This document shows positions 1 through 44,122 of a stretch of 44,122 nucleotides of DNA, one piece after another. The notes beneath the pieces are model-generated. The model saw only the letters and a list, made by a program, of their open reading frames with translations, ran no database searches and was not told the DNA's origin. The stretch is from Klebsiella phage K1-ULIP33. The translations under genes and the position numbers were made by a program. Every line of letters begins with the position of its first letter. The first letter of the stretch is position 1. The stretch lies in the sequence record MK380014.1; one strand, written 5' to 3'.

Positions 1-163
1 CTCGCCCGTCGCCCGTCCGGGGTTGTCCCCATAGGGTGCCTGTGTCATTTCTAGGGCCGGAGGGCGGGCCTAGGCCGTTTCTTAGTGAGGGCCAAAGGTT
101 CGCCTAGGCCAGCCGGAATGAGGGCCGCAGGAGGCCGCTTGCGCGGTGTGAGGGCGTGGGCTA
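1..163. repeat. left direct terminal repeat (DTR), identical to 43960..44122
   Basis: Bases 1..163 are repeated exactly at 43960..44122 and run off the window end there. The repeat is GC-rich, as in T7/SP6-type terminal redundancy. Confidence 0.9.
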
Positions 164-195
164 TCTATTCGTTTGTCGCTTCGCTCCTCACTCAC

Positions 196-340
196 TGGCC
201 TAGTGTTACCTTAGTTACTTCCTTATCGTGTACCTTATGCAAGCCTTAGTGACTAACTTAGTGCCTGCCTTAGTAGCTACCTTAGTGATTACCTCAGTCA
301 CAACCTATCAATCCTTAGTGTTACCTTAGTGAATTGCATA
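196..340. repeat. array of about 12 degenerate short tandem repeats, period 11-12 bp, core CCTTAGTG
   Basis: ccTAGTGtta, ccTTAGTtac, ccTTATCGTG, ccTTATGC, ccTTAGTGac, aCTTAGTGcc, ccTTAGTAgc, ccTTAGTGat, ccTCAGTcac, ccTTAGTGtta, ccTTAGTGaat lie immediately right of the left DTR. Analogous to the short repeat arrays next to the T7 terminal repeat. Confidence 0.7.
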
Positions 341-455
341 GCTAAAGCTATAAGGTGCGATTAGGTCGCGGTCGGTAGACCGCTAAAGAGGTAATGAGTA
401 GGGAGATGCAAGAGATGAACACCATAAACCGCCTTGTCTGTCCTGTGTTTGCCTT

Positions 456-471
456 GTCCAACACGTTGGAC
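456..471. repeat. palindromic element GTCCAACACGTTGGAC (copy 1)
   Basis: 7-bp inverted repeats with a 2-bp spacer, family GTCCAAC-NN-GTTGGAC. Early region, upstream of the first TTGACA. Confidence 0.85.
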
Positions 472-515
472 ATGCCTGTATAGTGACAGATATCACATAG
501 TGCATTAAATAGTGC

Positions 516-542
516 TTGACAGGGTATTCTTGTTAATACATA
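516..542 (+). promoter_or_regulatory. candidate host sigma70-type early promoter (TTGACA -35; -10 uncertain)
   Basis: Perfect TTGACA at 516..521. The AT-rich downstream stretch has a TACATA/TAATAC candidate -10 with suboptimal spacing. Confidence 0.3.
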
Positions 543-700
543 CTGCAATCACCGGGAACGAAGTGGCGACACAAAGTAGGTAACCGGAAGTAAGCTGGTG
601 AAGAGTAATCGCTCTAAGTAGCCAGATGATTAAGTGTAAGGACTCCGCTAGATGAAACAGGCTAGGGTGGGTTGAGTAAGGACCTTTCAATCCTTCTTCA

Positions 701-748
701 TACATTACGATGATATGAGCTACACTGTGAATCACTGCTCTTTAACAA
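701..748 (+). promoter_or_regulatory. early leader module 1: TACATTA, about 25 nt, then GCTCTTTAACAA
   Basis: TACATT at 701..706 and the conserved 12-mer GCTCTTTAACAA at 737..748. Same architecture as modules 2 and 3. Upstream of the first small early gene (796). Confidence 0.5.
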
Positions 749-795
749 AATGTAATGTACCTAGTGTATGCCGCTCATAACATGAGGGTTACACA

Positions 796-948
796 ATGAA
801 AGAAGGCGATAAGGTCCACTATGTAGATAGCTGGGGCGACATCCATACAGTACGCATAAGCTACCTGTTCACATCAGTGATGGGTAATGAGTGCGCAGCC
901 TTGAGTGATGGGGCTACCAAGCTGGTTACTGAATTGGTGGAGGTGTAG
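796..948 (+). CDS. hypothetical small early protein (50 aa)
   Basis: ATG at 796 with GAGGG 8 nt upstream. Its stop overlaps the ATG of the next ORF (TAGTTATG). Below the 60-aa threshold of the track. Confidence 0.35.
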   Translation: MKEGDKVHYVDSWGDIHTVRISYLFTSVMGNECAALSDGATKLVTELVEV

Positions 949-950
949 TT

Positions 951-1151
951 ATGGCTGTAAACCTGGATGACTTATTGATGTTAGACTTTGCAGACCTTGA
1001 ACTCCGGGTGTATGCAAATTGCATCAAAGAGAACAAGCGGGCATCACGTATGCCAGCACGCAAGCGTAAGGTTCTCTACGGGAAGCATAAACTACCTTGG
1101 TCATTCATACATGATTGCTATGTTTGCCATAAGCAGGGCGGTTTCCTGTGA
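951..1151 (+). CDS. hypothetical early protein (66 aa)
   Basis: ORF track; + strand early region. Basic C-terminus ...RMPARKRKVLYGKHKL. Confidence 0.45.
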   Translation: MAVNLDDLLMLDFADLELRVYANCIKENKRASRMPARKRKVLYGKHKLPWSFIHDCYVCHKQGGFL

Positions 1152-1303
1152 AGATTAAACGTGTAGTTAAGAATGCAAGAAATGCTAAGTGCTACGGGTG
1201 TAGCTGGCGTAAGTTTAAGAAGCTGGTAAGGTCTTCACCAGATGAGAACATAAGCCGCATACCAGCACGCAAGCTTAAATATTTATGGAATAGTATTAAA
1301 TAA
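1148..1303 (+). CDS. hypothetical small early protein (51 aa, GTG start)
   Basis: GTG overlapping the stop of the previous ORF (cTGTGAag). C-terminus ...SRIPARKLKYLWNSIK resembles the C-terminus of the preceding ORF. Confidence 0.3.
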   Translation: MKIKRVVKNARNAKCYGCSWRKFKKLVRSSPDENISRIPARKLKYLWNSIK

Positions 1304-1306
1304 CTG

Positions 1307-1369
1307 TTGACAACAAGCGGCATACATAGGTACATTACATACGCAGTACGAAGTGACGCTCTTTAACAA
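1307..1369 (+). promoter_or_regulatory. host-type early promoter 2 (TTGACA, 18 nt, TACATT) plus conserved leader GCTCTTTAACAA
   Basis: -35 TTGACA at 1307..1312, -10 TACATT at 1331..1336, conserved 12-mer at 1358..1369. Heads the gene cluster starting at 1426. Confidence 0.6.
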
Positions 1370-1425
1370 TTTGCTTAGTGTAACCTATGTAAGCCGTGGT
1401 TAACATATCATTAGTGAGGTACACC

Positions 1426-1575
1426 ATGCATAACTTAGATGATGCTTATGATGCTTACGTGGAGTCAGTCTGTGAATATGAGATTCCTATGAGTAAACGT
1501 CAATTCCTTAAAATGATTGAGGAGTGGCAAGAGGTGCCAAATAAGGTATCACCGGAACTCAAGGAGGGCATATAG
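1426..1575 (+). CDS. hypothetical small early protein (49 aa)
   Basis: ATG at 1426 with GAGG upstream. Follows early promoter/leader module 2. Confidence 0.35.
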   Translation: MHNLDDAYDAYVESVCEYEIPMSKRQFLKMIEEWQEVPNKVSPELKEGI

Positions 1576-1749
1576 TGGAACTGAATCTACGAGAAGCCAG
1601 CGCTGTATTTACTATGCTGTGCTACATGGCACAAAATGAGTCTATGACCGACGACGAACTAGCGTTATATCATCGCTTCCGTAATGAAGGATGGGGCGAC
1701 CTAGTTAATAAAGATCGTGATATTCTTAAAGAAATGATTGAGGGTTAAC
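1576..1749 (+). CDS. hypothetical small early protein (57 aa, GTG start)
   Basis: GTG at 1576 immediately after the previous stop, with AGGAGGG 6 nt upstream. Confidence 0.3.
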
Positions 1750-1751
1750 AT

Positions 1752-1880
1752 ATGTTTAAGCACGAAGTATTTATCAGTGACAACCGAGAAGCCGCTATGA
1801 TTGCAGAGATGTTTAAAGGTCACGTTACGGCGTACAACATAGGAGATGATGAGGAAGCCTTTTGTCGTTACCTTTGTTAG
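1752..1880 (+). CDS. hypothetical small early protein (42 aa)
   Basis: ATG at 1752 with GAGGG 8 nt upstream. Confidence 0.25.
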   Translation: MFKHEVFISDNREAAMIAEMFKGHVTAYNIGDDEEAFCRYLC

Positions 1881-1967
1881 CAAGTTATCGCACAAGAAGA
1901 TAGTAGATAAGGTGATGCCTTTCTTCTCCTTAGAAGAAGTAATTTCCAACAAAATCTAAATTAGTTG

Positions 1968-2029
1968 TTGACAGCCACGGCTTACAAGGTTACATTAAGC
2001 ACCAACAAGGCAACACCGCTCTTTAACAA
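1968..2029 (+). promoter_or_regulatory. host-type early promoter 3 (TTGACA, 17 nt, TACATT) plus conserved leader GCTCTTTAACAA
   Basis: -35 TTGACA at 1968..1973, -10 TACATT at 1991..1996, conserved 12-mer at 2018..2029. Heads the ocr-like gene at 2125. Confidence 0.65.
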
Positions 2030-2124
2030 TCTGGAATGCACTTAGTCGGATAGGTTAGATAAGCTATCTTGGCACTAGCTAGGGTGGCTTAGTGTAACCT
2101 AACTAACTAAATGAGGATTAAACT

Positions 2125-2472
2125 ATGAAACGTAACGCAAATGCATACTATGAACTGCAAGCTCAAGCTCTGGAACTGCTGAAAGAACGTATCCAATACG
2201 ACGATATCTGCGACTCTTCCGATGCAAGCGATGCAATTCACGAGATTGCCGACGATGTTACACCGCATTACTATCACGAAATCTTCACAGTCATGGCTGC
2301 CGACGGTATCGATACTGATTTTGAAGATTCTGGCCTGATTCCTGACACTAAAGACGTTTCTCAAATCTGTCAGGCTCGAATCTATGAGCAATTGACCATA
2401 GATATGTACGCCGAGATTGATTCTCTGGTTGAAGAATATGTTGATTCTATCGAAGAAGAGGACGAAGAATAA
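2125..2472 (+). CDS. ocr: Ocr-like anti-restriction DNA-mimic protein (T7 gene 0.3 homolog)
   Basis: 115-aa, extremely acidic protein. The central segment [73 protein letters not shown] closely matches T7 Ocr (..[65 protein letters not shown]) as I recall it. Good RBS. Follows early promoter 3. Confidence 0.85.
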
Positions 2473-2588
2473 TGCACGGCAAGCAATACAACTTCCTGTT
2501 TTCTGACGGTGTAACCCTGAAATGCTCCTTGCGCTTCGCTATGCTGCGAGAGGAAACGCTTGGAACCTCCTACCGCTTAATTATGTGA
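2472..2588 (+). CDS. hypothetical tiny ORF (38 aa)
   Basis: TAATG overlap with the ocr stop. Weak evidence only. Confidence 0.2.
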   Translation: MHGKQYNFLFSDGVTLKCSLRFAMLREETLGTSYRLIM

Positions 2589-2601
2589 CACTATAAGAGG
2601 G
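2579..2601 (+). promoter_or_regulatory. variant SP6-type phage RNAP promoter (taATTATGTGACACTATAAGAGG)
   Basis: Contains the GTGACACTATA core but with ATAAG instead of ATAGA and a divergent upstream part. It is the first phage-type promoter in the genome. Confidence 0.4.
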
Positions 2602-2657
2602 TTAACAGGGTGCTCTTGCGAGAGTGCCCGATTAAACTAACTTAATGAGGTGTTAAC

Positions 2658-2813
2658 ATGGCTAAATTCATAAACGTTGCAGTGGTTTTCTTATTCGCTA
2701 CATTGATTCTTCTAGCTAGCGGCTCGCTGAAACACGAAGTTAATAACTATGAAGGCTTCTCCGTGCATCATGTAGTGATTAAAGATGTATCCTTGTACTC
2801 TTGGATGGAGTGA
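2658..2813 (+). CDS. hypothetical small membrane protein (51 aa)
   Basis: ATG at 2658. Hydrophobic N-terminal half VAVVFLFATLILLASG. Below the track threshold. Confidence 0.3.
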   Translation: MAKFINVAVVFLFATLILLASGSLKHEVNNYEGFSVHHVVIKDVSLYSWME

Positions 2814-2876
2814 TGAACCTATAGCCTACTTAGGTGGGCTATGTGAACATCATTCATTAACTCAAAAGGTGACATT

Positions 2877-3785
2877 ATGACTACCGAAAACATTCTCTTG
2901 TCTGTCCGCGAAGCTGCAACCGCTGAAATCAAAGCACATTTGGAGACAATCGGCGCTTCTTACCTCAAAGTCGGCTCCCTTCTGAATGAATTACGCGGCG
3001 ACTTTGAGAACCAGCGCGAATTTCTCGCCTACGTAGAAGAAGAATTCAGCATTAAGAAAGCACAATGCTACAACCTTATGAACGTAGCACGTTGCTTTGA
3101 CGGTGACGAGCGCTTTAAAGGTGTGGCGATGCGCGTCATGCTGTCCCTGATTCCGTTCGCAGATAAGGCCGGGATTATGGATAAGGCCGCAGAACTTGCC
3201 GCCGAGGGCAAATTAGATACGAAGTCCGTTAACGCGCTTACGGGCAAGCCTGAGAATCCCGCCGCTAAACCTATGCATTCACAAGGCGAACCAGAGAAAA
3301 CCGCTGAGAACGCCGCAGAGAGCGCAGAGCAGGCACCGCAGAGCGTACCAGAAGAATCTAATATAGAATGGGGCGCCGATGAAAACACGGATTCGGCACC
3401 GTGGGACGATGAACCAGCACCGCGCGACGACTCACAGAAAGCGCCAGAGCGTAAAGCGGAGCCGCTGGATAACGCTGCAACCGCAGAGAGCGCGGCGATG
3501 GCTGGCATGTTGGAGCAGATTAAAAGTCTTACCAAACAACTCAAAGCTGCAAATGACCGTATCGCAGAGCTAACCAGCACCCGCGAGAACAAGAAGGCCG
3601 CCGCTCCTATGCTTCCACAATTTAAATCTTCCTGCTTCTATGCTCGCTTAGGTTTAAGCGCGGAGGAAGCAAACAAGAAAACAGCAGTTAACAAGGCCAA
3701 ACGTGAGCTTGTTAAGCTGGGTTATGGCGAGGGCCATGAAGCGTGGGTTCTTATTGCCGAGGCAGTAGCTGAATTAACTAAGTGA
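2877..3785 (+). CDS. hypothetical early protein (302 aa) with acidic/proline-rich disordered centre and C-terminal coiled coil
   Basis: Long + strand ORF with RBS. The last early gene before the RNAP, which is the position of host-takeover genes in T7-like phages. No catalytic motif recognised. Confidence 0.6.
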   Translation: MTTENILLSVREAATAEIKAHLETIGASYLKVGSLLNELRGDFENQREFLAYVEEEFSIKKAQCYNLMNVARCFDGDERFKGVAMRVMLSLIPFADKAGIMDKAAELAAEGKLDTKSVNALTGKPENPAAKPMHSQGEPEKTAENAAESAEQAPQSVPEESNIEWGADENTDSAPWDDEPAPRDDSQKAPERKAEPLDNAATAESAAMAGMLEQIKSLTKQLKAANDRIAELTSTRENKKAAAPMLPQFKSSCFYARLGLSAEEANKKTAVNKAKRELVKLGYGEGHEAWVLIAEAVAELTK

Positions 3786-3859
3786 TTAGTTGGCCTTGAG
3801 AGCGTCATTGCATAAGATGGCGCTCAATTAAGTTTTCTAGCACCCAATGGAGTAATAAG

Positions 3860-6481
3860 ATGCAAGATCTAATGAACGCTCAGCTTCAACTTGAAGACGA
3901 GATGTTTAACGGTGGTATCAGTCGCTTCGAAGCTGACCAGCAGCGCCAGATTGCAAGCGGTAACGAATCCGATACTGCATGGAACCGACGCCTGCTGTCT
4001 GAATTGATTGCACCTATGGCCGAGGGCATCCAAGTATATAAAGAAGAATACGAAGGTAAGAAAGGCCGCGCCCCGCGTGCTTTAGCCTTCCTGCAATGCG
4101 TAGAAAACGAGGTTGCAGCCTACATCACCATGAAGGTGGTTATGGATATGCTAAACACCGATGTAACCCTGCAAGCTATTTCTATGGCGGTAGCTGACCG
4201 CATTGAAGACCAAGTCCGCTTTAGCAAACTGGAAGGTCACGCCGCTAAATACTTCGAGAAAGTAAAAGCAAGCCTGAAAGCGAGCCGTACTAAATCCTAT
4301 CGTCACGCTCATAATGTATGTGTAGTGGCTGAGAAGTCAGTGGCGGCTAAAGATGGCGAGTTCGACCGCTGGGAGGCATGGCCTAAAGATACCCTCCTGC
4401 AAATCGGGACTACCTTGCTGGAAATCTTGGAGAATAGCGTATTCTTCAAAGGCGAACCTGTATTCATGCGTGCAATGCGTGCGGTAGCTGGTAAAACTGT
4501 CTACTACCTGCAAACCTCTGAAACCGTGGGTGAATGGATCGCAGCGTTTAAAGATCACGTAGCGCAACTATCCCCGGCTTATGCGCCTTGCGTAGTACCG
4601 CCGCGCCCTTGGGTTTCTCCTTTTAATGGAGGCTTCCACACTGAGAAGGTGGCTAGTCGTGTTCGTCTTGTCAAAGGTGACCGCGAACATGTTCGCAAGC
4701 TGACCAAAAAGCAGATGCCTAAAGTTTACAAGGCTGTTAACGCCCTGCAAAACACTCAATGGCAAGTTAACAAAGAGGTGTTAGCGGTGGTTGAAGAAGT
4801 GATCCGCCTCGACCTTGGTTATGGTAAGATTCCACACTTCAAGCCCATCATTGACAAGGAGAACAAGCCAGCGAACCCGGTTCCGGTTGAGTTCCAGCAC
4901 CTTCGCGGGCGTGAGTTAAAGGAGATGCTCACCGCTGACCAGTGGCAAGCCTTCATTAACTGGAAGGGCGAATGTGCGAAGCTGTACACCGCAGAAACTA
5001 AACGCGGCTCCAAGTCTGCCGCCGTGGTTCGTATGGTAGGACAGGCCCGCAAATACAGCGCCTTTGATGCGATCTACTTCGTATATGCACTGGATAGCCG
5101 TTCCCGCGTTTATGCGCAGTCCAGCACGCTCTCACCGCAGTCTAACGATCTAGGCAAGGCATTGCTCCGCTTTACCGAAGGGCAGCCGCTGGATACCGCA
5201 GAGGCGCTTAAATGGTTCCTCATCTCCGGTGCTAACCTGTGGGGCTGGGATAAGAAAACCTTTGATGTGCGTCAAGCTAACGTGTGGTGTGCAGAATTTC
5301 AAGACATGTGCCGGGATATCGCCGCCGACCCGCTCACCTTTACACAGTGGGCTAAAGCGGACGAGCCTTACGAATTTCTCGCATGGTGCTTTGAATATGC
5401 CCGCTATCTGGATGCGCTGGAAGACGGCACCCGCGATGAGTTCCGCACTCACTTACCAGTACACCAAGATGGCTCATGCTCTGGCATCCAGCACTATAGC
5501 GCTATGCTGAAAGATGAGCGCGGCGCTACCGCTGTTAACCTGAAACCGGGCGACGCTCCGCAAGACATTTACGGCGCGGTTGCGCAGGTGGTTATTGCGA
5601 AGAATGCCCTGTACATGGACGCCGACGAAGGGCTGACCTTCGAATCTGGTAGCCTGAAACTGTCCGGCGCTGACCTCCGAGCGATGGCTAGTGCATGGGA
5701 TATGGTAGGTATCACCCGCTCACTGACCAAGAAGCCTGTTATGACCCTGCCGTATGGCTCCACCCGCTTAACCTGCCGCGAGTCTGTGATTGACTACATT
5801 GTTGATCTGGAAGAGAAAGAAGCGCAGAAAGCAGCAGTAGAAGGGCGGGCATCTAACAAGGTACATCCGTTCGAAGAAGGGCAGACACTGGAACCAGCGA
5901 TGGCATACAACTACATGACCGCCTTGATTTGGCCGTCAATCTCTGAGGTCGTTAAAGCTCCGATTGTTGCGATGAAGATGATTCGCCAGCTTGCACGCTT
6001 CGCAGCTAAACGTAACGAAGGGCTGGAATACCCGCTGCCGACTGGCTTCATCCTGAAACAGAAAATCATGGCAACCGAAATGCTCCGCGTGCGTACCTGC
6101 CTGATGGGCGATATCAAGATGAGCCTGCAAGTGGAGACTGACATTGTAGACGAGACTGCAATGATGGGCGCGGCGGCACCTAACTTCGTACACGGTCACG
6201 ATGCGAGCCACCTGATTCTCACCGTGTGCGATCTGGTAGATAAGGGCATCAAATCTATCGCCGTGATTCACGACTCCTTCGGGACTCATGCAGGCCGTAC
6301 CTTAGACCTCCGAAACTCCCTGAAAGGGCAGATGGTAGAAATGTACGAATACACTAACGCACTGGCGAGCCTGCTGGAAATACACGAAGAACGCTGGAAG
6401 GTTGACACTGGCATCAAAGTACCAGAGCAAGGCACCTTCGACGTCCGGGAAATCTTAGAGTCTGACTATTGCTTCGCTTAA
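3860..6481 (+). CDS. single-subunit DNA-dependent RNA polymerase (T7/SP6 family)
   Basis: 873-aa protein with GGAG RBS. Conserved palm motifs of T7-type RNAP are present (..[12 protein letters not shown].., ..HDSFGT..). This size matches SP6 RNAP as I recall it, and the cognate SP6 promoters occur throughout the genome. Confidence 0.97.
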
Positions 6482-6490
6482 TATTAATAG

Positions 6491-6519
6491 GGCCAGCCTT
6501 CGGGTTGGCCTTTTCTTTT
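6491..6519 (+). terminator. stem-loop plus U-tract terminator after the RNAP gene
   Basis: GGCCAGCC-ttcg-GGTTGGCC (one G.U) followed by TTTTCTTTT, 10 nt after the RNAP stop. Confidence 0.6.
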
Positions 6520-6548
6520 GCCTATCACCTGTTACATTTCATTAACAA

Positions 6549-6564
6549 GTCCAACGTGTTGGAC
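6549..6564. repeat. palindromic element GTCCAACGTGTTGGAC (copy 2)
   Basis: Lies after the RNAP terminator, 10 nt upstream of the promoter at 6574. Confidence 0.85.
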
Positions 6565-6573
6565 ACGATGCGG

Positions 6574-6594
6574 ATTTACGAGACACTATAGGAC
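6574..6594 (+). promoter_or_regulatory. variant SP6-type promoter (ATTTACGAGACACTATAGGAC)
   Basis: Matches the consensus except at a few positions. Preceded by a copy of the 16-bp palindrome. Confidence 0.45.
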
Positions 6595-6709
6595 TACCCG
6601 TCGGAGACGGAAAGTAATAGGTAGTTAAAGGTAATAAAGGAAAGATAGGTAATATAGGTAATCCTAGGTTACACTTCCTTTATTCTCCCTCCTTATTACA
6701 TGAAGTCCT

Positions 6710-6725
6710 GTCCAACATGTTGGAC
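6710..6725. repeat. palindromic element GTCCAACATGTTGGAC (copy 3, perfectly symmetric)
   Basis: 5 nt upstream of the promoter at 6731. Confidence 0.85.
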
Positions 6726-6730
6726 AAACT

Positions 6731-6751
6731 ATTTAGGTGACACTATTGAAC
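6731..6751 (+). promoter_or_regulatory. SP6-type promoter variant (ATTTAGGTGACACTATTGAAC)
   Basis: Perfect -17 to -1 region, with a T instead of A at +1/+2. Immediately preceded by a copy of the palindrome. Upstream of the gp1.1-like and primase genes. Confidence 0.55.
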
Positions 6752-6779
6752 AAGACTAACTTACTTTGGAGATTCAATA

Positions 6780-6905
6780 ATGCGTAACTTCGAGAAAATG
6801 ACCCGTAAATCTACCCGCTTCGATGAGTTCGAAGGGAAGAAAGGTAGCAAGCGTAACAAGATTGTACGTGACCGTGCATCTAAACGCGCTGCATGGGAGA
6901 TCTAA
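6780..6905 (+). CDS. gp1.1-like small basic protein (41 aa)
   Basis: MRNFEKMTRKSTRFDEFEGKKGSKRNKIVRDRASKRAAWEI matches my recollection of the T7 gene 1.1 product (MRNFEKMTKRS...RDRSHKRSWE..). GGAG RBS. Lies just after the RNAP gene, as in T7. Confidence 0.5.
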   Translation: MRNFEKMTRKSTRFDEFEGKKGSKRNKIVRDRASKRAAWEI

Positions 6906-6908
6906 GTT

Positions 6909-8897
6909 ATGGCTATCATCAATAACATTCCTTGCCCGATGTGCCAGAAGAACGGGCATGATAAATCAGGCAACCATCTTATGATCTTTGAGGATGGGGC
7001 AGGTTACTGTAACCGTAGTCACTTCCACGACAACGGACGCCCTTACTACCACAAGCCAGATGGTGGCATCGAAATCACAGAGCTACCTATCAATGGTTCA
7101 ATCAAGTACACTCCTGCACAATTCCGTGACTTGGAGAAAGAAGGGAAGATAGCTGACCCTAAACTACGTGCCATCGCTCTTGGTGGTATGCGAATGAAAG
7201 ACCGTTGGGAGGTAATGAATGATGGAGAGAAGGCAGAGCAAGAAGCCGAGTGGCAACTTGATGTTGAGTGGTTCCTTGAACTTAAAAGGAAGAACCTCGT
7301 ATCACGACACATTAGAGGCGACATTTGTGCGCTGTATGACGTCCGAGTCGGTCATGATGGTGAAGGGAAGGTTAACAGGCATTACTACCCTCGCTTCGAG
7401 AATGGAAAACTTGTAGGTGCGAAGTGCCGGACGCTGCCTAAAGACTTCAAGTTCGGGCACCTTGGTAAGCTGTTCGGCAATCAGGATATGTTCGGCATGA
7501 ACACCATGTCCAACGTGTTGGACAAGGGTCGTCGCAAAGACGTGCTGTTAATTGTCGGCGGCGAGCTTGATGCTATGGCTGCACAGCAGATGCTGATGGA
7601 CGCAGCGACTGGCGATTGGAAGGGCAAGCCTTATCACGTCTGGTCTGTGAACAAGGGTGAGTCTTGCCTTGAAGAGATCGTCCAGAACCGGGAGCACATC
7701 TCGCAGTTCAAGAAAATCATATGGGCCTTTGACGGCGATGAGGTTGGGCGTAAGCAGAACCAGCAAGCGGCCCGCCTGTTCCCTGGCAAGTCCTATATCC
7801 TTGAGTACCCTGCCGGGTGCAAGGATGCGAACAAGGCGCTGATGGCTGGCAAGTCGAAGGAGTTCGTCGATGCATGGTTCAACGCCAAGTCCAGCGAGGA
7901 AGTCTTCGGCAGCCAGATTAAGTCCGTTGCGTCGATGCGTGACGAACTCAAGAGGGCACGACCAGAGGAAGGGCTGTCATGGCCTTGGCCTAAGCTGAAC
8001 AAGGTCACGCTGGGTATTCGTAAGCACCAGCTTATCATCGTCGGCGCAGGCTCCGGTGTAGGTAAGACCGAGTTCCTCCGCGAAGTGGTGAAGCACCTCA
8101 TCGAAGAGCATGGAGAATCTGTTGGCATTATCTCGACGGAAGACCCGACTAAGAAGGTGGCTCGTGCATTCATCGGGAAGTGGATCGACAAGCGCATTGA
8201 GTTGCCGCCGACCAATGACCCGACCGAAGACGGCTATCGTGAGGTGCTTGACTACACAGATGAAGAAGCGGCGGAAGCTATCGACTACGTAGCAGACACA
8301 GGTAAGTTCTTTGTAGCAGATCTCGAAGGTGACTACTCAATGGAGAAGATTGAGCAGACCTGCCTAGAGTTCGAAGCTATGGGGATTCAGAACATCTTTA
8401 TTGATAACTTAACGGGGATTAAATTAGATGAGAGAGCATATGGTGGCAAGGTTGGAGCGCTTGATGAGTGCGTCAAAAGGATTGGAACTATCAAAGACCG
8501 ACACCCTGTTACGATCTTCCTTGTCAGTCACCTTACTCGCCCTTCGGGACAACGTACCCAGCACGAAGAAGGTGGTGAAGTTATCCTTTCTGACTTCCGA
8601 GGCTCAGGAGCTATCGGATTCTGGGCTTCTTACGCCTTGGGGGTTGAGCGTAACACAAGAGCTGAATCGCTTGATGAAAGAACTACCACGTACATCTCAT
8701 GCGTCAAAGACCGTGACCAAGGGATTTTCACGGGGACTAAGGTCATGCTTAAAGGCGACCTTGCAACCGGTAGATTGAAGGAACCTCAAGCACGAACCAA
8801 GAGCTTTGACACAGGTGTACATAAGCAGCAGGAAGTACCTGATGATTTAGGTGACACTATAGAACAAGGTAACTTCGAGGAAGGGCAGGAATTCTAG
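6909..8897 (+). CDS. DNA primase/helicase (T7 gp4-like)
   Basis: N-terminal Cys4 zinc motif CPMCQ..C, a TOPRIM-like region, and a Walker A motif GAGSGVGKTEF in the helicase half. 662 aa. Confidence 0.95.
   Translation: MAIINNIPCPMCQKNGHDKSGNHLMIFEDGAGYCNRSHFHDNGRPYYHKPDGGIEITELPINGSIKYTPAQFRDLEKEGKIADPKLRAIALGGMRMKDRWEVMNDGEKAEQEAEWQLDVEWFLELKRKNLVSRHIRGDICALYDVRVGHDGEGKVNRHYYPRFENGKLVGAKCRTLPKDFKFGHLGKLFGNQDMFGMNTMSNVLDKGRRKDVLLIVGGELDAMAAQQMLMDAATGDWKGKPYHVWSVNKGESCLEEIVQNREHISQFKKIIWAFDGDEVGRKQNQQAARLFPGKSYILEYPAGCKDANKALMAGKSKEFVDAWFNAKSSEEVFGSQIKSVASMRDELKRARPEEGLSWPWPKLNKVTLGIRKHQLIIVGAGSGVGKTEFLREVVKHLIEEHGESVGIISTEDPTKKVARAFIGKWIDKRIELPPTNDPTEDGYREVLDYTDEEAAEAIDYVADTGKFFVADLEGDYSMEKIEQTCLEFEAMGIQNIFIDNLTGIKLDERAYGGKVGALDECVKRIGTIKDRHPVTIFLVSHLTRPSGQRTQHEEGGEVILSDFRGSGAIGFWASYALGVERNTRAESLDERTTTYISCVKDRDQGIFTGTKVMLKGDLATGRLKEPQARTKSFDTGVHKQQEVPDDLGDTIEQGNFEEGQEF
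7508..7523. repeat. palindromic element GTCCAACGTGTTGGAC (copy 4, inside the primase gene)
   Basis: In-frame, encoding M-S-N-V-L-D-K. Confidence 0.8.
8845..8865 (+). promoter_or_regulatory. SP6 promoter (ATTTAGGTGACACTATAGAAC) within the 3' end of the primase gene
   Basis: Consensus match. Drives the downstream genes from 8968. Confidence 0.8.
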
Positions 8898-8914
8898 TGT
8901 TCTTATCAGGGCTT

Positions 8915-8930
8915 ATCCAACATGTTGGAC
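8915..8930. repeat. palindromic element ATCCAACATGTTGGAC (copy 5, one mismatch)
   Basis: 18 nt after the primase stop. Extended flanking complementarity (GCTTATCC/GGACAGGC). Confidence 0.8.
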
Positions 8931-8967
8931 AGGCTCTTATTAAGCACATTAACTATAGGAGATTGTT

Positions 8968-9633
8968 ATGACTAAATTAGTATTGAATGTTGGTGATCGT
9001 GTTCGTAATATTAGAGTTGAGTCTGCTTACTTTAAAGAGGAAGGCAAAGTACAAAATGTCGAAGCACACTGGTATACCATTGTACATGACTCTGGAACTA
9101 TCTTACATTATGTCAAAACTAATGCACACAAAAACCTTGAGCGTATTGAAGAAGTAACTAACAAGTGCAAGTGTGTGCATGATGAACTGTGTGAACGTTG
9201 CACTCGCCAGATGCAGAAGGCTCTCACCTTCTTCGAACGTTATGGTACAGGCACCAAGTCAATTGCAGAGTATATGGCACAGAACCGCAAGGTGCTGAAA
9301 CGGGAGCGCCGCAATGTGATCACTGGCATGACCCAATCTGATATGCACCGCCAGCATGGTGCAGAGGGTGTCGTCATGTTCAACACTCGTGCAACCGGGC
9401 GCAGCACAGGCCAAGCCTTCCGCATCTTGGGTGAAGCCATGTGCAATCCGGGTGTCGCCATTCGCATCCAAGACGTAGATCATGCGGTCTCGGAAGGCAA
9501 AGGCAACCGCTGGCAGCTTAACAAACACTTCGAGCATATCTTACGTGACACTATAGTGGATATGAAAGGCTTCCACTTTGATCACGGTCATATCACTTTT
9601 AACCCTATCGTTACGGAGGAAACTTATGTCTAA
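8968..9633 (+). CDS. hypothetical protein (221 aa)
   Basis: ORF with a strong RBS (TAGGAGATTGTTATG). No motif recognised. Confidence 0.6.
   Translation: MTKLVLNVGDRVRNIRVESAYFKEEGKVQNVEAHWYTIVHDSGTILHYVKTNAHKNLERIEEVTNKCKCVHDELCERCTRQMQKALTFFERYGTGTKSIAEYMAQNRKVLKRERRNVITGMTQSDMHRQHGAEGVVMFNTRATGRSTGQAFRILGEAMCNPGVAIRIQDVDHAVSEGKGNRWQLNKHFEHILRDTIVDMKGFHFDHGHITFNPIVTEETYV
9541..9560 (+). promoter_or_regulatory. weak promoter-like sequence (TTACGTGACACTATAGTGG)
   Basis: Contains GTGACACTATAG but has a poor upstream match. Inside the 8968..9633 gene. Confidence 0.2.
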
Positions 9634-9841
9634 GAAACCTAGCCTCAAGTTCCTTGATGGGAACGAATATATGCAACAACGTGTAACCAATCAGGCATTC
9701 CTGTTCGCACAGCTTACTATGGCAGAAGCCAAGAAGAATAGTCTTACCCGCGAGCAGATTATCAAAGACGCTACATGGGAGCCTCACAAGGTGACCTACA
9801 TGGGGCGCAAGGTTACAGTGGAGCGCAAGAAAGTCAGTTAA
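9626..9841 (+). CDS. hypothetical protein (71 aa)
   Basis: ATG at 9626 with GGAGGA 6 nt upstream. The track ORF 9578..9841 starts earlier on a non-ATG codon. Confidence 0.5.
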   Translation: MSKKPSLKFLDGNEYMQQRVTNQAFLFAQLTMAEAKKNSLTREQIIKDATWEPHKVTYMGRKVTVERKKVS

Positions 9842-9854
9842 TAAGTCATGGGTT

Positions 9855-9870
9855 GTCCAACATGTTGGAC
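9855..9870. repeat. palindromic element GTCCAACATGTTGGAC (copy 6)
   Basis: 14 nt after the stop at 9841. Extended to GGTTGTCCAACATGTTGGACAGCC, which can form an 11-bp stem with one G.U. Confidence 0.85.
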
Positions 9871-9902
9871 AGCCTATCATCATATTAATTGGAGGTGACT
9901 CA

Positions 9903-12548
9903 ATGAAAGATATTGATTGGATTAAAGAAGCCCAAGGTCGTATCCTTGTGATGGATGCAGAAGCTAAAGGCCTACTTGATGCCATCCGATACGGACACCG
10001 CGAGGACGTGCATATCAGGATTAAAGAAGCCCAAGGTCGTATCCTTGTGATGGATGCAGAAGCTAAAGGCCTACTTGATGCCATCCGATACGGACACCGC
10101 GAGGACGTGCATATCATTTGCTGCATGGATTTGCTGACCACCGAAGAGTTCCTGTTCTTCGACCCATATGAGATGCGTGACCAGGAAGCGCGGGAGCGGC
10201 TCAAGGAGTGGGAAGGGTTTCAGGACGGCGACCTTGTGGATGGCGTGAACTTCCTCAAACACTGCGAGGCTATCGTATCACAGAACTTTCTAGGGTATGA
10301 CGGCTTGCTCTTTGAGAAGGCATTCCCGTCTGTGTGGCGGGGCTTTAACTACACAGAGAAGCGCGGGAAAGGCCGTCTGCGGGCCGATCTCTGCCCGGTA
10401 AGGGTTATGGATACCCTCGTTATGTCGCGCCTCCTGAACCCGGATAGGCGGCTTCCTCCGCAGGCTTACGCTAAAGGTATGGGTAACGTGGCCCCTCACT
10501 CAATCGAGGCGCACGGCATCCGCATCGGGCGCTATAAGCCGGAGAACGAAGACTGGTCTAAGCTGACAGACCACATGGTTCACCGTGTCCGCGAGGACGT
10601 GGCGATAGGTCGTGACCTGTTCCTTTGGCTACATAACGGCGAGTGGAGGGAGCACAAGGCGCGTGGCGTTAACCCTCGCACTGGCCTTGGCATCGAGACG
10701 GCATTCCACATGGAGTCGATCGTTGCGCTGGAAATGACCCGGCAGGCAGAGCGTGGCTTCCGGCTGGATATCGATAAGGCGCTGGCTCGATGCCAAGAAC
10801 TCGACGAGAAGATCGACGAGACAGTAGCAGCATTCCGCCCGCACATGCCTATGCGTATCAAGTCAAAGCCATTCAAGCCACAAGAGAAGGAGGAACAAAT
10901 CGATGCAGCAAACAGCTACGCGGCGTTACATTCGTTGGGTGCGAGGCTCTCAGAAGACGCCTTCTTACATGTGGAACGTAGGGGTGATAGGAAGACTGTA
11001 TGGGCCGTCACCACTAAGTCTGGGGATTGGTCTGCTACTGTCAAGAAAGATTTTCCTCACATTAGAGGAAATATTAATGACACGCCAAGCCTCAAGCACA
11101 TTGGCCCTTACTCGCCAGTCACCTTTGAAGAGATCCCACTAGGGAACCGTGACACGGTGAAGCAGGTACTCTATGACTTCGGGTGGCGAGGTGTAGAGTT
11201 CAACGATGCAGAGCAGGCATGCATCGACGAGAATGGTGTGCCGCCTAAACCTTGGAGTGGTAAGATCAATGAGAAGTCGATTGCTGTTTGGAAGGAAAGA
11301 GCCGCACGTGAAGGTAAAGCAGTCCCCGATTGGTGCTTGGGTATCGCTGCATGGTACATACTCGTATCCCGTCGCGGTCAGATCCTCAACCGTGGTGACG
11401 TTGAAGCCTTCAATCAGAAGGGAGCGTGGCCCTCGCAGGCTGGTGTACGAAAGTGTCGCGGCCTTATACCTGTAGCATTCAACAAGGAGTTAGGTATCAA
11501 TGCGCAAACGTACTACGAAACCTACGGGTGCTGGCCTACGTCTGATAAGGACGACGGTGAGTGGCGTGTTCCTGCCGTTGCTATCAGTATTGGAACTTCT
11601 ACCTTCCGTATGCGGCATCGTAATGTTGTTAATATCCCCGCTCGTGGCTTATACCCTCTTCGTGATTTATTCATTGCAGGGAAAGGTAAGCTAATCCTTG
11701 GCTGTGATGGTGCAGGTCTGGAATTGCGTGTATTATCGCACTTCATGAACGACCCTGAATACCAAGAGATCGTACTGCACGGTGACATTCACACCCATAA
11801 CCAGCTTAAAGCTGGCCTGCCGAAGCGTGACATGGCGAAGACTTTCATCTACGCCTTCCTGTATGGCTCCGGTATTTCCAACCTAGCGGCAGTTTGTGGC
11901 GTCACTGAGGAGGAGATGAAGGAAGTGGTGGCTCGTTTTGAGATTGAGCTACCCTCACTGGCTCGCCTCCGGGAGAATGTTATCGCTGCCGGAAACAAGT
12001 TCGGCTACCTGCAAGCGCCGGATGGTCATTGGGGCCGCATCCGTATGGCGAATGGTGAACTCAAAGAACACACCATGCTGAACGTGTTGCTCCAAATGAC
12101 AGGCTCCTTGTGTATGAAGTACGCACTGGTGAAAGCCTTTGCAGTCATGCGCAGAGAGGGAGTGGCGCTGGATGATATGGGAAATCCGTGTGGTGTGGCT
12201 AACGTCCACGATGAAATCCAGATGGAGGTGCCAGAAGATGAGGTCTTGTATCTTGACTATACAATACCTTTCACCTTAGAGGGGTTTGAAACTGAGAAGG
12301 CAGCCATTAAAGCCGCATTTGATCCAGAAGAAAAGCGGGTGCATACCGACGTTGATGGCCGTATGTGGTCTGCCGCGAATCTTATCAAGGTAGATGCCGA
12401 GGCAGGTGTTATTCATTGCCAACGTAAATACCATCGTGCTGGTCAAATCATAGCTGAGTCTATGACTTGGGCAGGTAAGTATTTAAACATGCGTTGCCCT
12501 ATGTCCGGGGAATTTAAGATCGGAAGTTCATGGGCTGAAACGCACTAA
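9903..12548 (+). CDS. DNA polymerase, family A (T7 gp5-like), carrying an internal 33-aa tandem duplication
   Basis: The Exo I motif ILVMDAEA is present twice. Pol motifs are present: DTLVMSRLL (A), KTFIYAFLYGSG (B), VHDEIQME (C). 881 aa. Confidence 0.95.
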   Translation: MKDIDWIKEAQGRILVMDAEAKGLLDAIRYGHREDVHIRIKEAQGRILVMDAEAKGLLDAIRYGHREDVHIICCMDLLTTEEFLFFDPYEMRDQEARERLKEWEGFQDGDLVDGVNFLKHCEAIVSQNFLGYDGLLFEKAFPSVWRGFNYTEKRGKGRLRADLCPVRVMDTLVMSRLLNPDRRLPPQAYAKGMGNVAPHSIEAHGIRIGRYKPENEDWSKLTDHMVHRVREDVAIGRDLFLWLHNGEWREHKARGVNPRTGLGIETAFHMESIVALEMTRQAERGFRLDIDKALARCQELDEKIDETVAAFRPHMPMRIKSKPFKPQEKEEQIDAANSYAALHSLGARLSEDAFLHVERRGDRKTVWAVTTKSGDWSATVKKDFPHIRGNINDTPSLKHIGPYSPVTFEEIPLGNRDTVKQVLYDFGWRGVEFNDAEQACIDENGVPPKPWSGKINEKSIAVWKERAAREGKAVPDWCLGIAAWYILVSRRGQILNRGDVEAFNQKGAWPSQAGVRKCRGLIPVAFNKELGINAQTYYETYGCWPTSDKDDGEWRVPAVAISIGTSTFRMRHRNVVNIPARGLYPLRDLFIAGKGKLILGCDGAGLELRVLSHFMNDPEYQEIVLHGDIHTHNQLKAGLPKRDMAKTFIYAFLYGSGISNLAAVCGVTEEEMKEVVARFEIELPSLARLRENVIAAGNKFGYLQAPDGHWGRIRMANGELKEHTMLNVLLQMTGSLCMKYALVKAFAVMRREGVALDDMGNPCGVANVHDEIQMEVPEDEVLYLDYTIPFTLEGFETEKAAIKAAFDPEEKRVHTDVDGRMWSAANLIKVDAEAGVIHCQRKYHRAGQIIAESMTWAGKYLNMRCPMSGEFKIGSSWAETH
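9921..10118. repeat. perfect 99-bp tandem direct duplication (2 units, 97/99 identical) inside the DNA polymerase gene
   Basis: Unit 1 (9921..10019) and unit 2 (10020..10118) differ only in their last 2 nt. Encodes IKEAQGRILVMDAEAKGLLDAIRYGHREDVHI twice. Confidence 0.9.
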
Positions 12549-12563
12549 CATGGGAAAAGGAAA

Positions 12564-13022
12564 ATGCAAGAGTGGGTTCGCATTACAAGCTATCCTAACT
12601 ATGCTGTGTCGAACGAAGGTGAGGTTAAGAATATTAATACAGGGTGTGTATTGCGCCCACTTACACTAACCAAAGGGTACTTAGGTGTTAGGCTATATCA
12701 CGAAGGTAACGGCAAGACGCTTAAGATTCATAGGCTTGTCGCTCTTGCCTTTCTTTCTAACCCTGATAACCTACCTCAGGTAAACCATATAGATGGTGAC
12801 AAGAGTAACAATGATGTTACCAACCTTGAGTGGTGCAGCAATGAATACAATATGCGGCACGCTGCTGACAATGACTTACTTAACAAAGAGACACAGTTTA
12901 AGCAGAAGTATGATCCGTCTGAGTTCCGTAAGTGCAAAGAAGAAGGTATGACCATCTCCGCTATTGCTCGTAAGTTTGGATGTAAGCGGGATACTGTATA
13001 CCGACTTTTAAGACTACGTTGA
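12564..13022 (+). CDS. HNH homing endonuclease (free-standing)
   Basis: Motif HRLVALAFLSNPDNLPQVNHIDGDKSNNDVTNLEW..N is typical of phage HNH/AP2-type endonucleases. Inserted directly after the DNA polymerase gene. Confidence 0.8.
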   Translation: MQEWVRITSYPNYAVSNEGEVKNINTGCVLRPLTLTKGYLGVRLYHEGNGKTLKIHRLVALAFLSNPDNLPQVNHIDGDKSNNDVTNLEWCSNEYNMRHAADNDLLNKETQFKQKYDPSEFRKCKEEGMTISAIARKFGCKRDTVYRLLRLR

Positions 13023-13042
13023 TTTAGGTGACACTATAGAAG
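13022..13042 (+). promoter_or_regulatory. SP6 promoter (ATTTAGGTGACACTATAGAAG)
   Basis: Exact consensus, overlapping the stop of the HNH gene. Confidence 0.85.
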
Positions 13043-13107
13043 GTAGCCTAGGTAATCTAGGTCTTATAGGTAGTATAGATAAATAAGCTAAATATAGGAG
13101 ATTAAAT

Positions 13108-13452
13108 ATGTCAATGGTAACTACTCTGGTAGCACTGTCTCAATTCTTCCGTAACCTGTCCACTCGTATCCGTAACAAGGCAATCAATGCAATCAAAGAC
13201 CGCATCGCTGTGGTTGAAGACCAGCAGGTTGCTGTTGAGGAGAAGCGTAGCGAGAACATGATTGCTACCCACAACTCTTACTACGCAGCTAAGGCGAAGC
13301 TGGATGAAGAGTATCAGGCCAAGCTGGCTAAGATGGAGGCCGAACTGGCTGCGACCAAGCGCACCATCGCAATGGTTGCACAGGGTGCATCTAACGAATT
13401 GAAGCGTGAGCTTGTCATGCTCAGCATGGAACTGGATAACCTGACCAAGTGA
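13108..13452 (+). CDS. hypothetical protein (114 aa), coiled-coil rich
   Basis: ORF with RBS TAGGAGATTAAATATG. Follows the promoter and a TAGGTA-rich leader. Confidence 0.6.
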   Translation: MSMVTTLVALSQFFRNLSTRIRNKAINAIKDRIAVVEDQQVAVEEKRSENMIATHNSYYAAKAKLDEEYQAKLAKMEAELAATKRTIAMVAQGASNELKRELVMLSMELDNLTK

Positions 13453-13536
13453 GAGGCTACCTGTATCCCGGCCACCCGGATTGGAGTACCTATATTGCAC
13501 TAGGTTATGGTTGGAACATCAAGACCAAGCACTGGT

Positions 13537-13557
13537 AATTAGGTGACACTATAGAAC
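13537..13557 (+). promoter_or_regulatory. SP6 promoter (AATTAGGTGACACTATAGAAC) followed by a conserved leader stem-loop
   Basis: Followed by AAGGGCA-gcaataggt-TGCCCTT and then GATTGTATAGTG. The module is duplicated at 18269. Confidence 0.8.
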
Positions 13558-13610
13558 AAAGGGCAGCAATAGGTTGCCCTTGATTGTATAGTGTAACAAA
13601 AGGAGGAATA

Positions 13611-14078
13611 ATGGAAATCTGGAAAGTGATATCAGAGTTTCCAGATTATGCCGTAAGTTCTCATGGTAGAGTTAAATCTCTGAGATATAATCGCATAATG
13701 TCTGGAGGCTTAGATGCTGATGGGTACGTCGTTGTAACGCTGAGATCTAACAAGAAACCAAAGACGCAGAAGGTGCATAGGCTGGTTGCAACTGCGTTTA
13801 TATCAAACCCTCTTTGTCTTCCAGAGGTTAACCACAAGAGTGAAATTAAGACGGACAACTTTGTCCAAAACTTGGAGTGGTGTACTAGCCAATACAACAC
13901 TGAGTATTCTCAAGCTAAAACTTATGAAATACTCACACCAAAAGGTGAGCGCATTACCGTAACAAATCTACGTAAGTTTTGCCGTGACAATAATTTATGT
14001 CAAAGTAATATGAACAAGGTATTTAACGGTAAAGCCTCACACCACAAAGGTTATCGTAAATATAATGGAGGTATTTAA
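13611..14078 (+). CDS. HNH homing endonuclease (second copy, free-standing)
   Basis: MEIWKVISEFPDYAVSSHGRVKSL...HRLVATAFISNPLCLPEVNHK..NLEW parallels the first HNH gene (..YPNYAVSNEGEVKNI..HRLVALAFLSNP..VNH). Has its own promoter. AAGGAGGA RBS. The track ORF starts 27 nt earlier, and I prefer the ATG at 13611. Confidence 0.8.
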   Translation: MEIWKVISEFPDYAVSSHGRVKSLRYNRIMSGGLDADGYVVVTLRSNKKPKTQKVHRLVATAFISNPLCLPEVNHKSEIKTDNFVQNLEWCTSQYNTEYSQAKTYEILTPKGERITVTNLRKFCRDNNLCQSNMNKVFNGKASHHKGYRKYNGGI

Positions 14079-14881
14079 TGGCACGTAACTTTGACTTTGG
14101 CGCAGAAATTACTCAAGCTACTGGCGGTGTATTTAAGAACCCGGAAGTAGGTGATCATGAGGCTGTGATCTCTGGCATCATTCACGTTGGCTCTTTCCAA
14201 GATATCTTCAAGAAAGGCAACACCACCGAAGTTAAGAAGCCTGCCAACTTTGTGCTGGTCAAGGTTATCCTGATGGGTGACGACGACAAGAATGATGATG
14301 CCTCTCGCATGGAGCAGTGGATGGCTGTGCCGCTCAAGTCTGGTGACAAGGCTATACTGACTAAGTTCCTGAATGCGGTTGACCCGAAAGAACTGCTGGG
14401 CGGCTTCAATGATTTCATCGGCGAGTGCATGACTGTCAGCATGGTTGGCGACGAGAAGGGTGGCAAGAATGAAGACGGCACCTTCAAGTACGTTAACTGG
14501 AAAGGTTTCGGCGGTATGCCGGATAAACTCAAGAAGTTGGTATTAGCTCAGGTTGAAGAAGAAGGCCTGTCCATGACTGGTCATATCACCTTCGACAAGC
14601 TGACTCGTGAGATTATCGACTCTATCCCGGCGCATCTGGTTCGCCAGTACCTGCTGAACGAGACTCCGCGCGGCAAGAACTTGTCCGTTGCTGGTTCCCA
14701 CGTTGAAGCAATCATTGCAGAGGCACGCGCTGCCGATGCAGACTGGAAGAAGGCCAAGAAGAAAGACGGTGACGCAACTCCAGAAGACCGCCAGTCTCTG
14801 GACACTGGTGCTGCTGTACCGCAGGAAGTTCCGGCGCAGGACGTCCCGGCTCCGGCTATGGATGAAGACGCAGAATATTAA
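14078..14881 (+). CDS. hypothetical protein with an acidic C-terminal tail ending in an aromatic residue (candidate ssDNA-binding protein)
   Basis: 267 aa with a TAATG overlap start and GGAGG RBS. The C-terminus PAMDEDAEY resembles the acidic aromatic-terminated tails of T7 gp2.5-type SSBs. Position and size fit, but no direct sequence match is recognised. Confidence 0.5.
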   Translation: MARNFDFGAEITQATGGVFKNPEVGDHEAVISGIIHVGSFQDIFKKGNTTEVKKPANFVLVKVILMGDDDKNDDASRMEQWMAVPLKSGDKAILTKFLNAVDPKELLGGFNDFIGECMTVSMVGDEKGGKNEDGTFKYVNWKGFGGMPDKLKKLVLAQVEEEGLSMTGHITFDKLTREIIDSIPAHLVRQYLLNETPRGKNLSVAGSHVEAIIAEARAADADWKKAKKKDGDATPEDRQSLDTGAAVPQEVPAQDVPAPAMDEDAEY

Positions 14882-14892
14882 TAGGAGGTTAA

Positions 14893-15111
14893 ATGAAAGT
14901 TGAAGTTGTAACTCTGCACTATAAGCCTGGCGTGACGACTCTGGCAGGGACTAGCTTTATGTCCTTCTCTGAAGGCGCTTCCTATCCCGATCTGCACTAT
15001 ATTGTGCGCGAAGGTCAGCACGTCGTGAATTACACGCACCCTGATACGGGTCAGCGCCATGGCGTATCAGTCCCGGTGTCTGATATTCGTCAGGTCAACA
15101 CTGTCCTGTAA
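14893..15111 (+). CDS. hypothetical protein (72 aa)
   Basis: ORF with RBS TAGGAGGTTAAATG. Its stop is immediately followed by a palindrome copy. Confidence 0.5.
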   Translation: MKVEVVTLHYKPGVTTLAGTSFMSFSEGASYPDLHYIVREGQHVVNYTHPDTGQRHGVSVPVSDIRQVNTVL

Positions 15112-15128
15112 GTCCAACACGTTGGGAC
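15112..15128. repeat. palindromic element GTCCAACACGTTGGGAC (copy 7, 1-nt insertion)
   Basis: 1 nt after the stop at 15111 and 17 nt upstream of the promoter at 15145. Confidence 0.7.
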
Positions 15129-15144
15129 AAACTCGGTGTCCTCG

Positions 15145-15165
15145 ATTTAGGGGACACTATAGAAG
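15145..15165 (+). promoter_or_regulatory. SP6 promoter (ATTTAGGGGACACTATAGAAG)
   Basis: One mismatch to the consensus. Preceded by an imperfect palindrome copy. Confidence 0.8.
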
Positions 15166-15211
15166 AAGATAACGGCAAATCCGCCACAAATTTTAAGAAG
15201 GAGATTAAAAT

Positions 15212-15580
15212 ATGTTCACTATCGAAACCCTGTCTAACCGTGTTGTCAAAGCTGGTAAACTGGAAGTTGTTGAGTCCTTCATCATTGTTGACGAAACAGG
15301 CGCACTGGTAGCTGGCACCAAAGCCTACGACACCCGCGAAGAAGCGCAGGCTAAGATTGACAGCATGGGTAATTTCGCCGCTGGTCTGGAGTTCGCACGT
15401 GCAATGTACGGCGATCAGGCTGACAAGGCACAGATCGGTAAGGCAAACATCGTTGCTGAATTCCTGGATTGGGTTGCTGCTGGCAAGCCTGTGAAGGAAG
15501 CCAAAGCAGAAGTTGCTGTAGAAGAAGCTGCTCCTGTAGTTGAAGAAGCTGCTACTCTGGCAGAAGAAGAAGAGTTCTAA
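15212..15580 (+). CDS. hypothetical protein (122 aa) with an Ala/Glu-rich C-terminus ending EEEEF, flanked by its own promoter and terminator
   Basis: Strong RBS AAGGAGATTAAAATATG. A promoter lies 47 nt upstream and a terminator-like hairpin right after the stop, which implies high expression. Confidence 0.65.
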   Translation: MFTIETLSNRVVKAGKLEVVESFIIVDETGALVAGTKAYDTREEAQAKIDSMGNFAAGLEFARAMYGDQADKAQIGKANIVAEFLDWVAAGKPVKEAKAEVAVEEAAPVVEEAATLAEEEEF

Positions 15581-15586
15581 TAAGCG

Positions 15587-15618
15587 CCCTGTCTCCTAGT
15601 GAGGCAGGGTATTTTGTG
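15587..15618 (+). terminator. stem-loop plus U-rich tract terminator-like element
   Basis: CCCTGTCTC-ctagt-GAGGCAGGG (one G.U) followed by TATTTTGTG. Confidence 0.5.
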
Positions 15619-15641
15619 TAATAGTTATTGGAGAATTAATT

Positions 15642-15938
15642 ATGCCGACTATTGAATCTCGTATCTGCTTTGACTACAACTTCAATATGTTTACCCGGAT
15701 GTATGAAGGCATTGCTTATATCCAGAATGGACACCATTGGGAATACGGTAAGCAAGAGCTTATCGCCAAGGTAGAGGACTGGGATGCAGAACGCATGAAG
15801 CGTAAACTACGGAGTAAGGTCAAGGCATTCTTGGAGGAATGGCCTACATGCGACCAAACTTCAACTTCGGAGCTACAGTATCGGAAGACAATAATCTCAT
15901 CCTGTGGCCGACTGACGGTAAAAGAATCGCTCTCATAG
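15642..15938 (+). CDS. hypothetical protein (98 aa) overlapping the exonuclease start
   Basis: Good RBS TTGGAGAATTAATTATG. Overlaps the exonuclease gene by about 90 nt in another frame, hence low confidence. Confidence 0.3.
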   Translation: MPTIESRICFDYNFNMFTRMYEGIAYIQNGHHWEYGKQELIAKVEDWDAERMKRKLRSKVKAFLEEWPTCDQTSTSELQYRKTIISSCGRLTVKESLS

Positions 15939-16876
15939 ATGGAGATATGATTCCTTATATCATTGGTTATACTATCAGTGATATGACCTTGGTGCGAGCT
16001 ATGACCCGTGTTAAGTCTGGTCAGGTGGCTCACATCGAAGATACACCTGAATGCAAGCAGGCATGTGATCGCGTCAACTCTATGCTCAATTCTTGGGTGT
16101 ACGGTGCAGAATGTGATGCCGCTCGCATCTTCCTCACCAAATCGGATGCTAACTTCCGTCTGCGTCTGGCATTCACTAAGCCATACAAGGGTACACGTAA
16201 GGAAGAGAAGCCACCGTTCTTTTATGAGATGCGCGAGCACCTTATGAGCGTACACAAGGCGGAGCTTGCAGACGGTGAAGAGGCTGACGACTTGATGAGT
16301 ACAGCGCAATGGGATGCGCATCGACGATTCCTACAGGAGAATGGTAACGAGTTCGAAGTCGGTAGTCCTGAGCACAAGGCATTCTCCGATACTGTTATCG
16401 TGTCCGCAGATAAAGACCTGATGATTGTACCCGGCTGGCATCTACAACCGGGCAGCGACTTGAAGTGGGTAGACCAGATGGGTTGGCTTGAGTTACGCCG
16501 CAAGGCTAACGGTCAGGTCAAAGACCTTAAAGGTGCTGGACTCAAGTTCTTCTACGCACAGATGATCATCGGCGACGACATTGATAACTATGCTGGGATA
16601 CCGGGCAAGGGTGCTGCCTTTGCCTATAAGCTGCTTGACGGCTGCAAGACTGAGAAGGAGCTTTATATGGCTGTGCTGGGTGCCTACAAGGATAAGTTCG
16701 GGCATGGTGCAGTCAAACTTAGAAACCATAGGGGAACTTATCGTATCGGCAAGGCATTCGACTTGATGCTTGAGTGTGGGCGCTTGGCTCACATGGCTAG
16801 TTTCAAAGGGGATATCTGGCGTGCCGACAAGAACCCTATCCTGTGGGGAGACGACGACGGATGGCTACAAAGCTAA
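15848..16876 (+). CDS. 5'-3' exonuclease (T7 gp6-like FEN)
   Basis: ..IALIDGDMIPY.. (cf. T7 gp6 ILVMDGDW), ..VIVSADKDLMIV.. (cf. VIISCDKDF), ..GDDIDNYAGIPGKG.. (cf. GDITDGYSGIAGWG). I prefer the ATG at 15848 (9 nt after GGAGGA) over 15839. Confidence 0.85.
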   Translation: MRPNFNFGATVSEDNNLILWPTDGKRIALIDGDMIPYIIGYTISDMTLVRAMTRVKSGQVAHIEDTPECKQACDRVNSMLNSWVYGAECDAARIFLTKSDANFRLRLAFTKPYKGTRKEEKPPFFYEMREHLMSVHKAELADGEEADDLMSTAQWDAHRRFLQENGNEFEVGSPEHKAFSDTVIVSADKDLMIVPGWHLQPGSDLKWVDQMGWLELRRKANGQVKDLKGAGLKFFYAQMIIGDDIDNYAGIPGKGAAFAYKLLDGCKTEKELYMAVLGAYKDKFGHGAVKLRNHRGTYRIGKAFDLMLECGRLAHMASFKGDIWRADKNPILWGDDDGWLQS

Positions 16877-17274
16877 AGACCTCCGAGGTTGCTGCTTACA
16901 AGCAGGAGCTTATGGAGAAGCAGGGGTACACGTGCCCTTTATGTGGTGGCAGTCTCAAGGCTGTCACTCCTGTTAACCGTGTACTTGACCACGACCATGA
17001 CACTGGATTCTGCCGTGCCGTTGTATGCCGAGGTTGCAATGGTGCAGAAGGCAAGATCTTAGGTGTTATCTCAGGTTATGGTAAGGCAGGGAATAACAAG
17101 TATTTCCAGCTTAAATGGTTGGAGAACTTGTATAACTATTGGAAGTTACACCAGACGCCGCAGACTGACAAGCTGTATCATAAGCACCAGACTGAGGCAG
17201 AGAAGCGCGAGGCTCGCAATCGCAAGGCTCGCTTGGCATACGCAAAGAAGAAAGCAGGAGGTAAAGTTGGGTAA
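16861..17274 (+). CDS. endonuclease VII-like Holliday junction resolvase
   Basis: CPLCGG..LDHDHDTGFCRAVVCRGCNGAEGKI..WLENLYNYW matches the T4 endonuclease VII pattern (CxxC..HLDHDH..CNxCNxAEG..WLENL). I prefer the ATG at 16861 over the upstream GTG. Confidence 0.8.
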   Translation: MATKLKTSEVAAYKQELMEKQGYTCPLCGGSLKAVTPVNRVLDHDHDTGFCRAVVCRGCNGAEGKILGVISGYGKAGNNKYFQLKWLENLYNYWKLHQTPQTDKLYHKHQTEAEKREARNRKARLAYAKKKAGGKVG

Positions 17275-18274
17275 GCTACGCTCCCTGTACAAAGACTCCG
17301 AGGTGCTGAGTGCAATTGAGCAGGCTACCGACGAGCACGGAAATGTTAACTACAATGAAACGGCACGCATCTTATCTGCGCATCCAGTGGGTAAGAAGAT
17401 CACGCGCCAACTGGCACGCTACTGGCATGGTCAGTTCAAGACGAAGAAGAAGAACGGCGATGCATATCAGTCACTCCTTCCAGAGAATAAGCGTATCAAA
17501 GAAGCACGCAAGCTGCGCACTCCTGATCGCTATGAAGATCTGGCTGTTGCACCAATGCCTGAGTCGGCTCATCGAAGCATACTGGTAATCCCTGATACCC
17601 ATGCTCCGTATGAGCACCCGGATACGCTGGAGTTTCTGGCAGCAGTGGCTGCGCGGTTCCGCCCGGATACCGTTGTCCACCTCGGAGATGAAGCGGACAA
17701 GCACGCTATGTCTTTCCACGACTCCGATCCCAACCTTGATTCCGCTGGCATGGAATTGGAGAAGGCACGTGTCTTCATGGCGAAGCTGCACGCAATGTTC
17801 CCGGTGATGCGCCTGTGTCACTCGAACCACGGCTCTATGCACTTCCGCAAGGCGCACTCGCACGGCATCCCTGTGCAATACCTCCGCACCTACCGCGAAG
17901 TGTTCTTCCCGCAAGGTGGCGGCGAGCGCTGGGAGTGGCAGCATACGCACGTCCTCGAACTGCCGAACGGTGAGCAGGTTGCCTTCAAGCACCAGCCTGC
18001 CGGGGCCGTGCTGGGTGACGCTGCACATGAGCGCATGAACTTGGTGTGTGGTCACTTGCATGGCAAAATGTCTATCGAGTATGCCCGGAATACGCATGAG
18101 CAGTATTGGGCCGCACAGGGCGGTTGTCTGGTAGATGAAGATTCTCGCGCCTTCTCTTATGGCAAGGAGTCCAAATACAAGCCAGCGCTTGGTTGCCTTG
18201 TGATTCTCGAAGGCGTACCGCAGATCATCCCGATGCAGACCAATAGCGACGGTCGCTGGGTTGGCAAGCTTTAA
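17267..18274 (+). CDS. calcineurin-like metallophosphoesterase
   Basis: Motifs LVIPDTHAPYEHPD, HLGDEADKH and CHSNHGSMH fit the metallophosphatase signature (DxH..GD..GNH). Probable TTG start at 17267, 6 nt after GGAGG. The upstream part of track ORF 17063 overlaps the resolvase gene. Confidence 0.65.
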   Translation: MGKLRSLYKDSEVLSAIEQATDEHGNVNYNETARILSAHPVGKKITRQLARYWHGQFKTKKKNGDAYQSLLPENKRIKEARKLRTPDRYEDLAVAPMPESAHRSILVIPDTHAPYEHPDTLEFLAAVAARFRPDTVVHLGDEADKHAMSFHDSDPNLDSAGMELEKARVFMAKLHAMFPVMRLCHSNHGSMHFRKAHSHGIPVQYLRTYREVFFPQGGGERWEWQHTHVLELPNGEQVAFKHQPAGAVLGDAAHERMNLVCGHLHGKMSIEYARNTHEQYWAAQGGCLVDEDSRAFSYGKESKYKPALGCLVILEGVPQIIPMQTNSDGRWVGKL

Positions 18275-18289
18275 GTGACACTATAGAAC
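18269..18289 (+). promoter_or_regulatory. SP6 promoter variant (CTTTAAGTGACACTATAGAAC) followed by a conserved leader stem-loop
   Basis: Followed by AAGGGCA-ggtgatgct-TGCCCTT and then GATTGTATATTG. Homologous to the 13537 module. Confidence 0.7.
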
Positions 18290-18341
18290 AAAGGGCAGGT
18301 GATGCTTGCCCTTGATTGTATATTGTTAACAGGAGGTAAAT

Positions 18342-18917
18342 ATGATCATTGTACTGAATGCCCCTCCGGGTGCAGGAAAAGATACCATTGCCAAGAGAAT
18401 GGCAGAAGCAAGCCCGGCATTTCGTCTGGCCTCTATGAAGGAGCCGATGTGGGATATTGCTAAGGCTATGCTCGGAACTAAGTACGATGAATTTGTTCGT
18501 CTGTACAATGACAGGGAGACCAAAGAGAAGGCCTTCGAGTTCTTAGGTGGACTCTCTCCACGTGGTTTCTTTATCTGGATATCCGAGAAGGTATGCAAGC
18601 CTCTATTCGGCGAGCGCTTCTTCGGAGAGCGAATGCTGTCACGTGTACAGGAATTGAAACCATACGAGGTTGTCTTGTCTGATGGAGGCTTCCCTTCTGA
18701 ACTCCTTCCAGCACTTGAAGCTGGCGAGACTATCATGTTGGTGCGTCTGCACCGAGATGGTTTCACTTTTGAAGGAGACAGCCGTGGCTATATATATGCT
18801 GAGGATTTGCCCGGTGAAGAGTTTTGGACTATCGATGTGGATCTTGAAGAAGGTGGGATTGACAAGGCAGTAACTCAAATCATCTCAGCCTATGAAGTAT
18901 TACTAGAGGTGTACTAA
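18342..18917 (+). CDS. P-loop nucleotide/deoxynucleotide kinase-like protein
   Basis: N-terminal Walker A motif MIIVLNAPPGAGKDT, like adenylate/dNMP kinases. 191 aa. Confidence 0.6.
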   Translation: MIIVLNAPPGAGKDTIAKRMAEASPAFRLASMKEPMWDIAKAMLGTKYDEFVRLYNDRETKEKAFEFLGGLSPRGFFIWISEKVCKPLFGERFFGERMLSRVQELKPYEVVLSDGGFPSELLPALEAGETIMLVRLHRDGFTFEGDSRGYIYAEDLPGEEFWTIDVDLEEGGIDKAVTQIISAYEVLLEVY

Positions 18918-19867
18918 TGGATATCTTCTCTTTCATTGGCCTACCAGAAGACCACCGCACTAAGCCAGTTATGCTGGTTAAGCACCGGGATGAAGTGCCG
19001 GATAGTAAGATTAAATTCCCCGTATATGGACAGGTGAAACGCGATGGTATATTCTCTGCTGTTGTTGTTCGCGCTGATAGTGTCGTTGGCATTTTTGGTC
19101 GCACTGGTAAGAAACTGGCAAATGTTGAAGCACTCGAACAAAGATTTGCTTCCTTTCCGGCTGGCATTTATCTTGGTGAGTTGCAGTCTATGGCCGTTGA
19201 TATCTACCTTGAAGCACTCTCTGGTGTGGTGAACCCTAACCGGACGGAACCTCTTGATTACATCGGTCAGCAAATCAAGGATGACTTGTACATAGACTTC
19301 TTTGACATGTTGACGATCAAGGCATTCACTGATGGGTATACGGATGTTACATTCCTTAAACGCCATGCAGCGCTGGAGCGGCGCATAGGTGAACTGGTGT
19401 CCAACACGTTGGACAACATCCTGCCTGTCACTCCTTGCCACAACGAGGTAGAGGTTGAAGCGTTCGCTAAGATGCACATCGACGCAGGTCGTGAGGGTGC
19501 TGTGTTCAAGCTGGACTGCGACTACGAGGCAGGTCACAAAGGCTACCGCCAGACCAAGATCGTCCGCATGGTAAGCTATGACCTTACCTGCATCGGGTGG
19601 GAAGAAGGTAAAGGTAAGTACAAAGGCAAGGTTGCTAACCTCATCTTTAAATGGAAAGGTGGCAAGACTGTCAAAGCTATGCTCGGCAAGGGTTGGACAC
19701 ATGAAGATGCCGAGCGTATGTATCACGATATTAAACATGGTGGCGAGTTGAATGTCATCGGGAAGATCTTCGCTGTCAAGGCGTTACAGGAATCTAGCAA
19801 GGGAATCCTGAGACTTCCCAAGGCTGGAGAGTTACGCCATGATAAGGAGGAACCAGATGTCTTTTGA
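18917..19867 (+). CDS. ATP-dependent DNA ligase
   Basis: Adenylation motif I KRDG in ..YGQVKRDGIFS.. (cf. T7 ligase KYDGVR). Size matches phage ligases at about 316 aa. Confidence 0.85.
   Translation: MDIFSFIGLPEDHRTKPVMLVKHRDEVPDSKIKFPVYGQVKRDGIFSAVVVRADSVVGIFGRTGKKLANVEALEQRFASFPAGIYLGELQSMAVDIYLEALSGVVNPNRTEPLDYIGQQIKDDLYIDFFDMLTIKAFTDGYTDVTFLKRHAALERRIGELVSNTLDNILPVTPCHNEVEVEAFAKMHIDAGREGAVFKLDCDYEAGHKGYRQTKIVRMVSYDLTCIGWEEGKGKYKGKVANLIFKWKGGKTVKAMLGKGWTHEDAERMYHDIKHGGELNVIGKIFAVKALQESSKGILRLPKAGELRHDKEEPDVF
19399..19414. repeat. palindromic element GTCCAACACGTTGGAC (copy 8, inside the ligase gene)
   Basis: In-frame, encoding V-S-N-T-L-D-N. Confidence 0.8.
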
Positions 19868-20048
19868 TTCAATGAAAGCCACTCGCGCTGTCGAGGTGGC
19901 AGAGGCTCTGTTCGAGTCTTACGCTTGCGGGATTACCCCGCCGTACACTCTGCTCGCTGACGCAGAAGAACTTGGCCTCTCAGTAGAGGCTATCAAAGAG
20001 AAAGTCGAGGAACTGTATGGCACAGACGAAGAAGAAACCGACGATTAG
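19857..20048 (+). CDS. hypothetical protein (63 aa)
   Basis: ATG at 19857, 6 nt after GGAGG. Overlaps the ligase stop. Confidence 0.4.
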   Translation: MSFDSMKATRAVEVAEALFESYACGITPPYTLLADAEELGLSVEAIKEKVEELYGTDEEETDD

Positions 20049-20190
20049 TCTGGAAGCTATGGAAATGCTGGAGATGATTCTCCGGCCTGCCCACCCGGCA
20101 CCAGACAAGACACCAAAGCAATTGCAATGGGATGAGTGTAAACGGTACATCATGAACTGTATCAACGCTCAGATCGTGGTGACACCATGA
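20017..20190 (+). CDS. hypothetical small basic protein (57 aa)
   Basis: ATG at 20017 in a different frame. Its stop forms an ATGA overlap with the next gene. Below the track threshold. Confidence 0.25.
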   Translation: MAQTKKKPTISLEAMEMLEMILRPAHPAPDKTPKQLQWDECKRYIMNCINAQIVVTP

Positions 20191-20648
20191 TTCGTCCTGC
20201 ATCGTTCCTTGATATCCCTTCGATTATCAATCTTGGTAATCGGTACGTTGAAGAAGAGGTTAAGTCTACGGCCCATCACTCTGCTGTATGGGATGCCGAG
20301 ATGAGCGCCCATCACCTATGCGAAGCCTACATGCGGGATGATTTATTCCTGTGGGTGGCTGTGTTAGACGGTGAGGTCGTAGGCTTCTTATGGGCTGCTG
20401 CGCACCCTATGGCACCTTGGAACCCAGCTATGGTGGCAAGTGACTACCTGTTCTACATCACACCAGAGAGACGAGGAACATCCCTCGGCTACCGCTTAGT
20501 TAAGCAATACGTAGAATGGGCTGAGTCTATGGCGTGCTGCGAGGTGCGGCTGTCCATCGCCTCCGGTATCAACGAAGAACGAGTCGGACGTATGTATGAG
20601 CGCTTAGGCTTTGAGTCGTTCGGCACTGTGTATAACCTAAAGTTCTAA
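20187..20648 (+). CDS. GNAT-family N-acetyltransferase-like protein
   Basis: Motif A-like RRGTSLGYRL and ..RMYERLGFE.. typical of the GNAT fold. 153 aa. Confidence 0.5.
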   Translation: MIRPASFLDIPSIINLGNRYVEEEVKSTAHHSAVWDAEMSAHHLCEAYMRDDLFLWVAVLDGEVVGFLWAAAHPMAPWNPAMVASDYLFYITPERRGTSLGYRLVKQYVEWAESMACCEVRLSIASGINEERVGRMYERLGFESFGTVYNLKF

Positions 20649-20657
20649 GGAGATAAC

Positions 20658-20891
20658 ATGGGTGTAGTTAAGAAGGCTGTGAGTGCTGTTGGTAAAGTTG
20701 TTGGTGGTGTGCTTGGTACGAGCCAGAAGCCAGTTAGCTTAGAGACCAAAGTGCCTGCACAGCAGCTTGAGCGTCAGCAGGAAGTTGGCGCAGAAGATAT
20801 CCAGATTGGTCACGGCGAAGAGGACTCTCAGGCTGGCGCTAAAGGTAAGCGCGGTCTGGTTCGCCCTGTGGCCTCCAGCTTAGGAGTGTAA
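20658..20891 (+). CDS. hypothetical protein (77 aa)
   Basis: ORF with RBS TAAGGAGATAACATG, directly upstream of the portal gene. Confidence 0.5.
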   Translation: MGVVKKAVSAVGKVVGGVLGTSQKPVSLETKVPAQQLERQQEVGAEDIQIGHGEEDSQAGAKGKRGLVRPVASSLGV

Positions 20892-20892
20892 T

Positions 20893-22443
20893 ATGGGGCC
20901 AAACACCGATATGAAGTACAGTGGTAAGCGCTCGAAGATTCCAAAGCTGTGGGAGAAATTCATAACCAAGCGTAATCCGTTCCTTGACCGGGCGAAGCAT
21001 TACGCTAAGTTATCCTTGCCTTACCTGTTGAACGATGAGGGCGACAATGAAACCTCTCAGAATGGGTGGCAAGGCACAGGTGCGCAGGCCACTAACCATT
21101 TAGCTAACAAGCTGGCACAAGTGTTATTCCCTGCACAGCGATCCTTCTTCCGCGTAGACCTCACCACCAAAGGTGAGGAGCAACTATCCAAGGCTGGCCT
21201 GAACAAGACCAAGCTGGCGACTATGTTTGCCCGTGTTGAGATGGCCGCGATGAAGTCCCTTGAGCAGCGCCAGTTCCGCCCTGCAATCGTGGAGGCGTTC
21301 AAACACCTCATCGTTGCTGGGAACTGCATGTTGTTCAAGCCGAGCAAAGGTAATATCAGTACCATCCCTATGCATCACTATGTGGTGAACCGGGACACTA
21401 ATGGTGAATTACTAGATATTATCCTACTCCAGAAGAAAGCACTTCGCACATTCGACCCAGCCACCCGTATGGCTATCGAAGCCAGTATGCGTGGCAAGAT
21501 GTGCAAGAAGGATGATGAGGTCAAGCTGTATACCCATGCTCACTATGAGGGTGACGGTTTTTGGGAGGTCAATCAATCTGCTGATGATATCCCGGTAGGC
21601 ACGAAGAGCCGAGTCAAGACCGAGAAGTTGCCTTTCATCGTACTGACTTGGAAGCGCTCATATGGTGAAGATTGGGGCCGCCCGCTGATGGAGGACTACT
21701 CCGGCGACTTGTTCGTTGTCCAGTTCTTATCCGAAGCAGTGGCCCGTGGTGCTGCCCTTATGGCGGATATCAAATACCTGATTCGCCCCGGTGCGCAGAC
21801 TGACGTAGATCACTTCGTCAACTCTGGTACGGGTGAGGTTATCACAGGTGTGGAAGAAGATATCCACATTGTGCAGCTTGGCAAGTATGCTGACCTTACG
21901 CCTATCGCCCAAGTGCTGGAGACGTACACCCGCCGCATTGGTATCGTCTTCATGATGGAATCCTTGGTGCGCCGTGATGCGGAGCGTGTGACTGCCGTAG
22001 AGATTAAGCGTGATGCGCTGGAAGTAGAGCAGAACATGGGCGGTGCATACTCCCTGTTCGCCATGACCATGCAGACGCCTGTCGCCTTGTGGGGCTTGAA
22101 CGAGGTAGGCAAGACCTTGACCTCCGAGTTAATCGACCCTGTGATTATCACTGGCATCGAAGCGCTGGGGCGCATGGCGGAGCTTGAAAAGCTGGCTGAC
22201 TTCTCTCAGTACATGGCCTTACCTATGCAGTGGCCTGATCCTGTGCAGCAGGCGGTCAAATGGCCGGACTACATGGATTGGGTACGTGGACAGATCTCTG
22301 CTGAACTTCCTTTCTTCAAGACAGAGGAAGAACTACAGCAAGAGGCAGCGCGCCAAGCAGAAGGGCAGCAGGAGAACCTACTTAACGAGGGCGTAGCTAA
22401 GGCTATTCCCGGTGTGATTCAACAATCAATGCAGGAGGGCTAA
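20893..22443 (+). CDS. head-tail connector (portal) protein, T7 gp8-like
   Basis: 516 aa. First gene of the structural block, immediately before the scaffold and capsid genes as in T7. Confidence 0.85.
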   Translation: MGPNTDMKYSGKRSKIPKLWEKFITKRNPFLDRAKHYAKLSLPYLLNDEGDNETSQNGWQGTGAQATNHLANKLAQVLFPAQRSFFRVDLTTKGEEQLSKAGLNKTKLATMFARVEMAAMKSLEQRQFRPAIVEAFKHLIVAGNCMLFKPSKGNISTIPMHHYVVNRDTNGELLDIILLQKKALRTFDPATRMAIEASMRGKMCKKDDEVKLYTHAHYEGDGFWEVNQSADDIPVGTKSRVKTEKLPFIVLTWKRSYGEDWGRPLMEDYSGDLFVVQFLSEAVARGAALMADIKYLIRPGAQTDVDHFVNSGTGEVITGVEEDIHIVQLGKYADLTPIAQVLETYTRRIGIVFMMESLVRRDAERVTAVEIKRDALEVEQNMGGAYSLFAMTMQTPVALWGLNEVGKTLTSELIDPVIITGIEALGRMAELEKLADFSQYMALPMQWPDPVQQAVKWPDYMDWVRGQISAELPFFKTEEELQQEAARQAEGQQENLLNEGVAKAIPGVIQQSMQEG

Positions 22444-23345
22444 TGGCTTTCTCATTCACTGAACCAACTACCACTCATCCAACTTCCGACACAGCGCCGG
22501 AAGAGACTCAGGAGGCAACCACTGATGTTACCACTGATACTGATACTGTTGACACTAACGCTGATGTACAAAGTGGCACTGGCGACACTGACGCTGGAGA
22601 CGCCGGAGGAGAAGATCCTAAAGGCGAGACTTCAGAAGGAGAAGGAAAAGAAGAAGACAAACCTGCTGAATCTTCTCAAGAAGAGGTAAACTATTTCTTT
22701 GGTGGCGAAGAAGTCACCATTGAAGTGCCGCAGGACGTGGAGGAAGAACTCAAGGCAAAAGGCCTTGACGCCCACGCTATCGCTGCCGAGCTTTACGCTA
22801 AGGATGGCGACTTCTCTTTGTCAGAAGAGACGAAGCAGAAGCTGTATGATGCCTTCGGCAAGTTCGCCGTGGACGCCTACCTGTCTGGCCTCAAGGCACA
22901 GAATGAAGCCTTCATGCTCCGCTCTGAGAACGAAGCCAAGGAGCGTGAGGCCGCAGACGTGCAGCGCTTCACCGATACCTCCAAAGAGTGCGGAGGGGAA
23001 GAAGGTTGGAACCGTCTGGAAGAATGGGCGCTTGAGGCTCTTAGTGACGATGAGCTTACAGCCTTCAATGCAGTGATGCAGTCCGGGAACCAGTATCTCC
23101 AGATGTATGCTGTGCGCGAACTGGAAGCGCGTCGCAAGGCTGCACAGGGAGATGATGAGGTCACTCTCGTCCAGCCATCTGCTCCTGCCGTAGATGCATC
23201 GGACAATTCCCCACTCTCTGCACAGGAGTACATCCGTGAGATCTCGCAACTGAGTCAGCGCTTCGGTCGTGACCGTAAAGCTGCCGCAGAAGCACAGGCC
23301 AAACTGGATGCCCGCCGCCGCGCTGGCATGGCTAAAGGCCTGTAA
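22443..23345 (+). CDS. capsid assembly scaffolding protein, T7 gp9-like
   Basis: 300-aa, highly acidic protein with a low-complexity T/D/E-rich N-terminus, between portal and major capsid. TAATG start overlap. Confidence 0.8.
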   Translation: MAFSFTEPTTTHPTSDTAPEETQEATTDVTTDTDTVDTNADVQSGTGDTDAGDAGGEDPKGETSEGEGKEEDKPAESSQEEVNYFFGGEEVTIEVPQDVEEELKAKGLDAHAIAAELYAKDGDFSLSEETKQKLYDAFGKFAVDAYLSGLKAQNEAFMLRSENEAKEREAADVQRFTDTSKECGGEEGWNRLEEWALEALSDDELTAFNAVMQSGNQYLQMYAVRELEARRKAAQGDDEVTLVQPSAPAVDASDNSPLSAQEYIREISQLSQRFGRDRKAAAEAQAKLDARRRAGMAKGL

Positions 23346-23349
23346 GCCT

Positions 23350-23370
23350 ATTTAGGTGACACTATAGAAG
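23350..23370 (+). promoter_or_regulatory. SP6 promoter (ATTTAGGTGACACTATAGAAG) for the capsid gene
   Basis: Exact consensus. Followed by the leader hairpin GGGAGG-aatctg-CCTCCC (23370..23387). Confidence 0.9.
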
Positions 23371-23422
23371 GGAGGAATCTGCCTCCCTAGTATCAACTTG
23401 ATTTATAAGGAGATTCTAATAC

Positions 23423-24622
23423 ATGAGCACCCCTAACAATCTGACTAACGTTGCCGTTTCCGCTTCTGGTGAAGTCGATAGCTTGCTGATTGAGAAGTTC
23501 AACGGCAAGGTTAACGAGCAGTACCTCAAGGGTGAGAACATCATGTCTTACTTTGACGTACAGTCCGTGACTGGCACCAACACCGTTAGCAACAAATATC
23601 TCGGTGAGACTGAGTTGCAGGTGCTGGCTCCGGGTCAGTCTCCGGCTGCTACCTCTACTCAGGCAGATAAAAACCAACTGGTGATCGATGCGACCGTTAT
23701 CGCTCGCAACACTGTTGCTCACCTGCATGACGTGCAGGGCGACATTGACAGCCTGAAACCGAAGCTGGCAGCAAACCAAGCCAAGCAACTGAAACGTATG
23801 GAAGATGAGATGCTGATTCAGCAGATGCTGCTTGGTGGTATCAGCAATACCGAGGCCAAACGTAACACTCCGCGCGTTAAGGGTCACGGCTTCTCTATCA
23901 ATGTAGAGGTCAACGAAGGAGAGGCACTGATTAACCCGCAGTATGTAATGGCCGCTGTAGAGTTCGCTCTGGAGCAGCAGCTTGAGCAGGAAGTTGACAT
24001 CTCTGATGTAGCAATCCTGATGCCGTGGCGTTACTTCAACTGTCTGCGTGATGCAGACCGTATTGTAGATAAGACCTATACTATCAGCCAGTCTGGTGCT
24101 ACCATTCAGGGCTTCACCTTGTCTTCCTACAACTGCCCGGTTATCCCGTCTAACCGATTCCCGAAATTTGCCCAGGATCAGGGACACCACCTGCTGTCCA
24201 ACGAAGATAACGGGTACCGCTATGACAGCTTGCCGAGTATGAATGGTACTATCGCTGTGCTGTTCACTTCTGATGCGCTGCTGGTTGGTCGCTCTATTGA
24301 TGTTACTGGTGATATCTTCTACGAGAAGAAAGAGAAGACTTACTACATTGATACCTTCCTGTCCGAAGGTGCTATCCCAGATCGTTGGGAAGCTGTTTCT
24401 GTTGTTACCACCAAGCGGGATACCACCACCGGTGAAGTTGCCTCGACTAATGCGGAACAGCACACTCAGGTTCTCAACCGAGCAATGCGTAAGGCTGTGT
24501 ACGTCAAGCAGGCCGCTGCTACCGCTGGTGCCGCAGGCCTTCAGGCGGAAGATCTGGTTGCTGCTGTTCGCGCTGTGATGGCTAACGATATCAAGGCGAC
24601 TGCAATGAAGCCAACTGAGTAA
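23423..24622 (+). CDS. major capsid protein, T7 gp10-like
   Basis: 399 aa. Strong promoter and RBS (TAAGGAGATTCTAATACATG). Terminator right after the stop. Position after the scaffold gene. Confidence 0.9.
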   Translation: MSTPNNLTNVAVSASGEVDSLLIEKFNGKVNEQYLKGENIMSYFDVQSVTGTNTVSNKYLGETELQVLAPGQSPAATSTQADKNQLVIDATVIARNTVAHLHDVQGDIDSLKPKLAANQAKQLKRMEDEMLIQQMLLGGISNTEAKRNTPRVKGHGFSINVEVNEGEALINPQYVMAAVEFALEQQLEQEVDISDVAILMPWRYFNCLRDADRIVDKTYTISQSGATIQGFTLSSYNCPVIPSNRFPKFAQDQGHHLLSNEDNGYRYDSLPSMNGTIAVLFTSDALLVGRSIDVTGDIFYEKKEKTYYIDTFLSEGAIPDRWEAVSVVTTKRDTTTGEVASTNAEQHTQVLNRAMRKAVYVKQAAATAGAAGLQAEDLVAAVRAVMANDIKATAMKPTE

Positions 24623-24631
24623 TAACCTATG

Positions 24632-24666
24632 CCCCATCTACTTTGCGTAGGTGGGGTTCTTTTGTT
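24632..24666 (+). terminator. stem-loop plus U-tract terminator after the capsid gene (T-phi analogue)
   Basis: CCCCATCTA-ctttgcg-TAGGTGGGG (one G.U) followed by TTCTTTTGTT. Confidence 0.65.
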
Positions 24667-24676
24667 AGGAGGATTC

Positions 24677-25408
24677 ATGCCACTTATTCAACCTAGTGAT
24701 GTGTCCGCGTTAATGTCTGATGCCACGTTCGGCATCATTGATAGTAAGCTGGAAGCGGTAAACCTCTGTATGCGTGCCATTGGTCGTGAGGGTGTTGACT
24801 CTCTGGATTCAGGAGATTTGGATGCGGAGGATGCGAACAAGATCATTGACATTGTATCACAGCGTTTCCAGTATAATCAAGGTAACGGCTGGTGGTTCAA
24901 CCGTGAACCTAGCTGGAACATTGCACCCGATCAGAACGGAGAGGTCAATCTGCCTAACAATACGCTGTCCGTCCTGCAATGCTACGGGCTGAATGACCTG
25001 AAAGTACCTATGACTTTGCGTGCTGGCAAGCTGTACTCTACGTGGAACCACACGTTTGATATGCGAGGGCATGTGAACCGTGATGGTCGTATTCGGCTGA
25101 CTTTGGTTGTAATGCTACCTTTCGAGCATCTACCTACCAACGTCATGCAGGCTATTGCATATCAGGCAGCGTGTGAGTTCATCACCTCAAAAGATGCAGA
25201 CAAGACTAAACTGCAAGTCCACCAGACTATCGCCGGACAGTTACTGGTGAGTGTACAAGCAGAGCAGTCGGCACAGAAGCGGCTCAACATGCTGGTTCAT
25301 AATCCGACGCAGCGTCAGTTTGGGGTCATGGCAGGTGGCTACCAGAATGTCCCGGCCTTCTCACACTCACCTTATGACAGTTATCCACCACGTCCTTGGA
25401 GGTTATGA
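24677..25408 (+). CDS. tail tubular protein A, T7 gp11-like
   Basis: ATG at 24677 with GGAGG upstream. 243 aa. Position directly after the capsid gene and before the large tubular protein. Confidence 0.75.
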   Translation: MPLIQPSDVSALMSDATFGIIDSKLEAVNLCMRAIGREGVDSLDSGDLDAEDANKIIDIVSQRFQYNQGNGWWFNREPSWNIAPDQNGEVNLPNNTLSVLQCYGLNDLKVPMTLRAGKLYSTWNHTFDMRGHVNRDGRIRLTLVVMLPFEHLPTNVMQAIAYQAACEFITSKDADKTKLQVHQTIAGQLLVSVQAEQSAQKRLNMLVHNPTQRQFGVMAGGYQNVPAFSHSPYDSYPPRPWRL

Positions 25409-27810
25409 TGGAAGTTCAAGGCTCATTAGGTAGGCAGATTCAAGGCATCAGCCAGCAACCGCCAGCCGTTCGCCTTGACGGGCAATGCACGGATATGGTT
25501 AACATGGTTCCAGATGTTGTTGATGGGACTAAGTCCCGCATGGGAACAACTCACCTGAACAAACTGATGGCAAAAGGCGATGACAACATGGCCTTCCACC
25601 ATTACCGTCGAGGTGACGGAGATGAGGAATACTTCTTCGTCATGAAGCAAGGTGCAATCCCTGAAATCTTTGATCGCATGGGTAATCGCTGCAATGTCAC
25701 CTCTTCCGACGCACCTATGGTCTACCTTAGTGAAGTGCAGAACCCAAGGGAAGATGTACAGTTCATGACTATTGCAGATGTAACATTCATGCTTAACCGT
25801 AGGAAGGTCGTCCGTGCTAGAGAGGATCGATCTCCAAAGGTAGACTCCACTGCCCTAGTCTTCTGTGCTTATGGTAATTACGGTACGAAGTACCAGATCA
25901 CTATCAACGGACAGGTTGCTGCCGAGTACAAGACAAAGGATGGTGGTGAAGCAAGTCATGTAGAGACGATCAGAACCGAGGTTATCGCAGAGCAGCTATT
26001 CCTGCAACTCCAGCAATGGGATGGTGTATCGCAGTACGACATTTACCGCATGGGTACGACTATCGTCATTACCCACCTTGACGGTAACACTGACTTCACT
26101 GTTAATACAGAGGACGGTGCGAAAGGCAGGGACTTGGTGGCTATCAAGTACAAAGTCACCTCTACTGACCTGCTGCCGAGTAAGGCACCAGAAGGCTACA
26201 AGGTGCAGGTATGGCCTACGGGCAGCAAGCCTGAGTCTCGCTACTGGCTTGTAGCAGAGAAATCCGAGGGCAACCTTGTTACGTGGAAGGAGACTATTGC
26301 AGCAGATGTGAAGTTGGGCTTTGACAAGAATACCATGCCTTACATCATCGAGCGCACAGGTATCGTCGGAGGTGTGGCGCAATTCAAGATTCGCCAAGGT
26401 GATTGGGAAGACCGCCGGGTCGGCGACGACTTGACTAACCCGATGCCCTCATTCATTGACGACGAGGTGCCGCAGCGCTTGGGTGGGGTGTTCCTGGTGC
26501 AGAACCGTCTTTGCCTCACAGCAGGCGAGGCAGTAATCATGTCCCGTACCTCCCACTTCTTTGACTTCTTCCGGTATACGGTAGTCTCTGCACTGGACAC
26601 CGACCCGATTGATATCTTCTCCGATGCAAGTGAGGTGTACCAGTTAAAGCACGCCATCACCTTGGACGGCGATACGGTGTTGTTCTCTGATAACTCTCAG
26701 TTCATCTTACCGGGAGATAAGGCACTGACCAAGGATAATGCATTGCTGAAACCGGCTACTGCCTTTGAGGTGAACAACAACGTTCGCCCGGTAGCTACAG
26801 GTGAGTCTGTAATGTTCGCTACAAGTGAAGGTTCGTACTCTGGTATCCGGGAGTTTTATACGGACTCCTATTCTGATACCAAGAAGGCACAGCCTATCAC
26901 GAGTCACGTCAATAAGTTGATTGAAGGCAACATCATCTCGATGGTGGCAAGTTCCAACATCAACCGCTTGTTCGTGATGGCGGATAAGAACCGCAATGTG
27001 GTCTACGTGTATGACTGGCTCTGGCAAGGTACTGACCGAGTGCAGGCAGCATGGCATCGCTGGGTGTGGCCCACTGACGTCAAGGTACGAGCGATGTTCT
27101 ACTCCAGTGAGGTGGTGTACATCATCATCGAGCGAGGTAGTCAAGGCTTATTCCTTGAGAGGATGGATATGGGTGACGCTATAGAGTACCACCTTGAAGA
27201 CCAGATTCGCTTAGACCGCAAGGCGCTCATTTCCTTTGCCTATGACGCTGCGTCAGATGGCTGGTATTCAAGTCAATTACCGTGGCTGCCTGAACACCCT
27301 GAGATGCTAGAGTGTGTCCTTACGCAAGGGTGGCCTGCCTATGTCGGTGGTTCTTTCCTGTTCCAACATGAAGATGAAGGTAACAGGTTGCATACCACCT
27401 TTGATCTTGGCGAAGAGAGCTCCCTCATTCATTGTGTGGTAGGCGAACATTACTCGCAAGAGTTTGAGCCCACGCCTGTGGTGATCAAGGATTCTCAAGG
27501 GCGCACCTCGTACATCGATACGCCTGTCATTGGACTTGTTCATCTCAACTTGGACAAGTATCCAGACTTCACCGTAGAGATCACGAATGCTTCCGGGCGC
27601 AAGCGCGTAGCTAAGGCATCGAACCGCATAGGTGGTGCCCGCAACAATATTGTTGGTTACGTCAAGCCGAAGGAGGGTATCTTCAAGTTCCCGCTCCGTG
27701 CCAAGAGCACAGATGCGACATACCGTATCAAGTCCGTAGCGCCGCACACCTTGCAGCTACGTGATATTGAATGGGAAGGCTCGTACAATCCAAGTAAGAG
27801 GAGGGTATAA
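25405..27810 (+). CDS. tail tubular protein B, T7 gp12-like
   Basis: About 800 aa, close to T7 gp12 in size. The ATG at 25405/25408 overlaps the upstream stop. Confidence 0.8.
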   Translation: MMEVQGSLGRQIQGISQQPPAVRLDGQCTDMVNMVPDVVDGTKSRMGTTHLNKLMAKGDDNMAFHHYRRGDGDEEYFFVMKQGAIPEIFDRMGNRCNVTSSDAPMVYLSEVQNPREDVQFMTIADVTFMLNRRKVVRAREDRSPKVDSTALVFCAYGNYGTKYQITINGQVAAEYKTKDGGEASHVETIRTEVIAEQLFLQLQQWDGVSQYDIYRMGTTIVITHLDGNTDFTVNTEDGAKGRDLVAIKYKVTSTDLLPSKAPEGYKVQVWPTGSKPESRYWLVAEKSEGNLVTWKETIAADVKLGFDKNTMPYIIERTGIVGGVAQFKIRQGDWEDRRVGDDLTNPMPSFIDDEVPQRLGGVFLVQNRLCLTAGEAVIMSRTSHFFDFFRYTVVSALDTDPIDIFSDASEVYQLKHAITLDGDTVLFSDNSQFILPGDKALTKDNALLKPATAFEVNNNVRPVATGESVMFATSEGSYSGIREFYTDSYSDTKKAQPITSHVNKLIEGNIISMVASSNINRLFVMADKNRNVVYVYDWLWQGTDRVQAAWHRWVWPTDVKVRAMFYSSEVVYIIIERGSQGLFLERMDMGDAIEYHLEDQIRLDRKALISFAYDAASDGWYSSQLPWLPEHPEMLECVLTQGWPAYVGGSFLFQHEDEGNRLHTTFDLGEESSLIHCVVGEHYSQEFEPTPVVIKDSQGRTSYIDTPVIGLVHLNLDKYPDFTVEITNASGRKRVAKASNRIGGARNNIVGYVKPKEGIFKFPLRAKSTDATYRIKSVAPHTLQLRDIEWEGSYNPSKRRV

Positions 27811-28529
27811 TGGCAATAATCGGCTCTGCCGCTGCTGCCCTCGGTAGCATGTTCGGAGGTAGTGCCGCCGCTAGTGGTGCTGCTGCTGCCGGAAGTGCCG
27901 CTGGTGCAGGAAGTGGCATCCTCGGCTCTGCCATGAGTTGGTTGGGTGGCTCCACGGCTGGCTTCTCTAATTCTGGTCTGCTGTCTATGGGCGGCTCTTT
28001 GCTTAGTAGCCTGACAAGTTTCTTGTCTGGTGGTAACGAGGCGGAGGCGCTACGCAAGCAGCAGCAAGAGCAATGGAAGCAGCAAATGATTAACACCCGC
28101 GAGCAGTATCGCCAATTGGGTGATTTGGAGCGTCAGGCTAACAAGGAGTTCCACCAAGACATTATCCAGAACCAAGTGTCACTGCTACAGCAGCAGGCAC
28201 AGGTTGAGTTAATGGCGGGTGCCTCCGGTACTGGCGGTGCTTCCATCTCTTCCTTGCTCGGAGATTTATCCGGGCAGGCAGGCAGGAACCAATCTCAGCT
28301 TATTGATAACTTTGAGAATCAGCAGCAGAGTTTCATCAACCAAGCTAAAGCAATCCAGACAGGCGGACAGATGCAGCAGCGTAGCTTTGAGAAGCCGTCT
28401 GCGTTTAGTTCACTGCTGTCTGGTGTAGGTAGCGCTGCCACCTCATACCTCTCTGGTGCTAAGACCGGGAAGGCATTGAGCACAGCGTGGAAAGAATCAA
28501 GAACCTATTCCTCTGGAGTAGGGAAATAA
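27810..28529 (+). CDS. internal virion protein (gp13/gp14-like), with a Gly/Ala/Ser-rich N-terminus and a Gln-rich centre
   Basis: 239 aa, RBS GGAGGGTATAATG. Lies between the tubular and large core protein genes. Confidence 0.6.
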   Translation: MAIIGSAAAALGSMFGGSAAASGAAAAGSAAGAGSGILGSAMSWLGGSTAGFSNSGLLSMGGSLLSSLTSFLSGGNEAEALRKQQQEQWKQQMINTREQYRQLGDLERQANKEFHQDIIQNQVSLLQQQAQVELMAGASGTGGASISSLLGDLSGQAGRNQSQLIDNFENQQQSFINQAKAIQTGGQMQQRSFEKPSAFSSLLSGVGSAATSYLSGAKTGKALSTAWKESRTYSSGVGK

Positions 28530-28538
28530 GGAGGGAAC

Positions 28539-31484
28539 ATGGCAATTGAGCGTCAAGCTGTGCAAGGCTTGCAGCAGGTGAAGTCTACGGGCGGCCCTCG
28601 TATGGCAGGCACCTCTGCAATCCAAGTGAGCGAGCCTCAAATTCGACGTAGCGGCTCATCGTTCATCGACGATATCTTTAGTGCCGCTGGTGCCTTCGCT
28701 ACGGTTGGCACCGAGATTATGCAGCAAGCCGTTGAAGACGATAAGGTACGTCAGTATGACCGCGCCTTGCAGGGCTTGATGCCTTCCGACGATGCGACTG
28801 TGGGTGGCGCTCGCGCCCACATGCTGGTGCAGTTACAGAATGATGTGCTGGGCCACACCATCGCATTACAGGATGAGGCCAAGCGATTCCAAGGCTCAGA
28901 CGAAGAGTGGGAGCAGAAGGTGGTTGACTCCCGCAACGCCATCCAAGCCAAGGTTTACCAGCAATATCCTGGCTTGCAAGGGGATAAGGACACCATGCGC
29001 CTTGTCTCCAACGCATTCATAGAGCAGCAGCCTAAGATCTTCGCGGCAAGGGCAAGTGCCAAGCTGGAGCGGGAAGCGCAGCAGCGCACCGAGGCAATGC
29101 ACTCTCGCGTATTGATGGTGACGGAAGGTTTGTCTGGCAGTTCACTGGATGCGGCACTTCACCAGCTACAGCAGGAAGCCGTAACCATGCAGCTTACCAA
29201 GCCTGAGTATGAAGAAATGATTGCTCAGATTGCAATGGAACGGGCAGCTATTGGTGATTCAACATTCGTTGAAGCTACTAAATCCTTGAAGGATGCCAAT
29301 GGTATCTCCTTGTATCAGCGTAATGGTAAGCTACAGACTGCCGAGATTCAGGCTAACCGAAATTGGGCCGCTCAGAATCAGGTGGAACTCTTCGAGAAGA
29401 AGGATGCAGCGATTCAGGCGTTCACTAATGGTGAGCTTGACCGAGAAGAGATGCTCAAGATTATGCAGAATCACAATGAAATCTCCGGTGGCACTGCATG
29501 GTCTGACGGTGAGATCAAATCCTTGTTCGACCGTGTAGCTAAGAAGAATGCCGAGGATGCCAAGATGCAGGACTTACTGGCCCGTGGTCAGACTGGCTCG
29601 CCTCTTGGTTTGCAGGATATCAGTAACGAAGACCGCAAGTCTTATGCCGAGGCTTTGGCTGGAACCTACACCAAGCTGGCTGAGGATGAGATTAAGCGTA
29701 CTGGCGCTACCGGGGATCAGGCCGAAGCTATCCGTGGTCGTTATGAGCAGATGCGCTACCTCAAGCTGGGACAAGATCTCATCAAAGACCCGAACATTCA
29801 GGCCCGCTATGACTCCCTGATGCAAATGTCCTCTGCTAACCTCAAGGATATGAACACGGAGCCTGAGGCGCTCAAGACGCTGATGAATGCCCGCGACTCT
29901 ATCCCGGAGGATGCACGTCGTGCCGTCATGGGTGACAAGGAGTATGCCTTTGTCGAGAACTATGACCGCGCATTGCAGATGGGCTACAACGTAGGTCAGG
30001 CCGTGGAGTTCGCTCAGAACGTTGCCAAAGGTGAGAAGCTACAAGGCTCCGTCCTCAAAGAGCTATCATCGGATGTAGAGGGTATTGTTGACGATGTAGC
30101 TGGTGGTAGCTGGCTTACACGTGGCGACAACATGAGTGAGGCAGGTCGCAGCATTGTGTTAGATGATGCTATGACTATTGCCCGCGCCATGAAGGTGGCT
30201 GGTCACAACAACGACACCATCAAACGTCACCTGCAATCCTATCTCACCTCTCAATATACCCAGCTATCCGAAGGCTTCTTCACGCAGGGTGTGTTGGTTA
30301 AAGGTGATGCTCGCGCTTTAGGTGACGCTATAGGAGTGAACCAGAAAGACGTACCTATCGCACTTCGTCAGTACATTAATAATCACAAGCAAGAGTTGCT
30401 TGATCAATCTGGAGGAATGAGTGAAGAAGATATCTACGTGGATGTTGACTCTAAGCGTGGCATGTTTGTTATTCGTGCTGGCTCAGGTCGCACTCCCCTC
30501 ACCCCAGCAATGCCGCTCTCTGAAATTAAAGGACAATCCTTACTTCGAGAGCATTACGACGCTAAAGTAAAAGAGCGTGACGAAGCCAAGAAGAACTTCG
30601 AGGAGCAGCAGATGCGCATGTGGGGTGCTGGTGGCTACCAAGCACAGCCTCTACAGAAAGGTGATGTGACAGCGAAAGCCGTAGGGAAGCGGGGTATCGC
30701 TGACTTCTTAATGTCTCCCGCCTTTGCAGCAGGAGAGAACCTTCCGAAGAACTTCGAGTTCGGCTATGATAGGAAGGATCAGGACTTCTTCAACTACGTA
30801 GCTAAAACAGAGAACGGCATGAACGTAGGCTTCGACCGTGTAGCTGGCGTGTACACCCCATATAAAGATGCGCATGGTCAGTCTGTAGGTTACGGTCACT
30901 TCCTCACTGCCGAAGAGAAAGCTAATGGTTACATTATGATTGGCACTGATAAAGTCCCATTCAAACCGGGTCAGTCGCAACTCACCCCGGAGCGAGCCAT
31001 GCGTCTTCTCAAGCAGGACATGGAGAAGAACGTACCGTCTACCAAAGATTGGGCCATCCCTTTCGATGCGATGCACCCAAGTACCCAGCGTGGTGTCATG
31101 GATTTGACCTATAACTTAGGTAAGTCTGGCATTCAGAAGTCACCCAAAGCATACGCAGCTTTCAAGGCTGGTCGTATCACAGATGGCTTCATTGAGATGT
31201 TAGGCACTGCATCTACGGAAGGCAAGCGCAGTCCGGGATTGCTGGTTCGTCGCGCAGAAGCATATAACATGGCACAAGGTGAGACAGGTGTCCCTCTTAT
31301 CAGCGAGGTGGAGACGCGAGCAGACGGCTCTATGTACGTCAAGTTCGCTGGCAAGATGTCACCTGCATTCGTGAGCCAGAGCATTCACAATCGTATCGAC
31401 AAGAACGGGTGGATGCAAGTGTACCCGCCGGGTGCTGGCAAGTTAGTTGCTGGTGCCAAAGTGGGTAAGGTGAAAGTTAAGTAG
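28539..31484 (+). CDS. internal virion (core/ejection) protein with a C-terminal T4-lysozyme-like muramidase domain
   Basis: 981 aa. The segment ..TENGMNVGFDRVAGVYTPYKDAHGQSVGYGHFLT.. matches the GH24/T4 lysozyme catalytic pattern (E..D..T..G.GH). Confidence 0.8.
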   Translation: MAIERQAVQGLQQVKSTGGPRMAGTSAIQVSEPQIRRSGSSFIDDIFSAAGAFATVGTEIMQQAVEDDKVRQYDRALQGLMPSDDATVGGARAHMLVQLQNDVLGHTIALQDEAKRFQGSDEEWEQKVVDSRNAIQAKVYQQYPGLQGDKDTMRLVSNAFIEQQPKIFAARASAKLEREAQQRTEAMHSRVLMVTEGLSGSSLDAALHQLQQEAVTMQLTKPEYEEMIAQIAMERAAIGDSTFVEATKSLKDANGISLYQRNGKLQTAEIQANRNWAAQNQVELFEKKDAAIQAFTNGELDREEMLKIMQNHNEISGGTAWSDGEIKSLFDRVAKKNAEDAKMQDLLARGQTGSPLGLQDISNEDRKSYAEALAGTYTKLAEDEIKRTGATGDQAEAIRGRYEQMRYLKLGQDLIKDPNIQARYDSLMQMSSANLKDMNTEPEALKTLMNARDSIPEDARRAVMGDKEYAFVENYDRALQMGYNVGQAVEFAQNVAKGEKLQGSVLKELSSDVEGIVDDVAGGSWLTRGDNMSEAGRSIVLDDAMTIARAMKVAGHNNDTIKRHLQSYLTSQYTQLSEGFFTQGVLVKGDARALGDAIGVNQKDVPIALRQYINNHKQELLDQSGGMSEEDIYVDVDSKRGMFVIRAGSGRTPLTPAMPLSEIKGQSLLREHYDAKVKERDEAKKNFEEQQMRMWGAGGYQAQPLQKGDVTAKAVGKRGIADFLMSPAFAAGENLPKNFEFGYDRKDQDFFNYVAKTENGMNVGFDRVAGVYTPYKDAHGQSVGYGHFLTAEEKANGYIMIGTDKVPFKPGQSQLTPERAMRLLKQDMEKNVPSTKDWAIPFDAMHPSTQRGVMDLTYNLGKSGIQKSPKAYAAFKAGRITDGFIEMLGTASTEGKRSPGLLVRRAEAYNMAQGETGVPLISEVETRADGSMYVKFAGKMSPAFVSQSIHNRIDKNGWMQVYPPGAGKLVAGAKVGKVKVK

Positions 31485-31501
31485 TGTCATACTCAAGGGT
31501 T

Positions 31502-31517
31502 GTCCAACGTGTTGGAC
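31502..31517. repeat. palindromic element GTCCAACGTGTTGGAC (copy 9)
   Basis: 18 nt after the stop at 31484. Extended to GGTTGTCCAACGTGTTGGACAGCC. Confidence 0.85.
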
Positions 31518-31552
31518 AGCCTTTTATGAATGGCATTAACTAAGGAGGTAAC

Positions 31553-34500
31553 ATGGCTGAATTACCAAGCCAGAGCTGGGTGGGTGTAGCACAACGTCAT
31601 TTGCCGCCTACCTTCTCTCAAGTAGCCGAAGCCGAGCGTAAGCTGGAAGCACAGCGAGAGCAGGATAAGGTTATGACCACTGCCCTTGAGAGTGAGTGGG
31701 CGCTTTATGGTGGACAACGCGCGTTAGAGCGAGCCACCACCGAGTTCGCACCTCAAGAGGGTTATGAAGTTCCGCAGTCTGCCGTGGAAGAGTTGTCTCG
31801 CATCCACGGATATGAGATTGCGCAGGAGATTGTGCAAGGTGTGCAGTCTCCCGCAGAGCTACAATTCCGCATGTCTAATGCACAGGCGGACAAGGATCGT
31901 GCCGAGATTCTCGCCCGTAACGGCTTCACTGGCTTCGCTGCTCAATTGGCGGCTGGTGTGCTCGACCCGGTCGGCTGGGCTGCATCCGTTGTCGCCGCAC
32001 CTGTAGCTGGTGCCGTCAAGATAGGCCGCATGGGCCATGTCCTCAAGACGGGCCTGCTGGCTGCCGGGGAGAATGCTGCCCTTGTAGCTGTACTTGCTCA
32101 GGGTGACTATCAGCGTAACATCGATGATGTGCTAATTGCTGCGGGTTTCGGGATGGTGATGGGTGGTACTATCGGTGCAGCGACACGCCAGCGCGTCCGA
32201 GGCGTAGAGACGGACACGCCACGAGCAACCGTTGACGACCTTGATACCGTGATTCGCGGTGCCGATGAGTTCGACCAGTCTGCATCTCGCGCCGTCATGG
32301 AGGCGATGGAGTACGATGCATATATGGCTGCTCGCAACTTTGAGCCACTCAAGGCCAGAGAGGTAGACTTCGACATGGCAATCTACCAGCATACCGAAGG
32401 CTTGCGCAAGCAGGCTAACGTGCGCATGACTGCTAAGGAGAAGGGGCAACTCAAGGCATCCATTCGTCAGGCAGAGGATGAGCTACGTGTTATGCAGGAA
32501 AGTCGCACCGCTGCCAAGGCGGAGCACGCTGCCAAGAAGGGCGCTGCCCGGAGTAAAGCCGAAGCGCTGGACACCAAGGTAGAGTTGCAGGCGATTGCCC
32601 GTCGCTTTGACGCACCTATCGCTGACGCTACCAAACGTCTTGATGAGCTTAATGCAAAGCTGGCACAGGTGGAGAATGTGGCAATGTCCAAGGCGGAGCT
32701 TAAACGCTTCTCCAGCCTGTCACGCGAGGAGCAGATCAAGGAGTTAGGTCTTGAGGTGCCGTCCCGTAAAGTGGACATGCACAGCGCAGTGCGCGAGGCG
32801 GTAGCCGCCATCCGTGCAGAGCGAACCAAGACTCCTACCGAGTTACATGCGGAAGCCGTAGCAGCACGGGAGGCAGAGGCCAAAGCGCCTGATGATTCTC
32901 TGTCGGCAGCACGTGTGGAAGGCTCAGAGATTCAAGGTGAGCAGTTCGACCTGTCTGATAAGATGGAAGATCTGATGGACGACCTTGCACGTGAGGCTTA
33001 CCAGTCTGATGTGCGCCCGGTATCAACCTTTGGTCTTGGCTCTGTCTCCTCTGTTATCCTTAACTCGAAGAACCCTGTGTTCCGTGGTCTAGGCTTACGT
33101 CTACTGGAGAACGCTCAAGGTGGTGCCTATCAGGGCAAGACTGCCTCGATTCTATCTAACGTCTATGGTAACTTGATTCGCACAGCAGAGCGTAACCGCT
33201 ACAATGATGGCTTCTCACAGTTCATCAAGGATAACAATCTGCGCGCTATCGACTACCTGAACCCTGCCGTGACGCGAGACTTCAACAACCAAATCTACAC
33301 TGCTATCGTTAAAGGCATACCAGATGATACGCCGAAAGGTGTTAAGCTGGCAGCCGAAGGCATGGCGGATAAGTTGAAGAAGGCTCTTGAGTTACGTAAG
33401 CAGGCAGGCGAAGCAGGCTTCGAGGACGTAAAGGCTGCACGTGACTATATGCCTGTGATTTACGACGGCATCAAGGTTACAGAGGCTGTGAACCGTATGG
33501 GTAGCAGTGAGGCCGTAATTGCCCTGCTGTCTAAGGGATATCAGACTGGCAAGTACAAGCTGGGCAAGAAGTCTGCCGATGCGCTGGCTAAAGTCCAGTA
33601 CATTCGTGCCTCAGACTCTACCCTGTCTAGTCGTGTATCCTTTGACCGGGTCGTATCTCAGCAGCAGCAAGTGCAGCTTGTCGAAGACTTGAAGAAGGCA
33701 GGTGTGCCGGATTCTATCATCGACAACTTCATTGAAGGCACAGAGTTGCAGGAGATGGCGGAGTCTGTATCGAACCGAGCCAAGTCCAGCATGGGTATCA
33801 ACACGCAGGCAGAGTACGGCGGGGTGAAGGTACAGGACTTGCTGAACACTAACGTAGGTGAGTTGGTCGAGAACTACGGCAAGGAGGCCGCAGGCGGCGC
33901 TGCACTGGCCGCAATGGGCTTCCCTACCCGTCAGTCCGTCTTGAACGCGATCGACGCAGCAGAGCGTGCTGGGCGCAATATGGCAGGTTCTGACGCCAAG
34001 GCCATCAAGCAACTTCGGGCAGAAGCGGACATGCTCCGTGATTCTGTACGAATGCTGTACGGTAACACCATCGACGCCGACCCTAACGCTGGCATCGTCA
34101 GAGGCACTCGCCGGGTGCGTGAGGTGACTGGCCTGTTACGTCTTGGTCAGATGGGCTTTGCTCAGATACCAGAGATGGCGCGAGCTATCACGAAGATGGG
34201 CCTTGGCACCGTCCTGAAATCCGTACCCGCCACCAAATTCCTCCGGTCACGTGCCGGGCGAGAAGGCGGGACGGCGCAGGGCAGATTGCTGGAACCAGAA
34301 CTCAGGGAGATGGAGGAACTTGTTGGGTATATCGGAGAAGACAACTGGCTCACTGGCTGGAACGTTCGACACGATGAGTTCGGCGAGACTGCTGACAACC
34401 TCAGCCGCCTGTCTGCTGTGATAGATAATGGGTTGGCAATGGGTAGTCATATCAACACTTGGCTGTCTGGCTTCAAGGCAGTGCAGGGAGGGTCTGAGAA

Positions 34501-35347
34501 GGTCGTCGCTCGATCAATCAATAAGCGCCTCAAGGAGCACTTGTCTGGGGGCCGTAAGCTACCGCAGCGTGACTTGGACGAGGTAGGTCTTGACGAGGCA
34601 ACCATGAAGCGGCTACAGCGTCACTTCGACGATAACCCGGCGTATGCTGATTATAATGGCGAGAGGGTTCGCATGATGAACTTCGACGCTATGGAGCCAG
34701 ACCTTCGGGAAGCTGTAGGTGTGGCGGTGCGCCGCATGTCAGGCCGTCTTATCCAGCGTAACTTCATCGGGGATGAGGGTATCTGGATGAACAAATGGTG
34801 GGGCAAAGCATTGACTCAATTCAAATCATTCTCCATTGTCTCTATCGAGAAACAGCTAATTCACGATTTACGGGGTGATAAGATTCAGGCCGCTCAGATT
34901 CTGGCTTGGTCTTCCTTGTTAGGCTTCGCATCATACGCTACTCAGATGCAGATGCAGGCAATCGGTCGTGCAGATCGAGACAAGTTCCTACGTGAGAAAT
35001 TCGATATCCAAAACATCGCTATGGGTGTGTTCAACAAACTGCCGCAGGTTGCAGGCTTCGGTCTGGCTGGCGACGCACTGGCAACTCTCGGCCTTATGCC
35101 GGATGCGCTTATGCAGGCTCCGGGTCGTATGGGCTTCCAGCAGCAAGGTTTTGGTGAACTCGTAGCAGGTGCGGGTGTCATTGGTGATGCCGTGGACTTC
35201 TCCAAGGCATTGGTTAAGTATGCCAACGGTGATGATGATGTATCCACTCGACAAATCGTTGACAAGATGCGTCGTCTGGTGCCACTGGCTAACACGATTG
35301 GTATTGGTCAAATGACCAAGGCCAGCGTAGACTTATTGGAGGACTGA
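31553..35347 (+). CDS. large internal virion protein (gp16-like ejection protein)
   Basis: 1264 aa. The largest gene of the late block. Ala-rich coiled-coil regions. Confidence 0.8.
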   Translation: MAELPSQSWVGVAQRHLPPTFSQVAEAERKLEAQREQDKVMTTALESEWALYGGQRALERATTEFAPQEGYEVPQSAVEELSRIHGYEIAQEIVQGVQSPAELQFRMSNAQADKDRAEILARNGFTGFAAQLAAGVLDPVGWAASVVAAPVAGAVKIGRMGHVLKTGLLAAGENAALVAVLAQGDYQRNIDDVLIAAGFGMVMGGTIGAATRQRVRGVETDTPRATVDDLDTVIRGADEFDQSASRAVMEAMEYDAYMAARNFEPLKAREVDFDMAIYQHTEGLRKQANVRMTAKEKGQLKASIRQAEDELRVMQESRTAAKAEHAAKKGAARSKAEALDTKVELQAIARRFDAPIADATKRLDELNAKLAQVENVAMSKAELKRFSSLSREEQIKELGLEVPSRKVDMHSAVREAVAAIRAERTKTPTELHAEAVAAREAEAKAPDDSLSAARVEGSEIQGEQFDLSDKMEDLMDDLAREAYQSDVRPVSTFGLGSVSSVILNSKNPVFRGLGLRLLENAQGGAYQGKTASILSNVYGNLIRTAERNRYNDGFSQFIKDNNLRAIDYLNPAVTRDFNNQIYTAIVKGIPDDTPKGVKLAAEGMADKLKKALELRKQAGEAGFEDVKAARDYMPVIYDGIKVTEAVNRMGSSEAVIALLSKGYQTGKYKLGKKSADALAKVQYIRASDSTLSSRVSFDRVVSQQQQVQLVEDLKKAGVPDSIIDNFIEGTELQEMAESVSNRAKSSMGINTQAEYGGVKVQDLLNTNVGELVENYGKEAAGGAALAAMGFPTRQSVLNAIDAAERAGRNMAGSDAKAIKQLRAEADMLRDSVRMLYGNTIDADPNAGIVRGTRRVREVTGLLRLGQMGFAQIPEMARAITKMGLGTVLKSVPATKFLRSRAGREGGTAQGRLLEPELREMEELVGYIGEDNWLTGWNVRHDEFGETADNLSRLSAVIDNGLAMGSHINTWLSGFKAVQGGSEKVVARSINKRLKEHLSGGRKLPQRDLDEVGLDEATMKRLQRHFDDNPAYADYNGERVRMMNFDAMEPDLREAVGVAVRRMSGRLIQRNFIGDEGIWMNKWWGKALTQFKSFSIVSIEKQLIHDLRGDKIQAAQILAWSSLLGFASYATQMQMQAIGRADRDKFLREKFDIQNIAMGVFNKLPQVAGFGLAGDALATLGLMPDALMQAPGRMGFQQQGFGELVAGAGVIGDAVDFSKALVKYANGDDDVSTRQIVDKMRRLVPLANTIGIGQMTKASVDLLED

Positions 35348-36366
35348 TGAGTTATACCTTTACCGAGAGGACAGCAGATGGTTCGCAGACCACTTTCTCT
35401 TTCAGCTTTGCTGGAGCAGACAAGGGTTACATTCGAGCCTCTGATATCTACGTTGAAATCTGGGATGGTAAGACTTGGCAGAGCGCCACTGGATGGCACC
35501 TGTCAGGCACAAACCAGATCACATTCAACGTACCACCAACCGACGGTACAGTAGTTAGAATTCGTCGTGTTGTAGAGAAGAATCAGCCGTATGCTAACTT
35601 CGACCGTAATGTTATCTTGGATATGAAATCCTTGAACAACTCCTTCATCCAGCAACTTGAGTTAACTCAGGAGATGCTAGATGGTTTCTTGCCTGATGGT
35701 TTCTACTTCAAGCAAGATATCAATGCAGGGTGGCATAACATCTACCACCTAATGCCTGGTACAGAGGGCCATCATGCTGTGAACAAGGCGCAGTTTGATA
35801 CGGCAAATAGCAACCTGCAAACGCAGATTGATGCGAATGATGCCAAGCAGACGGCATGGAACCAGCGTCAGGATGAGCAGATTATTGGCATTATTAAGTC
35901 ATTTGACTCCAATATCTCTCATCGCACAGTACCTTGGACATATGAGGCAGCAGGTGGTGAAACTAAAGTATCACCTCCGTTCTTCTTCCACTCAGCCTTA
36001 GTGTGGCGAGATGGTGTCTTCCAAGATGAGTTAGCAGGTGCATTCGAGATCGTTAATAATGAGATTCGACTGGCACAACCTGCATTGCGCAAAGGTGAGC
36101 GTGTCTCCGTCCTTATCGGTTCCCGCATCGCGGTGCCAGAGGTAGGTAATGTGCTTCGCATGTCCTACCGCATCACCGAAGGTACAACGGTGGTTGACCT
36201 TGGGACAACCGTAGGGAATGTTGAGGTTTTCCTTGATGGCCTTCTTCAAGACGAAGATGCCTACACCTTGGGGACTGACTATCGCACCCTTACCTTCACG
36301 GAGCCTTTACCGGAGTGTCGTATGGTGGTGAAGGCGGTCTTTGATAACAGAACTCACTTAGAGTAA
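35347..36366 (+). CDS. tail fiber-like adaptor protein (T7 gp17 N-terminal domain-like)
   Basis: 339 aa. The N-terminus MSYTFTERTADGSQTTFSFSF.. resembles the conserved tail-attachment domain of T7-like tail fibers. In SP6-like phages this protein anchors the tailspikes. Confidence 0.65.
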   Translation: MSYTFTERTADGSQTTFSFSFAGADKGYIRASDIYVEIWDGKTWQSATGWHLSGTNQITFNVPPTDGTVVRIRRVVEKNQPYANFDRNVILDMKSLNNSFIQQLELTQEMLDGFLPDGFYFKQDINAGWHNIYHLMPGTEGHHAVNKAQFDTANSNLQTQIDANDAKQTAWNQRQDEQIIGIIKSFDSNISHRTVPWTYEAAGGETKVSPPFFFHSALVWRDGVFQDELAGAFEIVNNEIRLAQPALRKGERVSVLIGSRIAVPEVGNVLRMSYRITEGTTVVDLGTTVGNVEVFLDGLLQDEDAYTLGTDYRTLTFTEPLPECRMVVKAVFDNRTHLE

Positions 36367-36375
36367 GGAGGAAGA

Positions 36376-36567
36376 ATGGTAAACTCAGATGTTATCAACG
36401 ATACGCTGAAGTGGGTGCCGGGTGCCGTAGTGACGAGCACGACCTTCTTAGGTATTAGTTGGGAGAACTGGGTTTACATATTAACCGCAATCTACACTAT
36501 GTTGCAGATTGGCGATTGGGTATGGAACCGAGTTACCAAATGGAGGGAGAAGCGTGGCAGTAAATAA
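36376..36567 (+). CDS. putative holin (63 aa)
   Basis: Single hydrophobic segment WVYILTAIYTMLQIGDWVW plus a charged C-terminus. Position as T7 gp17.5. Confidence 0.5.
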   Translation: MVNSDVINDTLKWVPGAVVTSTTFLGISWENWVYILTAIYTMLQIGDWVWNRVTKWREKRGSK

Positions 36568-36859
36568 CCGACATGCGGCGAGTGAAGATGATGTAGGTAT
36601 TCTTCACAACGCCATTACTAAGATGTTCAACAAGAAGGCACAGGCAATCCTCGATGCTATCGAGGACGACCCTGATGCGGCCATCGGTCTTGTCTCAGGC
36701 AAGGATGTAGGTGCGATGTGTAAATGGGTATTGGATAACGGCATCACTGCCACACCTGCCGCGCAGCAAGAAGAGAGCAAGCTGTCCAAGCGACTGGCTG
36801 CACTCAAGGCTGCATCGCAAGGCAAGGTCATTAACTTTACTGACGTTAAGGAGGCTTAA
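36554..36859 (+). CDS. terminase small subunit (gp18-like), start uncertain
   Basis: Gene directly upstream of the large terminase. I prefer the GTG at 36554, 4 nt after GGAGGGAG. The track ORF begins at 36509 on a TTG inside the holin gene. Confidence 0.5.
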   Translation: MAVNNRHAASEDDVGILHNAITKMFNKKAQAILDAIEDDPDAAIGLVSGKDVGAMCKWVLDNGITATPAAQQEESKLSKRLAALKAASQGKVINFTDVKEA

Positions 36860-38025
36860 TGGCAAAGGCAAGGGAGTCACAAGCGGAAGCCCTTGCCCGT
36901 TGGGAGATGCTGCGAGAGTTACAGCAGACGTTCTCCTATACGGTGCAGGGCTTACTGTCGTTCGCTCAGGTGGTAATCAATACGTTAATCACTGGCAATC
37001 CAGACCTGAACCGAGTACAAGCCGATATCCTCAAGTTCCTGTTTGCAGGAAACAAGTATCGGATGGTAGAAGCGCAGCGTGGTCAGGCTAAGACCACTAT
37101 CGCTGCGATCTATGCGGTGTTCCGTATCATTCACGAACCGCACAAACGTATCATGATAGTATCACAGACAGCCAAGCGTGCCGAGGAAATCGCTGGTTGG
37201 GTGATTAAGATCTTCCGTGGGTTGGACTTCCTTGAGTTCATGCTCCCCGATATCTACGCGGGTGACAAGGCTTCAATCAAAGGCTTCGAGATTCACTACA
37301 CCTTACGTGGAAGTGACAAGTCTCCGTCTGTCGCTTGCTACTCTATCGAAGCAGGTATGCAGGGTGCGCGTGCAGATATCATTCTGGCTGACGACGTTGA
37401 GTCGTTGCAGAATAGCCGTACCGCAGCAGGCCGTGCATTGCTGGAGGACTTGACCAAAGAGTTCGAATCCATCAACCAATTTGGCGATATCATCTACCTA
37501 GGGACGCCGCAGAGCGTTAACTCCATCTACAACAACCTCCCGGCGCGTGGCTACCAGATTCGTATCTGGCCCGGTCGCTACCCTACGCTGGAGCAAGAGG
37601 CTTGCTATGGTGACTTCTTGGCACCGATGATCCGCCAAGACATGACTGACAATCCGTGTCTTCGCTCAGGCTATGGCATTGACGGCACTCAGGGCGCACC
37701 AACCTGCCCGGAGATGTACGACGATGAGAAGCTGATTGAGAAGGAGATCTCGCAAGGTACGGCTAAATTCCAGCTACAGTTCATGCTGAACACTCGCCTG
37801 ATGGATGCAGACCGCTACCCGTTACGCCTGAACAACCTGATCATGATGAGCTTTGGCACTGATGTAGTCCCTGAGATGCCGACTTGGAGCAATGACTCGA
37901 TGAATCTTATCGGCGATGCACCGCGCTTCGGCAACAAGCCCACGGACTACCTATACCGCCCTGTGGCCCGCCCGTATGAGTGGCGACCGATTCAGCGTCG
38001 AGTCATGTACATTGACCCCGCTGGT
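36859..38025 (+). CDS. terminase large subunit, exon 1 (ATPase domain)
   Basis: Walker A-like motif ..EAQRGQAKTT.. and ..ILADDVESL... The ORF continues into the intron and stops at 38076. The predicted 5' splice site lies after GCT GGT (38025), within the conserved ..IDPAG.. nuclease-domain motif. Confidence 0.8.
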
Positions 38026-38780
38026 AAACACCTCTGCCAGCGTAAAACCCTCTTAATTCGGTGGAACTCTCACTGAGACAATACCGAGCGAAGCCTGTTG
38101 CAATGGCAGGAACGTGTAGAGACTAACTGTAAGGCCAAGCGGTCTGAAACAGAGGGAGGCGCAAGCCTAAGATGTAGTCCGACCTACTAGGTGACTAGTA
38201 GAAGTTAAAGTAGCGAATTAACGTAACAATTGAAGGAAGTTAAATATGACAGAGCATAAAGTTTATCATATTCGTGTTGTTGGTGAAACCGACGTAATGC
38301 AAGGTTATGTTGGTGTAACCTCCGATGTTAAGAAACGTATGAGAGAGCACAAATGTGCAGGCCGTTTATGTGATGGTCGTGAGTACGTCATCTTATTCAC
38401 TGGTAACAAAGAAGAGTGCTATGCACTGGAAGAAAAGCTACGCCCACATGACAACATTGGTTGGAATAAGGGTAGAGGTGGTTATCGCAAAGCAGGTAAC
38501 ATCGAGAAAGGTGAACGCATAAGTATTGCCACTGAAATCAAGAAATGGCAGCACTTGTCTGTCGATACTGAGTTCAAGAAAGGCATGACACCTTACAACA
38601 AAGGTACTGGCAAAGGTTACATATTCACTTCTCCAGAGGGTGAAGAGTTCCTTGTAACTTGCATTACTGACTTCTGTAAAGAGCACAACCTGACTCCTCA
38701 GAATATGCGCAAGGTGGCTCGCGGACTACGCAAACAGCATAAAGGTTGGCTCGCACGTCACGTTCAAACCGGGAGGTAAG
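38026..38780 (+). mobile_element. group I intron-like intervening sequence carrying a GIY-YIG homing endonuclease ORF
   Basis: The exon end GCUGGU can pair with the internal guide GCCAGC (38036..38041) to form P1, with a U.G at the splice site. R-like GUGUAGAGACUAA (about 38114) and S-like AAGAUGUAGUCC (about 38170) supply the P7 GACUA/UAGUC pairing. The intron ends in G (38780) right after the ORF stop. The exon reading frames are compatible. Confidence 0.7.
38246..38779 (+). CDS. GIY-YIG homing endonuclease (intron-encoded)
   Basis: N-terminus KVYHIRVVGETDVMQGYVGVTSDVKKRMREH fits the GIY-YIG module (xIY..YIG..R..E). 177 aa. RBS GAAGGAAGTTAAATATG. Confidence 0.8.
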   Translation: MTEHKVYHIRVVGETDVMQGYVGVTSDVKKRMREHKCAGRLCDGREYVILFTGNKEECYALEEKLRPHDNIGWNKGRGGYRKAGNIEKGERISIATEIKKWQHLSVDTEFKKGMTPYNKGTGKGYIFTSPEGEEFLVTCITDFCKEHNLTPQNMRKVARGLRKQHKGWLARHVQTGR

Positions 38781-39503
38781 AACGGTGACGAAACTGGCGT
38801 GGCTATCGTCTTCTTGCTGGGGACGTTCATCTACGTATATAAGTGCTTCGGTGTGCCGGGTGGATACTCGGATAGTGCTCTCAGTCGCATTGTGCGCGAG
38901 GCAAAGGCCGCAGAGGTGAAAGAGGTCTTCATAGAGAAGAACTTCGGTCACGGTGCGTTTGAGGCGGTAATTAAGCCATACTTCGAACGAGAGTGGCCTG
39001 CCGAGTTGAAAGAGGATTATGCGCACGGACAGAAGGAAGTGCGTATCATCGAGACGCTGGAGCCTCTATTCTCTGCGCACCGCATCATCTTCAACGCGGA
39101 GATGATTAAGCAGGACATAGACAGCATACAGCACTACCCGCTCGAAATACGGATGAGCTACAGCCTGTTCGGTCAAATCTCGAACATTACTCTGGAGAAA
39201 GGTTGCCTACGGCATGACGACCGCTTAGACGCCCTGTACGGCGCTATACGGCAATTGACTTCTCAGATAGACTATGACGAGGTTAACCGGATAAATCGGC
39301 TCAGAGCGCAGGAGATGCGCGATTATCTGGACATGATGCACGACCCTCGGAGACGCCGGGAGTTCTTTACCGGGCAAGATCATGGGTATCGCCCTCGGAC
39401 GAACACCAGTGATGCCAGAATCCAGTCCGTGTGGGGCAAATCGGTGCGCCCTAAAACTCGTTCTCGAAATACACTTTCTTCAAGAATTTCAAGGACTTGG
39501 TAA
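38781..39503 (+). CDS. terminase large subunit, exon 2 (nuclease domain)
   Basis: The frame is open from 38781 (NGDETGVAIVFLLGT...), upstream of the first ATG at 38799. It continues the terminase nuclease motif begun in exon 1 (IDPAG | NGDETG). Combined product is about 629 aa. Confidence 0.75.
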   Translation, partial: NGDETGVAIVFLLGTFIYVYKCFGVPGGYSDSALSRIVREAKAAEVKEVFIEKNFGHGAFEAVIKPYFEREWPAELKEDYAHGQKEVRIIETLEPLFSAHRIIFNAEMIKQDIDSIQHYPLEIRMSYSLFGQISNITLEKGCLRHDDRLDALYGAIRQLTSQIDYDEVNRINRLRAQEMRDYLDMMHDPRRRREFFTGQDHGYRPRTNTSDARIQSVWGKSVRPKTRSRNTLSSRISRTW

Positions 39504-39522
39504 TTAGGGGACACTATAGAAG
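39502..39522 (+). promoter_or_regulatory. SP6 promoter (AATTAGGGGACACTATAGAAG)
   Basis: Near-consensus, overlapping the terminase stop. Followed by a 160-nt TAGGTA-rich leader. Confidence 0.8.
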
Positions 39523-39607
39523 GAGGGCCCAGGAAGAAAAGGAAATAATAGGTAGTTATAGGTATACCTAGGTAGTCCCAGGGAGTGCTAGGTAATAGTA
39601 GATTATA

Positions 39608-39655
39608 TAGGTAGTGATAGTATGGGTGTACTCCTGTACACCCTATTCCTACCTA
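39608..39655 (+). other. long imperfect hairpin in the leader (core GGGTGTAC-tcct-GTACACCC)
   Basis: Perfect 8-bp core stem with outer TAGGTAG/CTACCTA arms. Lies between the promoter at 39502 and the gene at 39687. Confidence 0.6.
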
Positions 39656-39686
39656 CTTACTTTATACTAATAATATAGGAGAGATA

Positions 39687-39965
39687 ATGGCTAATGGTTA
39701 TAGTACTCAGCCTTTAACAGGGCGCTATGGGAGGAAGCAGGTACCACCTGTCAGTGAGGCACTGATGCTCCCTATCGTCCAAGAGGCTGCATCTAAAGAC
39801 AAGACCAATGTCGTCAATGATGCAACTAAATCTGGTAAGCAGAAAGGGGCCATGGTGTGCCTTGAAGCAACCGATGGCGCGTTGAAGATTGCTATCGCAG
39901 TTGATGGCAAAGAAGATTCAGAGTGGAAGTCCGTCATAAAGGAAGACCCTATTACCCCAGCTTAA
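39687..39965 (+). CDS. hypothetical protein (92 aa), paralog of the next gene
   Basis: RBS TAGGAGAGATAATG. Shares SGKQKGAMV and L-IA-A motifs with the 39981 product. Confidence 0.6.
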   Translation: MANGYSTQPLTGRYGRKQVPPVSEALMLPIVQEAASKDKTNVVNDATKSGKQKGAMVCLEATDGALKIAIAVDGKEDSEWKSVIKEDPITPA

Positions 39966-39980
39966 AAGGAGGAAGATTAC

Positions 39981-40262
39981 ATGGCTCAATATGGTAAGAG
40001 TGTTACTGGTCAGGCTTTTCGAGTGAAGGCAGTACAAACTGTTGCAACGGCATTACCTTTGCCTGTTGTTACGGAAGCAGACCTTAAAAAGAAAGACCAC
40101 CCTATCAACATCAAACACCTGTCAGGTAAACAGAAAGGTGCCATGGTTGCTCTTGTGAAGGAGGACACAACCTTACATATTGCTGTTGCACGTGGTAGTG
40201 AACCAACAGACTTTTGGGATGTAACTGGTATGGAATCGGCCGCTGTTTCTCCGGAAGTGTGA
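39981..40262 (+). CDS. hypothetical protein (93 aa), paralog of the previous gene
   Basis: RBS AAAGGAGGAAGATTACATG. Shares the ..LSGKQKGAMVALVKEDTTLHIAVA.. core with the 39687 product (..SGKQKGAMVCLEATDGALKIAIAV..). Confidence 0.6.
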   Translation: MAQYGKSVTGQAFRVKAVQTVATALPLPVVTEADLKKKDHPINIKHLSGKQKGAMVALVKEDTTLHIAVARGSEPTDFWDVTGMESAAVSPEV

Positions 40263-40266
40263 TATT

Positions 40267-40620
40267 ATGATGTTAAACAAATACTTTAAGCGTAGTGAAT
40301 TTGCTTGCCGTTGCGGTTGCGGCACCTCAACTGTGGATGCTGAATTGTTGCAGGTTGTCACCGATGTGCGCGAACACTTCGGTATGCCTGTGATAGTCAA
40401 CTCAGGGCATCGCTGTGCCAAGCACAACGCCAACGTGGGCGGTGCCAAGAACTCCGTCCACATGACTGGCAAGGCTGCGGATATCCGCGTCAAAGGTCTG
40501 GCTCCGTCTCAGGTTGCCTTCTATCTTGAGCAGAAATATCCAGACAAGTACGGCATCGGGCGCTATGCCAACTTCACTCACATTGATGTGCGTGACGGTA
40601 AGGCTCGCTGGAATGGTTGA
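40267..40620 (+). CDS. endolysin, peptidase M15 family (zinc D-Ala-D-Ala/L-Ala-D-Glu peptidase fold)
   Basis: ..VNSGHRCAKHNANVGGAKNSVHMTGKAADI.. matches the M15 signature (SxHxxGxAxD with an upstream H). 117 aa. Confidence 0.75.
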   Translation: MMLNKYFKRSEFACRCGCGTSTVDAELLQVVTDVREHFGMPVIVNSGHRCAKHNANVGGAKNSVHMTGKAADIRVKGLAPSQVAFYLEQKYPDKYGIGRYANFTHIDVRDGKARWNG

Positions 40621-40731
40621 TTGTGTTGCTTGGTGCGAGAAGATGGTAGCGCAAGCTGCCGAGTCCGGTAACTATACCGACTGGCAGAACTACACTACCC
40701 TGTTAGACCAATGGAAAGGGCGATCATCTTG

Positions 40732-40878
40732 ATGAAGTTCCTGAAAAGCAAGAAGGTGGTGGCTGCACTTGTCGGCCTAGTGGTGGCACTTGTCTCCGTT
40801 GGCCTCGGCGTAGACTTTGGTGCTGGCACTGGCGATGCAGTGACAAGTGTTATCTGCCAAGCAGTAAGCTGTGAGTAA
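40732..40878 (+). CDS. hypothetical small membrane protein (48 aa)
   Basis: ATG at 40732. One predicted transmembrane segment VVAALVGLVVALVSVGLGV. Lies between the endolysin and spanin genes. Below the track threshold. Confidence 0.3.
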   Translation: MKFLKSKKVVAALVGLVVALVSVGLGVDFGAGTGDAVTSVICQAVSCE

Positions 40879-41077
40879 ACTTCTGGAAATCCTAGCAGGT
40901 CTTCTTGGCCTGCTCTTGGACGCAAAGAAGAAGCATGAGCAGAAGGAGGCGCAAAGTGAAGCGAATCATGTTAGTGATGACCCTGCTGATTGGTTCGCTG
41001 ATCATTTCAGGGTGCGCGACGGAGTTACCGAGACTCCCAGCAAAGCCGACGCTGACGGCAGTGTACGAAGTGGATGA
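40871..41077 (+). CDS. putative i-spanin (Rz-like)
   Basis: N-terminal TM segment LLEILAGLLGLLL followed by a charged periplasmic region. Overlaps the o-spanin candidate in another frame. GTG start, short at 68 aa. Confidence 0.4.
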   Translation: MSKLLEILAGLLGLLLDAKKKHEQKEAQSEANHVSDDPADWFADHFRVRDGVTETPSKADADGSVRSG

Positions 41078-41153
41078 TAAGGTCTGCTTTAGCAAGCCGG
41101 ACGCTACACAACTTGGGCTGTACATTTTATCGCTAGAACGCGGTTACAAATAA
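40956..41153 (+). CDS. putative o-spanin (Rz1-like outer-membrane lipoprotein)
   Basis: Lipoprotein signal ...MLVMTLLIGSLIISG|C (lipobox LIISGC). GTG at 40956, 6 nt after GGAGG. Overlaps and extends beyond the Rz-like ORF (overlapped spanin architecture). Confidence 0.5.
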   Translation: MKRIMLVMTLLIGSLIISGCATELPRLPAKPTLTAVYEVDDKVCFSKPDATQLGLYILSLERGYK

Positions 41154-41182
41154 TACATAGCTTTATGTATCAATCACCTACG

Positions 41183-41205
41183 ATTTAGGTGACACTATAG
41201 AAGAG
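41183..41205 (+). promoter_or_regulatory. SP6 promoter (ATTTAGGTGACACTATAGAAGAG) for the tailspike module
   Basis: Exact extended consensus. Followed by a short hairpin and the 41280 and 41700 genes. Confidence 0.9.
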
Positions 41206-41279
41206 ATAGAGTGGCGATCGTTTGGTCGCCCTTTACTCAAGGTGCTCATGGTGGGCGCTTTAAGTAAAGGAGGTGTAAT

Positions 41280-41618
41280 TTGCTCACAAGACTAGCAGCC
41301 TTAGTACGCCTGTTACGTGGAGGGACTTTAGAGGATGCTCTTTACTACAACACACCGGAGATGTTTGGGGCAAAAGGTGACGGTACATACTTGCGAGTTG
41401 GAGGCCATTACTTCTGGCAGGATGAGGGTCTTATCATGACAAAGCTAGGGGCTCCTAGCTCTGCAAGTGAGGGTAGGGTGGTCAGGGTACGTCATGTGTC
41501 TGCGCCAGTCTCAGCAAGTGCATCTGGTAACACTGGAGATTTTGCATTTGATGAAGAGTACTTCTATGTGTGTACGCAGTACAATACGTGGAAGCGGGTG
41601 GCCCTTGCCACTTGGTAA
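41280..41618 (+). CDS. hypothetical protein (112 aa) containing a beta-helix N-terminal motif (..FGAKGDG..)
   Basis: TTG at 41280, 6 nt after GGAGGT. An alternative ATG lies at 41357. Contains YNTPEMFGAKGDGTY, the hallmark opening of pectate-lyase-fold and tailspike beta-helices. Confidence 0.45.
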   Translation: MLTRLAALVRLLRGGTLEDALYYNTPEMFGAKGDGTYLRVGGHYFWQDEGLIMTKLGAPSSASEGRVVRVRHVSAPVSASASGNTGDFAFDEEYFYVCTQYNTWKRVALATW

Positions 41619-41699
41619 CACTAGGAGTGGCGTCAGCCACTCTTACGCAACTTTCTTCATAGGCATTCATGGTGGGTGCACATAAACAAAGGAGGTTAC

Positions 41700-43646
41700 A
41701 TGGCTTTAACTAGAGCAACATCGCCTACTCTTAACTTTGACACTGTAAGTCAAGCTGTCTCTTTTGGCACTAAGTTTAAGGTTGGTGATCGCATCTTTAT
41801 CTATGGCGATGAGGGTGTATCTTTTGACTACAGAACAGGATCTTACCTTGTAGACAATGGAACCGTATTTCAAGCAGGTGAGGGTTACTTGGTAAGGAAT
41901 TTTGAAGGGCCAGCCCGGTCTTCTTGGTTCTCTTCGTGGTCTGGTCTGGTGACATATATGTCACTGCCTGGCAGGTCTCTTATCATTGATAATGAAGTGA
42001 AGGCAACTTCTGTGATGTACTTGAAGTCCTTGTCTTCTATCAAATTCACTACAAGTGGTGTAATCATACCAAATGACACACCATCTCAGGTTATCAACAT
42101 ACTTGGGTCAGAACCTACGGCCTTTTTACCAATCGCAGCTAACATGTCAGCAGAGAGTGCACTGGTAACCTTTGCTGACGGCGCAGGTATATCTCCTGGT
42201 GACAATGTGGTGATTAAGTCTGACAGGCCGTGCGACGGCGGACCTAATAGCCACGGCGTCCGTGCCTCGGTCCTTCGCAGGGTGTTAGCTACAACAAGTA
42301 CGGAGGGAGTAACCACGGCACTTCTGGACCAGTCTGTACACTACAACTTCTTGGTATCAGAGAACGCGGTTATCGGTAAGTACAACCCTGTCGAGGATGT
42401 AGAGCTTGTAGATGTGAAGATAAACAAGGTTGCTGACTCTAATGCTCTATTTACCGTAGGCATCTCCATGCAATACTGCAATAACGTGCGTATCAAAGGT
42501 GGTGTGATTCAAGGTAGTAAGCGTGCCGGGTCTGGAGATATCACTGGTCGCTCTGCCATCAAGTTTGCTAACTGTCGCAACTCCTATGTTGACGGCACAC
42601 ACTTCTATGCCATTGGCTGGTACGGTGTGGAGGTGCTTGGGGCATCTGAGGATATCCAGGTAAGGAACATCAAAGCCTGGGATGTTCGACATGCCATTAG
42701 TCTTAACTGGCAGGCAACCACAGATGGCCCTAAGTGGGGTGAACCTATCACCTTCAAGGCCATTGATTGTATTGCACATAAGACTATCCTGTCGGGATTC
42801 GACACCCATGATATCGGCAAGAGAATCCAGTTCATCCGTTGTATCTCTTACGATGCAGGTGATGATGGCTTTCAAGCTCGTGCTCACAACGTTGAGTACA
42901 TCGGATGTAAGGCATACAGACCTAAGCTAGATGGTTTTGCATCAAACACTAATGTTAGCTTCCCGATATACAGGGAATGCATTGCCTACAACGCCCCGCG
43001 TGCTGGGTTCAACGCATCGTATGGTGGTGGTCACATCTATGACTGCGAGGCACACTTCTGTGCAGAGGGTATTAGGACCAGTGGTGGTACGGTGCAAGGC
43101 GGTCGGTACACCAACAACTCCAACGTTGATATCTTCATCACCAAGGATGTTGCAGGTACTCAGCAGACTCCTCTCAACATCTCCGAGGCAAGCCTACGGT
43201 ACGATGGTAATGGTCGTGCTGTGTACTTCCACGGTAAGATGGGTATCGACCCTGCACTTGTCACCATCTCTGATTGTGACATGACAGGTCACGGTCTTGC
43301 CTGGGCATCACTCTCTGGATACACGGTGCAACCTACACCTCCTCGTATGAGCAGGAACACCCTGGACGATGTGAACGTCAGAGGCATCGCAACCCTGGTT
43401 GCTGGCACTGCCACCGTCAATGCTCGTGTGAGAGGTCAGTTTAGCTCTAACGCAAACACCTTTAAGTGGGTGTCTGAGATTAAGCTGACCAGGCTGACCT
43501 ACCCAAGCAATGCAGGACCTGTGTCTGTGACAGCAGTCACTCAGGATGCAAGCGTACCAACACCTAACCCGGACCTGAACTCTTTCACCATTAAGAGTGC
43601 AAACGCAGCTGATGTGTCCCAGGTTATGTGGGAGATATTCCTATAA
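41700..43646 (+). CDS. tailspike (receptor-binding, beta-helix, probable polysaccharide depolymerase)
   Basis: 648 aa. RBS AAAGGAGGTTACATG. The central region has parallel beta-helix-like repeats (..NNVRIKGGVIQGS.., ..NCRNSYVDGTHFYAIGWYGVEV..). It is the last gene before the right DTR, as in SP6/K1-5-type phages. The track ORF starts 24 nt upstream on a weaker ATG. Confidence 0.8.
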   Translation: MALTRATSPTLNFDTVSQAVSFGTKFKVGDRIFIYGDEGVSFDYRTGSYLVDNGTVFQAGEGYLVRNFEGPARSSWFSSWSGLVTYMSLPGRSLIIDNEVKATSVMYLKSLSSIKFTTSGVIIPNDTPSQVINILGSEPTAFLPIAANMSAESALVTFADGAGISPGDNVVIKSDRPCDGGPNSHGVRASVLRRVLATTSTEGVTTALLDQSVHYNFLVSENAVIGKYNPVEDVELVDVKINKVADSNALFTVGISMQYCNNVRIKGGVIQGSKRAGSGDITGRSAIKFANCRNSYVDGTHFYAIGWYGVEVLGASEDIQVRNIKAWDVRHAISLNWQATTDGPKWGEPITFKAIDCIAHKTILSGFDTHDIGKRIQFIRCISYDAGDDGFQARAHNVEYIGCKAYRPKLDGFASNTNVSFPIYRECIAYNAPRAGFNASYGGGHIYDCEAHFCAEGIRTSGGTVQGGRYTNNSNVDIFITKDVAGTQQTPLNISEASLRYDGNGRAVYFHGKMGIDPALVTISDCDMTGHGLAWASLSGYTVQPTPPRMSRNTLDDVNVRGIATLVAGTATVNARVRGQFSSNANTFKWVSEIKLTRLTYPSNAGPVSVTAVTQDASVPTPNPDLNSFTIKSANAADVSQVMWEIFL

Positions 43647-43730
43647 CAACTATGCCACTCACAGCACACCTATGAGTGCCGCTCTGGATACCCAGGCAGT
43701 CCTTAGGTCTTGCTCCCTGTGTGGCTTGTT

Positions 43731-43746
43731 GTCCAACGTGTTAGAC
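43731..43746. repeat. palindromic element GTCCAACGTGTTAGAC (copy 10, one mismatch)
   Basis: 85 nt after the tailspike stop, in the right non-coding region before the DTR. Confidence 0.75.
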
Positions 43747-43959
43747 AAGAGGTGATTATGAAATGGAAGGTCATGTGATTGCATACCGTATACATGTGGC
43801 ATTGCAGTTACTCCTCAGCATCGAGCAGGATACCTGTTGGTATCACCCAGAAGGGCCGTTGGTAGGTAGGCTTAAAAAGGGCAGACCTAGGTATTCCATA
43901 GTGCATGCCGTAAGGTATACATCAAGTTTCAAAATTTGATATAGGTATGCGTCAGGTCT

Positions 43960-44122
43960 CTCGCCCGTCGCCCGTCCGGGGTTGTCCCCATAGGGTGCCT
44001 GTGTCATTTCTAGGGCCGGAGGGCGGGCCTAGGCCGTTTCTTAGTGAGGGCCAAAGGTTCGCCTAGGCCAGCCGGAATGAGGGCCGCAGGAGGCCGCTTG
44101 CGCGGTGTGAGGGCGTGGGCTA
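43960..44122. repeat. right direct terminal repeat (DTR)
   Basis: Identical to 1..163. It could be longer, since the window ends inside or at the repeat. Confidence 0.9.

Follow-up and report, generated by a model that had tools for sequence, protein, structure and literature searches.

A palindrome family conserved in SP6-like phages: putative docking sites of a phage-encoded dimeric regulator, three of them within RNase III-type hairpins

Related systems

A close parallel to the palindromes described here is the KorB/OB system of the IncP plasmids RK2/RP4 (as well as ParB-parS), in which about ten palindromes of 13–16 bp are distributed over one replicon, some just upstream of promoters and others far from promoters or within genes, and are read by a dimeric helix-turn-helix protein encoded on the same replicon. 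The palindrome family of Klebsiella phage K1-ULIP33 resembles this arrangement, with a reader that is predicted to be phage-encoded, and the half-site of related TC-type phages (TGTCTCAC) deviates by one base from the parS half-site TGTTNCAC. In contrast to these systems, the phage is strictly lytic, belongs to the T7 supergroup and uses a single-subunit RNA polymerase (RNAP), its half-sites are 2 bp further apart than those of parS, and a ParB/Srx CTPase domain was not detected in the candidate reader.

Three copies (8915, 9855 and 31502) are furthermore similar to the RNase III sites of phage T7 (R0.3, R0.5, R1, R1.1, R4.7 and R18.5): (i) their hairpin is bipartite and contains an asymmetric internal loop, (ii) they share the flank consensus ..AGUGAUAUACUC AAGG[upper stem]CCUU UAUGAU.., (iii) they are intergenic, 33–38 nt before a start codon, and (iv) one of them directly follows a phage promoter (8845). 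Different from T7, the upper stem comprises 13 bp (about 10 in T7), its apical 16–18 nt are a fixed palindrome instead of variable sequence, and 7 of the 10 palindromes lie outside such hairpins. The promoter-early stem-loop modules (PeSLs) of T4-type phages, which flank variable mobile ORFs and mediate shuffling, likewise combine short conserved stem-loops with promoter motifs that recur at gene-module boundaries of a lytic phage (PMC4122927); the palindromes, however, occupy fixed positions in conserved core regions and also occur within essential ORFs.

The palindrome family of K1-ULIP33

The window, i.e., the whole stretch of 44,122 nt analyzed, represents the complete genome of an SP6-like Klebsiella phage with terminal repeats of 163 bp. 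The palindromic repeat GTCCAAC-RY-GTTGGAC is real and present in ten copies (Table 1). The initial annotation stands in part: all ten copy coordinates are correct, whereas its statements on perfection, stem length and U-tracts had to be corrected. A perfect 16-mer recurring ten times was overstated, since three copies carry mismatches: 456, 6549, 6710, 7508, 9855, 19399 and 31502 match perfectly, 8915 (ATCC...) and 43731 (..GTTAGAC) have one mismatch and 15112 (..GTTGGGA) has two. The recurrence does exceed chance, as claimed, with 0.00 perfect copies and 0.12 copies with ≤2 mismatches expected from dinucleotide shuffles, none of which reached the observed number. The proposed locations soon after stop codons (8915, 9855, 15112 and 31502), downstream of the RNAP-gene terminator (6549), before phage promoters (6549, 6710 and 15112) and in the S-N-V/T-L-D frame of two ORFs (7508 and 19399) were likewise borne out. 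The real motif is an 18-mer, T-GTCCAAC-RY-GTTGGAC-A, with an invariably purine-pyrimidine centre dinucleotide, and 19 of the 20 half-sites are of the CA-type (bases at positions 4-5). No description of the family was found in the searchable literature.

Table 1. Palindrome copies and associated features of K1-ULIP33
Position	Strand	Feature	Context
456..471	.	core-only palindrome (GTCCAACACGTTGGAC), perfect, left end	293 bp inward from left terminal repeat; ~45 bp upstream of first sigma-70-like promoter (516-544); syntenic: SP6 493, K1-5 559, PP1 482, Era103 741
2877..3785	+	302-aa early protein, candidate reader	just upstream of RNAP gene
6549..6564	.	core-only copy	3' of RNAP-gene terminator (6489-6512); ends 9 nt before -17 of promoter 6574; syntenic: SP6 6093, PP1 6892, Era103 7022, K1-5 6002 (as GTCTCAC..GTGAGAC)
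6574..6591	+	phage promoter ATTTACGAGACACTATAG	2 mismatches to consensus; adjoins palindrome 6549
6710..6725	.	core-only copy	ends 5 nt before -17 of promoter 6731; syntenic: SP6 6264, K1-5 6183
6731..6748	+	phage promoter ATTTAGGTGACACTATTG	1 mismatch; adjoins palindrome 6710
7508..7523	.	copy within primase/helicase ORF	reads S-N-V-L-D
8895..8951	+	bipartite RNA hairpin (lower stem, internal loop, upper stem)	-20.6 kcal/mol, z -2.6; covariation; flanks resemble T7 R sites; begins 33 nt downstream of +1 of promoter 8845; upstream of ORF starting 8968
8915..8930	+	one-mismatch copy, apical stem of RNase III-type hairpin	18 nt after primase/helicase stop (8897)
9835..9891	+	bipartite RNA hairpin (9-bp lower stem, internal loop, 13-bp upper stem)	-27.6 kcal/mol, z -4.7; covariation
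9855..9870	+	perfect copy, apical stem of RNase III-type hairpin	14 nt after stop (9841); upstream of DNA polymerase gene
15112..15127	.	core-only copy, 2 mismatches	abuts TAA (15111) of 72-aa ORF; ends 17 nt before -17 of promoter 15145; perfect in Kpp-61 and VR702; identical arrangement at K1-5 14559
15145..15162	+	phage promoter ATTTAGGGGACACTATAG	1 mismatch; adjoins palindrome 15112
19399..19414	.	copy within DNA ligase ORF	reads S-N-T-L-D
31480..31541	+	bipartite RNA hairpin	flanks ..AGUGUCAUACUC AAGG[..]CUUU UAUGAAUGGCAUUA..; z -4.6; covariation
31502..31517	+	perfect copy, apical stem of RNase III-type hairpin	18 nt after stop (31484); between two large internal-virion-protein genes
43731..43746	.	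core-only copy, one mismatch (GTTAGAC arm), right end	214 bp before right terminal repeat

Conservation and switching between types

The check for positional conservation in SP6/K1-5 relatives suggested with the initial annotation was strongly positive. A (T)GTCYMAC-RY-GTKRGAC(A) family is found at syntenic positions in all sampled Molineuxvirinae, across genera at 60–85 % protein identity and also in relatives with ~40 % RNAP identity; in four relatives (L006, L020, L021 and L027) a pair of copies flanks the concatemer junction. Between lineages the motif changes in a coordinated manner, with positions 4-5 being only CA, TA or TC and the type (CA, TA/CA or TC) being uniform within a genome, e.g., TC in K1-5 and Era103 and CA/TA in SP6. 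This change is directional and affects all sites; K1-5 and L022 differ in four core bases and are identical in the 14-nt flanks on both sides. Vectreviruses retain rare CA sites, and some sites are hybrids in which position 5/12 is unpaired (GTCTCAC..GTTAGAC).

A neutral or selfish repeat, either REP/MITE-like or a recombination module similar to T4 PeSLs and kept uniform by gene conversion, would agree with short palindromes that are partly linked to promoters and gene boundaries and that can self-correct by template switching. However, the positions are syntenic across genera rather than scattered, copies within ORFs are selected at the cost of amino-acid changes, similarity among the copies stops sharply at the edge of the 18-mer and the directional type change comprises all sites, rendering this explanation extremely improbable. 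The types also bear on a host protein as reader, i.e., an Enterobacterales transcription factor or nucleoid protein recruited or titrated by the phage. In favour of this, every known host belongs to the Enterobacterales, dimeric bacterial regulators typically recognise palindromes with such a 7-2-7 layout, and prophage cassettes (see below) keep the site within bacterial chromosomes. The type, however, follows phage lineage and a residue of a phage protein rather than the host, since phages of close hosts differ (E. coli K1-5, TC; Salmonella SP6, CA/TA) and those of distant hosts agree (Erwinia Era103 and E. coli K1-5, both TC). To our knowledge, the palindrome moreover matches no E. coli operator consensus, and a host reader is regarded as improbable.

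RNase III-type hairpins

The hairpins around 8915, 9855 and 31502 display strong covariation and flanks matching those of T7 RNase III sites (ACUCAAGG…CCUUUAUGA), the flank consensus of the hairpin at 31480..31541 being the same as in T7 R0.3, R0.5, R1.1, R4.7 and R18.5. Paired cells account for 94.7 % as compared to 75 % in shuffles and ≤44 % with slid partners, and wobbles are nearly confined to the + strand (about 30 G.U versus 2 A.C). The core-only copies 6549, 6710 and 15112 fold no better than shuffled sequence (z -0.4 to -0.6). Processing hairpins, one of the roles considered initially, are well supported for 8915, 9855 and 31502 only, whose flanks and architecture agree with those of T7 RNase III sites; the extended stem of 11 bp proposed at that time actually comprises 13–14 bp with a lower stem beneath. 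In these three intergenic spacers, the palindrome is located at the tip of T7-type RNase III hairpins, where it simply makes up the uppermost part of the upper stem. From the likeness to T7 R sites we infer cleavage by host RNase III; as in T7, the cut is expected on the 3' side of the internal loop.

Terminators or pause sites for phage or host RNAP, insulating transcription units, would fit the placement after stops and before promoters. Class I terminators of T7-like RNAPs (hairpin and U-run) and bacterial intrinsic terminators have the hairpin after stops in common with the palindromes, and 31502 is followed by a short U-run (UUUUAU), so that the initial statement that no copy has a U-tract is not entirely accurate. 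In addition, the homologue of the 8915 hairpin in phage R4596 is annotated as terminator by ARNold, and upstream of its promoter the prophage cassette contains a 14-bp stem and then UGUUUGAUUU. However, most copies lack both a stable stem and a U-run, seven of them having no U-run and a stem of only 6–7 bp that is AU-rich; two to three copies reside within ORFs that are essential (e.g., RNAP, primase, ligase); hairpin terminators neither feature a sequence-specific symmetric core nor require its strict conservation; and the RNase III sites matched by the extended copies serve processing rather than termination in T7. A terminator or pause function, also listed initially, is therefore judged very improbable.

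The core palindrome as a proposed DNA site

Among about 100 sites from genomes down to 40 % RNAP identity, no covariation occurs in the core pairs G1-C16, T2-A15, C3-G14 and A6-T11, whereas adjoining hairpin pairs covary freely (both partners change in 14 of 21 pairs, and those that stay invariant belong to the core). The core is also retained in non-transcribed and coding contexts, and inside ORFs selection acts at the nucleotide level. Without the site the encoded peptide varies (RNAP ANVWC, SNAMT and ANVLD; Era103 primase KDVMA), while with the site it is SNVLD, or SHVLD in TC-type phages. At the primase position 7508, all CA/TA-type phages encode SNVLD and all TC-type Vectreviruses SHVLD (GTCTCAC..GTTAGAC); at the ligase position 19399, K1-5 and F4M1D lack the site and have different peptides (SGC-N, PNILC). 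The N-to-H change, which occurred in the Vectrevirus primase, the Era103 RNAP and the Era103 ligase, turns the left half-site into the TC-type at the expense of base pairing; a matching GTGAGAC right arm is precluded by the TGA stop that it would introduce in that frame. Taken together, the absence of covariation in the core, its retention in these contexts and the pairing-breaking SHVLD codons suggest that a dimer reads the half-sites on duplex DNA.

A purely RNA-based role, with every copy being a sequence-specific mRNA stem-loop (6-bp stem, C-R-Y-G loop) by which RNase III or another RNA-binding protein tunes processing, stability or translation of early/middle transcripts, has to be weighed against these data. 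As all genes are located on the + strand, transcription can reach every copy, in the case of the end copies by passing through concatemer junctions; three copies lie demonstrably within structured RNA elements, and the distant relative L174 has copies directly before ribosome-binding sites. In the SP6 clade, the T of all six internal T-variant sites is in the left arm and forms a U.G wobble on the mRNA, which fits an RNA stem as well as mutation bias and counts against a DNA operator; likewise, the apical palindrome in all three hairpins with T7 R0.3/R1.1-like flanks may not be coincidence. Opposed to an RNA-only role are, besides the non-covarying core, the N-to-H substitutions that give up pairing and gain half-site identity, the hybrid sites, the C/A asymmetry (a + strand mismatch) at end, post-RNAP and ORF copies (SP6 493, K1-ULIP33 43731, F4M1D 1099/1845/7676, PP1 5622), the shuffle-like folding of 6549, 6710 and 15112, and the location of the left-end copy 456 upstream of the first early promoter. 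Thus, such a role appears unlikely.

Single-strand DNA hairpins acting in replication, as lagging-strand primosome or origin signal or by hairpin priming at the genome ends, would account for the six copies clustered at 6.5–9.9 kb, a region corresponding to the primary origin of T7 after the RNAP gene, and for the copies flanking the terminal repeats. Moreover, the wobble asymmetry flips between internal (+ strand) and left-end (- strand) copies in SP6 and F4M1D, as bidirectional replication from ~6.6 kb would predict. However, the in-ORF substitutions raise the same pairing objections as above, the asymmetry of 43731 is "wrong" for a rightward fork, the copies in RNase III sites are accounted for by RNA, and the motif lacks GCA, reportedly the recognition site of SP6 primase. 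This scenario is considered highly improbable, even more so than termination.

The best explanation, to which we assign a probability of about 0.5, comprises two superimposed layers, i.e., a DNA operator formed by the core palindrome and RNase III hairpins at three copies. Most likely, the palindrome serves as docking site of a putative phage-encoded dimeric regulator. The initial annotation had listed a dimeric DNA-binding-protein site without choosing among the possible roles; we adopt it as best reading of the 16–18 bp core (T)GTCYMAC-RY-GTKRGAC(A) in all ten copies, inferring binding and a regulatory outcome from the sequence comparisons. As double-stranded DNA operator, the core would be read half-site by half-site by a phage-encoded homodimer. 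The about ten operators would constitute a genome-wide network with positions conserved across SP6-like phages: one pair flanks the terminal repeats, three operators precede the first middle-class phage promoters by 5–17 bp, two reside within early/middle ORFs (more in relatives) and three in intergenic spacers. By analogy with KorB/OB, the network may modulate transcription from nearby phage promoters; alternatively, it could function in replication or genome organisation.

Candidate reader protein

The candidate most likely to be the reader is the 302-aa early protein (2877-3785), composed of an N-terminal helical domain with a conserved helix (KKAQCYNLMNVAR), an acidic linker, a coiled coil (supported by coiled-coil matches) and a C-terminal helical domain. 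Residue 66 in the helix KKAQCY-x-LM-x-VAR co-varies with palindrome type (CA: N; CA/TA mix of the SP6 clade: H; TC: K; 45 loci, no exception); this association is phylogenetically confounded and based on about three events. In RNAP, primase and DNAP trees, the K|TC Vectreviruses are nested in N|CA lineages and the K|TC phages Era103 and L174 are basal, which implies at least three co-transitions. At position 5, Asn facing A:T and Lys facing C:G would agree with contacts commonly made between amino acids and bases. The protein may bind via a ParB/KorB-like helix-turn-helix and dimerise via the coiled coil; its modelled fold (mean pLDDT 66) weakly resembles ParB/KorB. Foldseek with this model retrieved nothing significant, and Pfam and PDB sequence searches yielded nothing (only DUF3102 at E = 0.13). 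An unbiased scan for residues common to K1-5 and Era103 did not single out the protein by count. Pantoea phage Nufs112 possesses a homologue with a diverged helix, lacks palindromes of this family and has a different palindrome at one syntenic spot.

Promoter-associated cassettes in prophages

A cassette in the order palindrome, 14 nt, SP6/K1-5-type promoter, hairpin, RBS and 40-aa ORF is carried by Shigella phage SfIV and by lambdoid prophages, the latter in 2134 of 5426 E. coli genomes. The palindrome-promoter combinations are TC with K1-5, CA with K1-5 and CA with SP6-type promoter. The second of these, together with the rare CA sites of Vectreviruses, indicates that specificity is not strict. 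The cassettes suggest that the palindrome helps promoter use rather than blocking it.

Conserved palindromes in the genome

The sequence GTCCAAC-NN-GTTGGAC is present in seven perfect copies in the window and in three further copies with 1-2 mismatches, with dinucleotide shuffles leading to an expectation of 0.00 perfect copies and of 0.12 if mismatched copies are included. The conserved unit comprises 18 bp (T-GTCCAAC-RY-GTTGGAC-A). The initial annotation had counted ten perfect copies and hence slightly overstated a repeat that is real; its placement of copies relative to stop codons, promoters and ORFs was borne out on re-check. The window represents the entire linear genome of an SP6-like podophage of Klebsiella, with direct terminal repeats of 163 bp and ten strong SP6-type promoters; it is ~95 % identical to Kpp-61 and KpnP_VR702, both of which infect Klebsiella, and ~80 % identical to SP6. 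None of the Rfam covariance models matched the window at gathering thresholds. Searches of the accessible literature yielded no description of the palindrome, a hairpin or RNase III in connection with SP6, K1-5 or Molineuxvirinae, an earlier mention in the primary SP6/K1-5 genome papers being possible; predicted terminators are the sole related feature mentioned in two SP6-like genome papers.

Checked for positional conservation in SP6/K1-5 relatives, the copies proved syntenic in all Molineuxvirinae sampled. SP6 has a syntenic copy at eight of the ten window positions, six of them in the form GTCTAAC..GTTGGAC, whereas K1-5 carries a different palindrome at the same positions (GTCTCAC-RY-GTGAGAC); most window positions are also common to K1-5, PP1 and Era103. 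A further survey of F4M1D, Era103, PP1, R4596 and 22 IMG/VR loci yielded the family consensus GTCYMAC-RY-GTKRGAC with essentially one type per genome at positions 4-5: (i) CA in the window group, PP1, F4M1D and loci L009 and L017, (ii) a CA/TA mix in the SP6 clade, and (iii) TC in Vectrevirus and Era103. TC-type copies were also found in loci L174, L186 and L229, the RNAP identity of which is only ~40 %. K1-5 and locus L022 differ at one site in precisely the four core bases, the 14 flanking nt on either side being the same in both. In scans of IMG/VR, multi-copy occurrence was restricted to ~44-kb SP6-like contigs, plus prophage cassettes. Shifting positions and variable flanking ORFs, as displayed by REP/MITE-like or PeSL-like mobile repeats, were not observed, the positions being shared with relatives.

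The GTCYMAC family is absent from Pantoea phage Nufs112, which contains an alternative palindrome, (T/C)GTACTAG-N4-CTAGTAC(A/G). One copy of the latter is syntenic to window copy 15112, upstream of the gene for the homologue of the 122-aa protein. The 'TGTACTAG' repeats of Nufs112 do not represent a clean analogue, because they are mostly terminal-repeat elements with only this one syntenic copy.

The left-end palindrome of the window lies within a longer imperfect inverted repeat (GUCUGUCCUGUG...UAUAGUGACAGAU; -23.1 kcal/mol, z -4.55), which is similarly extended in F4M1D relatives and missing in SP6 and K1-5. Downstream of the RNAP gene, two palindrome-promoter pairs are separated by a 120-nt spacer which forms an inverted repeat, first purine-rich and then pyrimidine-rich (-36.6 kcal/mol). 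The location of this spacer corresponds to the primary origin and R1.1 region of T7, and K1-5 contains an analogous repeat.

Coordinates of palindromes and other features in the window and in comparison loci
Sequence	Position	Feature
Window	456, 6549, 6710, 7508, 9855, 19399, 31502	perfect palindrome (start)
Window	8915, 15112, 43731	palindrome with 1-2 mismatches (start)
Window	436-491	inverted repeat around left-end palindrome
Window	2877-3785	302-aa early protein, candidate reader
Window	6591-6712	spacer inverted repeat
Window	8968-9633	221-aa Cys-rich protein
Window	9626-9841	71-aa basic protein
Window	9919-10116	tandem duplication
Window	12564-13022, 13611-14078	HNH ORFs
Window	13539-13594, 18271-18326	promoter-proximal hairpin elements
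Window	14078-14881	267-aa acidic protein, tail ...DEDAEY
Window	15212-15580	122-aa acidic protein, tail ...EEEF
Window	36859-39503	large terminase gene (ORFs 36859-38076 and 38799-39503)
Window	38246-38779	homing-endonuclease ORF
K1-5 (L004)	9570	single CA-type copy
L048	10225	single CA-type copy
Nufs112 (L029)	17015-17034, 972, 9187, terminal repeats	alternative palindrome
E. coli NZ_CP145646.1 (L274)	3996940-3997200 (L274:12540-12800)	prophage cassette
Shigella phage SfIV (L275)	503-760	prophage cassette

RNase III-type hairpins

In three copies (8915, 9855 and 31502), seven additional flank pairs extend the palindrome, and the wobbles are nearly all G.U on the + strand (~30 versus 2 A.C). 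The bipartite hairpin into which each of these copies folds consists of an upper stem of 13 bp, the apical part of which is formed by the palindrome, an internal loop, and a lower stem of 8-9 bp (z-scores -2.6 to -4.7). In a covariation alignment of 29 extended elements from various phages and sites, 94.7 % of the cells are paired (75 % if shuffled, ≤44 % with slid partners), and 14 of 21 pairs, including all eight of the lower stem, have changed on both sides. Such a bipartite ~20-bp hairpin with internal loop is formed by none of the seven core-only copies, three of which (6549, 6710 and 15112) do not surpass shuffled sequence in fold stability.

Folding of T7 around the positions at which RNase III reportedly cleaves (Dunn & Studier 1983; the T7 RefSeq record does not list them) recovered the classical hairpins, cut on the 3' side of the internal loop. 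The T7 sites R0.3, R1.1, R4.7 and R18.5 share the frame ..agtgatatACTC AAGG[upper stem]CCTT TATGAT.., and window copy 31502 (gtagtgtcatACTC AAGG GTT[palindrome]AGC CTTT TATGAAT) is a near-exact match to the T7 consensus ..ACUC AAGG...CCUU UAUGA..; its homologues in SP6, K1-5, PP1 and F4M1D likewise have almost exactly the T7 flank consensus. The flanks of 9855 (GUC AUGG..CUAU CAUCA) and 8915 (AUC AGGG..CUCU UAUUA) represent diverged forms of the T7 frame. One extended copy follows the promoter at 8845, as do several T7 RNase III sites with respect to class II promoters. The likeness of flanks and fold therefore assigns the three elements, by sequence and structure, to the T7-supergroup family of RNase III sites, and they are probably processing hairpins of this known kind, with cleavage predicted to occur. 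The subfamily gains three concrete and testable candidate RNase III sites. The palindromes are unlikely to be intrinsic or class I terminators, which have a stable G+C-rich hairpin directly followed by a U-run: UUUUAU is present only at 31502, and the core-only copies fold like shuffles.

Two 86 %-identical promoter-proximal elements form an AAGG/CCUU hairpin like that of T7 R3.8 at the transcript 5' end (GAACAAAGGGCAG...UGCCCUUGAUUG) and probably represent additional hairpins of the RNase III or 5'-stabilising kind. Since they do not contain the palindrome, the latter is not a general requirement of RNase III-like sites.

The palindrome core as a proposed duplex DNA operator

The core pairs display no covariation beyond the coordinated CA/TA/TC states, while the neighbouring stems covary. 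Hybrid sites such as GTCTCAC..GTTAGAC are found at left ends and in ORFs, and the left-end copy precedes the first sigma-70-like promoter by ~45 bp. Where the RNAP gene contains a CA or TA site, the corresponding segment reads SNVLD, and SHVLD in Era103 (TC); segments without site read ANVWC (window), SNAMT (F4M1D) and ANVLD (K1-5). In the primase, the segment reads SNVLD throughout the CA/TA phages and SHVLD throughout the Vectreviruses; Era103, which has no site there, reads KDVMA. The exchange of AAC for CAC in ORF copies generates a perfect TC-type left half-site and leaves position 5/12 unpaired; a right arm GTGAGAC would introduce a TGA stop in the ORF frame. As the half-site is gained at the cost of pairing, selection prefers half-site identity over the stem.

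The lack of core covariation, the hybrid sites, the ORF copies and the left-end copy are together indicative of a homodimer that reads both half-sites in the DNA duplex. An argument against this is the T found always in the left arm of internal sites in the SP6 clade, which an RNA stem would tolerate as well; this asymmetry may alternatively be explained by a C-to-T bias on the non-template strand. Judged from sequence, the 18-bp core in all ten copies would thus represent the double-stranded DNA operator of a phage-encoded dimer, a reading to which we assign a probability of about 55 %. The network would be similar in layout to KorB/OB or ParB/parS, systems likewise characterized by a multi-copy palindromic site on the replicon.

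Candidate reader protein

The palindrome type follows the phage lineage rather than the host, which argues for a phage protein as reader, and we know of no host transcription factor with a consensus convincingly matching the palindrome. The phage RNAP is excluded, because promoter specificities (GGTGACAC, CTGGACAC, GGCGAGTA, GGCGGACT, ACCACCCAG) vary widely and independently of the palindrome, which occurs in only three types. Profile searches with the conserved proteins of unknown function did not reveal a DNA-binding domain. Two proteins were discarded as reader: (i) the 71-aa basic protein, since its family is absent from the palindrome-bearing distant locus L174 (the AF2 model, a helical hairpin, is uninformative), and (ii) the 221-aa Cys-rich protein, which is absent from Era103.

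All genomes with the palindrome, L174 and L186 among them, encode the 302-aa early protein, the gene of which lies upstream of the RNAP gene in the window. The protein is composed of an N-terminal helical domain, in which one helix (KKAQCYxLMxVAR) hardly varies, an acidic linker, a coiled coil (with bZIP-like matches) and a conserved C-terminal helical domain. Across 45 loci and without exception, helix residue 66 is N with CA-type palindromes, H with the CA/TA mix of the SP6 clade and K with the TC type. In RNAP, primase and DNAP trees, the Vectreviruses (K, TC) are nested among N/CA lineages, and Era103 and L174 (both K, TC) are basal; residue 66 and palindrome have therefore changed jointly at least three times. 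A count-based scan for substitutions shared by K1-5 and Era103 over 20 core proteins yielded no enrichment and did not single out this protein. In Nufs112, which has no GTCYMAC-family site, the helix of the homologue is diverged (KKSWAFKLMAVSK). Taken together, the early protein is tentatively proposed as possible reader of the palindrome. Its HTH-like domain is itself N-terminal, and an N-terminal ParB/Srx CTPase domain was not found by Pfam or PDB profile search; thus, the element is no member of the ParB family and at most works like a ParB/KorB network.

Occasional single CA-type copies occur in TC-type Vectreviruses (K1-5 and L048), with flanks otherwise as in TC-type relatives. Accordingly, reader specificity is not absolute or the CA sites are in transition.

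Promoter coupling and prophage cassettes

The three promoters of the window with an upstream palindrome each deviate by 1-2 nt from the consensus, and the four promoters with perfect consensus have none upstream. This leans towards, and is no proof of, a positive or licensing role of the palindrome at promoters.

Among 5426 complete E. coli genomes, 2134 (39 %) contain lambdoid prophages that carry, as does Shigella phage SfIV, a cassette between the genes for lysis and terminase, in antisense orientation to the late genes. This cassette comprises an extended palindrome, 14 nt, an SP6/K1-5-type promoter, an AAGG..CCTT hairpin, a ribosome-binding site and a 40-aa hydrophobic ORF (MFHSTSHQAVIMAASVCATDLFRFTLSLIHFYLTGSPLSF). 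Homologous forms combine TC with ATTTACTGGACACTATAG, CA with ATTTACTGGACACTATAG, or CA with ATTTAGGTGACACTTTAG (SfIV), the palindrome showing the same four-base switch as in phages. From a decayed tandem copy, palindrome, promoter and ORF have jointly disappeared; hence palindrome and promoter behave as one unit even outside the phage. PADLOC matched neither the ORF nor its neighbour. The cassette might function in defence or exclusion upon triggering by phage RNAP, a role that would bear on host range and phage-therapy failure.

Phages of the SP6/K1-5 type, from which an RNA polymerase that is standard in laboratories derives and which find therapeutic use against capsulated E. coli, Klebsiella and Salmonella, are assumed to regulate their genes as T7 does. 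A network of conserved operators that co-evolves with an early protein would (i) add a regulatory layer missing from the T7 paradigm, (ii) assign a function to a universally conserved 'hypothetical' early gene, and (iii) explain sequence constraints within RNAP, primase and ligase genes. One may speculate that an early ParB/KorB-like protein docks on ~10 operators and licenses or tunes phage-RNAP promoters, possibly also origins, that protein and operators co-evolve (N66 with CA, H66 with TA, K66 with TC), and that lambdoid prophages of E. coli and Shigella copied operator plus promoter ahead of the gene for a small hydrophobic peptide. In its entirety this scenario, a hidden layer that T7 lacks, appears unlikely. 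If it is true, the cassette would be an infection sensor, fired only by the invader's own RNAP and regulator and diversifying alongside the phages.

Further features of the genome

A 99-bp segment near the 5' end of the DNA polymerase gene is perfectly duplicated in tandem; the 33 extra in-frame codons bring the ORF to 881 aa versus ~848 aa in relatives. The duplication may be genuine or an artefact of assembly. Insertion of a homing-endonuclease ORF has divided the large terminase gene into two ORFs, as also annotated in Kpp-61 and VR702, and two additional HNH ORFs are present. The 267-aa and 122-aa proteins, both conserved and acidic, have C-terminal tails similar to the acidic aromatic ones of T7 gp2.5; the former is probably the phage SSB, and the latter possibly a partner in the replisome.

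Follow-up and report, generated by a model that had tools for sequence, protein, structure and literature searches.

The stretch of DNA analysed here, called the window, comprises the 44,122 bp of Klebsiella phage K1-ULIP33 (MK380014.1) and is a complete, finished phage genome that was re-opened at its physical ends. The gene of interest codes for a family A DNA polymerase resembling T7 gp5, and 16 nt into this ORF there begins a tandem repeat composed of two copies of a 99-nt unit. The features on which the argument depends are as follows.

1..163, + strand: left direct terminal repeat (1-163 equals 43960-44122 at 100%; the Logan circle described below holds one copy)
9903..12548, + strand: DNA polymerase ORF, family A, T7 gp5-like (881 aa as written, 848 aa minus one unit)
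9919..10017, + strand: copy 1 of the 99-nt unit (TRF and repeat search, 100% identity; relatives are gapped by 99 nt here in alignment)
10018..10116, + strand: copy 2 of the 99-nt unit (runs on into native polymerase sequence; homologues align to this copy)
10003..10032, + strand: novel junction …GCATATCA|GGATTAAAG…, with the break between 10017 and 10018
43960..44122, + strand: right direct terminal repeat (identical to 1-163)

The repeat is reported by TRF at 9919-10116 with a period of 99, 2.0 copies, 100% matches, 0 indels and a score of 396. A repeat search of the window likewise pairs 9919-10017 with 10018-10116 at 100% identity and a spacing of 99, such that the copies abut. These results bear out a previous sequence-only reading of this DNA, which had described a tandem 99-bp duplication near the start of the polymerase gene. 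That reading had placed the units at 9921-10019 and 10020-10118, which is the same repeat taken in a register 2 nt too late, and this shift is the reason why the last 2 nt of its units appeared to differ. Its statement that the duplication is in frame and lies within the polymerase also stands, since the ORF reads the repeated peptide twice: the 881-aa translation runs MKDIDW-[IKEAQGRILVMDAEAKGLLDAIRYGHREDVHI]-R-[same 32 aa]-ICCMDL…, with the frame maintained and a single residue differing at the junction (W to R).

The repeat spans 2 x 99 nt precisely. Microhomology at its edges amounts to 0 nt on the left and 0 nt on the right, a value that is expected at about 56% of random cut points and is only mildly diagnostic. 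When the entire 44,122-bp window is examined for perfect tandem duplications with periods of 30-399 nt, the 99-nt repeat is the only one present, and a perfect repeat of this length cannot be attributed to chance. Either copy can be the surplus unit, copies 1 and 2 being equally eligible, and the junction at 10003..10032 is the only sequence that a single-copy genome would not contain.

The polymerase and its exonuclease motif

Assignment of the encoded protein to family A is based on the PF00476 domain that it carries. Sequence searches of the PDB match it to T7 gp5 (E 5e-32 for a single-sequence query and 5e-49 for a profile query), and a Foldseek search with the predicted model likewise returns T7 gp5 structures as the best matches (E 1.7e-27, TM 0.72). 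A phmmer search of the PDB with the N-terminal 299 aa gave no match, and the full-length and profile HMMER searches left the first ~86 residues or profile positions unaligned to T7 gp5. As a result, the equivalence of the Exo I motif with that of T7 rests on its invariance and on the fold model.

The motif in question is D18/E20 in native numbering (VMDAEA), and these two residues are invariant in 29 homologues with identities down to ~49%. In the 881-aa form they become D51/E53, which the AlphaFold model places with high pLDDT on strand E47-54, the first strand of the exonuclease domain. The alignment to T7 gp5 covers the Exo II/III region (T7 residues 53-257). The exonuclease-dead mutant of T7 gp5 is D5A/E7A (PDB entry titles). 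The phage peptide resembles the Exo I site of the T7 3'-5' exonuclease (D5/E7) in presenting an invariant DxE, which lies on the first beta-strand in a fold like that of T7 gp5. It differs in that the SP6-like enzyme has ~13 extra N-terminal residues ahead of the motif. We therefore agree with the earlier proposal that the repeated peptide holds the Exo I DxE motif.

The AlphaFold2 model of the 881-aa form has a mean pLDDT of 84 and a pTM of 0.79. Residues 1-35 fall below a pLDDT of 50, and copy 2 builds the native first strand (E47-54) with a pLDDT of ~92; the homologues in the alignment cover copy 2 only, and the model is biased accordingly toward copy 2 as the native strand. It had been suggested from the DNA that the duplication inserts a second metal-binding motif into the proofreading domain and thereby alters the mutation rate. 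This suggestion is not supported, because the duplication is missing from an independent assembly of an identical genome (see below), and because the extra copy corresponds to residues 7-38, an appendage at the extreme N-terminus that is modeled with low confidence by the biased prediction. Were the duplication real, its likeliest effect in light of the model would be to add a flexible tail of 33 residues at the N-terminus rather than a second active site.

Two neighboring features of this gene deserve mention in their own right. A hairpin at 9843-9891 (core arms 9848-9877) lies directly upstream of the polymerase ribosome-binding site and has a perfect 13-bp core stem, with an MFE of -27.6 kcal/mol and a z of -5.2 relative to shuffled sequences; it may serve as an intergenic terminator/attenuator or as a site processed by RNase III. 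Two HNH/NUMOD4 homing-endonuclease-like ORFs, at 12564-13022 and ~13611-14078, immediately follow the polymerase. A relative with 98% identity (L008) has a further HNH gene (L008 7487-7987), which divides the primase-helicase gene into ORFs of 398 and 270 aa.

Copy number in independent assemblies and relatives

The best homologue of the polymerase (P0001) has 848 aa and matches residues 40-881 of the window protein with 100% identity. It is encoded on SRR7779057_55, a contig from Logan, in which public sequencing runs have been assembled independently at k=31. We rebuilt this contig from its overlapping pieces L011 (1-19440), L007 (17955-40501) and L012 (31376-43890). The contig is 43,890 nt long and its last 30 nt are the same as its first 30 nt. 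An end overlap of k-1 bases is what a circular path leaves behind, so the contig represents a circle of 43,860 bp, and precisely this number is obtained when one terminal repeat (163) and one unit (99) are subtracted from 44,122. Furthermore, once rotated, the circle aligns with 0 mismatches and 0 indels to the window from which one terminal repeat and one unit have been removed. None of the 30 possible junction-spanning 31-mers is present in the contig, whose closure point corresponds to window positions 25908-25937, far from the repeat.

Zero differences over 43.9 kb, compared to 3-7% in the next-closest public genomes, indicate that run SRR7779057 contains the same phage isolate, and the run and the deposited sequence presumably derive from one phage stock. 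No paper naming this run accession was found in the searchable literature. The sequence-only reading had held that a single 99-bp unit in the primary data would expose the repeat as an assembly artefact, and the independent Logan assembly, with its one copy, effectively provides that result.

A k=31 assembler might be thought to collapse a true tandem repeat silently. We considered and rejected this explanation after building de Bruijn graphs of both the two-copy and the single-copy genome, which revealed that a fixed duplication makes branch nodes at the unit boundaries. The single-copy circle has 0 branching nodes at any k from 31 to 127. In contrast, adding the second unit introduces two branching nodes at the repeat unit, an in-branch and an out-branch, at every k up to 100, and at k=31 these nodes start at 9919 and 9988. 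If the duplication were fixed, a k=31 assembler that does not resolve repeats would break its contigs at the unit, and the Logan contig instead reads through. This graph logic, rather than a read count, leads us to infer that the junction k-mers are missing from the SRR7779057 reads, or are rare enough to be cleaned as errors, given that Logan graph cleaning could drop a junction of low frequency.

Public relatives are equally uniform. The closest public genomes are those of SP6-like Klebsiella phages (Molineuxvirinae) with 93-97% identity, and all eight GenBank relatives (Kpp-61, KpnP_VR702, cp4, vB_KpnP_HY, K44PH129C1, Koku, pKP-M186-2.1 and IME184) carry a single copy, as had been anticipated for SP6-like phages when the repeat was first described. 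In seven of the eight, the full 1001-nt query around the repeat is matched by 902 nt, which is 99 fewer; in IME184, query positions 136-1001 (866 nt) are matched by 767 nt, again 99 fewer. A multiple alignment with four of these relatives contains one clean 99-column gap and is collinear elsewhere. That every relative is single-copy led us to reject the idea of an old, tolerated feature common to this group. Three further independent assemblies that are 98-99% identical (Logan SRR35866211, ENA ERZ1745406 and ENA ERZ27311609) have one copy each.

The protein data follow the same pattern. The polymerases of K44PH129C1 and vB_KpnP_HY have 848 aa, that of SP6 has 849 aa and that of K1-5 has 846 aa. 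Among the best 120 homologues from a search of 5.8 billion proteins, none of those with at least 76% identity and at least 95% query coverage exceeds 850 aa, and no close full-length homologue has the additional 33 aa. The 90%-identity cluster containing the best match has 542 members, and among the 15 listed, 12 have 848-849 aa and 3 are shorter (624-639 aa). An exact look-up of the 881-aa protein found no record of it anywhere. Likewise, a 38-mer spanning the junction had no match in viral contigs, and a 24-mer spanning it had none in the viral, genome and metagenome contig collections.

Two of the relatives, PQ570679.1 (Kpp-61) and MZ398244.1 (IME184), have a DNA polymerase annotation that is split into two CDS, and the first polymerase CDS of Kpp-61 stops at 11091 rather than at ~11718. 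These split annotations may reflect a frameshift or sequencing error, or an insertion.

Origin of the repeat

The values 21, 33, 55, 77, 99 and 127 in SPAdes, and …79, 99, 119 and 141 in MEGAHIT, are the standard k-lists of these assemblers. The length of the repeat matches one such de Bruijn k value, with the proviso that the k used for the record may differ. Taken together with the data described above, this match makes it very probable that the tandem repeat is a finishing artefact, in which an untrimmed k=99 contig-end overlap was joined head-to-tail, and that it does not belong to the phage genome. As a biological event, the duplication is almost certainly not real.

The proposed course of events is simple. 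Short reads from a terminally redundant phage would yield a 'circular' de Bruijn contig in which the last k bases equal the first k bases. For this phage, k would have been 99 and both ends of the contig would have fallen within the polymerase gene. The contig would then have been closed and re-opened at the true genome ends, with the 163-bp terminal repeat added and the 99-nt end overlap left untrimmed, and the overlap would thus persist as two head-to-tail copies in the interior of the sequence. We infer the assembler, the k value and the re-orientation step for this record. The position of the repeat is arbitrary. A 99-nt insertion is a multiple of 3 and leaves the frame open, such that the polymerase is called 33 aa too long, and for the same reason the intact ORF carries no weight as evidence of authenticity. 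What we find is what an artefact of this type would leave behind: identical abutting copies, a length equal to a k value, absence from an independent assembly, and a genome re-opened after assembly. That the genome ends were set in a separate step follows from the short-read assembly, which is circular and has one copy of the terminal repeat.

The features of the repeat fit a finishing error that is already known. In a published workflow, PhageTerm 'automatically rearranges the genome sequence' to begin at the termini. Contig-end overlaps of length k have been described that, like the repeat examined here, are perfect, are equal in length to the assembler k, occur at the contig start and end, and need trimming before the contig is re-opened. 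The published overlaps are 127 bp long and are located at contig ends, whereas the present one is 99 nt, has been moved into the interior by re-orientation, and mimics an in-frame gene duplication. Sanger sequencing has exposed internal repeats of ~79 bp as artefacts in Klebsiella autographivirus genomes assembled from short reads (PMC10438801). Those przondoviruses (assembled with Shovill/SPAdes) are also Autographiviridae of Klebsiella with direct terminal repeats, and they too exhibited a short perfect repeat inside a finished genome, in their case one unsupported by read depth (PMC10438801). Their ~79-bp repeats were situated near or within the terminal-repeat region, whereas the present repeat is 99 nt long and resides ~10 kb into the genome in the polymerase gene. 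A literature search for a '99 bp' overlap in connection with SPAdes and phage returned unrelated uses of '99 bp' only.

Genuine phage duplications that arise by slipped-strand or microhomology-mediated events can also be head-to-tail, in frame and composed of identical copies. These events are expected to leave short direct repeats at the boundaries, and none are present here (0 nt on both sides); the copy is also missing from independent data for the same genome. A real duplication would moreover be expected to show its junction in independent data for the phage or its relatives, and the unit is single-copy everywhere.

We consider a genuine duplication of either kind discussed below, fixed or minority, to be very improbable overall. 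The more credible version, which we nevertheless regard as very unlikely, is that a 99-bp duplication arose very recently and became fixed in the deposited stock, after or independently of the stock that gave rise to SRR7779057. The perfect identity of the copies would suit such an event, and a derivative stock would be expected to match elsewhere in the genome. The ORF remains open, and the insertion is confined to the extreme N-terminus, where the model suggests that it could be tolerated (low pLDDT for residues 1-35, with copy 2 forming the native strand E47-54). The open frame is weightless, however, for a length that is a multiple of 3, and an identical genome assembles without the second copy. 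Moreover, the length equals a standard assembler k, the microhomology that a slipped-strand event would be expected to leave is absent, and the junction is seen in no relative, metagenome or other assembly. In its most specific form, this account envisions that the deposited stock truly carries a 99-bp duplication only days old, formed independently of microhomology and encoding a 33-aa N-terminal tail with a spare Exo I motif, and this we give only a slim chance. If it were true, the duplication would be tolerated because copy 2 rebuilds the native exonuclease strand, and it might modulate proofreading or polymerase levels.

Less probable still, indeed barely credible, is a real minority variant that one assembler picked up and that Logan filtered as a low-coverage branch. 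High-titre phage lysates do carry rare rearrangements, and graph cleaning can remove low-coverage connections, such that the Logan contig is compatible with a rare junction. But a consensus assembler would not normally favor a minority loop, the exact 99-nt length would be left as a coincidence, and supporting sequence was found in none of the viral, genome and metagenome collections. Perhaps some other non-biological error occurred, such as a cut-and-paste mistake at re-orientation, contigs merged with their overlap kept, or an error of long-read polishing. All of the evidence against authenticity applies equally to such an error, and the genome was clearly re-opened, with terminal repeats added by hand or by software. 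Yet the precise 99-nt length speaks for a k-mer overlap in particular, and the lack of any other difference from the independent assembly counts against sloppy polishing; we give an error of this sort a minimal likelihood. An untrimmed k=99 end overlap thus remains our preferred explanation.

The biological significance of the repeat is therefore close to nil, and the practical value of the finding lies in curation. The record probably exceeds the true genome length of 44,023 bp by 99 bp and the true polymerase length of 848 aa by 33 aa. A k=99 overlap that falls in frame is never flagged by gene callers. The case also suggests an inexpensive check for any suspicious perfect repeat in a phage record, which is to ask whether the length equals a common k (55, 77, 99 or 127), whether microhomology is zero, and whether an independent assembly of public reads closes into a circle that is shorter by exactly the repeat length.

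Other features of the genome

Just inside the left terminal repeat, at 207-332, are ~11 imperfect copies of a 12-nt unit, TACCTTAGTGAC, with 63% matches. This array resembles the short repeat arrays found near the concatemer junctions of T7/SP6-like phages. An early gene at ~2125-2472 (L007 2223-2570) carries the Ocr domain PF08684 of the T7 DNA-mimic anti-restriction protein.

SP6-type promoters (ATTTAGGTGACACTATAGAA, with at most 3 mismatches) occur at 11 sites between 6574 and 41202 (for example 8845, 13022, 23350 and 41183), all on the + strand, where 0 would be expected by chance. These 11 rightward promoters confirm an SP6-like transcription programme. A 56-nt module is present twice, at 13539-13594 and 18271-18326, with 86% identity between the copies; in each copy an SP6-type promoter precedes a GC-rich hairpin (GGGCAGC…GTTGCCC), and a conserved tail completes the module.

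Finally, the tailspike ORF at 41676-43646 contains K1-lyase N, Rider and C domains (PF24145, PF24149 and PF24146), a domain composition that, judged from sequence, is in keeping with a phage specific to capsule type K1 of Klebsiella. The host of Kpp-61, the closest relative, is of the K1 type.

Follow-up and report, generated by a model that had tools for sequence, protein, structure and literature searches.

Two copies of a compact intergenic module, at 13537-13613 (module 1) and 18269-18344 (module 2), lie on the single coding strand of Klebsiella phage K1-ULIP33 (MK380014.1), whose whole 44,122-nucleotide stretch is referred to here as the window. Each combines an SP6-type promoter, a hairpin reading AAGGGCA...TGCCCTT, a GATTGTATAgTGT box, and a ribosome-binding site. 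Module 1 precedes a putative HNH endonuclease gene and a homolog of gp18, and module 2 precedes a deoxynucleoside monophosphate (dNMP) kinase gene. The features, all on the + strand, are as follows.

13537..13558, +, module 1 predicted SP6-type promoter (-17..+5), +1 = G13554; exact match to TAGGTGACACTATAGAA
13546..13553, +, module 1 lower stem, 5' strand, identical with the promoter core -8..-1 (ACACTATA); MFE and centroid folds both pair it with 13587-13594
13554..13558, +, module 1 internal loop, 5' side, GAACA, the initially transcribed +1..+5; invariant in 27 modules
13559..13581, +, module 1 upper stem-loop, AAGGGCAGC-AAUAG-GUUGCCCUU, 9 bp with a 5-nt loop; from folding
13582..13586, +, module 1 internal loop, 3' side, GAUUG, where RNase III is predicted to cut on the analogy of T7 ..CCUUUAU↓GAUUG (arrow, cut)
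13587..13594, +, module 1 lower stem, 3' strand, TATAGTGT, reverse complement of the promoter core; from folding and covariation
13600..13606, +, Shine-Dalgarno sequence AAGGAGG, resident with the gp18 homolog and now used by the HNH open reading frame; relatives lacking HNH read ..AAAGGAGGAATAAATTAATGGCTCGT..
13611..14078, +, inserted free-standing putative HNH homing-endonuclease open reading frame, 155 aa; Pfam and PHROG
14067..14071, +, new Shine-Dalgarno sequence, GGAGG, contributed by the 3' end of the HNH insert; the insert of phage L012 ends alike (GGAGGTAATTAATGGCT)
14078..14881, +, gp18 homolog, the original gene served by module 1; PHROG 862, function unknown
18269..18290, +, module 2 predicted SP6-type promoter (-17..+5), +1 = G18286; consensus match
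18278..18285, +, module 2 lower stem, 5' strand, promoter core ACACTATA; its pairing to 18319-18326 has one mismatch
18291..18313, +, module 2 upper stem-loop, AAGGGCAGGU-GAU-GCUUGCCCUU, 10 bp with a 3-nt loop; from folding
18314..18326, +, module 2 internal loop, 3' side, GAUUG (18314-18318), then lower stem, 3' strand, TATATTGT (18319-18326)
18342..18917, +, dNMP kinase gene, which module 2 serves; match to PHROG 139 (deoxynucleoside monophosphate kinase) at E 3.5e-41

The preliminary description of two look-alike modules of about 75 bases was borne out, as alignment and a repeat search of the window agree on their position. The repeat search returned a direct repeat of 56 nt at 86% identity (13539-13594 and 18271-18326), and in the pairwise alignment identity runs from the promoter to GATTGTATA, the loop excepted. 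The loops had been described as different, which the alignment confirms, but the second is 9 nt long (ggtgatgct) rather than 8, and the stems reach into both by different pairs (G:U and C:G in one, G:U, G:C, and U:G in the other), so that the true loops are 5 and 3 nt. Likewise, the AATATG ending attributed to both modules belongs to module 2 only, while module 1 reads GGAGGAATAATG. A covariance model of the module recovered exactly two full copies in the window (E of about 1e-8), and a search of the whole window against Rfam at gathering thresholds returned no match.

Allowing up to three mismatches, the SP6-type promoter TAGGTGACACTATAGAA occurs 14 times in the window, against 0.12 occurrences expected. 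The two module promoters, members of a 10-copy repeat family in the repeat search, carry 0 and 1 mismatch in the 17-nt core relative to the genome's own repeated consensus (ATTTAGGTGACACTATAGAA), lie on the coding strand before genes, and have predicted transcription starts, assigned from the consensus G, at 13554 (module 1) and 18286 (module 2). The phosphoesterase gene upstream ends with a stop codon (18272-18274) that falls within the promoter of module 2, an arrangement also found in SP6, K1-5, Pm5460, POP72, and phD2B. The gene behind it, previously recognized as encoding a P-loop kinase, belongs to the dNMP kinase family (PHROG 139) and is annotated as a dNMP kinase or nucleotide kinase in relatives.

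Among SP6-like relatives, the module recurs at two fixed positions. At locus 1, before the gp18 homolog, the module is identical in Kpp-61, IME184, and K44PH129C1, all of which lack HNH, and modules with other stems are found in SP6, K1-5, BP12B, UAB_Phi78, POP72, and phD2B; SP6 shares the locus-1 promoter with the window and these three phages. At locus 2, before the dNMP kinase gene, it occurs in SP6, K1-5, Pm5460, POP72, phD2B, and pKV-BS375-3.1. The two copies are paralogs, each at its own fixed locus, and the module is a resident of SP6-like (Molineuxvirinae) phages. Since Erwinia phage phiEa100, Pectobacterium phage PP99, and Pseudomonas phage Achelous have no module at the corresponding loci, the family seems to be limited to part of Molineuxvirinae. 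A broad pattern scan of IMG/VR returned mostly chance matches, for which a filter on folding energy was needed. In the lineage of the window, the hairpin at locus 1 belongs to the sequence type of locus 2, suggesting that the two copies exchanged sequence long ago.

Both leaders form a hairpin in minimum free energy folds, as had been proposed, and the RNAalifold consensus arrives independently at the same structure. When RNA reading through the promoter is folded, module 1 reaches -26.5 kcal/mol (z = -7.05) and module 2 reaches -20.2 kcal/mol (z = -5.08). The fold consists of 8 bp, 2 bp, and 9 to 10 bp around a 5x5 internal-loop region, in which AA of GAACA pairs with UU of GAUUG across the 27 modules. 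The outcome is a hairpin about two helical turns long, interrupted by a conserved internal loop, in which ~19 bp are distributed across some 22 positions. In the 27 distinct modules compared, the 9-bp upper stem is 99.6% paired, with compensatory double changes in 8 of its 9 pairs; none of 500 shuffles reached the observed values, and slid controls paired at 32 to 44%. The earlier proposal that the structure of the hairpin rather than its sequence is conserved is thus upheld by compensatory changes between genomes, while the evidence first offered for it, identical stems with different loops inside the window, is weak.

Below the internal loop, the lower stem joins the promoter core to the box. 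Complementarity links the promoter core (-8..-1) to the GATTG-TATAGTGT box, which shifts along with promoter changes, G:U wobbles included. This stem is 87.5% paired over the 27 modules, and its covariation score of 0.128 (0.043 +/- 0.014 in shuffles, none of 500 reaching the observed score), with double changes at three pairs, rests on only about three independent promoter lineages. The pair at -7 is never broken and takes five forms (CG in 21 modules, GC in 2, GU in 2, UA in 1, and UG in 1), and in pKV-BS375-3.1 the promoter core CGAGTATA faces the box TATACCCG through three compensatory double changes. In many relatives the lower stem is imperfect, with -8 unpaired in 12 of 27 modules and -4 or -5 unpaired in 6 of 27. 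In the adjoining GATTG, the ATTG is invariant throughout the family and the first G nearly so (A in pKV-BS375-3.1).

A box that mirrors the promoter could also act as DNA rather than as part of an RNA structure, either as a partial promoter in inverted orientation to which the phage RNA polymerase binds, or as an inverted repeat of a cruciform or origin-like type. The minus strand of the box reads GTTACACTATACAATC where the promoter reads GTGACACTATAGAAC, the box follows changes of the promoter core in other genera, and the primary origin of T7 is associated with a promoter. We nevertheless regard this explanation as very unlikely. Differences between promoter and box keep G:U or U:G pairing, which at the level of DNA identity are mismatches (POP72, -7 G with U; phD2B locus 2, -7 U with G; K1-5-like L016, -2 U with G), and many G:U pairs of the upper stem become A-C mismatches on the other strand. 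Given that G:U wobbles are common in both stems and that the minus strand scores poorly, the element is best read as RNA of the + strand. Furthermore, C stands at +1 of the inverted copy, and the specificity bases at -9 to -12 are missing from it. An antisense promoter at the box, considered as a separate candidate, was ruled out by the same C at +1 and wrong -9 to -12 bases together with the RNA-favoring wobble pairs.

The hairpin and its U-rich tail might alternatively be an intrinsic terminator or attenuator that stops upstream transcription or damps its own promoter, leaving the downstream genes dependent on the local promoter. Such a function is already annotated in Proteus phage vB_PmiP_Pm5460 (NC_028916), where the orthologous locus-2 hairpin directly after the dNMP kinase promoter (18200..18241) is recorded as a rho-independent terminator overlapping the promoter, and a simple, lenient scan lists the locus-2 hairpin of the window as terminator-like. 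However, the locus-1 hairpin fails the same scan, and the modules do not present the G+C-rich hairpin followed by a U run that characterizes intrinsic terminators; their tail is the invariant GAUUGUAUAG. A stop 30 nt past the promoter would defeat that promoter, and complementarity to the promoter core, needless for termination, covaries all the same. The orthologous hairpins of SP6, K1-5, and pKV-BS375-3.1 carry inserts of 35 to 95 nt within the loop, which are unfavorable for a terminator. The annotation in Pm5460 rests on folding alone and fits poorly with these inserts, with the invariant GAUUG, and with box/promoter pairing across the family, and we consider termination an improbable function.

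The closest likeness we found is to the RNase III sites of T7. Eight of the ten T7 sites share the layout CUCAAGG(U/G)C..loop..G(G/C)CCUU(U)A(U/C)↓GAU(U/A), with a lower stem flanking it. R0.3, which reads AAGGGTA..TGCCCTT-TAT↓GAT, resembles the upper stem of module 1, and R1.1, which reads ..GGCCTT-TAT↓GATTG, has the same GAUUG after the cut. The T7 records in GenBank and RefSeq carry no annotated RNase III features; the cleavage coordinates used here, reportedly those of Dunn and Studier (1983), are corroborated only by falling on the conserved ..UAU↓GAU.. motif. All 18-mers that the module hairpins share with 25 kb of T7 sequence at up to two mismatches lie on the R1 hairpin (T7 3113-3135), and that hairpin (GGTCATCTGCGGGTGGCC) is one base off the module hairpin of phD2B and POP72. 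Set against the T7 signature (CUCAAGGUC..GGCCUUUAU↓GAUU), the modules have AAGG(G/U)C..G(C/G)CCUU and GAUUG but lack the UAU spacer and the CUC motif. Covariance models did not link the two families at significance: a model of seven T7 sites scored the window modules at about 9 bits (E of about 8, not significant), and the model of the SP6-family module matched in T7 only the upper stem of R1.1 (E of about 8, not significant). The top match of the T7-site model in the window, at 31490-31534 (E 0.014), has the full T7 layout and would be a canonical site in this phage; this hairpin is one of a separate family of GTCCAACATGTTGGAC palindromes.

Several T7 sites are also linked to promoters. One strand of the R13 stem is made up of the phi13 promoter, and the R6.5 loop contains phi6.5; phi3.8 and phi1.1A have their starts at the RNase III sites or immediately before them. 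For R3.8 and R6.5, the transcription start has been placed upstream of the cleavage site (PMC6938266). The modules share with these promoter-linked sites (phi13/R13, phi3.8/R3.8, phi6.5/R6.5, phi4.7/R4.7, and phi1.1A/R1.1) an interrupted hairpin of about two helical turns composed of lower stem, internal loop, and upper stem-loop, an intercistronic position on polycistronic transcripts of the phage polymerase, an upper stem running from AAGG(G/U)C to G(C/G)CCUU followed by GAUU, and promoter sequence within the hairpin with transcription starting just upstream of the site (PMC6938266). They differ in the placement of the promoter, whose core supplies the lower stem with its 5' strand in the modules, whereas the promoter is the 3' strand in R13 and lies in the loop in R6.5, and in the internal loop, where GAUUG directly follows the stem and the 5' side is GAACA rather than the ACUC of T7. 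Cleavage in the modules, moreover, is a prediction.

On the combined evidence, we propose that the modules are T7-type RNase III processing sites built on promoters, as are phi13/R13 and phi3.8/R3.8 in T7, a reading to which we assign a probability of roughly 60%. The preliminary description had listed RNase III entry among the possible regulatory roles of the leader stem-loop; compensatory substitutions together with the layout and sequence of the T7 sites favor that option and sharpen it. In RNA reading through from upstream, the promoter core (-8..-1, ACACUAUA) would pair with the downstream box UAUAGUGU and close the lower stem beneath the GAACA/GAUUG internal loop and the 9- to 10-bp upper stem-loop, giving a structure of the size of a host RNase III substrate. 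A cut, expected in or near the 3' internal loop (GAUUG), would part the upstream cistrons, which would keep the hairpin at their 3' end, from a downstream message starting about 20 nt before the Shine-Dalgarno sequence. Read-through RNA of this kind must exist, since the promoter of module 2 overlaps the upstream stop codon and a simple scan of 12500-13537 upstream of module 1 found no terminator-like sites on the + strand.

RNA initiated at the module promoter would have a different structure. The 5' strand of the module 1 lower stem is present only in read-through RNA from upstream promoters, so locally initiated RNA would retain just the upper hairpin at +6..+28; it is probably uncut and may gain some 5' protection. 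We infer both RNase III cleavage and the different treatment of the two kinds of RNA. It is also possible that the hairpin serves only as a 5'-terminal stabilizer of promoter-initiated mRNA, in the manner of the T7 phi10 leader or ompA, and that complementarity between box and promoter is incidental. The position of the upper hairpin near the 5' end of the primary transcript and its strong conservation by compensation are consistent with this, as are early hairpins after other promoters of the window (the capsid promoter at 23367, with GGGAGGaaucugCCUCCC, and those at 2596, 9556, and 41200) and the same habit in T7 phi10 and phi9, where pairing extends into promoter bases -5..-1. However, the module hairpin starts at +6, not at +1 as in phi10, and if transcription starts at the consensus G, five unpaired nucleotides (GAACA) precede it; protection by a 5' stem-loop reportedly needs at most about 2 to 4 (Bouvet and Belasco, 1992). 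Stabilization would also leave unexplained the invariant downstream GAUUG, a box that tracks the promoter core down to its G:U wobbles, and sequence identity with the RNase III hairpins of T7, whose phi10 leader has no known RNase III link. As a sole function we therefore consider stabilization unlikely, although it is compatible with RNase III processing and does not exclude it.

If the modules are processing sites, the promoter core and box may together act as a discriminator of transcript origin, such that only upstream-derived RNA is cut and locally initiated RNA escapes and keeps its 5' hairpin. With the promoter itself serving as one strand of the helix, each shift of RNA-polymerase specificity in Molineuxvirinae (ACACTATA, GGACTATA, CTACTATA, and CGAGTATA) would have to be matched by compensation in the box. 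We advance this part of the proposal tentatively, at somewhat less than even odds. If true, the evolution of promoters and that of RNA-processing sites would be mechanically coupled. A promoter sequence that also supplies one half of an RNA helix, and evolves in step with the other half, would make a clean, testable case, though no new principle is involved, as T7 already shows both phenomena.

SP6 is a mainstay of in vitro transcription, and its relatives, among them K1-5, K1E, and many candidates for Klebsiella and Salmonella therapy, are routinely sequenced. Their genomes are annotated with promoters and "terminators" only, and in the sources searched hairpins such as these are called terminators or nothing. 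For SP6 itself, Dobbins et al. (2004) reportedly listed promoters and seven rho-independent terminators. The genome papers for KBNP1315 and UAB_Phi78 describe promoters and terminators only, and a full-text literature search, whose reach did not extend to the original SP6, K1-5, and K1F genome papers, found no paper on RNase III processing or cleavage in SP6-like phages. If the modules are T7-type RNase III sites, annotations of the module hairpins and of the GTCCAACATGTTGGAC palindrome family need correcting, and the T7 model of mRNA processing would extend to a second, long-diverged subfamily.

The reading frame behind module 1 had been identified as a free-standing HNH endonuclease gene, in agreement with its NUMOD4 domain (Pfam, 1.6e-10), HNH_3 and I-HmuI-like matches below their cut-offs, and matches to PHROG HNH families (PHROG 59, 4e-38). 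It is absent from Kpp-61 (98.4% identical) and from all other close relatives, and no homolog above 60% identity was found among GenBank phages; a homolog at 75% identity occupies the same site in phage L012. The frame is placed precisely after the resident ribosome-binding site and before the start codon of the gp18 homolog, where Kpp-61 reads ..GGAGGAATAAATTAATGGCTCGTAATTTTGATTTTGG.., and its stop codon overlaps the gp18 ATG (TAATG). Past the junction, the first ~53 nt of the gp18 homolog form a divergent, co-conversion-like tract with 13 mismatches to Kpp-61, compared with a difference of 1.6% over a 6.5-kb region. The NUMOD-type module, the patchy occurrence at one site among close relatives, and the co-conversion-like flank together point to a free-standing HNH homing endonuclease.

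We had to consider whether the HNH cassette arrived with a copy of the resident module, as the preliminary description suggested, and so brought its own promoter, hairpin, and leader. The two modules of the window are more alike than the two of SP6, and the leader just 5' of HNH has two substitutions relative to Kpp-61, 12 and 20 nt before the junction, which makes a short 5' co-conversion tract possible. Against this, the module is present at both loci in relatives lacking HNH, among them Kpp-61, IME184, K44PH129C1, SP6, and K1-5, and the locus-1 promoter and hairpin of the first three are identical to those of the window. The insertion point lies after the Shine-Dalgarno sequence, and the homologous HNH gene of L012 stands behind its own, different module (promoter GTTGCACTATAG, hairpin TAGGTCGA..TTCGGCCTA). 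Joint arrival is thus refuted by the criterion that the preliminary description itself set, and the HNH gene inserted later behind a resident module, whose promoter, originally that of the gp18 homolog, would now also drive HNH. Since the module predates HNH, the further suggestion of translational control of a toxic endonuclease finds no support.

The insert would thus borrow the resident promoter, hairpin, and ribosome-binding site while providing a replacement ribosome-binding site, the new GGAGG at 14067..14071, which is predicted to restore translation initiation for the gp18 homolog. The case suggests that a homing endonuclease gene can settle in the space separating ribosome-binding site and start codon, appropriate the resident signals, and repair the disruption. 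Free-standing HNH homing endonucleases of T-odd and T-even phages, known for intronless homing with co-conversion of flanking markers, are similar in being small NUMOD4/HNH reading frames between conserved genes, patchy among near-identical genomes, with use of host-gene expression signals and a short flanking cluster of substitutions. Compared with these, the insertion in K1-ULIP33 is unusually exact in its placement in the gap between Shine-Dalgarno sequence and start codon, its replacement Shine-Dalgarno sequence, and its TAATG overlap.

With an exact 163-bp direct terminal repeat at its two ends (1-163 and 43960-44122), the window represents a complete linear genome. All genes share a single coding strand, and the phage is an SP6-like podophage whose closest match is Klebsiella phage Kpp-61 (98.4% identity; Autographiviridae, with near relatives placed in Molineuxvirinae). 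When up to three mismatches are allowed, the promoter sequence TAGGTGACACTATAGAA has 14 matches, against 0.12 expected.

Features discussed here, all on the coding strand
12564-13022, first free-standing HNH endonuclease (NUMOD4, HNH_3, C-terminal HTH), directly 3' of the DNA polymerase gene
13537-13613, module 1, promoter +1 at 13554
13611-14078, NUMOD4/HNH endonuclease
18269-18344, module 2, promoter +1 at 18286
18342-18917, dNMP kinase
36859-38076, 38246-38779 and 38799-39503, parts of an apparently split terminase large subunit and the intervening ORF

Both modules lie where the preliminary description placed them, and the genes downstream are, as it said, an HNH endonuclease and a P-loop kinase. 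The modules are 86% identical over 56 nt, aligning without difference from the promoter to GAACAAAGGGCAG and again from TTGCCCTTGATTGTATA. Searching the window with a covariance model of the element recovers these two as the only full copies (E about 1e-8). Some details needed minor amendment: the second loop, counted as 8 nt, has 9, and the start context before the HNH gene is GGAGGAATAATG rather than AATATG. In each module the stem reaches into what had been taken for loop, via different base pairs, leaving loops of 5 and 3 nt.

We propose, with a probability of about 0.6, that in each module a promoter is joined to a putative T7-type RNase III processing site. After GATTG comes an 8-nt box, TATAGTGT, the reverse complement of promoter core -8 to -1, ACACTATA, so that RNA reading through from upstream can form a lower stem, a helix absent from the preliminary description. 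The read-through fold runs from this 8-bp stem through a G/G mismatch, AA:UU and a 2x2 internal loop to the upper stem, giving about 19 bp across about 22 positions, with folding energies of -26.5 (module 1) and -20.2 kcal/mol (module 2; z = -7.05 and -5.08). Read-through RNA would thus present the full two-stem substrate and be cut by RNase III in or near GAUUG; RNA initiated at the promoter would carry the upper hairpin only (+6 to +28) and would probably escape cutting.

Covariation was assessed in 27 distinct short-loop modules, in which pairing of the 9-bp upper stem reaches 99.6% and two-sided changes occur at 8 of its 9 pairs; none of 500 shuffles attained these values, slid controls were 32 to 44% paired, and RNAalifold recovered the same structure without being supplied the fold. 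In the lower stem, the box follows the promoter core from genus to genus.

Promoter core and box by phage
SP6-type: core ACACTATA; box TATAGTGT
POP72: core GGACTATA; box TATAGTCA or TATAGTTA
phD2B: core CTACTATA; box TATTGTAA or TATAGTGA
pKV-BS375-3.1: core CGAGTATA; box TATACCCG

The -7 pair is intact in all 27 modules in five forms (CG, GC, GU, UA and UG), and the lower helix alone has a covariation score of 0.128 against 0.043 in shuffles, exceeding 500 of 500, a signal carried by only about three independent promoter lineages. The box might instead act in DNA, as an inverted half-promoter. However, several promoter:box pairs and many upper-stem pairs are G:U wobbles, the latter being mismatches on the opposite strand; this places the constraint on plus-strand RNA and makes a DNA-level role very improbable.

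For comparison, we inspected T7 at the ten positions of RNase III cleavage reported by Dunn and Studier 1983. Eight of the ten share the motif CUCAAGG(U/G)C, loop, G(G/C)CCUU(U)A(U/C)↓GAU(U/A), with ↓ the cut and a lower stem flanking it. T7 R0.3 reads CAAGGGTATCGCAAGGTGCCCTT-TAT↓GATA and R1.1 reads ..GTGGCCTT-TAT↓GATTGACC, beside AAGGGCAGCAATAGGTTGCCCTT-GATTG in the window module, while R1, GGTCATCTGCGGGTGGCC, is one base from the phD2B/POP72 module hairpin GGTCATCTTCGGGTGGCC. Furthermore, module-hairpin 18-mers searched against 25 kb of T7 (up to two mismatches, both strands) matched exclusively on the R1 hairpin. There is also T7 precedent for a promoter within such a hairpin: one side of the R13 stem is the phi13 promoter, the R6.5 loop contains phi6.5, and the starts of phi3.8 and phi1.1A coincide with, or slightly precede, their RNase III sites. 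Covariance models gave weaker agreement: under one trained on seven T7 sites, the modules reach only about 9 bits (E about 8), and the reverse search reaches the R1.1 upper stem at only E about 8.

The best window match to the T7-site model (31490-31534, E 0.014) is a different element with a fully T7-like layout, UGUCAU-ACUC-AAGGGUUGUCCAAC..GGACAGCCUUU-UAUGA-AUGGCA (lower stem UGUCAU:AUGGCA, then AAGGG..CCUUU). It belongs to a family of five palindromic hairpins centred on GTCCAACATGTTGGAC, at 447-481, 6701-6735, 8906-8940, 9846-9880 and 31493-31527, the copy at 9846 having a similar layout. These palindromes probably serve K1-ULIP33 as its canonical RNase III sites (or terminators), and T7-type sites are evidently present in this phage group. 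In the searchable literature, a scope outside which the primary SP6 and K1-5 genome papers fall, we found no link between SP6-like phages and RNase III; RNase III sites, and composites of such sites with promoters, are already known from T7.

A hairpin serving purely as a 5' stabiliser would be compatible with an RNase III site, but it leaves the box and the T7 identity unexplained, and we think it unlikely. We give somewhat less credence to a terminator or attenuator: the Pm5460 record annotates the orthologous hairpin as a terminator and locus 2 passes a lenient scan, but locus 1 fails that scan, the sequence after the hairpin is no U run, and orthologs carry large loop inserts.

The distribution of the module marks it as ancient and family-wide, with two fixed positions: ahead of the gp18 homolog (locus 1) and ahead of the dNMP kinase gene (locus 2).

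Distribution of the module
SP6: both loci
K1-5: both loci
BP12B, UAB_Phi78, CrRp3: present (one or both loci seen)
POP72: both loci and a third copy
phD2B: both loci
Pm5460: kinase locus only
pKV-BS375-3.1: kinase locus and another copy
Several IMG/VR contigs: present

No module was found at these two loci in phiEa100, PP99 or Achelous. The order is constant (promoter, GAACA(A/G), stem-loop, (U/C)(G/A)AUUG, box), while the stem-loop varies in sequence and its loop ranges from 3 to about 95 nt. The two modules of the more distantly related Klebsiella phage pKV-BS375-3.1 (407-473 and 6174-6314) have a common promoter, GGCGAGTATAG, and a common box and flank, CAATTGTATACCCGTAAATTAAT, around wholly different stem-loops of 19 and about 95 nt; this shows a stem-loop swapped or remodelled between fixed flanks. 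In SP6 and K1-5, locus-1 stems (TAGGACGTG.. or TAGGTCGG..) differ from locus-2 stems (AGGGTCAG.. or AGGGCTAG..). The window lineage has a locus-1 stem of locus-2 type (AGGGCAGC..GTTGCCCT), which suggests past exchange between copies via their identical flanks. Since HNH-less sisters also have the locus-2-type stem, such an exchange would predate the HNH insertion.

It had been suggested that the HNH cassette brought a module copy along. Kpp-61, IME184 and K44PH129C1 lack the HNH ORF, yet their locus-1 promoter and hairpin are the same as in the window; their box differs by one base (TATCGTGT for TATAGTGT), and the module leads directly into ..AAAGGAGGAATAAATTAATGGCTCGTAAT.., the gp18 homolog start. 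No GenBank phage has a homolog of this HNH above 60% identity, and an IMG/VR contig has one (75% identical) at exactly the same site, behind its own module with a different promoter (GTTGCACTATAG) and stem (TAGGTCGA..TTCGGCCTA). By the test that the preliminary description set for it, the cassette idea is refuted, and we give it next to no probability. The window HNH ORF starts four bases past a GGAGG that HNH-less relatives also have, and ends in ..GGAGGTATTTAATGG, its stop codon overlapping the gp18 ATG, so the insert brings a new Shine-Dalgarno sequence for the gp18 homolog. Immediately 3' of the insertion, a stretch of 53 nt (14078-14131) carries 13 substitutions relative to Kpp-61 (1619-1672 of its sequence), compared with 1.6% difference across the 6.5-kb region, and those at the start are synonymous (GCA CGT AAC TTT GAC vs GCT CGT AAT TTT GAT). 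This tract looks like one of homing-type co-conversion or target-site immunity.

Kpp-61 also has the HNH gene at 12564-13022, as its ORF18; the region search aligns the other close relatives from 13019 onward only, just past this gene. In the terminase, 38799-39503 is the 3' part (T7 terminase RNase H-like domain, 1.4e-26). The ORF between the terminase parts matches GIY-YIG weakly (20.9 bits, under the Pfam cut-off of 22.6), in keeping with the reported intronic GIY-YIG gene, but Rfam gives no group I intron at the gathering threshold.

Most other window promoters (starts 2596, 6591, 9556, 23367 and 41200) have a hairpin within ~30 nt downstream, GGGAGGaaucugCCUCCC at +4 for the capsid promoter, reminiscent of the T7 phi10 leader and outside the GATTG module family. 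Arrays of (A/T)AGGTA(A/G)T spaced 9-10 nt occupy untranslated leaders at 6618-6661, 13040-13073 and 39549-39614, directly downstream of promoters with +1 at 6591, 13039 and 39519 (two-unit pattern, 8 matches vs 0.68 expected). Relatives have them too, in the leaders of the matching promoters: SP6 and Pm5460 share the first and third arrays, K1-5 the second. The arrays may represent AGGU motifs akin to Shine-Dalgarno sequences, or else iterons that bind a protein; ATAGGT also occurs in the module 1 loop. Finally, the DNA polymerase ORF (9903..12548) has near its 5' end a perfect 99-bp tandem duplication (9919-10017 and 10018-10116), 33 codons in frame, which could be genuine or an assembly artefact.

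Follow-up and report, generated by a model that had tools for sequence, protein, structure and literature searches.

The large terminase gene (TerL) of an SP6-like Klebsiella phage, K1-ULIP33 (MK380014.1), is split in two by a 746-nt group I intron. In our reading of the window, that is, the whole 44,122-nt stretch analysed here, TerL is very probably interrupted by a group I intron that is mobile and self-splicing, has a compact IA-type core devoid of P2 and carries a GIY-YIG homing endonuclease. The first-pass annotation of this DNA had already proposed such an element, and the ribozyme model, the covariation, the intron-less alleles and the fold of the encoded protein all support that proposal. 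The parts of the locus are as follows.

36859-38025, + strand: TerL exon 1, collinear with codons 1-389 of the intron-less IME184 TerL
38026-38771, + strand: group I intron of 746 nt, beginning AAAC and ending with the terminal G38771; RF00028 match
38074-38076, + strand: in-frame UGA that ends the exon-1 read-through in the reading frame of the unspliced RNA
38232-38239, + strand: Shine-Dalgarno-like GAAGGAAG, 6 nt before the endonuclease ATG and conserved in relatives
38246-38779, + strand: endonuclease ORF of 177 aa, crossing the 3' splice site, with its stop TAA (38777-38779) within exon 2
38772-39503, + strand: TerL exon 2, collinear with codons 390-632 of IME184 TerL

The intron limits were set to the base by blastn against the intron-less terL of Klebsiella phage IME184, with exons 96% identical. 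Window positions 36859-38025 and 38772-39503 are contiguous in IME184, and the insertion is missing at exactly the 38025/38772 point in IME184, pKP-M186-2.1, Koku, SP6, UAB_Phi78, ULINTec4 and RoP3a. An alignment of the exons with intron-less terminases, the means suggested in the first-pass annotation for placing the junction, thus delimits an insertion of 38026-38771. The insertion site is identical in 10 other intron-containing phages, and exon 1 ends in GCTGGT in all 11 intron-containing alleles. Exon 1 encodes the ATPase domain together with the nuclease domain's first strand, with MYIDPAG as its C-terminal residues; exon 2 opens GGAGGUAAG at 38772 (GGKNGDETG...) and encodes the remaining RNase H-like nuclease domain and the C-terminus. 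Read on into the insertion, the exon-1 frame from 36859 meets a TGA stop at 38074-38076, as annotated earlier.

The spliced TerL has 632 aa and reads IDPAG/GGKNGDETG, with the same junction residues as the intron-less IME184 TerL. The predicted junction in the ligated-exon mRNA is GCUGGU/GGAGGU, in the context of GACCCCGCUGGU followed directly by GGAGGUAAGAAC, and the TerL peptide spanning it would be YIDPAGGGKNGDETG. The insertion point falls within the conserved DPxG-xGK motif, in which the RNase H-like nuclease domain has its first catalytic Asp. Once the exons are joined, this domain of the T7/SP6-type terminase (gp19) is contiguous: the spliced TerL matches positions 1-108 of PF22530 unbroken (residues 385-494, 114.9 bits), aligns to the T7 gp19 structures 8dgc (E 1.7e-33) and 4bij, and matches the T7 gp19 motif DPSGRGK-DETG. 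An intein was considered and rejected, since the insertion carries a ribozyme and has stops in the TerL frame. The related GenBank records examined give two 'terminase' CDSs, with neither the intron nor a joined CDS annotated; the annotation implied by our analysis is one TerL CDS, join(36859..38025,38772..39503), together with an intron and a homing endonuclease.

The ribozyme core occupies the first 176 nt of the intron (38026-38201). Its elements are listed below; the core elements from P3 to P9 rest on the Rfam alignment, the custom covariance model R1 and alignment A3.

38030-38042, + strand: internal guide region, with the P10 strand at 38030-38035 and the P1 strand at 38036-38042
38048-53/38151-56, + strand: P3
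38058-63/38082-87, + strand: P4
38068-71/38075-78, + strand: P5
38088-89/38114-15, + strand: P6
38094-99/38105-10, + strand: P6a
38119,38121-25/38175-80, + strand: P7, GACUA 38121-38125 with UAGUC 38175-38179
38132-36/38141-45, + strand: P7.1/7.2-type hairpin
38158-60/38165-67, + strand: P8, GCAA loop
38168-38174, + strand: J8/7, AAGAUGUAGUC, its last position being G38174
38174, + strand: G at the last J8/7 position, a near-invariant A elsewhere
38184-90/38195-201, + strand: P9, GUGA loop

Rfam RF00028 matches 38016-38201 over its full length (model positions 1-253) with 49.3 bits, at E 2.5e-11 in a 1-kb search and 1.1e-9 in the whole window. This score lies 0.7 bit under the gathering score of 50, though far beyond chance; a scan of the whole window at the gathering threshold returned no match, and the group I match appeared only with an E-value threshold. 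No second intron was found in the whole window by Rfam at E <= 0.1. RF00028 gives 56.3-64.3 bits for ten homologous copies, inserted at this site or at one next to it. Two pairings read earlier from the letters are recovered. P1, first described as GCUGGU 38020-38025 with GCCAGC 38036-38041, extends to 7 bp, with exon-1 CGCUGGU (38019-38025) pairing with GCCAGCG (38036-38042) and the U38025.G38036 pair at the 5' splice site; the P7 pairing supplied by the R and S elements, GACUA with UAGUC, is the one given above. A 6-bp P10 is formed by guide ACCUCU (38030-38035) and exon-2 GGAGGU (38772-38777), and the terminal G38771 directly precedes exon 2 as delimited by the intron-less alleles. G38174 adjoins the guanosine-binding P7.

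Model R1 found 126 full-length relatives. In the relatives' alignment 95.4% of cells pair, with compensatory double changes in 48 of 52 pairs, as against none of 500 shuffles as high and 34-43% in slid controls; the sequences were aligned to the structure of the model, and the pairing percentages are consequently inflated for all helices but P7. P7 pairs in 98.8% of cells though it was left out of the covariance model. P1 pairs in 92% of cells, its seven pairs all covarying across 114 relatives, and in the metagenomic same-site copies L141 and L142 it is formed by GCGGGU and GCUCGC. The MFE fold recovers P1, P3-P6a, P8 and P9 (z = -2.4). As to the subgroup, IA2 would call for extra P7.1/P7.2 helices in the P7-P3' interval and for the periphery typical of T4-type introns; a single covarying hairpin (38132-38145) lies in that interval, and P2 is absent; related Bacillus TMP introns have been classed as IA2 (PMC2504315). 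A search for P9.0/P9.x, matching the post-P9 segment and J7/9 to the final 70 nt of the intron, gave no convincing pairing: candidates drawn by hand lacked conservation among the window, phD2B and VEN, and the RNAduplex output was uninformative. The 3' end lies about 570 nt beyond P9, P10 being the only convincing pairing found that returns it to the core.

The endonuclease is encoded in the 3' two-thirds of the intron. About residues 1-75, at its N-terminus, form a GIY-YIG catalytic domain, recognised by sequence model, motif residues and fold, and about residues 109-173 form a C-terminal I-HmuI/NUMOD-like DNA-binding domain. The single-sequence Pfam match to GIY-YIG falls under the cut-off. 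The PHROGs label 'HNH endonuclease' was rejected for the catalytic domain, as it stems from the shared DNA-binding module. The ORF is under purifying selection. Its extent, 177 aa at 38246-38779, stands as first annotated; its placement wholly between the exons does not, as its last 8 nt belong to exon 2, whose codons form the stop out of frame. The invariant Gly-Arg C-terminus of the enzyme is encoded by the terminal G and exon-2 GGAGG, and the ORF runs on past the 3' splice site in 11 of 11 phage copies and in three divergent metagenomic lineages (stop 8-20 nt into exon 2).

With an endonuclease ORF that always extends beyond the 3' splice site, splicing may be coupled to the synthesis of the enzyme. 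The excised intron would be a non-stop message, with properly terminated endonuclease coming only from unspliced or 3'-exon-attached RNA, and a ribosome completing the ORF would cover P10 and the 3' splice site. A strict mechanistic coupling, each transcript yielding either TerL or endonuclease, is a tentative proposal that we consider possible but on balance doubtful; if true, it would place GGAGG under a triple constraint (TerL Gly-Gly codons, P10 and endonuclease C-terminus). No phage promoter was found in or just before the intron, the window-consensus scan giving sites only at 8847, 13024, 15147, 23352 and 39504, and a sigma-70 scan gave nothing within the intron. The sequence TAGGTGAC in the P9 hairpin resembles SP6-type promoters; it was rejected as an endonuclease promoter, the consensus scan having no site there.

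The distribution of the element speaks for its mobility. Klebsiella phage cp4 and E. coli phage K1E share 98.8% identity in the intron and 73.8% in the exons, and the window copy differs from K1E in the same manner (intron 94.6%, exons 74.1% identical). Each of three clades contains both intron-containing and intron-less phages. Within -30..+42 of the insertion, four of ten informative sites in K1E are of the Klebsiella intron-containing type; of the 45 such sites in the adjoining 110-120 nt to each side, none is. Judged from these sequence comparisons, the patchy presence, the discordance between intron and exon identity and the short co-conversion tract indicate recent homing. The anatomy of the element, its boundaries, its RNA structure with covariation, the protein folds and this population signature of lateral transfer are what the analysis shows.

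The first-pass annotation had placed the 3' boundary later. It took the intron to be 38026-38780, with G38780, the base next to the endonuclease stop, as its end, and the spliced product to be IDPAG/NGDETG, of roughly 629 aa. Position 38780 is indeed a G, the resulting frame is open and the 629-aa product still matches PF22530 (110.3 bits). That junction, however, would delete 9 nt, GGNGGTAAG (Gly-Gly-Lys), that are present in the intron-less alleles of all seven phages; P10 ACCUCU pairs with GGAGGU at 38772-38777 and not with AACGGU; and the 38771/38772 alternative scores higher (114.9 bits) and fits T7 gp19 DPSGRGK-DETG. We regard the later boundary as practically untenable: the comparison with IME184 puts the true site at G38771/G38772, 9 nt upstream, so that the product has 632 aa and the ORF overlaps the splice site.

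The locus might also be a split gene that does without splicing, an endonuclease cassette with a ribozyme inactivated possibly by G38174, the ATPase and nuclease polypeptides of TerL acting in trans. Genes that free-standing endonuclease genes have divided offer a parallel, their polypeptides assembling in trans, and the two 'terminase large subunit' CDSs annotated in relatives' GenBank records, the score of the window copy under the Rfam threshold and the rare base at a near-invariant core position would all agree with it. Against this stands the position of the break, which cuts into the RNase H-like domain at its first strand and motif, downstream of DPAG with the catalytic Asp; moreover, the earliest start codon in the exon-2 frame is GTG 38799, downstream of the GGKNGDETG motif, which would be lost. 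The ribozyme has also been kept, with compensatory changes, across lineages 66-76% identical, and the synonymous codons that form P1 and P10 are fixed in intron-containing alleles only: these all keep GCT-GGT/GGA-GGT, whereas intron-less alleles vary at those wobble positions. Such a split gene therefore seems very unlikely to us. Rather improbable, too, is an intron that works in an attenuated or host-dependent way, G38174 lowering splicing so that TerL and packaging are throttled or a cellular RNA chaperone is needed, as is the alternative that faulty assembly or sequencing put the G in place of a consensus A. The substitution itself is rare: position 38174 is A in 10 of 10 closest relatives, the G being unique among 11 close copies, and among the distinct sequences of alignment A3 with a base there it is A in 102 of 105 and G in two. 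The window copy scores about 11-15 bits below its closest relatives in Rfam, and some Bastillevirinae introns splice in vivo and not in vitro (PMC11878797). G38174 could accordingly slow catalysis, or could be a sequencing error; yet the remaining core and all helices are intact, and the phage behind this genome, which requires TerL, was presumably viable.

We favour, then, a mobile self-splicing intron, for which the following model can be proposed. The phage RNA polymerase would transcribe terL within a long late mRNA, in which the core (38026-38201) would fold and P1 would present U38025.G38036, allowing exogenous guanosine to attack after U38025. P10 (ACCUCU with GGAGGU) and the terminal G38771 would then align the 3' splice site, and ligation of GCUGGU to GGAGGU would yield the 632-aa TerL. 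The endonuclease, made from its own ribosome-binding site, would by analogy with I-TevI cut the intron-less terL of a co-infecting SP6-like phage near the insertion site, and repair off the intron-containing genome would copy the intron together with some tens of bases of the adjoining exons. Splicing of the window copy, homing, the activity of the endonuclease and its cleavage site, a competitive benefit and marker exclusion are all parts that we infer. Packaging would depend on splicing, since unspliced RNA gives only a 405-aa product (389 TerL residues and 16 intron-encoded) and an exon 2 that lacks a suitable start; virion production would thus hang on an RNA-catalysed step.

The element is clearly being passed among SP6-like phages of Klebsiella, Salmonella and Escherichia, and many of these phages are candidates for therapy. 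In a mixed infection or a phage cocktail the intron could spread, flanking markers could be converted or intron-less partners excluded, as has been demonstrated for another phage intron endonuclease (PMC11620839). Ribosomes translating exon 1 cover a further 51 nt of intron, which takes them across P1-P5; those on the endonuclease ORF traverse the 3' splice site; either could disturb folding. The overlap of ORF and splice site and the rare core substitution offer testable handles on translation versus splicing in phage mRNAs. The current understanding of group I introns is unchanged by these findings.

The intron is not new, contrary to what the first-pass annotation had implied: it is known at the same terL site in K1E (gp40A/40.5/40B) and phD2B. 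The K1E intron is catalogued among phage group I introns (PMC2504315), the phD2B and K1E terL insertion has been suggested to be a group I intron (PMC4246154), and the terminase is recognised as an intron target in phages (PMC3984707). The same element is present in K1E, vB_EcoP_C/D/R, P433.1, Salmonella PST_H2/SE29, Klebsiella Kpp-61/VR702/cp4 and Lelliottia phD2B. These K1E-type copies share the site (IDPAG/GGKNGDE), the length of 746 nt (744 nt in phD2B) and the 177-aa endonuclease, whose stop lies 8 nt inside exon 2, and their introns are 94-99% identical (76% in phD2B). The window differs from K1E in belonging to a Klebsiella K1-type SP6-like phage, with exons 74% identical, and in its G38174.

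Homologous ribozymes, with R1 scores of 166-187 bits, lie in the same TerL motif in the Slopekvirinae phages P284 (Klebsiella) and PA28 (Pseudomonas), which also carry a homologous GIY-YIG/NUMOD-like endonuclease. There the insertion is 6 nt further downstream (DPAGxG/GDE), the guides differ, PA28 having its own matching P10 (AUCACU with GGUGAU), and the ORF stops short of the intron's 3' end. The T4 nrdD (sunY) and td introns, with I-TevII and I-TevI, are IA2 phage introns. The window intron differs from them in host gene and phage family, in an ORF that crosses the 3' splice site, in the absence of any intron-internal promoter that we could find, and in the I-HmuI/NUMOD-like DNA-binding domain of its endonuclease, unlike the zinc-finger/HTH type of I-TevI. 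Self-splicing TerL introns have been demonstrated experimentally in Bastillevirinae (PMC11878797), which are unrelated myoviruses whose introns carry other endonuclease families. A related ribozyme splits the DNA polymerase gene of IME184, whose terL is intron-less. Among T7-like phages, PhiI, W31 and cyanophage Pf-WMP3 (I-PfoP3I) have group I introns in their DNA polymerase genes (PMC3428280). Like these, the window combines a group I intron and homing endonuclease with an essential gene in an Autographiviridae-type phage with phage RNA polymerase transcription; it differs in that theirs interrupt DNA polymerase and carry HNH enzymes, whereas the intron described here interrupts TerL and carries a GIY-YIG enzyme.

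The large terminase gene (terL) is interrupted by a real intron-like element, essentially as the first-pass annotation had interpreted it, with the 3' boundary corrected to 38771/38772. The TerL frame opens at 36859 and ends at TGA 38074-38076, a 177-aa ORF lies at 38246-38779, and the nuclease-domain frame runs on to 39503, in agreement with the earlier ORF reading. In megablast searches, the full 2645-nt interval is covered in 15 phage records, and a larger set gives only a two-block match in which the middle is missing. We took the intron-less terL of Klebsiella phage IME184, with exons 96% identical to those of the window, as the reference for the boundaries. Window positions 36859-38025 align to its codons 1-389 and 38772-39503 to its codons 390-632, leaving no gap in IME184, and therefore the insertion comprises 38026-38771, i.e., 746 nt.

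Features of the interrupted terL gene
36859-38025, terL exon 1
38026-38771, group I intron
38232-38239, Shine-Dalgarno sequence of the endonuclease, GAAGGAAG
38246-38779, endonuclease ORF
38772-39503, terL exon 2

Joining 38025 to 38772 yields ...MYIDPAG/GGKNGDETG..., a protein of 632 aa that is collinear with IME184 TerL. The comparison with intron-less terminases, proposed in the first pass, thus upholds the interruption and shifts its 3' limit: a 38025/38781 junction would lose a Gly-Gly-Lys kept in every intron-less allele examined, and the alleles, together with the P10 pairing, place the intron end at 38771 instead of at G38780, right after the ORF stop. The spliced protein matches positions 1-108 of PF22530 (T7 terminase RNase H-like domain) in one stretch with 114.9 bits (exon 2 alone, 103.5; the earlier junction, 110.3), and its alignment with T7 gp19 structures continues through the junction (IDPSGRGK--DETG versus IDPAGGGKNGDETG).

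Both splice sites are predicted to be specified by pairing, through P1 and P10. In P1, the exon end GCUGGU pairs with the guide GCCAGC, with U38025.G38036 at the splice site, as had been assigned; the helix covaries at the same site in three divergent metagenomic copies (GCGGGU and GCUCGC in contigs L141 and L142). The P1 loop ACCUCU (38030-38035) is complementary to the start of exon 2, GGAGGU (38772-38777), forming a 6-bp P10 that sits exactly at the junction set by the intron-less alleles. The intron is preceded by GCT-GGT and followed by GGA-GGT in all 11 alleles that contain it; at those codons, intron-less alleles show GCT, GCA or GCG and GGC, GGA or GGT.

The intervening RNA is a group I ribozyme. 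It matches the entire RF00028 model (positions 1-253) at 38016-38201 with 49.3 bits (E 2.5e-11), and a default Rfam scan of the window returns no match because this score is 0.7 bit under the gathering score. Read together with the covariation, this full-length match supports the assignment to group I. The homologous copies of cp4 (64.3 bits), K1E and P433.1 (63.6 each), PST_H2 (62.1), VR702 (60.7), Kpp-61 (60.5), P284 (59.9), PA28 (59.8), phD2B (58.1) and Vibrio phage VEN (56.3) all pass the threshold.

Helices of the ribozyme core (P2 is absent)
P1, 38019-25 / 38036-42
P3, 38048-53 / 38151-56
P4, 38058-63 / 38082-87
P5, 38068-71 / 38075-78
P6, 38088-89 / 38114-15
P6a, 38094-99 / 38105-10
P7, 38119, 38121-25 / 38175-80
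One P7.1/7.2-type hairpin, 38132-36 / 38141-45
P8, 38158-60 / 38165-67
P9, 38184-90 / 38195-201

A covariance model built from eight copies was searched against 100 sources, mostly IMG/VR contigs retrieved by the conserved motif GACAATACCGAGCSAAGC, and gave 126 full-length matches, 114 of them distinct. In their alignment, which was fitted to the model so that the percentages favour the modelled helices, standard pairs occupy 95.4% of pair cells, and both partners have changed in 48 of the 52 pairs. In 500 column shuffles the observed values were never reached, and sliding the 3' partners by 1-3 columns lowers pairing to 34-43%. P7 did not form part of the model, and yet 98.8% of its cells are paired and four of its pairs covary; its original assignment was right. 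An unconstrained minimum free energy fold of 38016-38205 recovers P1, P3, P4, P5, P6a, the extra hairpin, P8 and P9 (z = -2.4).

The same motif occurs in at least 120 IMG/VR contigs, several with 2-4 copies (e.g., L038 with three matches and L074 with four, also L039, L043 and L057), so that this ribozyme family is common in uncultured phages and frequently present in several copies. L142 (ENA ERZ27260030 k141_12438) has two copies in its terL region, at 650-862, followed by a 246-aa ORF, and at 2253-2459, at the window's site; its TerL is in at least three pieces.

One core position of the window copy is rare. Base 38174, the last of J8/7 and adjoining the P7 3' strand, is G in the window (AAGAUGUAGUC) and A in all ten closest relatives and in the Rfam consensus; among 105 distinct relatives with a base there, 102 have A and two have G, namely the window and one weak match. 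This position probably corresponds to A306 of the Tetrahymena intron, next to the guanosine-binding site. G38174 coincides with the sub-threshold Rfam score, and it could be a tolerated variant, a variant attenuating splicing, or a sequencing error.

Ribosomes translating the TerL frame of unspliced RNA would read 51 nt of intron, across P1-P5, before stopping at UGA 38074-38076, giving a computed truncated product of 405 aa, and the exon-2 frame offers no possible start before GTG 38799, which lies past the GGKNGDETG motif. These features of the reading frames argue that a terminase made of two pieces acting in trans is unlikely and that splicing should be needed for packaging. The single-subunit RNA polymerases of phages move faster than ribosomes, which would allow the ribozyme to fold ahead of translation. 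In GenBank records of relatives (L002, L003, L009 and L011-L014), TerL is always annotated as two separate CDSs, with neither an intron feature nor a joined CDS; the second CDS begins either at a GTG past the junction or at an intron-internal start codon. Homologues of the window's ORFs 39687-39965 and 39981-40262 are named 'acetyl-CoA acetyltransferase' in several RefSeq records, which seems a doubtful label for proteins of 92 aa.

The window comprises the whole genome of an SP6-like podophage of the Molineuxvirinae type, whose terL region is 96.4% identical to that of Klebsiella phage Kpp-61 (megablast). A consensus-site scan places SP6-type promoters (TTAGGKGACACTATAGAAG...) at 8847, 13024, 15147, 23352 and 39504. 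As it finds none between 23352 and the terL end, terL, the intron and the endonuclease gene appear to share one long late transcript; with no phage promoter in or immediately upstream of the intron (nearest upstream site, 23352), the endonuclease is probably translated from the terL precursor via its own Shine-Dalgarno sequence. The tailspike gene (41676-43646) encodes K1 capsule-specific polysaccharide lyase domains (PF24145, PF24149, PF24146), fitting a Klebsiella K1-type host, as for the closest relative, Kpp-61. Two free-standing HNH homing-endonuclease-like genes, at 12564-13022 (NUMOD4, HNH_3 and HTH), which immediately follows the DNA polymerase gene (9903-12548), and at 13584-14078 (NUMOD4, HNH and I-HmuI NUMOD-like domain), bring the homing-endonuclease-type genes to three.

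The intron ORF is a predicted two-domain GIY-YIG homing endonuclease. Alone, it matches the Pfam GIY-YIG family weakly (20.9 bits; cut-off, 22.6). Thirteen homologues were found; in an 11-member alignment, Y7, Y21, G23, R31, H35, E62 and N74 are invariant, and PF01541 is matched by 9/11 members, in line with the GIY-YIG assignment made at first. PF22083 (I-HmuI NUMOD-like domain) is matched by 8/11, and the family profile hits the C-terminal DNA-binding part of I-HmuI (1u3e; E 1e-4). In the AlphaFold model (mean pLDDT 79), a disordered linker connects a beta-beta-alpha-beta-alpha N-domain to a C-domain; Foldseek retrieves the I-HmuI-like part only. The PHROG label 'HNH endonuclease' is due to the shared DNA-binding module, not to the catalytic domain.

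All 11 phage copies keep the ORF intact (dN/dS 0.10-0.16), and in all of them it reads through the 3' splice site. With 38771 as the final base of the intron, the ORF has its last 8 nt in exon 2 (ACC G/GG AGG TAA), and therefore the excised intron contains no stop codon for the ORF it carries. The terminal G and GGAGG supply the codons of the conserved C-terminal Gly-Arg, and the TerL codons GGT-AAG, read out of frame, provide the stop. In metagenomic lineages the stop lies 8, 17 or 20 nt into exon 2, because exon codon usage differs. ORFs overlapping intron core sequences are known (PMC3984707); a limited literature search found no description of one reading through the 3' splice site. It is plausible that this overlap would couple splicing to endonuclease translation.

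Intron-containing and intron-less phages occur side by side in each of three clades (megablast), and intron identity is decoupled from exon identity in three phage pairs.

Distribution of the intron and identity of phage pairs
Klebsiella clade: intron in window, Kpp-61, VR702, cp4; intron-less IME184, pKP-M186-2.1, K44PH129C1, Koku
Salmonella clade: intron in PST_H2, SE29; intron-less SP6, UAB_Phi78, BP12B, Kenya phages
Escherichia clade: intron in K1E, vB_EcoP_C/D/R, P433.1, PhiNW-E1; intron-less ULINTec4, vB_EcoP_K
cp4 vs K1E: intron 98.8%, exons 73.8%
Window vs K1E: intron 94.6%, exons 74.1%
Window vs PST_H2: intron 94.8%, exons 85.0%

From -30 to +42 of the insertion site, K1E has the Klebsiella intron-containing variant at 4/10 informative sites, compared with 0/45 in -150..-31 and +43..+150 and 3/124 further out, a pattern that would be expected from short co-conversion tracts in homing. 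The comparison for PST_H2 tells less, since terL is mosaic throughout in this phage. In Kpp-61, about 10 substitutions some 100-130 nt upstream of the intron are common to PST_H2 and SE29 and absent in other Klebsiella phages, which suggests mosaic recombination upstream of the insertion site.

The element is not novel as a class, nor even as an element. In K1E it is annotated as 40A (TerL), 40.5 (putative homing endonuclease) and 40B (TerL), and a table published in 2008, of phage group I introns resembling the IA2 introns of Bacillus prophages, lists the K1E large terminase (PMC2504315). The phD2B genome announcement proposed an intron with a homing endonuclease, K1E being the sole other case among its relatives (PMC4246154). 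Terminases are among typical phage intron targets (PMC3984707), and Bastillevirinae TerL introns splice in vitro and in vivo (PMC11878797); the window's intron therefore belongs to a known kind. What is new is the precise position of the junction, the consistent extension of the endonuclease ORF across the 3' splice site, the signal of lateral transfer and co-conversion, the rare core substitution G38174, and a wider distribution, including Vibrio phage VEN (same site) and the Slopekvirinae phages P284 and PA28.

In P284 (1974-~2770) and PA28 (1992-2786), terL carries a homologous ribozyme and a GIY-YIG/NUMOD-like endonuclease, but the insertion lies 6 nt downstream of the window's site (DPAGxG/GDE), with another guide sequence, and the ORF ends inside the intron rather than in exon 2. 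In IME184 (locus L007, 632-3849), terL is uninterrupted, but an 'endonuclease VII' ORF splits the DNA polymerase gene; this insertion gives a weak group I match (29 bits, 2946-3107) and its 5' part resembles the window's intron. Different relatives have related introns in different essential genes. Introns of T7-like DNA polymerase genes code for HNH enzymes (PMC3428280), whereas the TerL intron of the window encodes a GIY-YIG enzyme.
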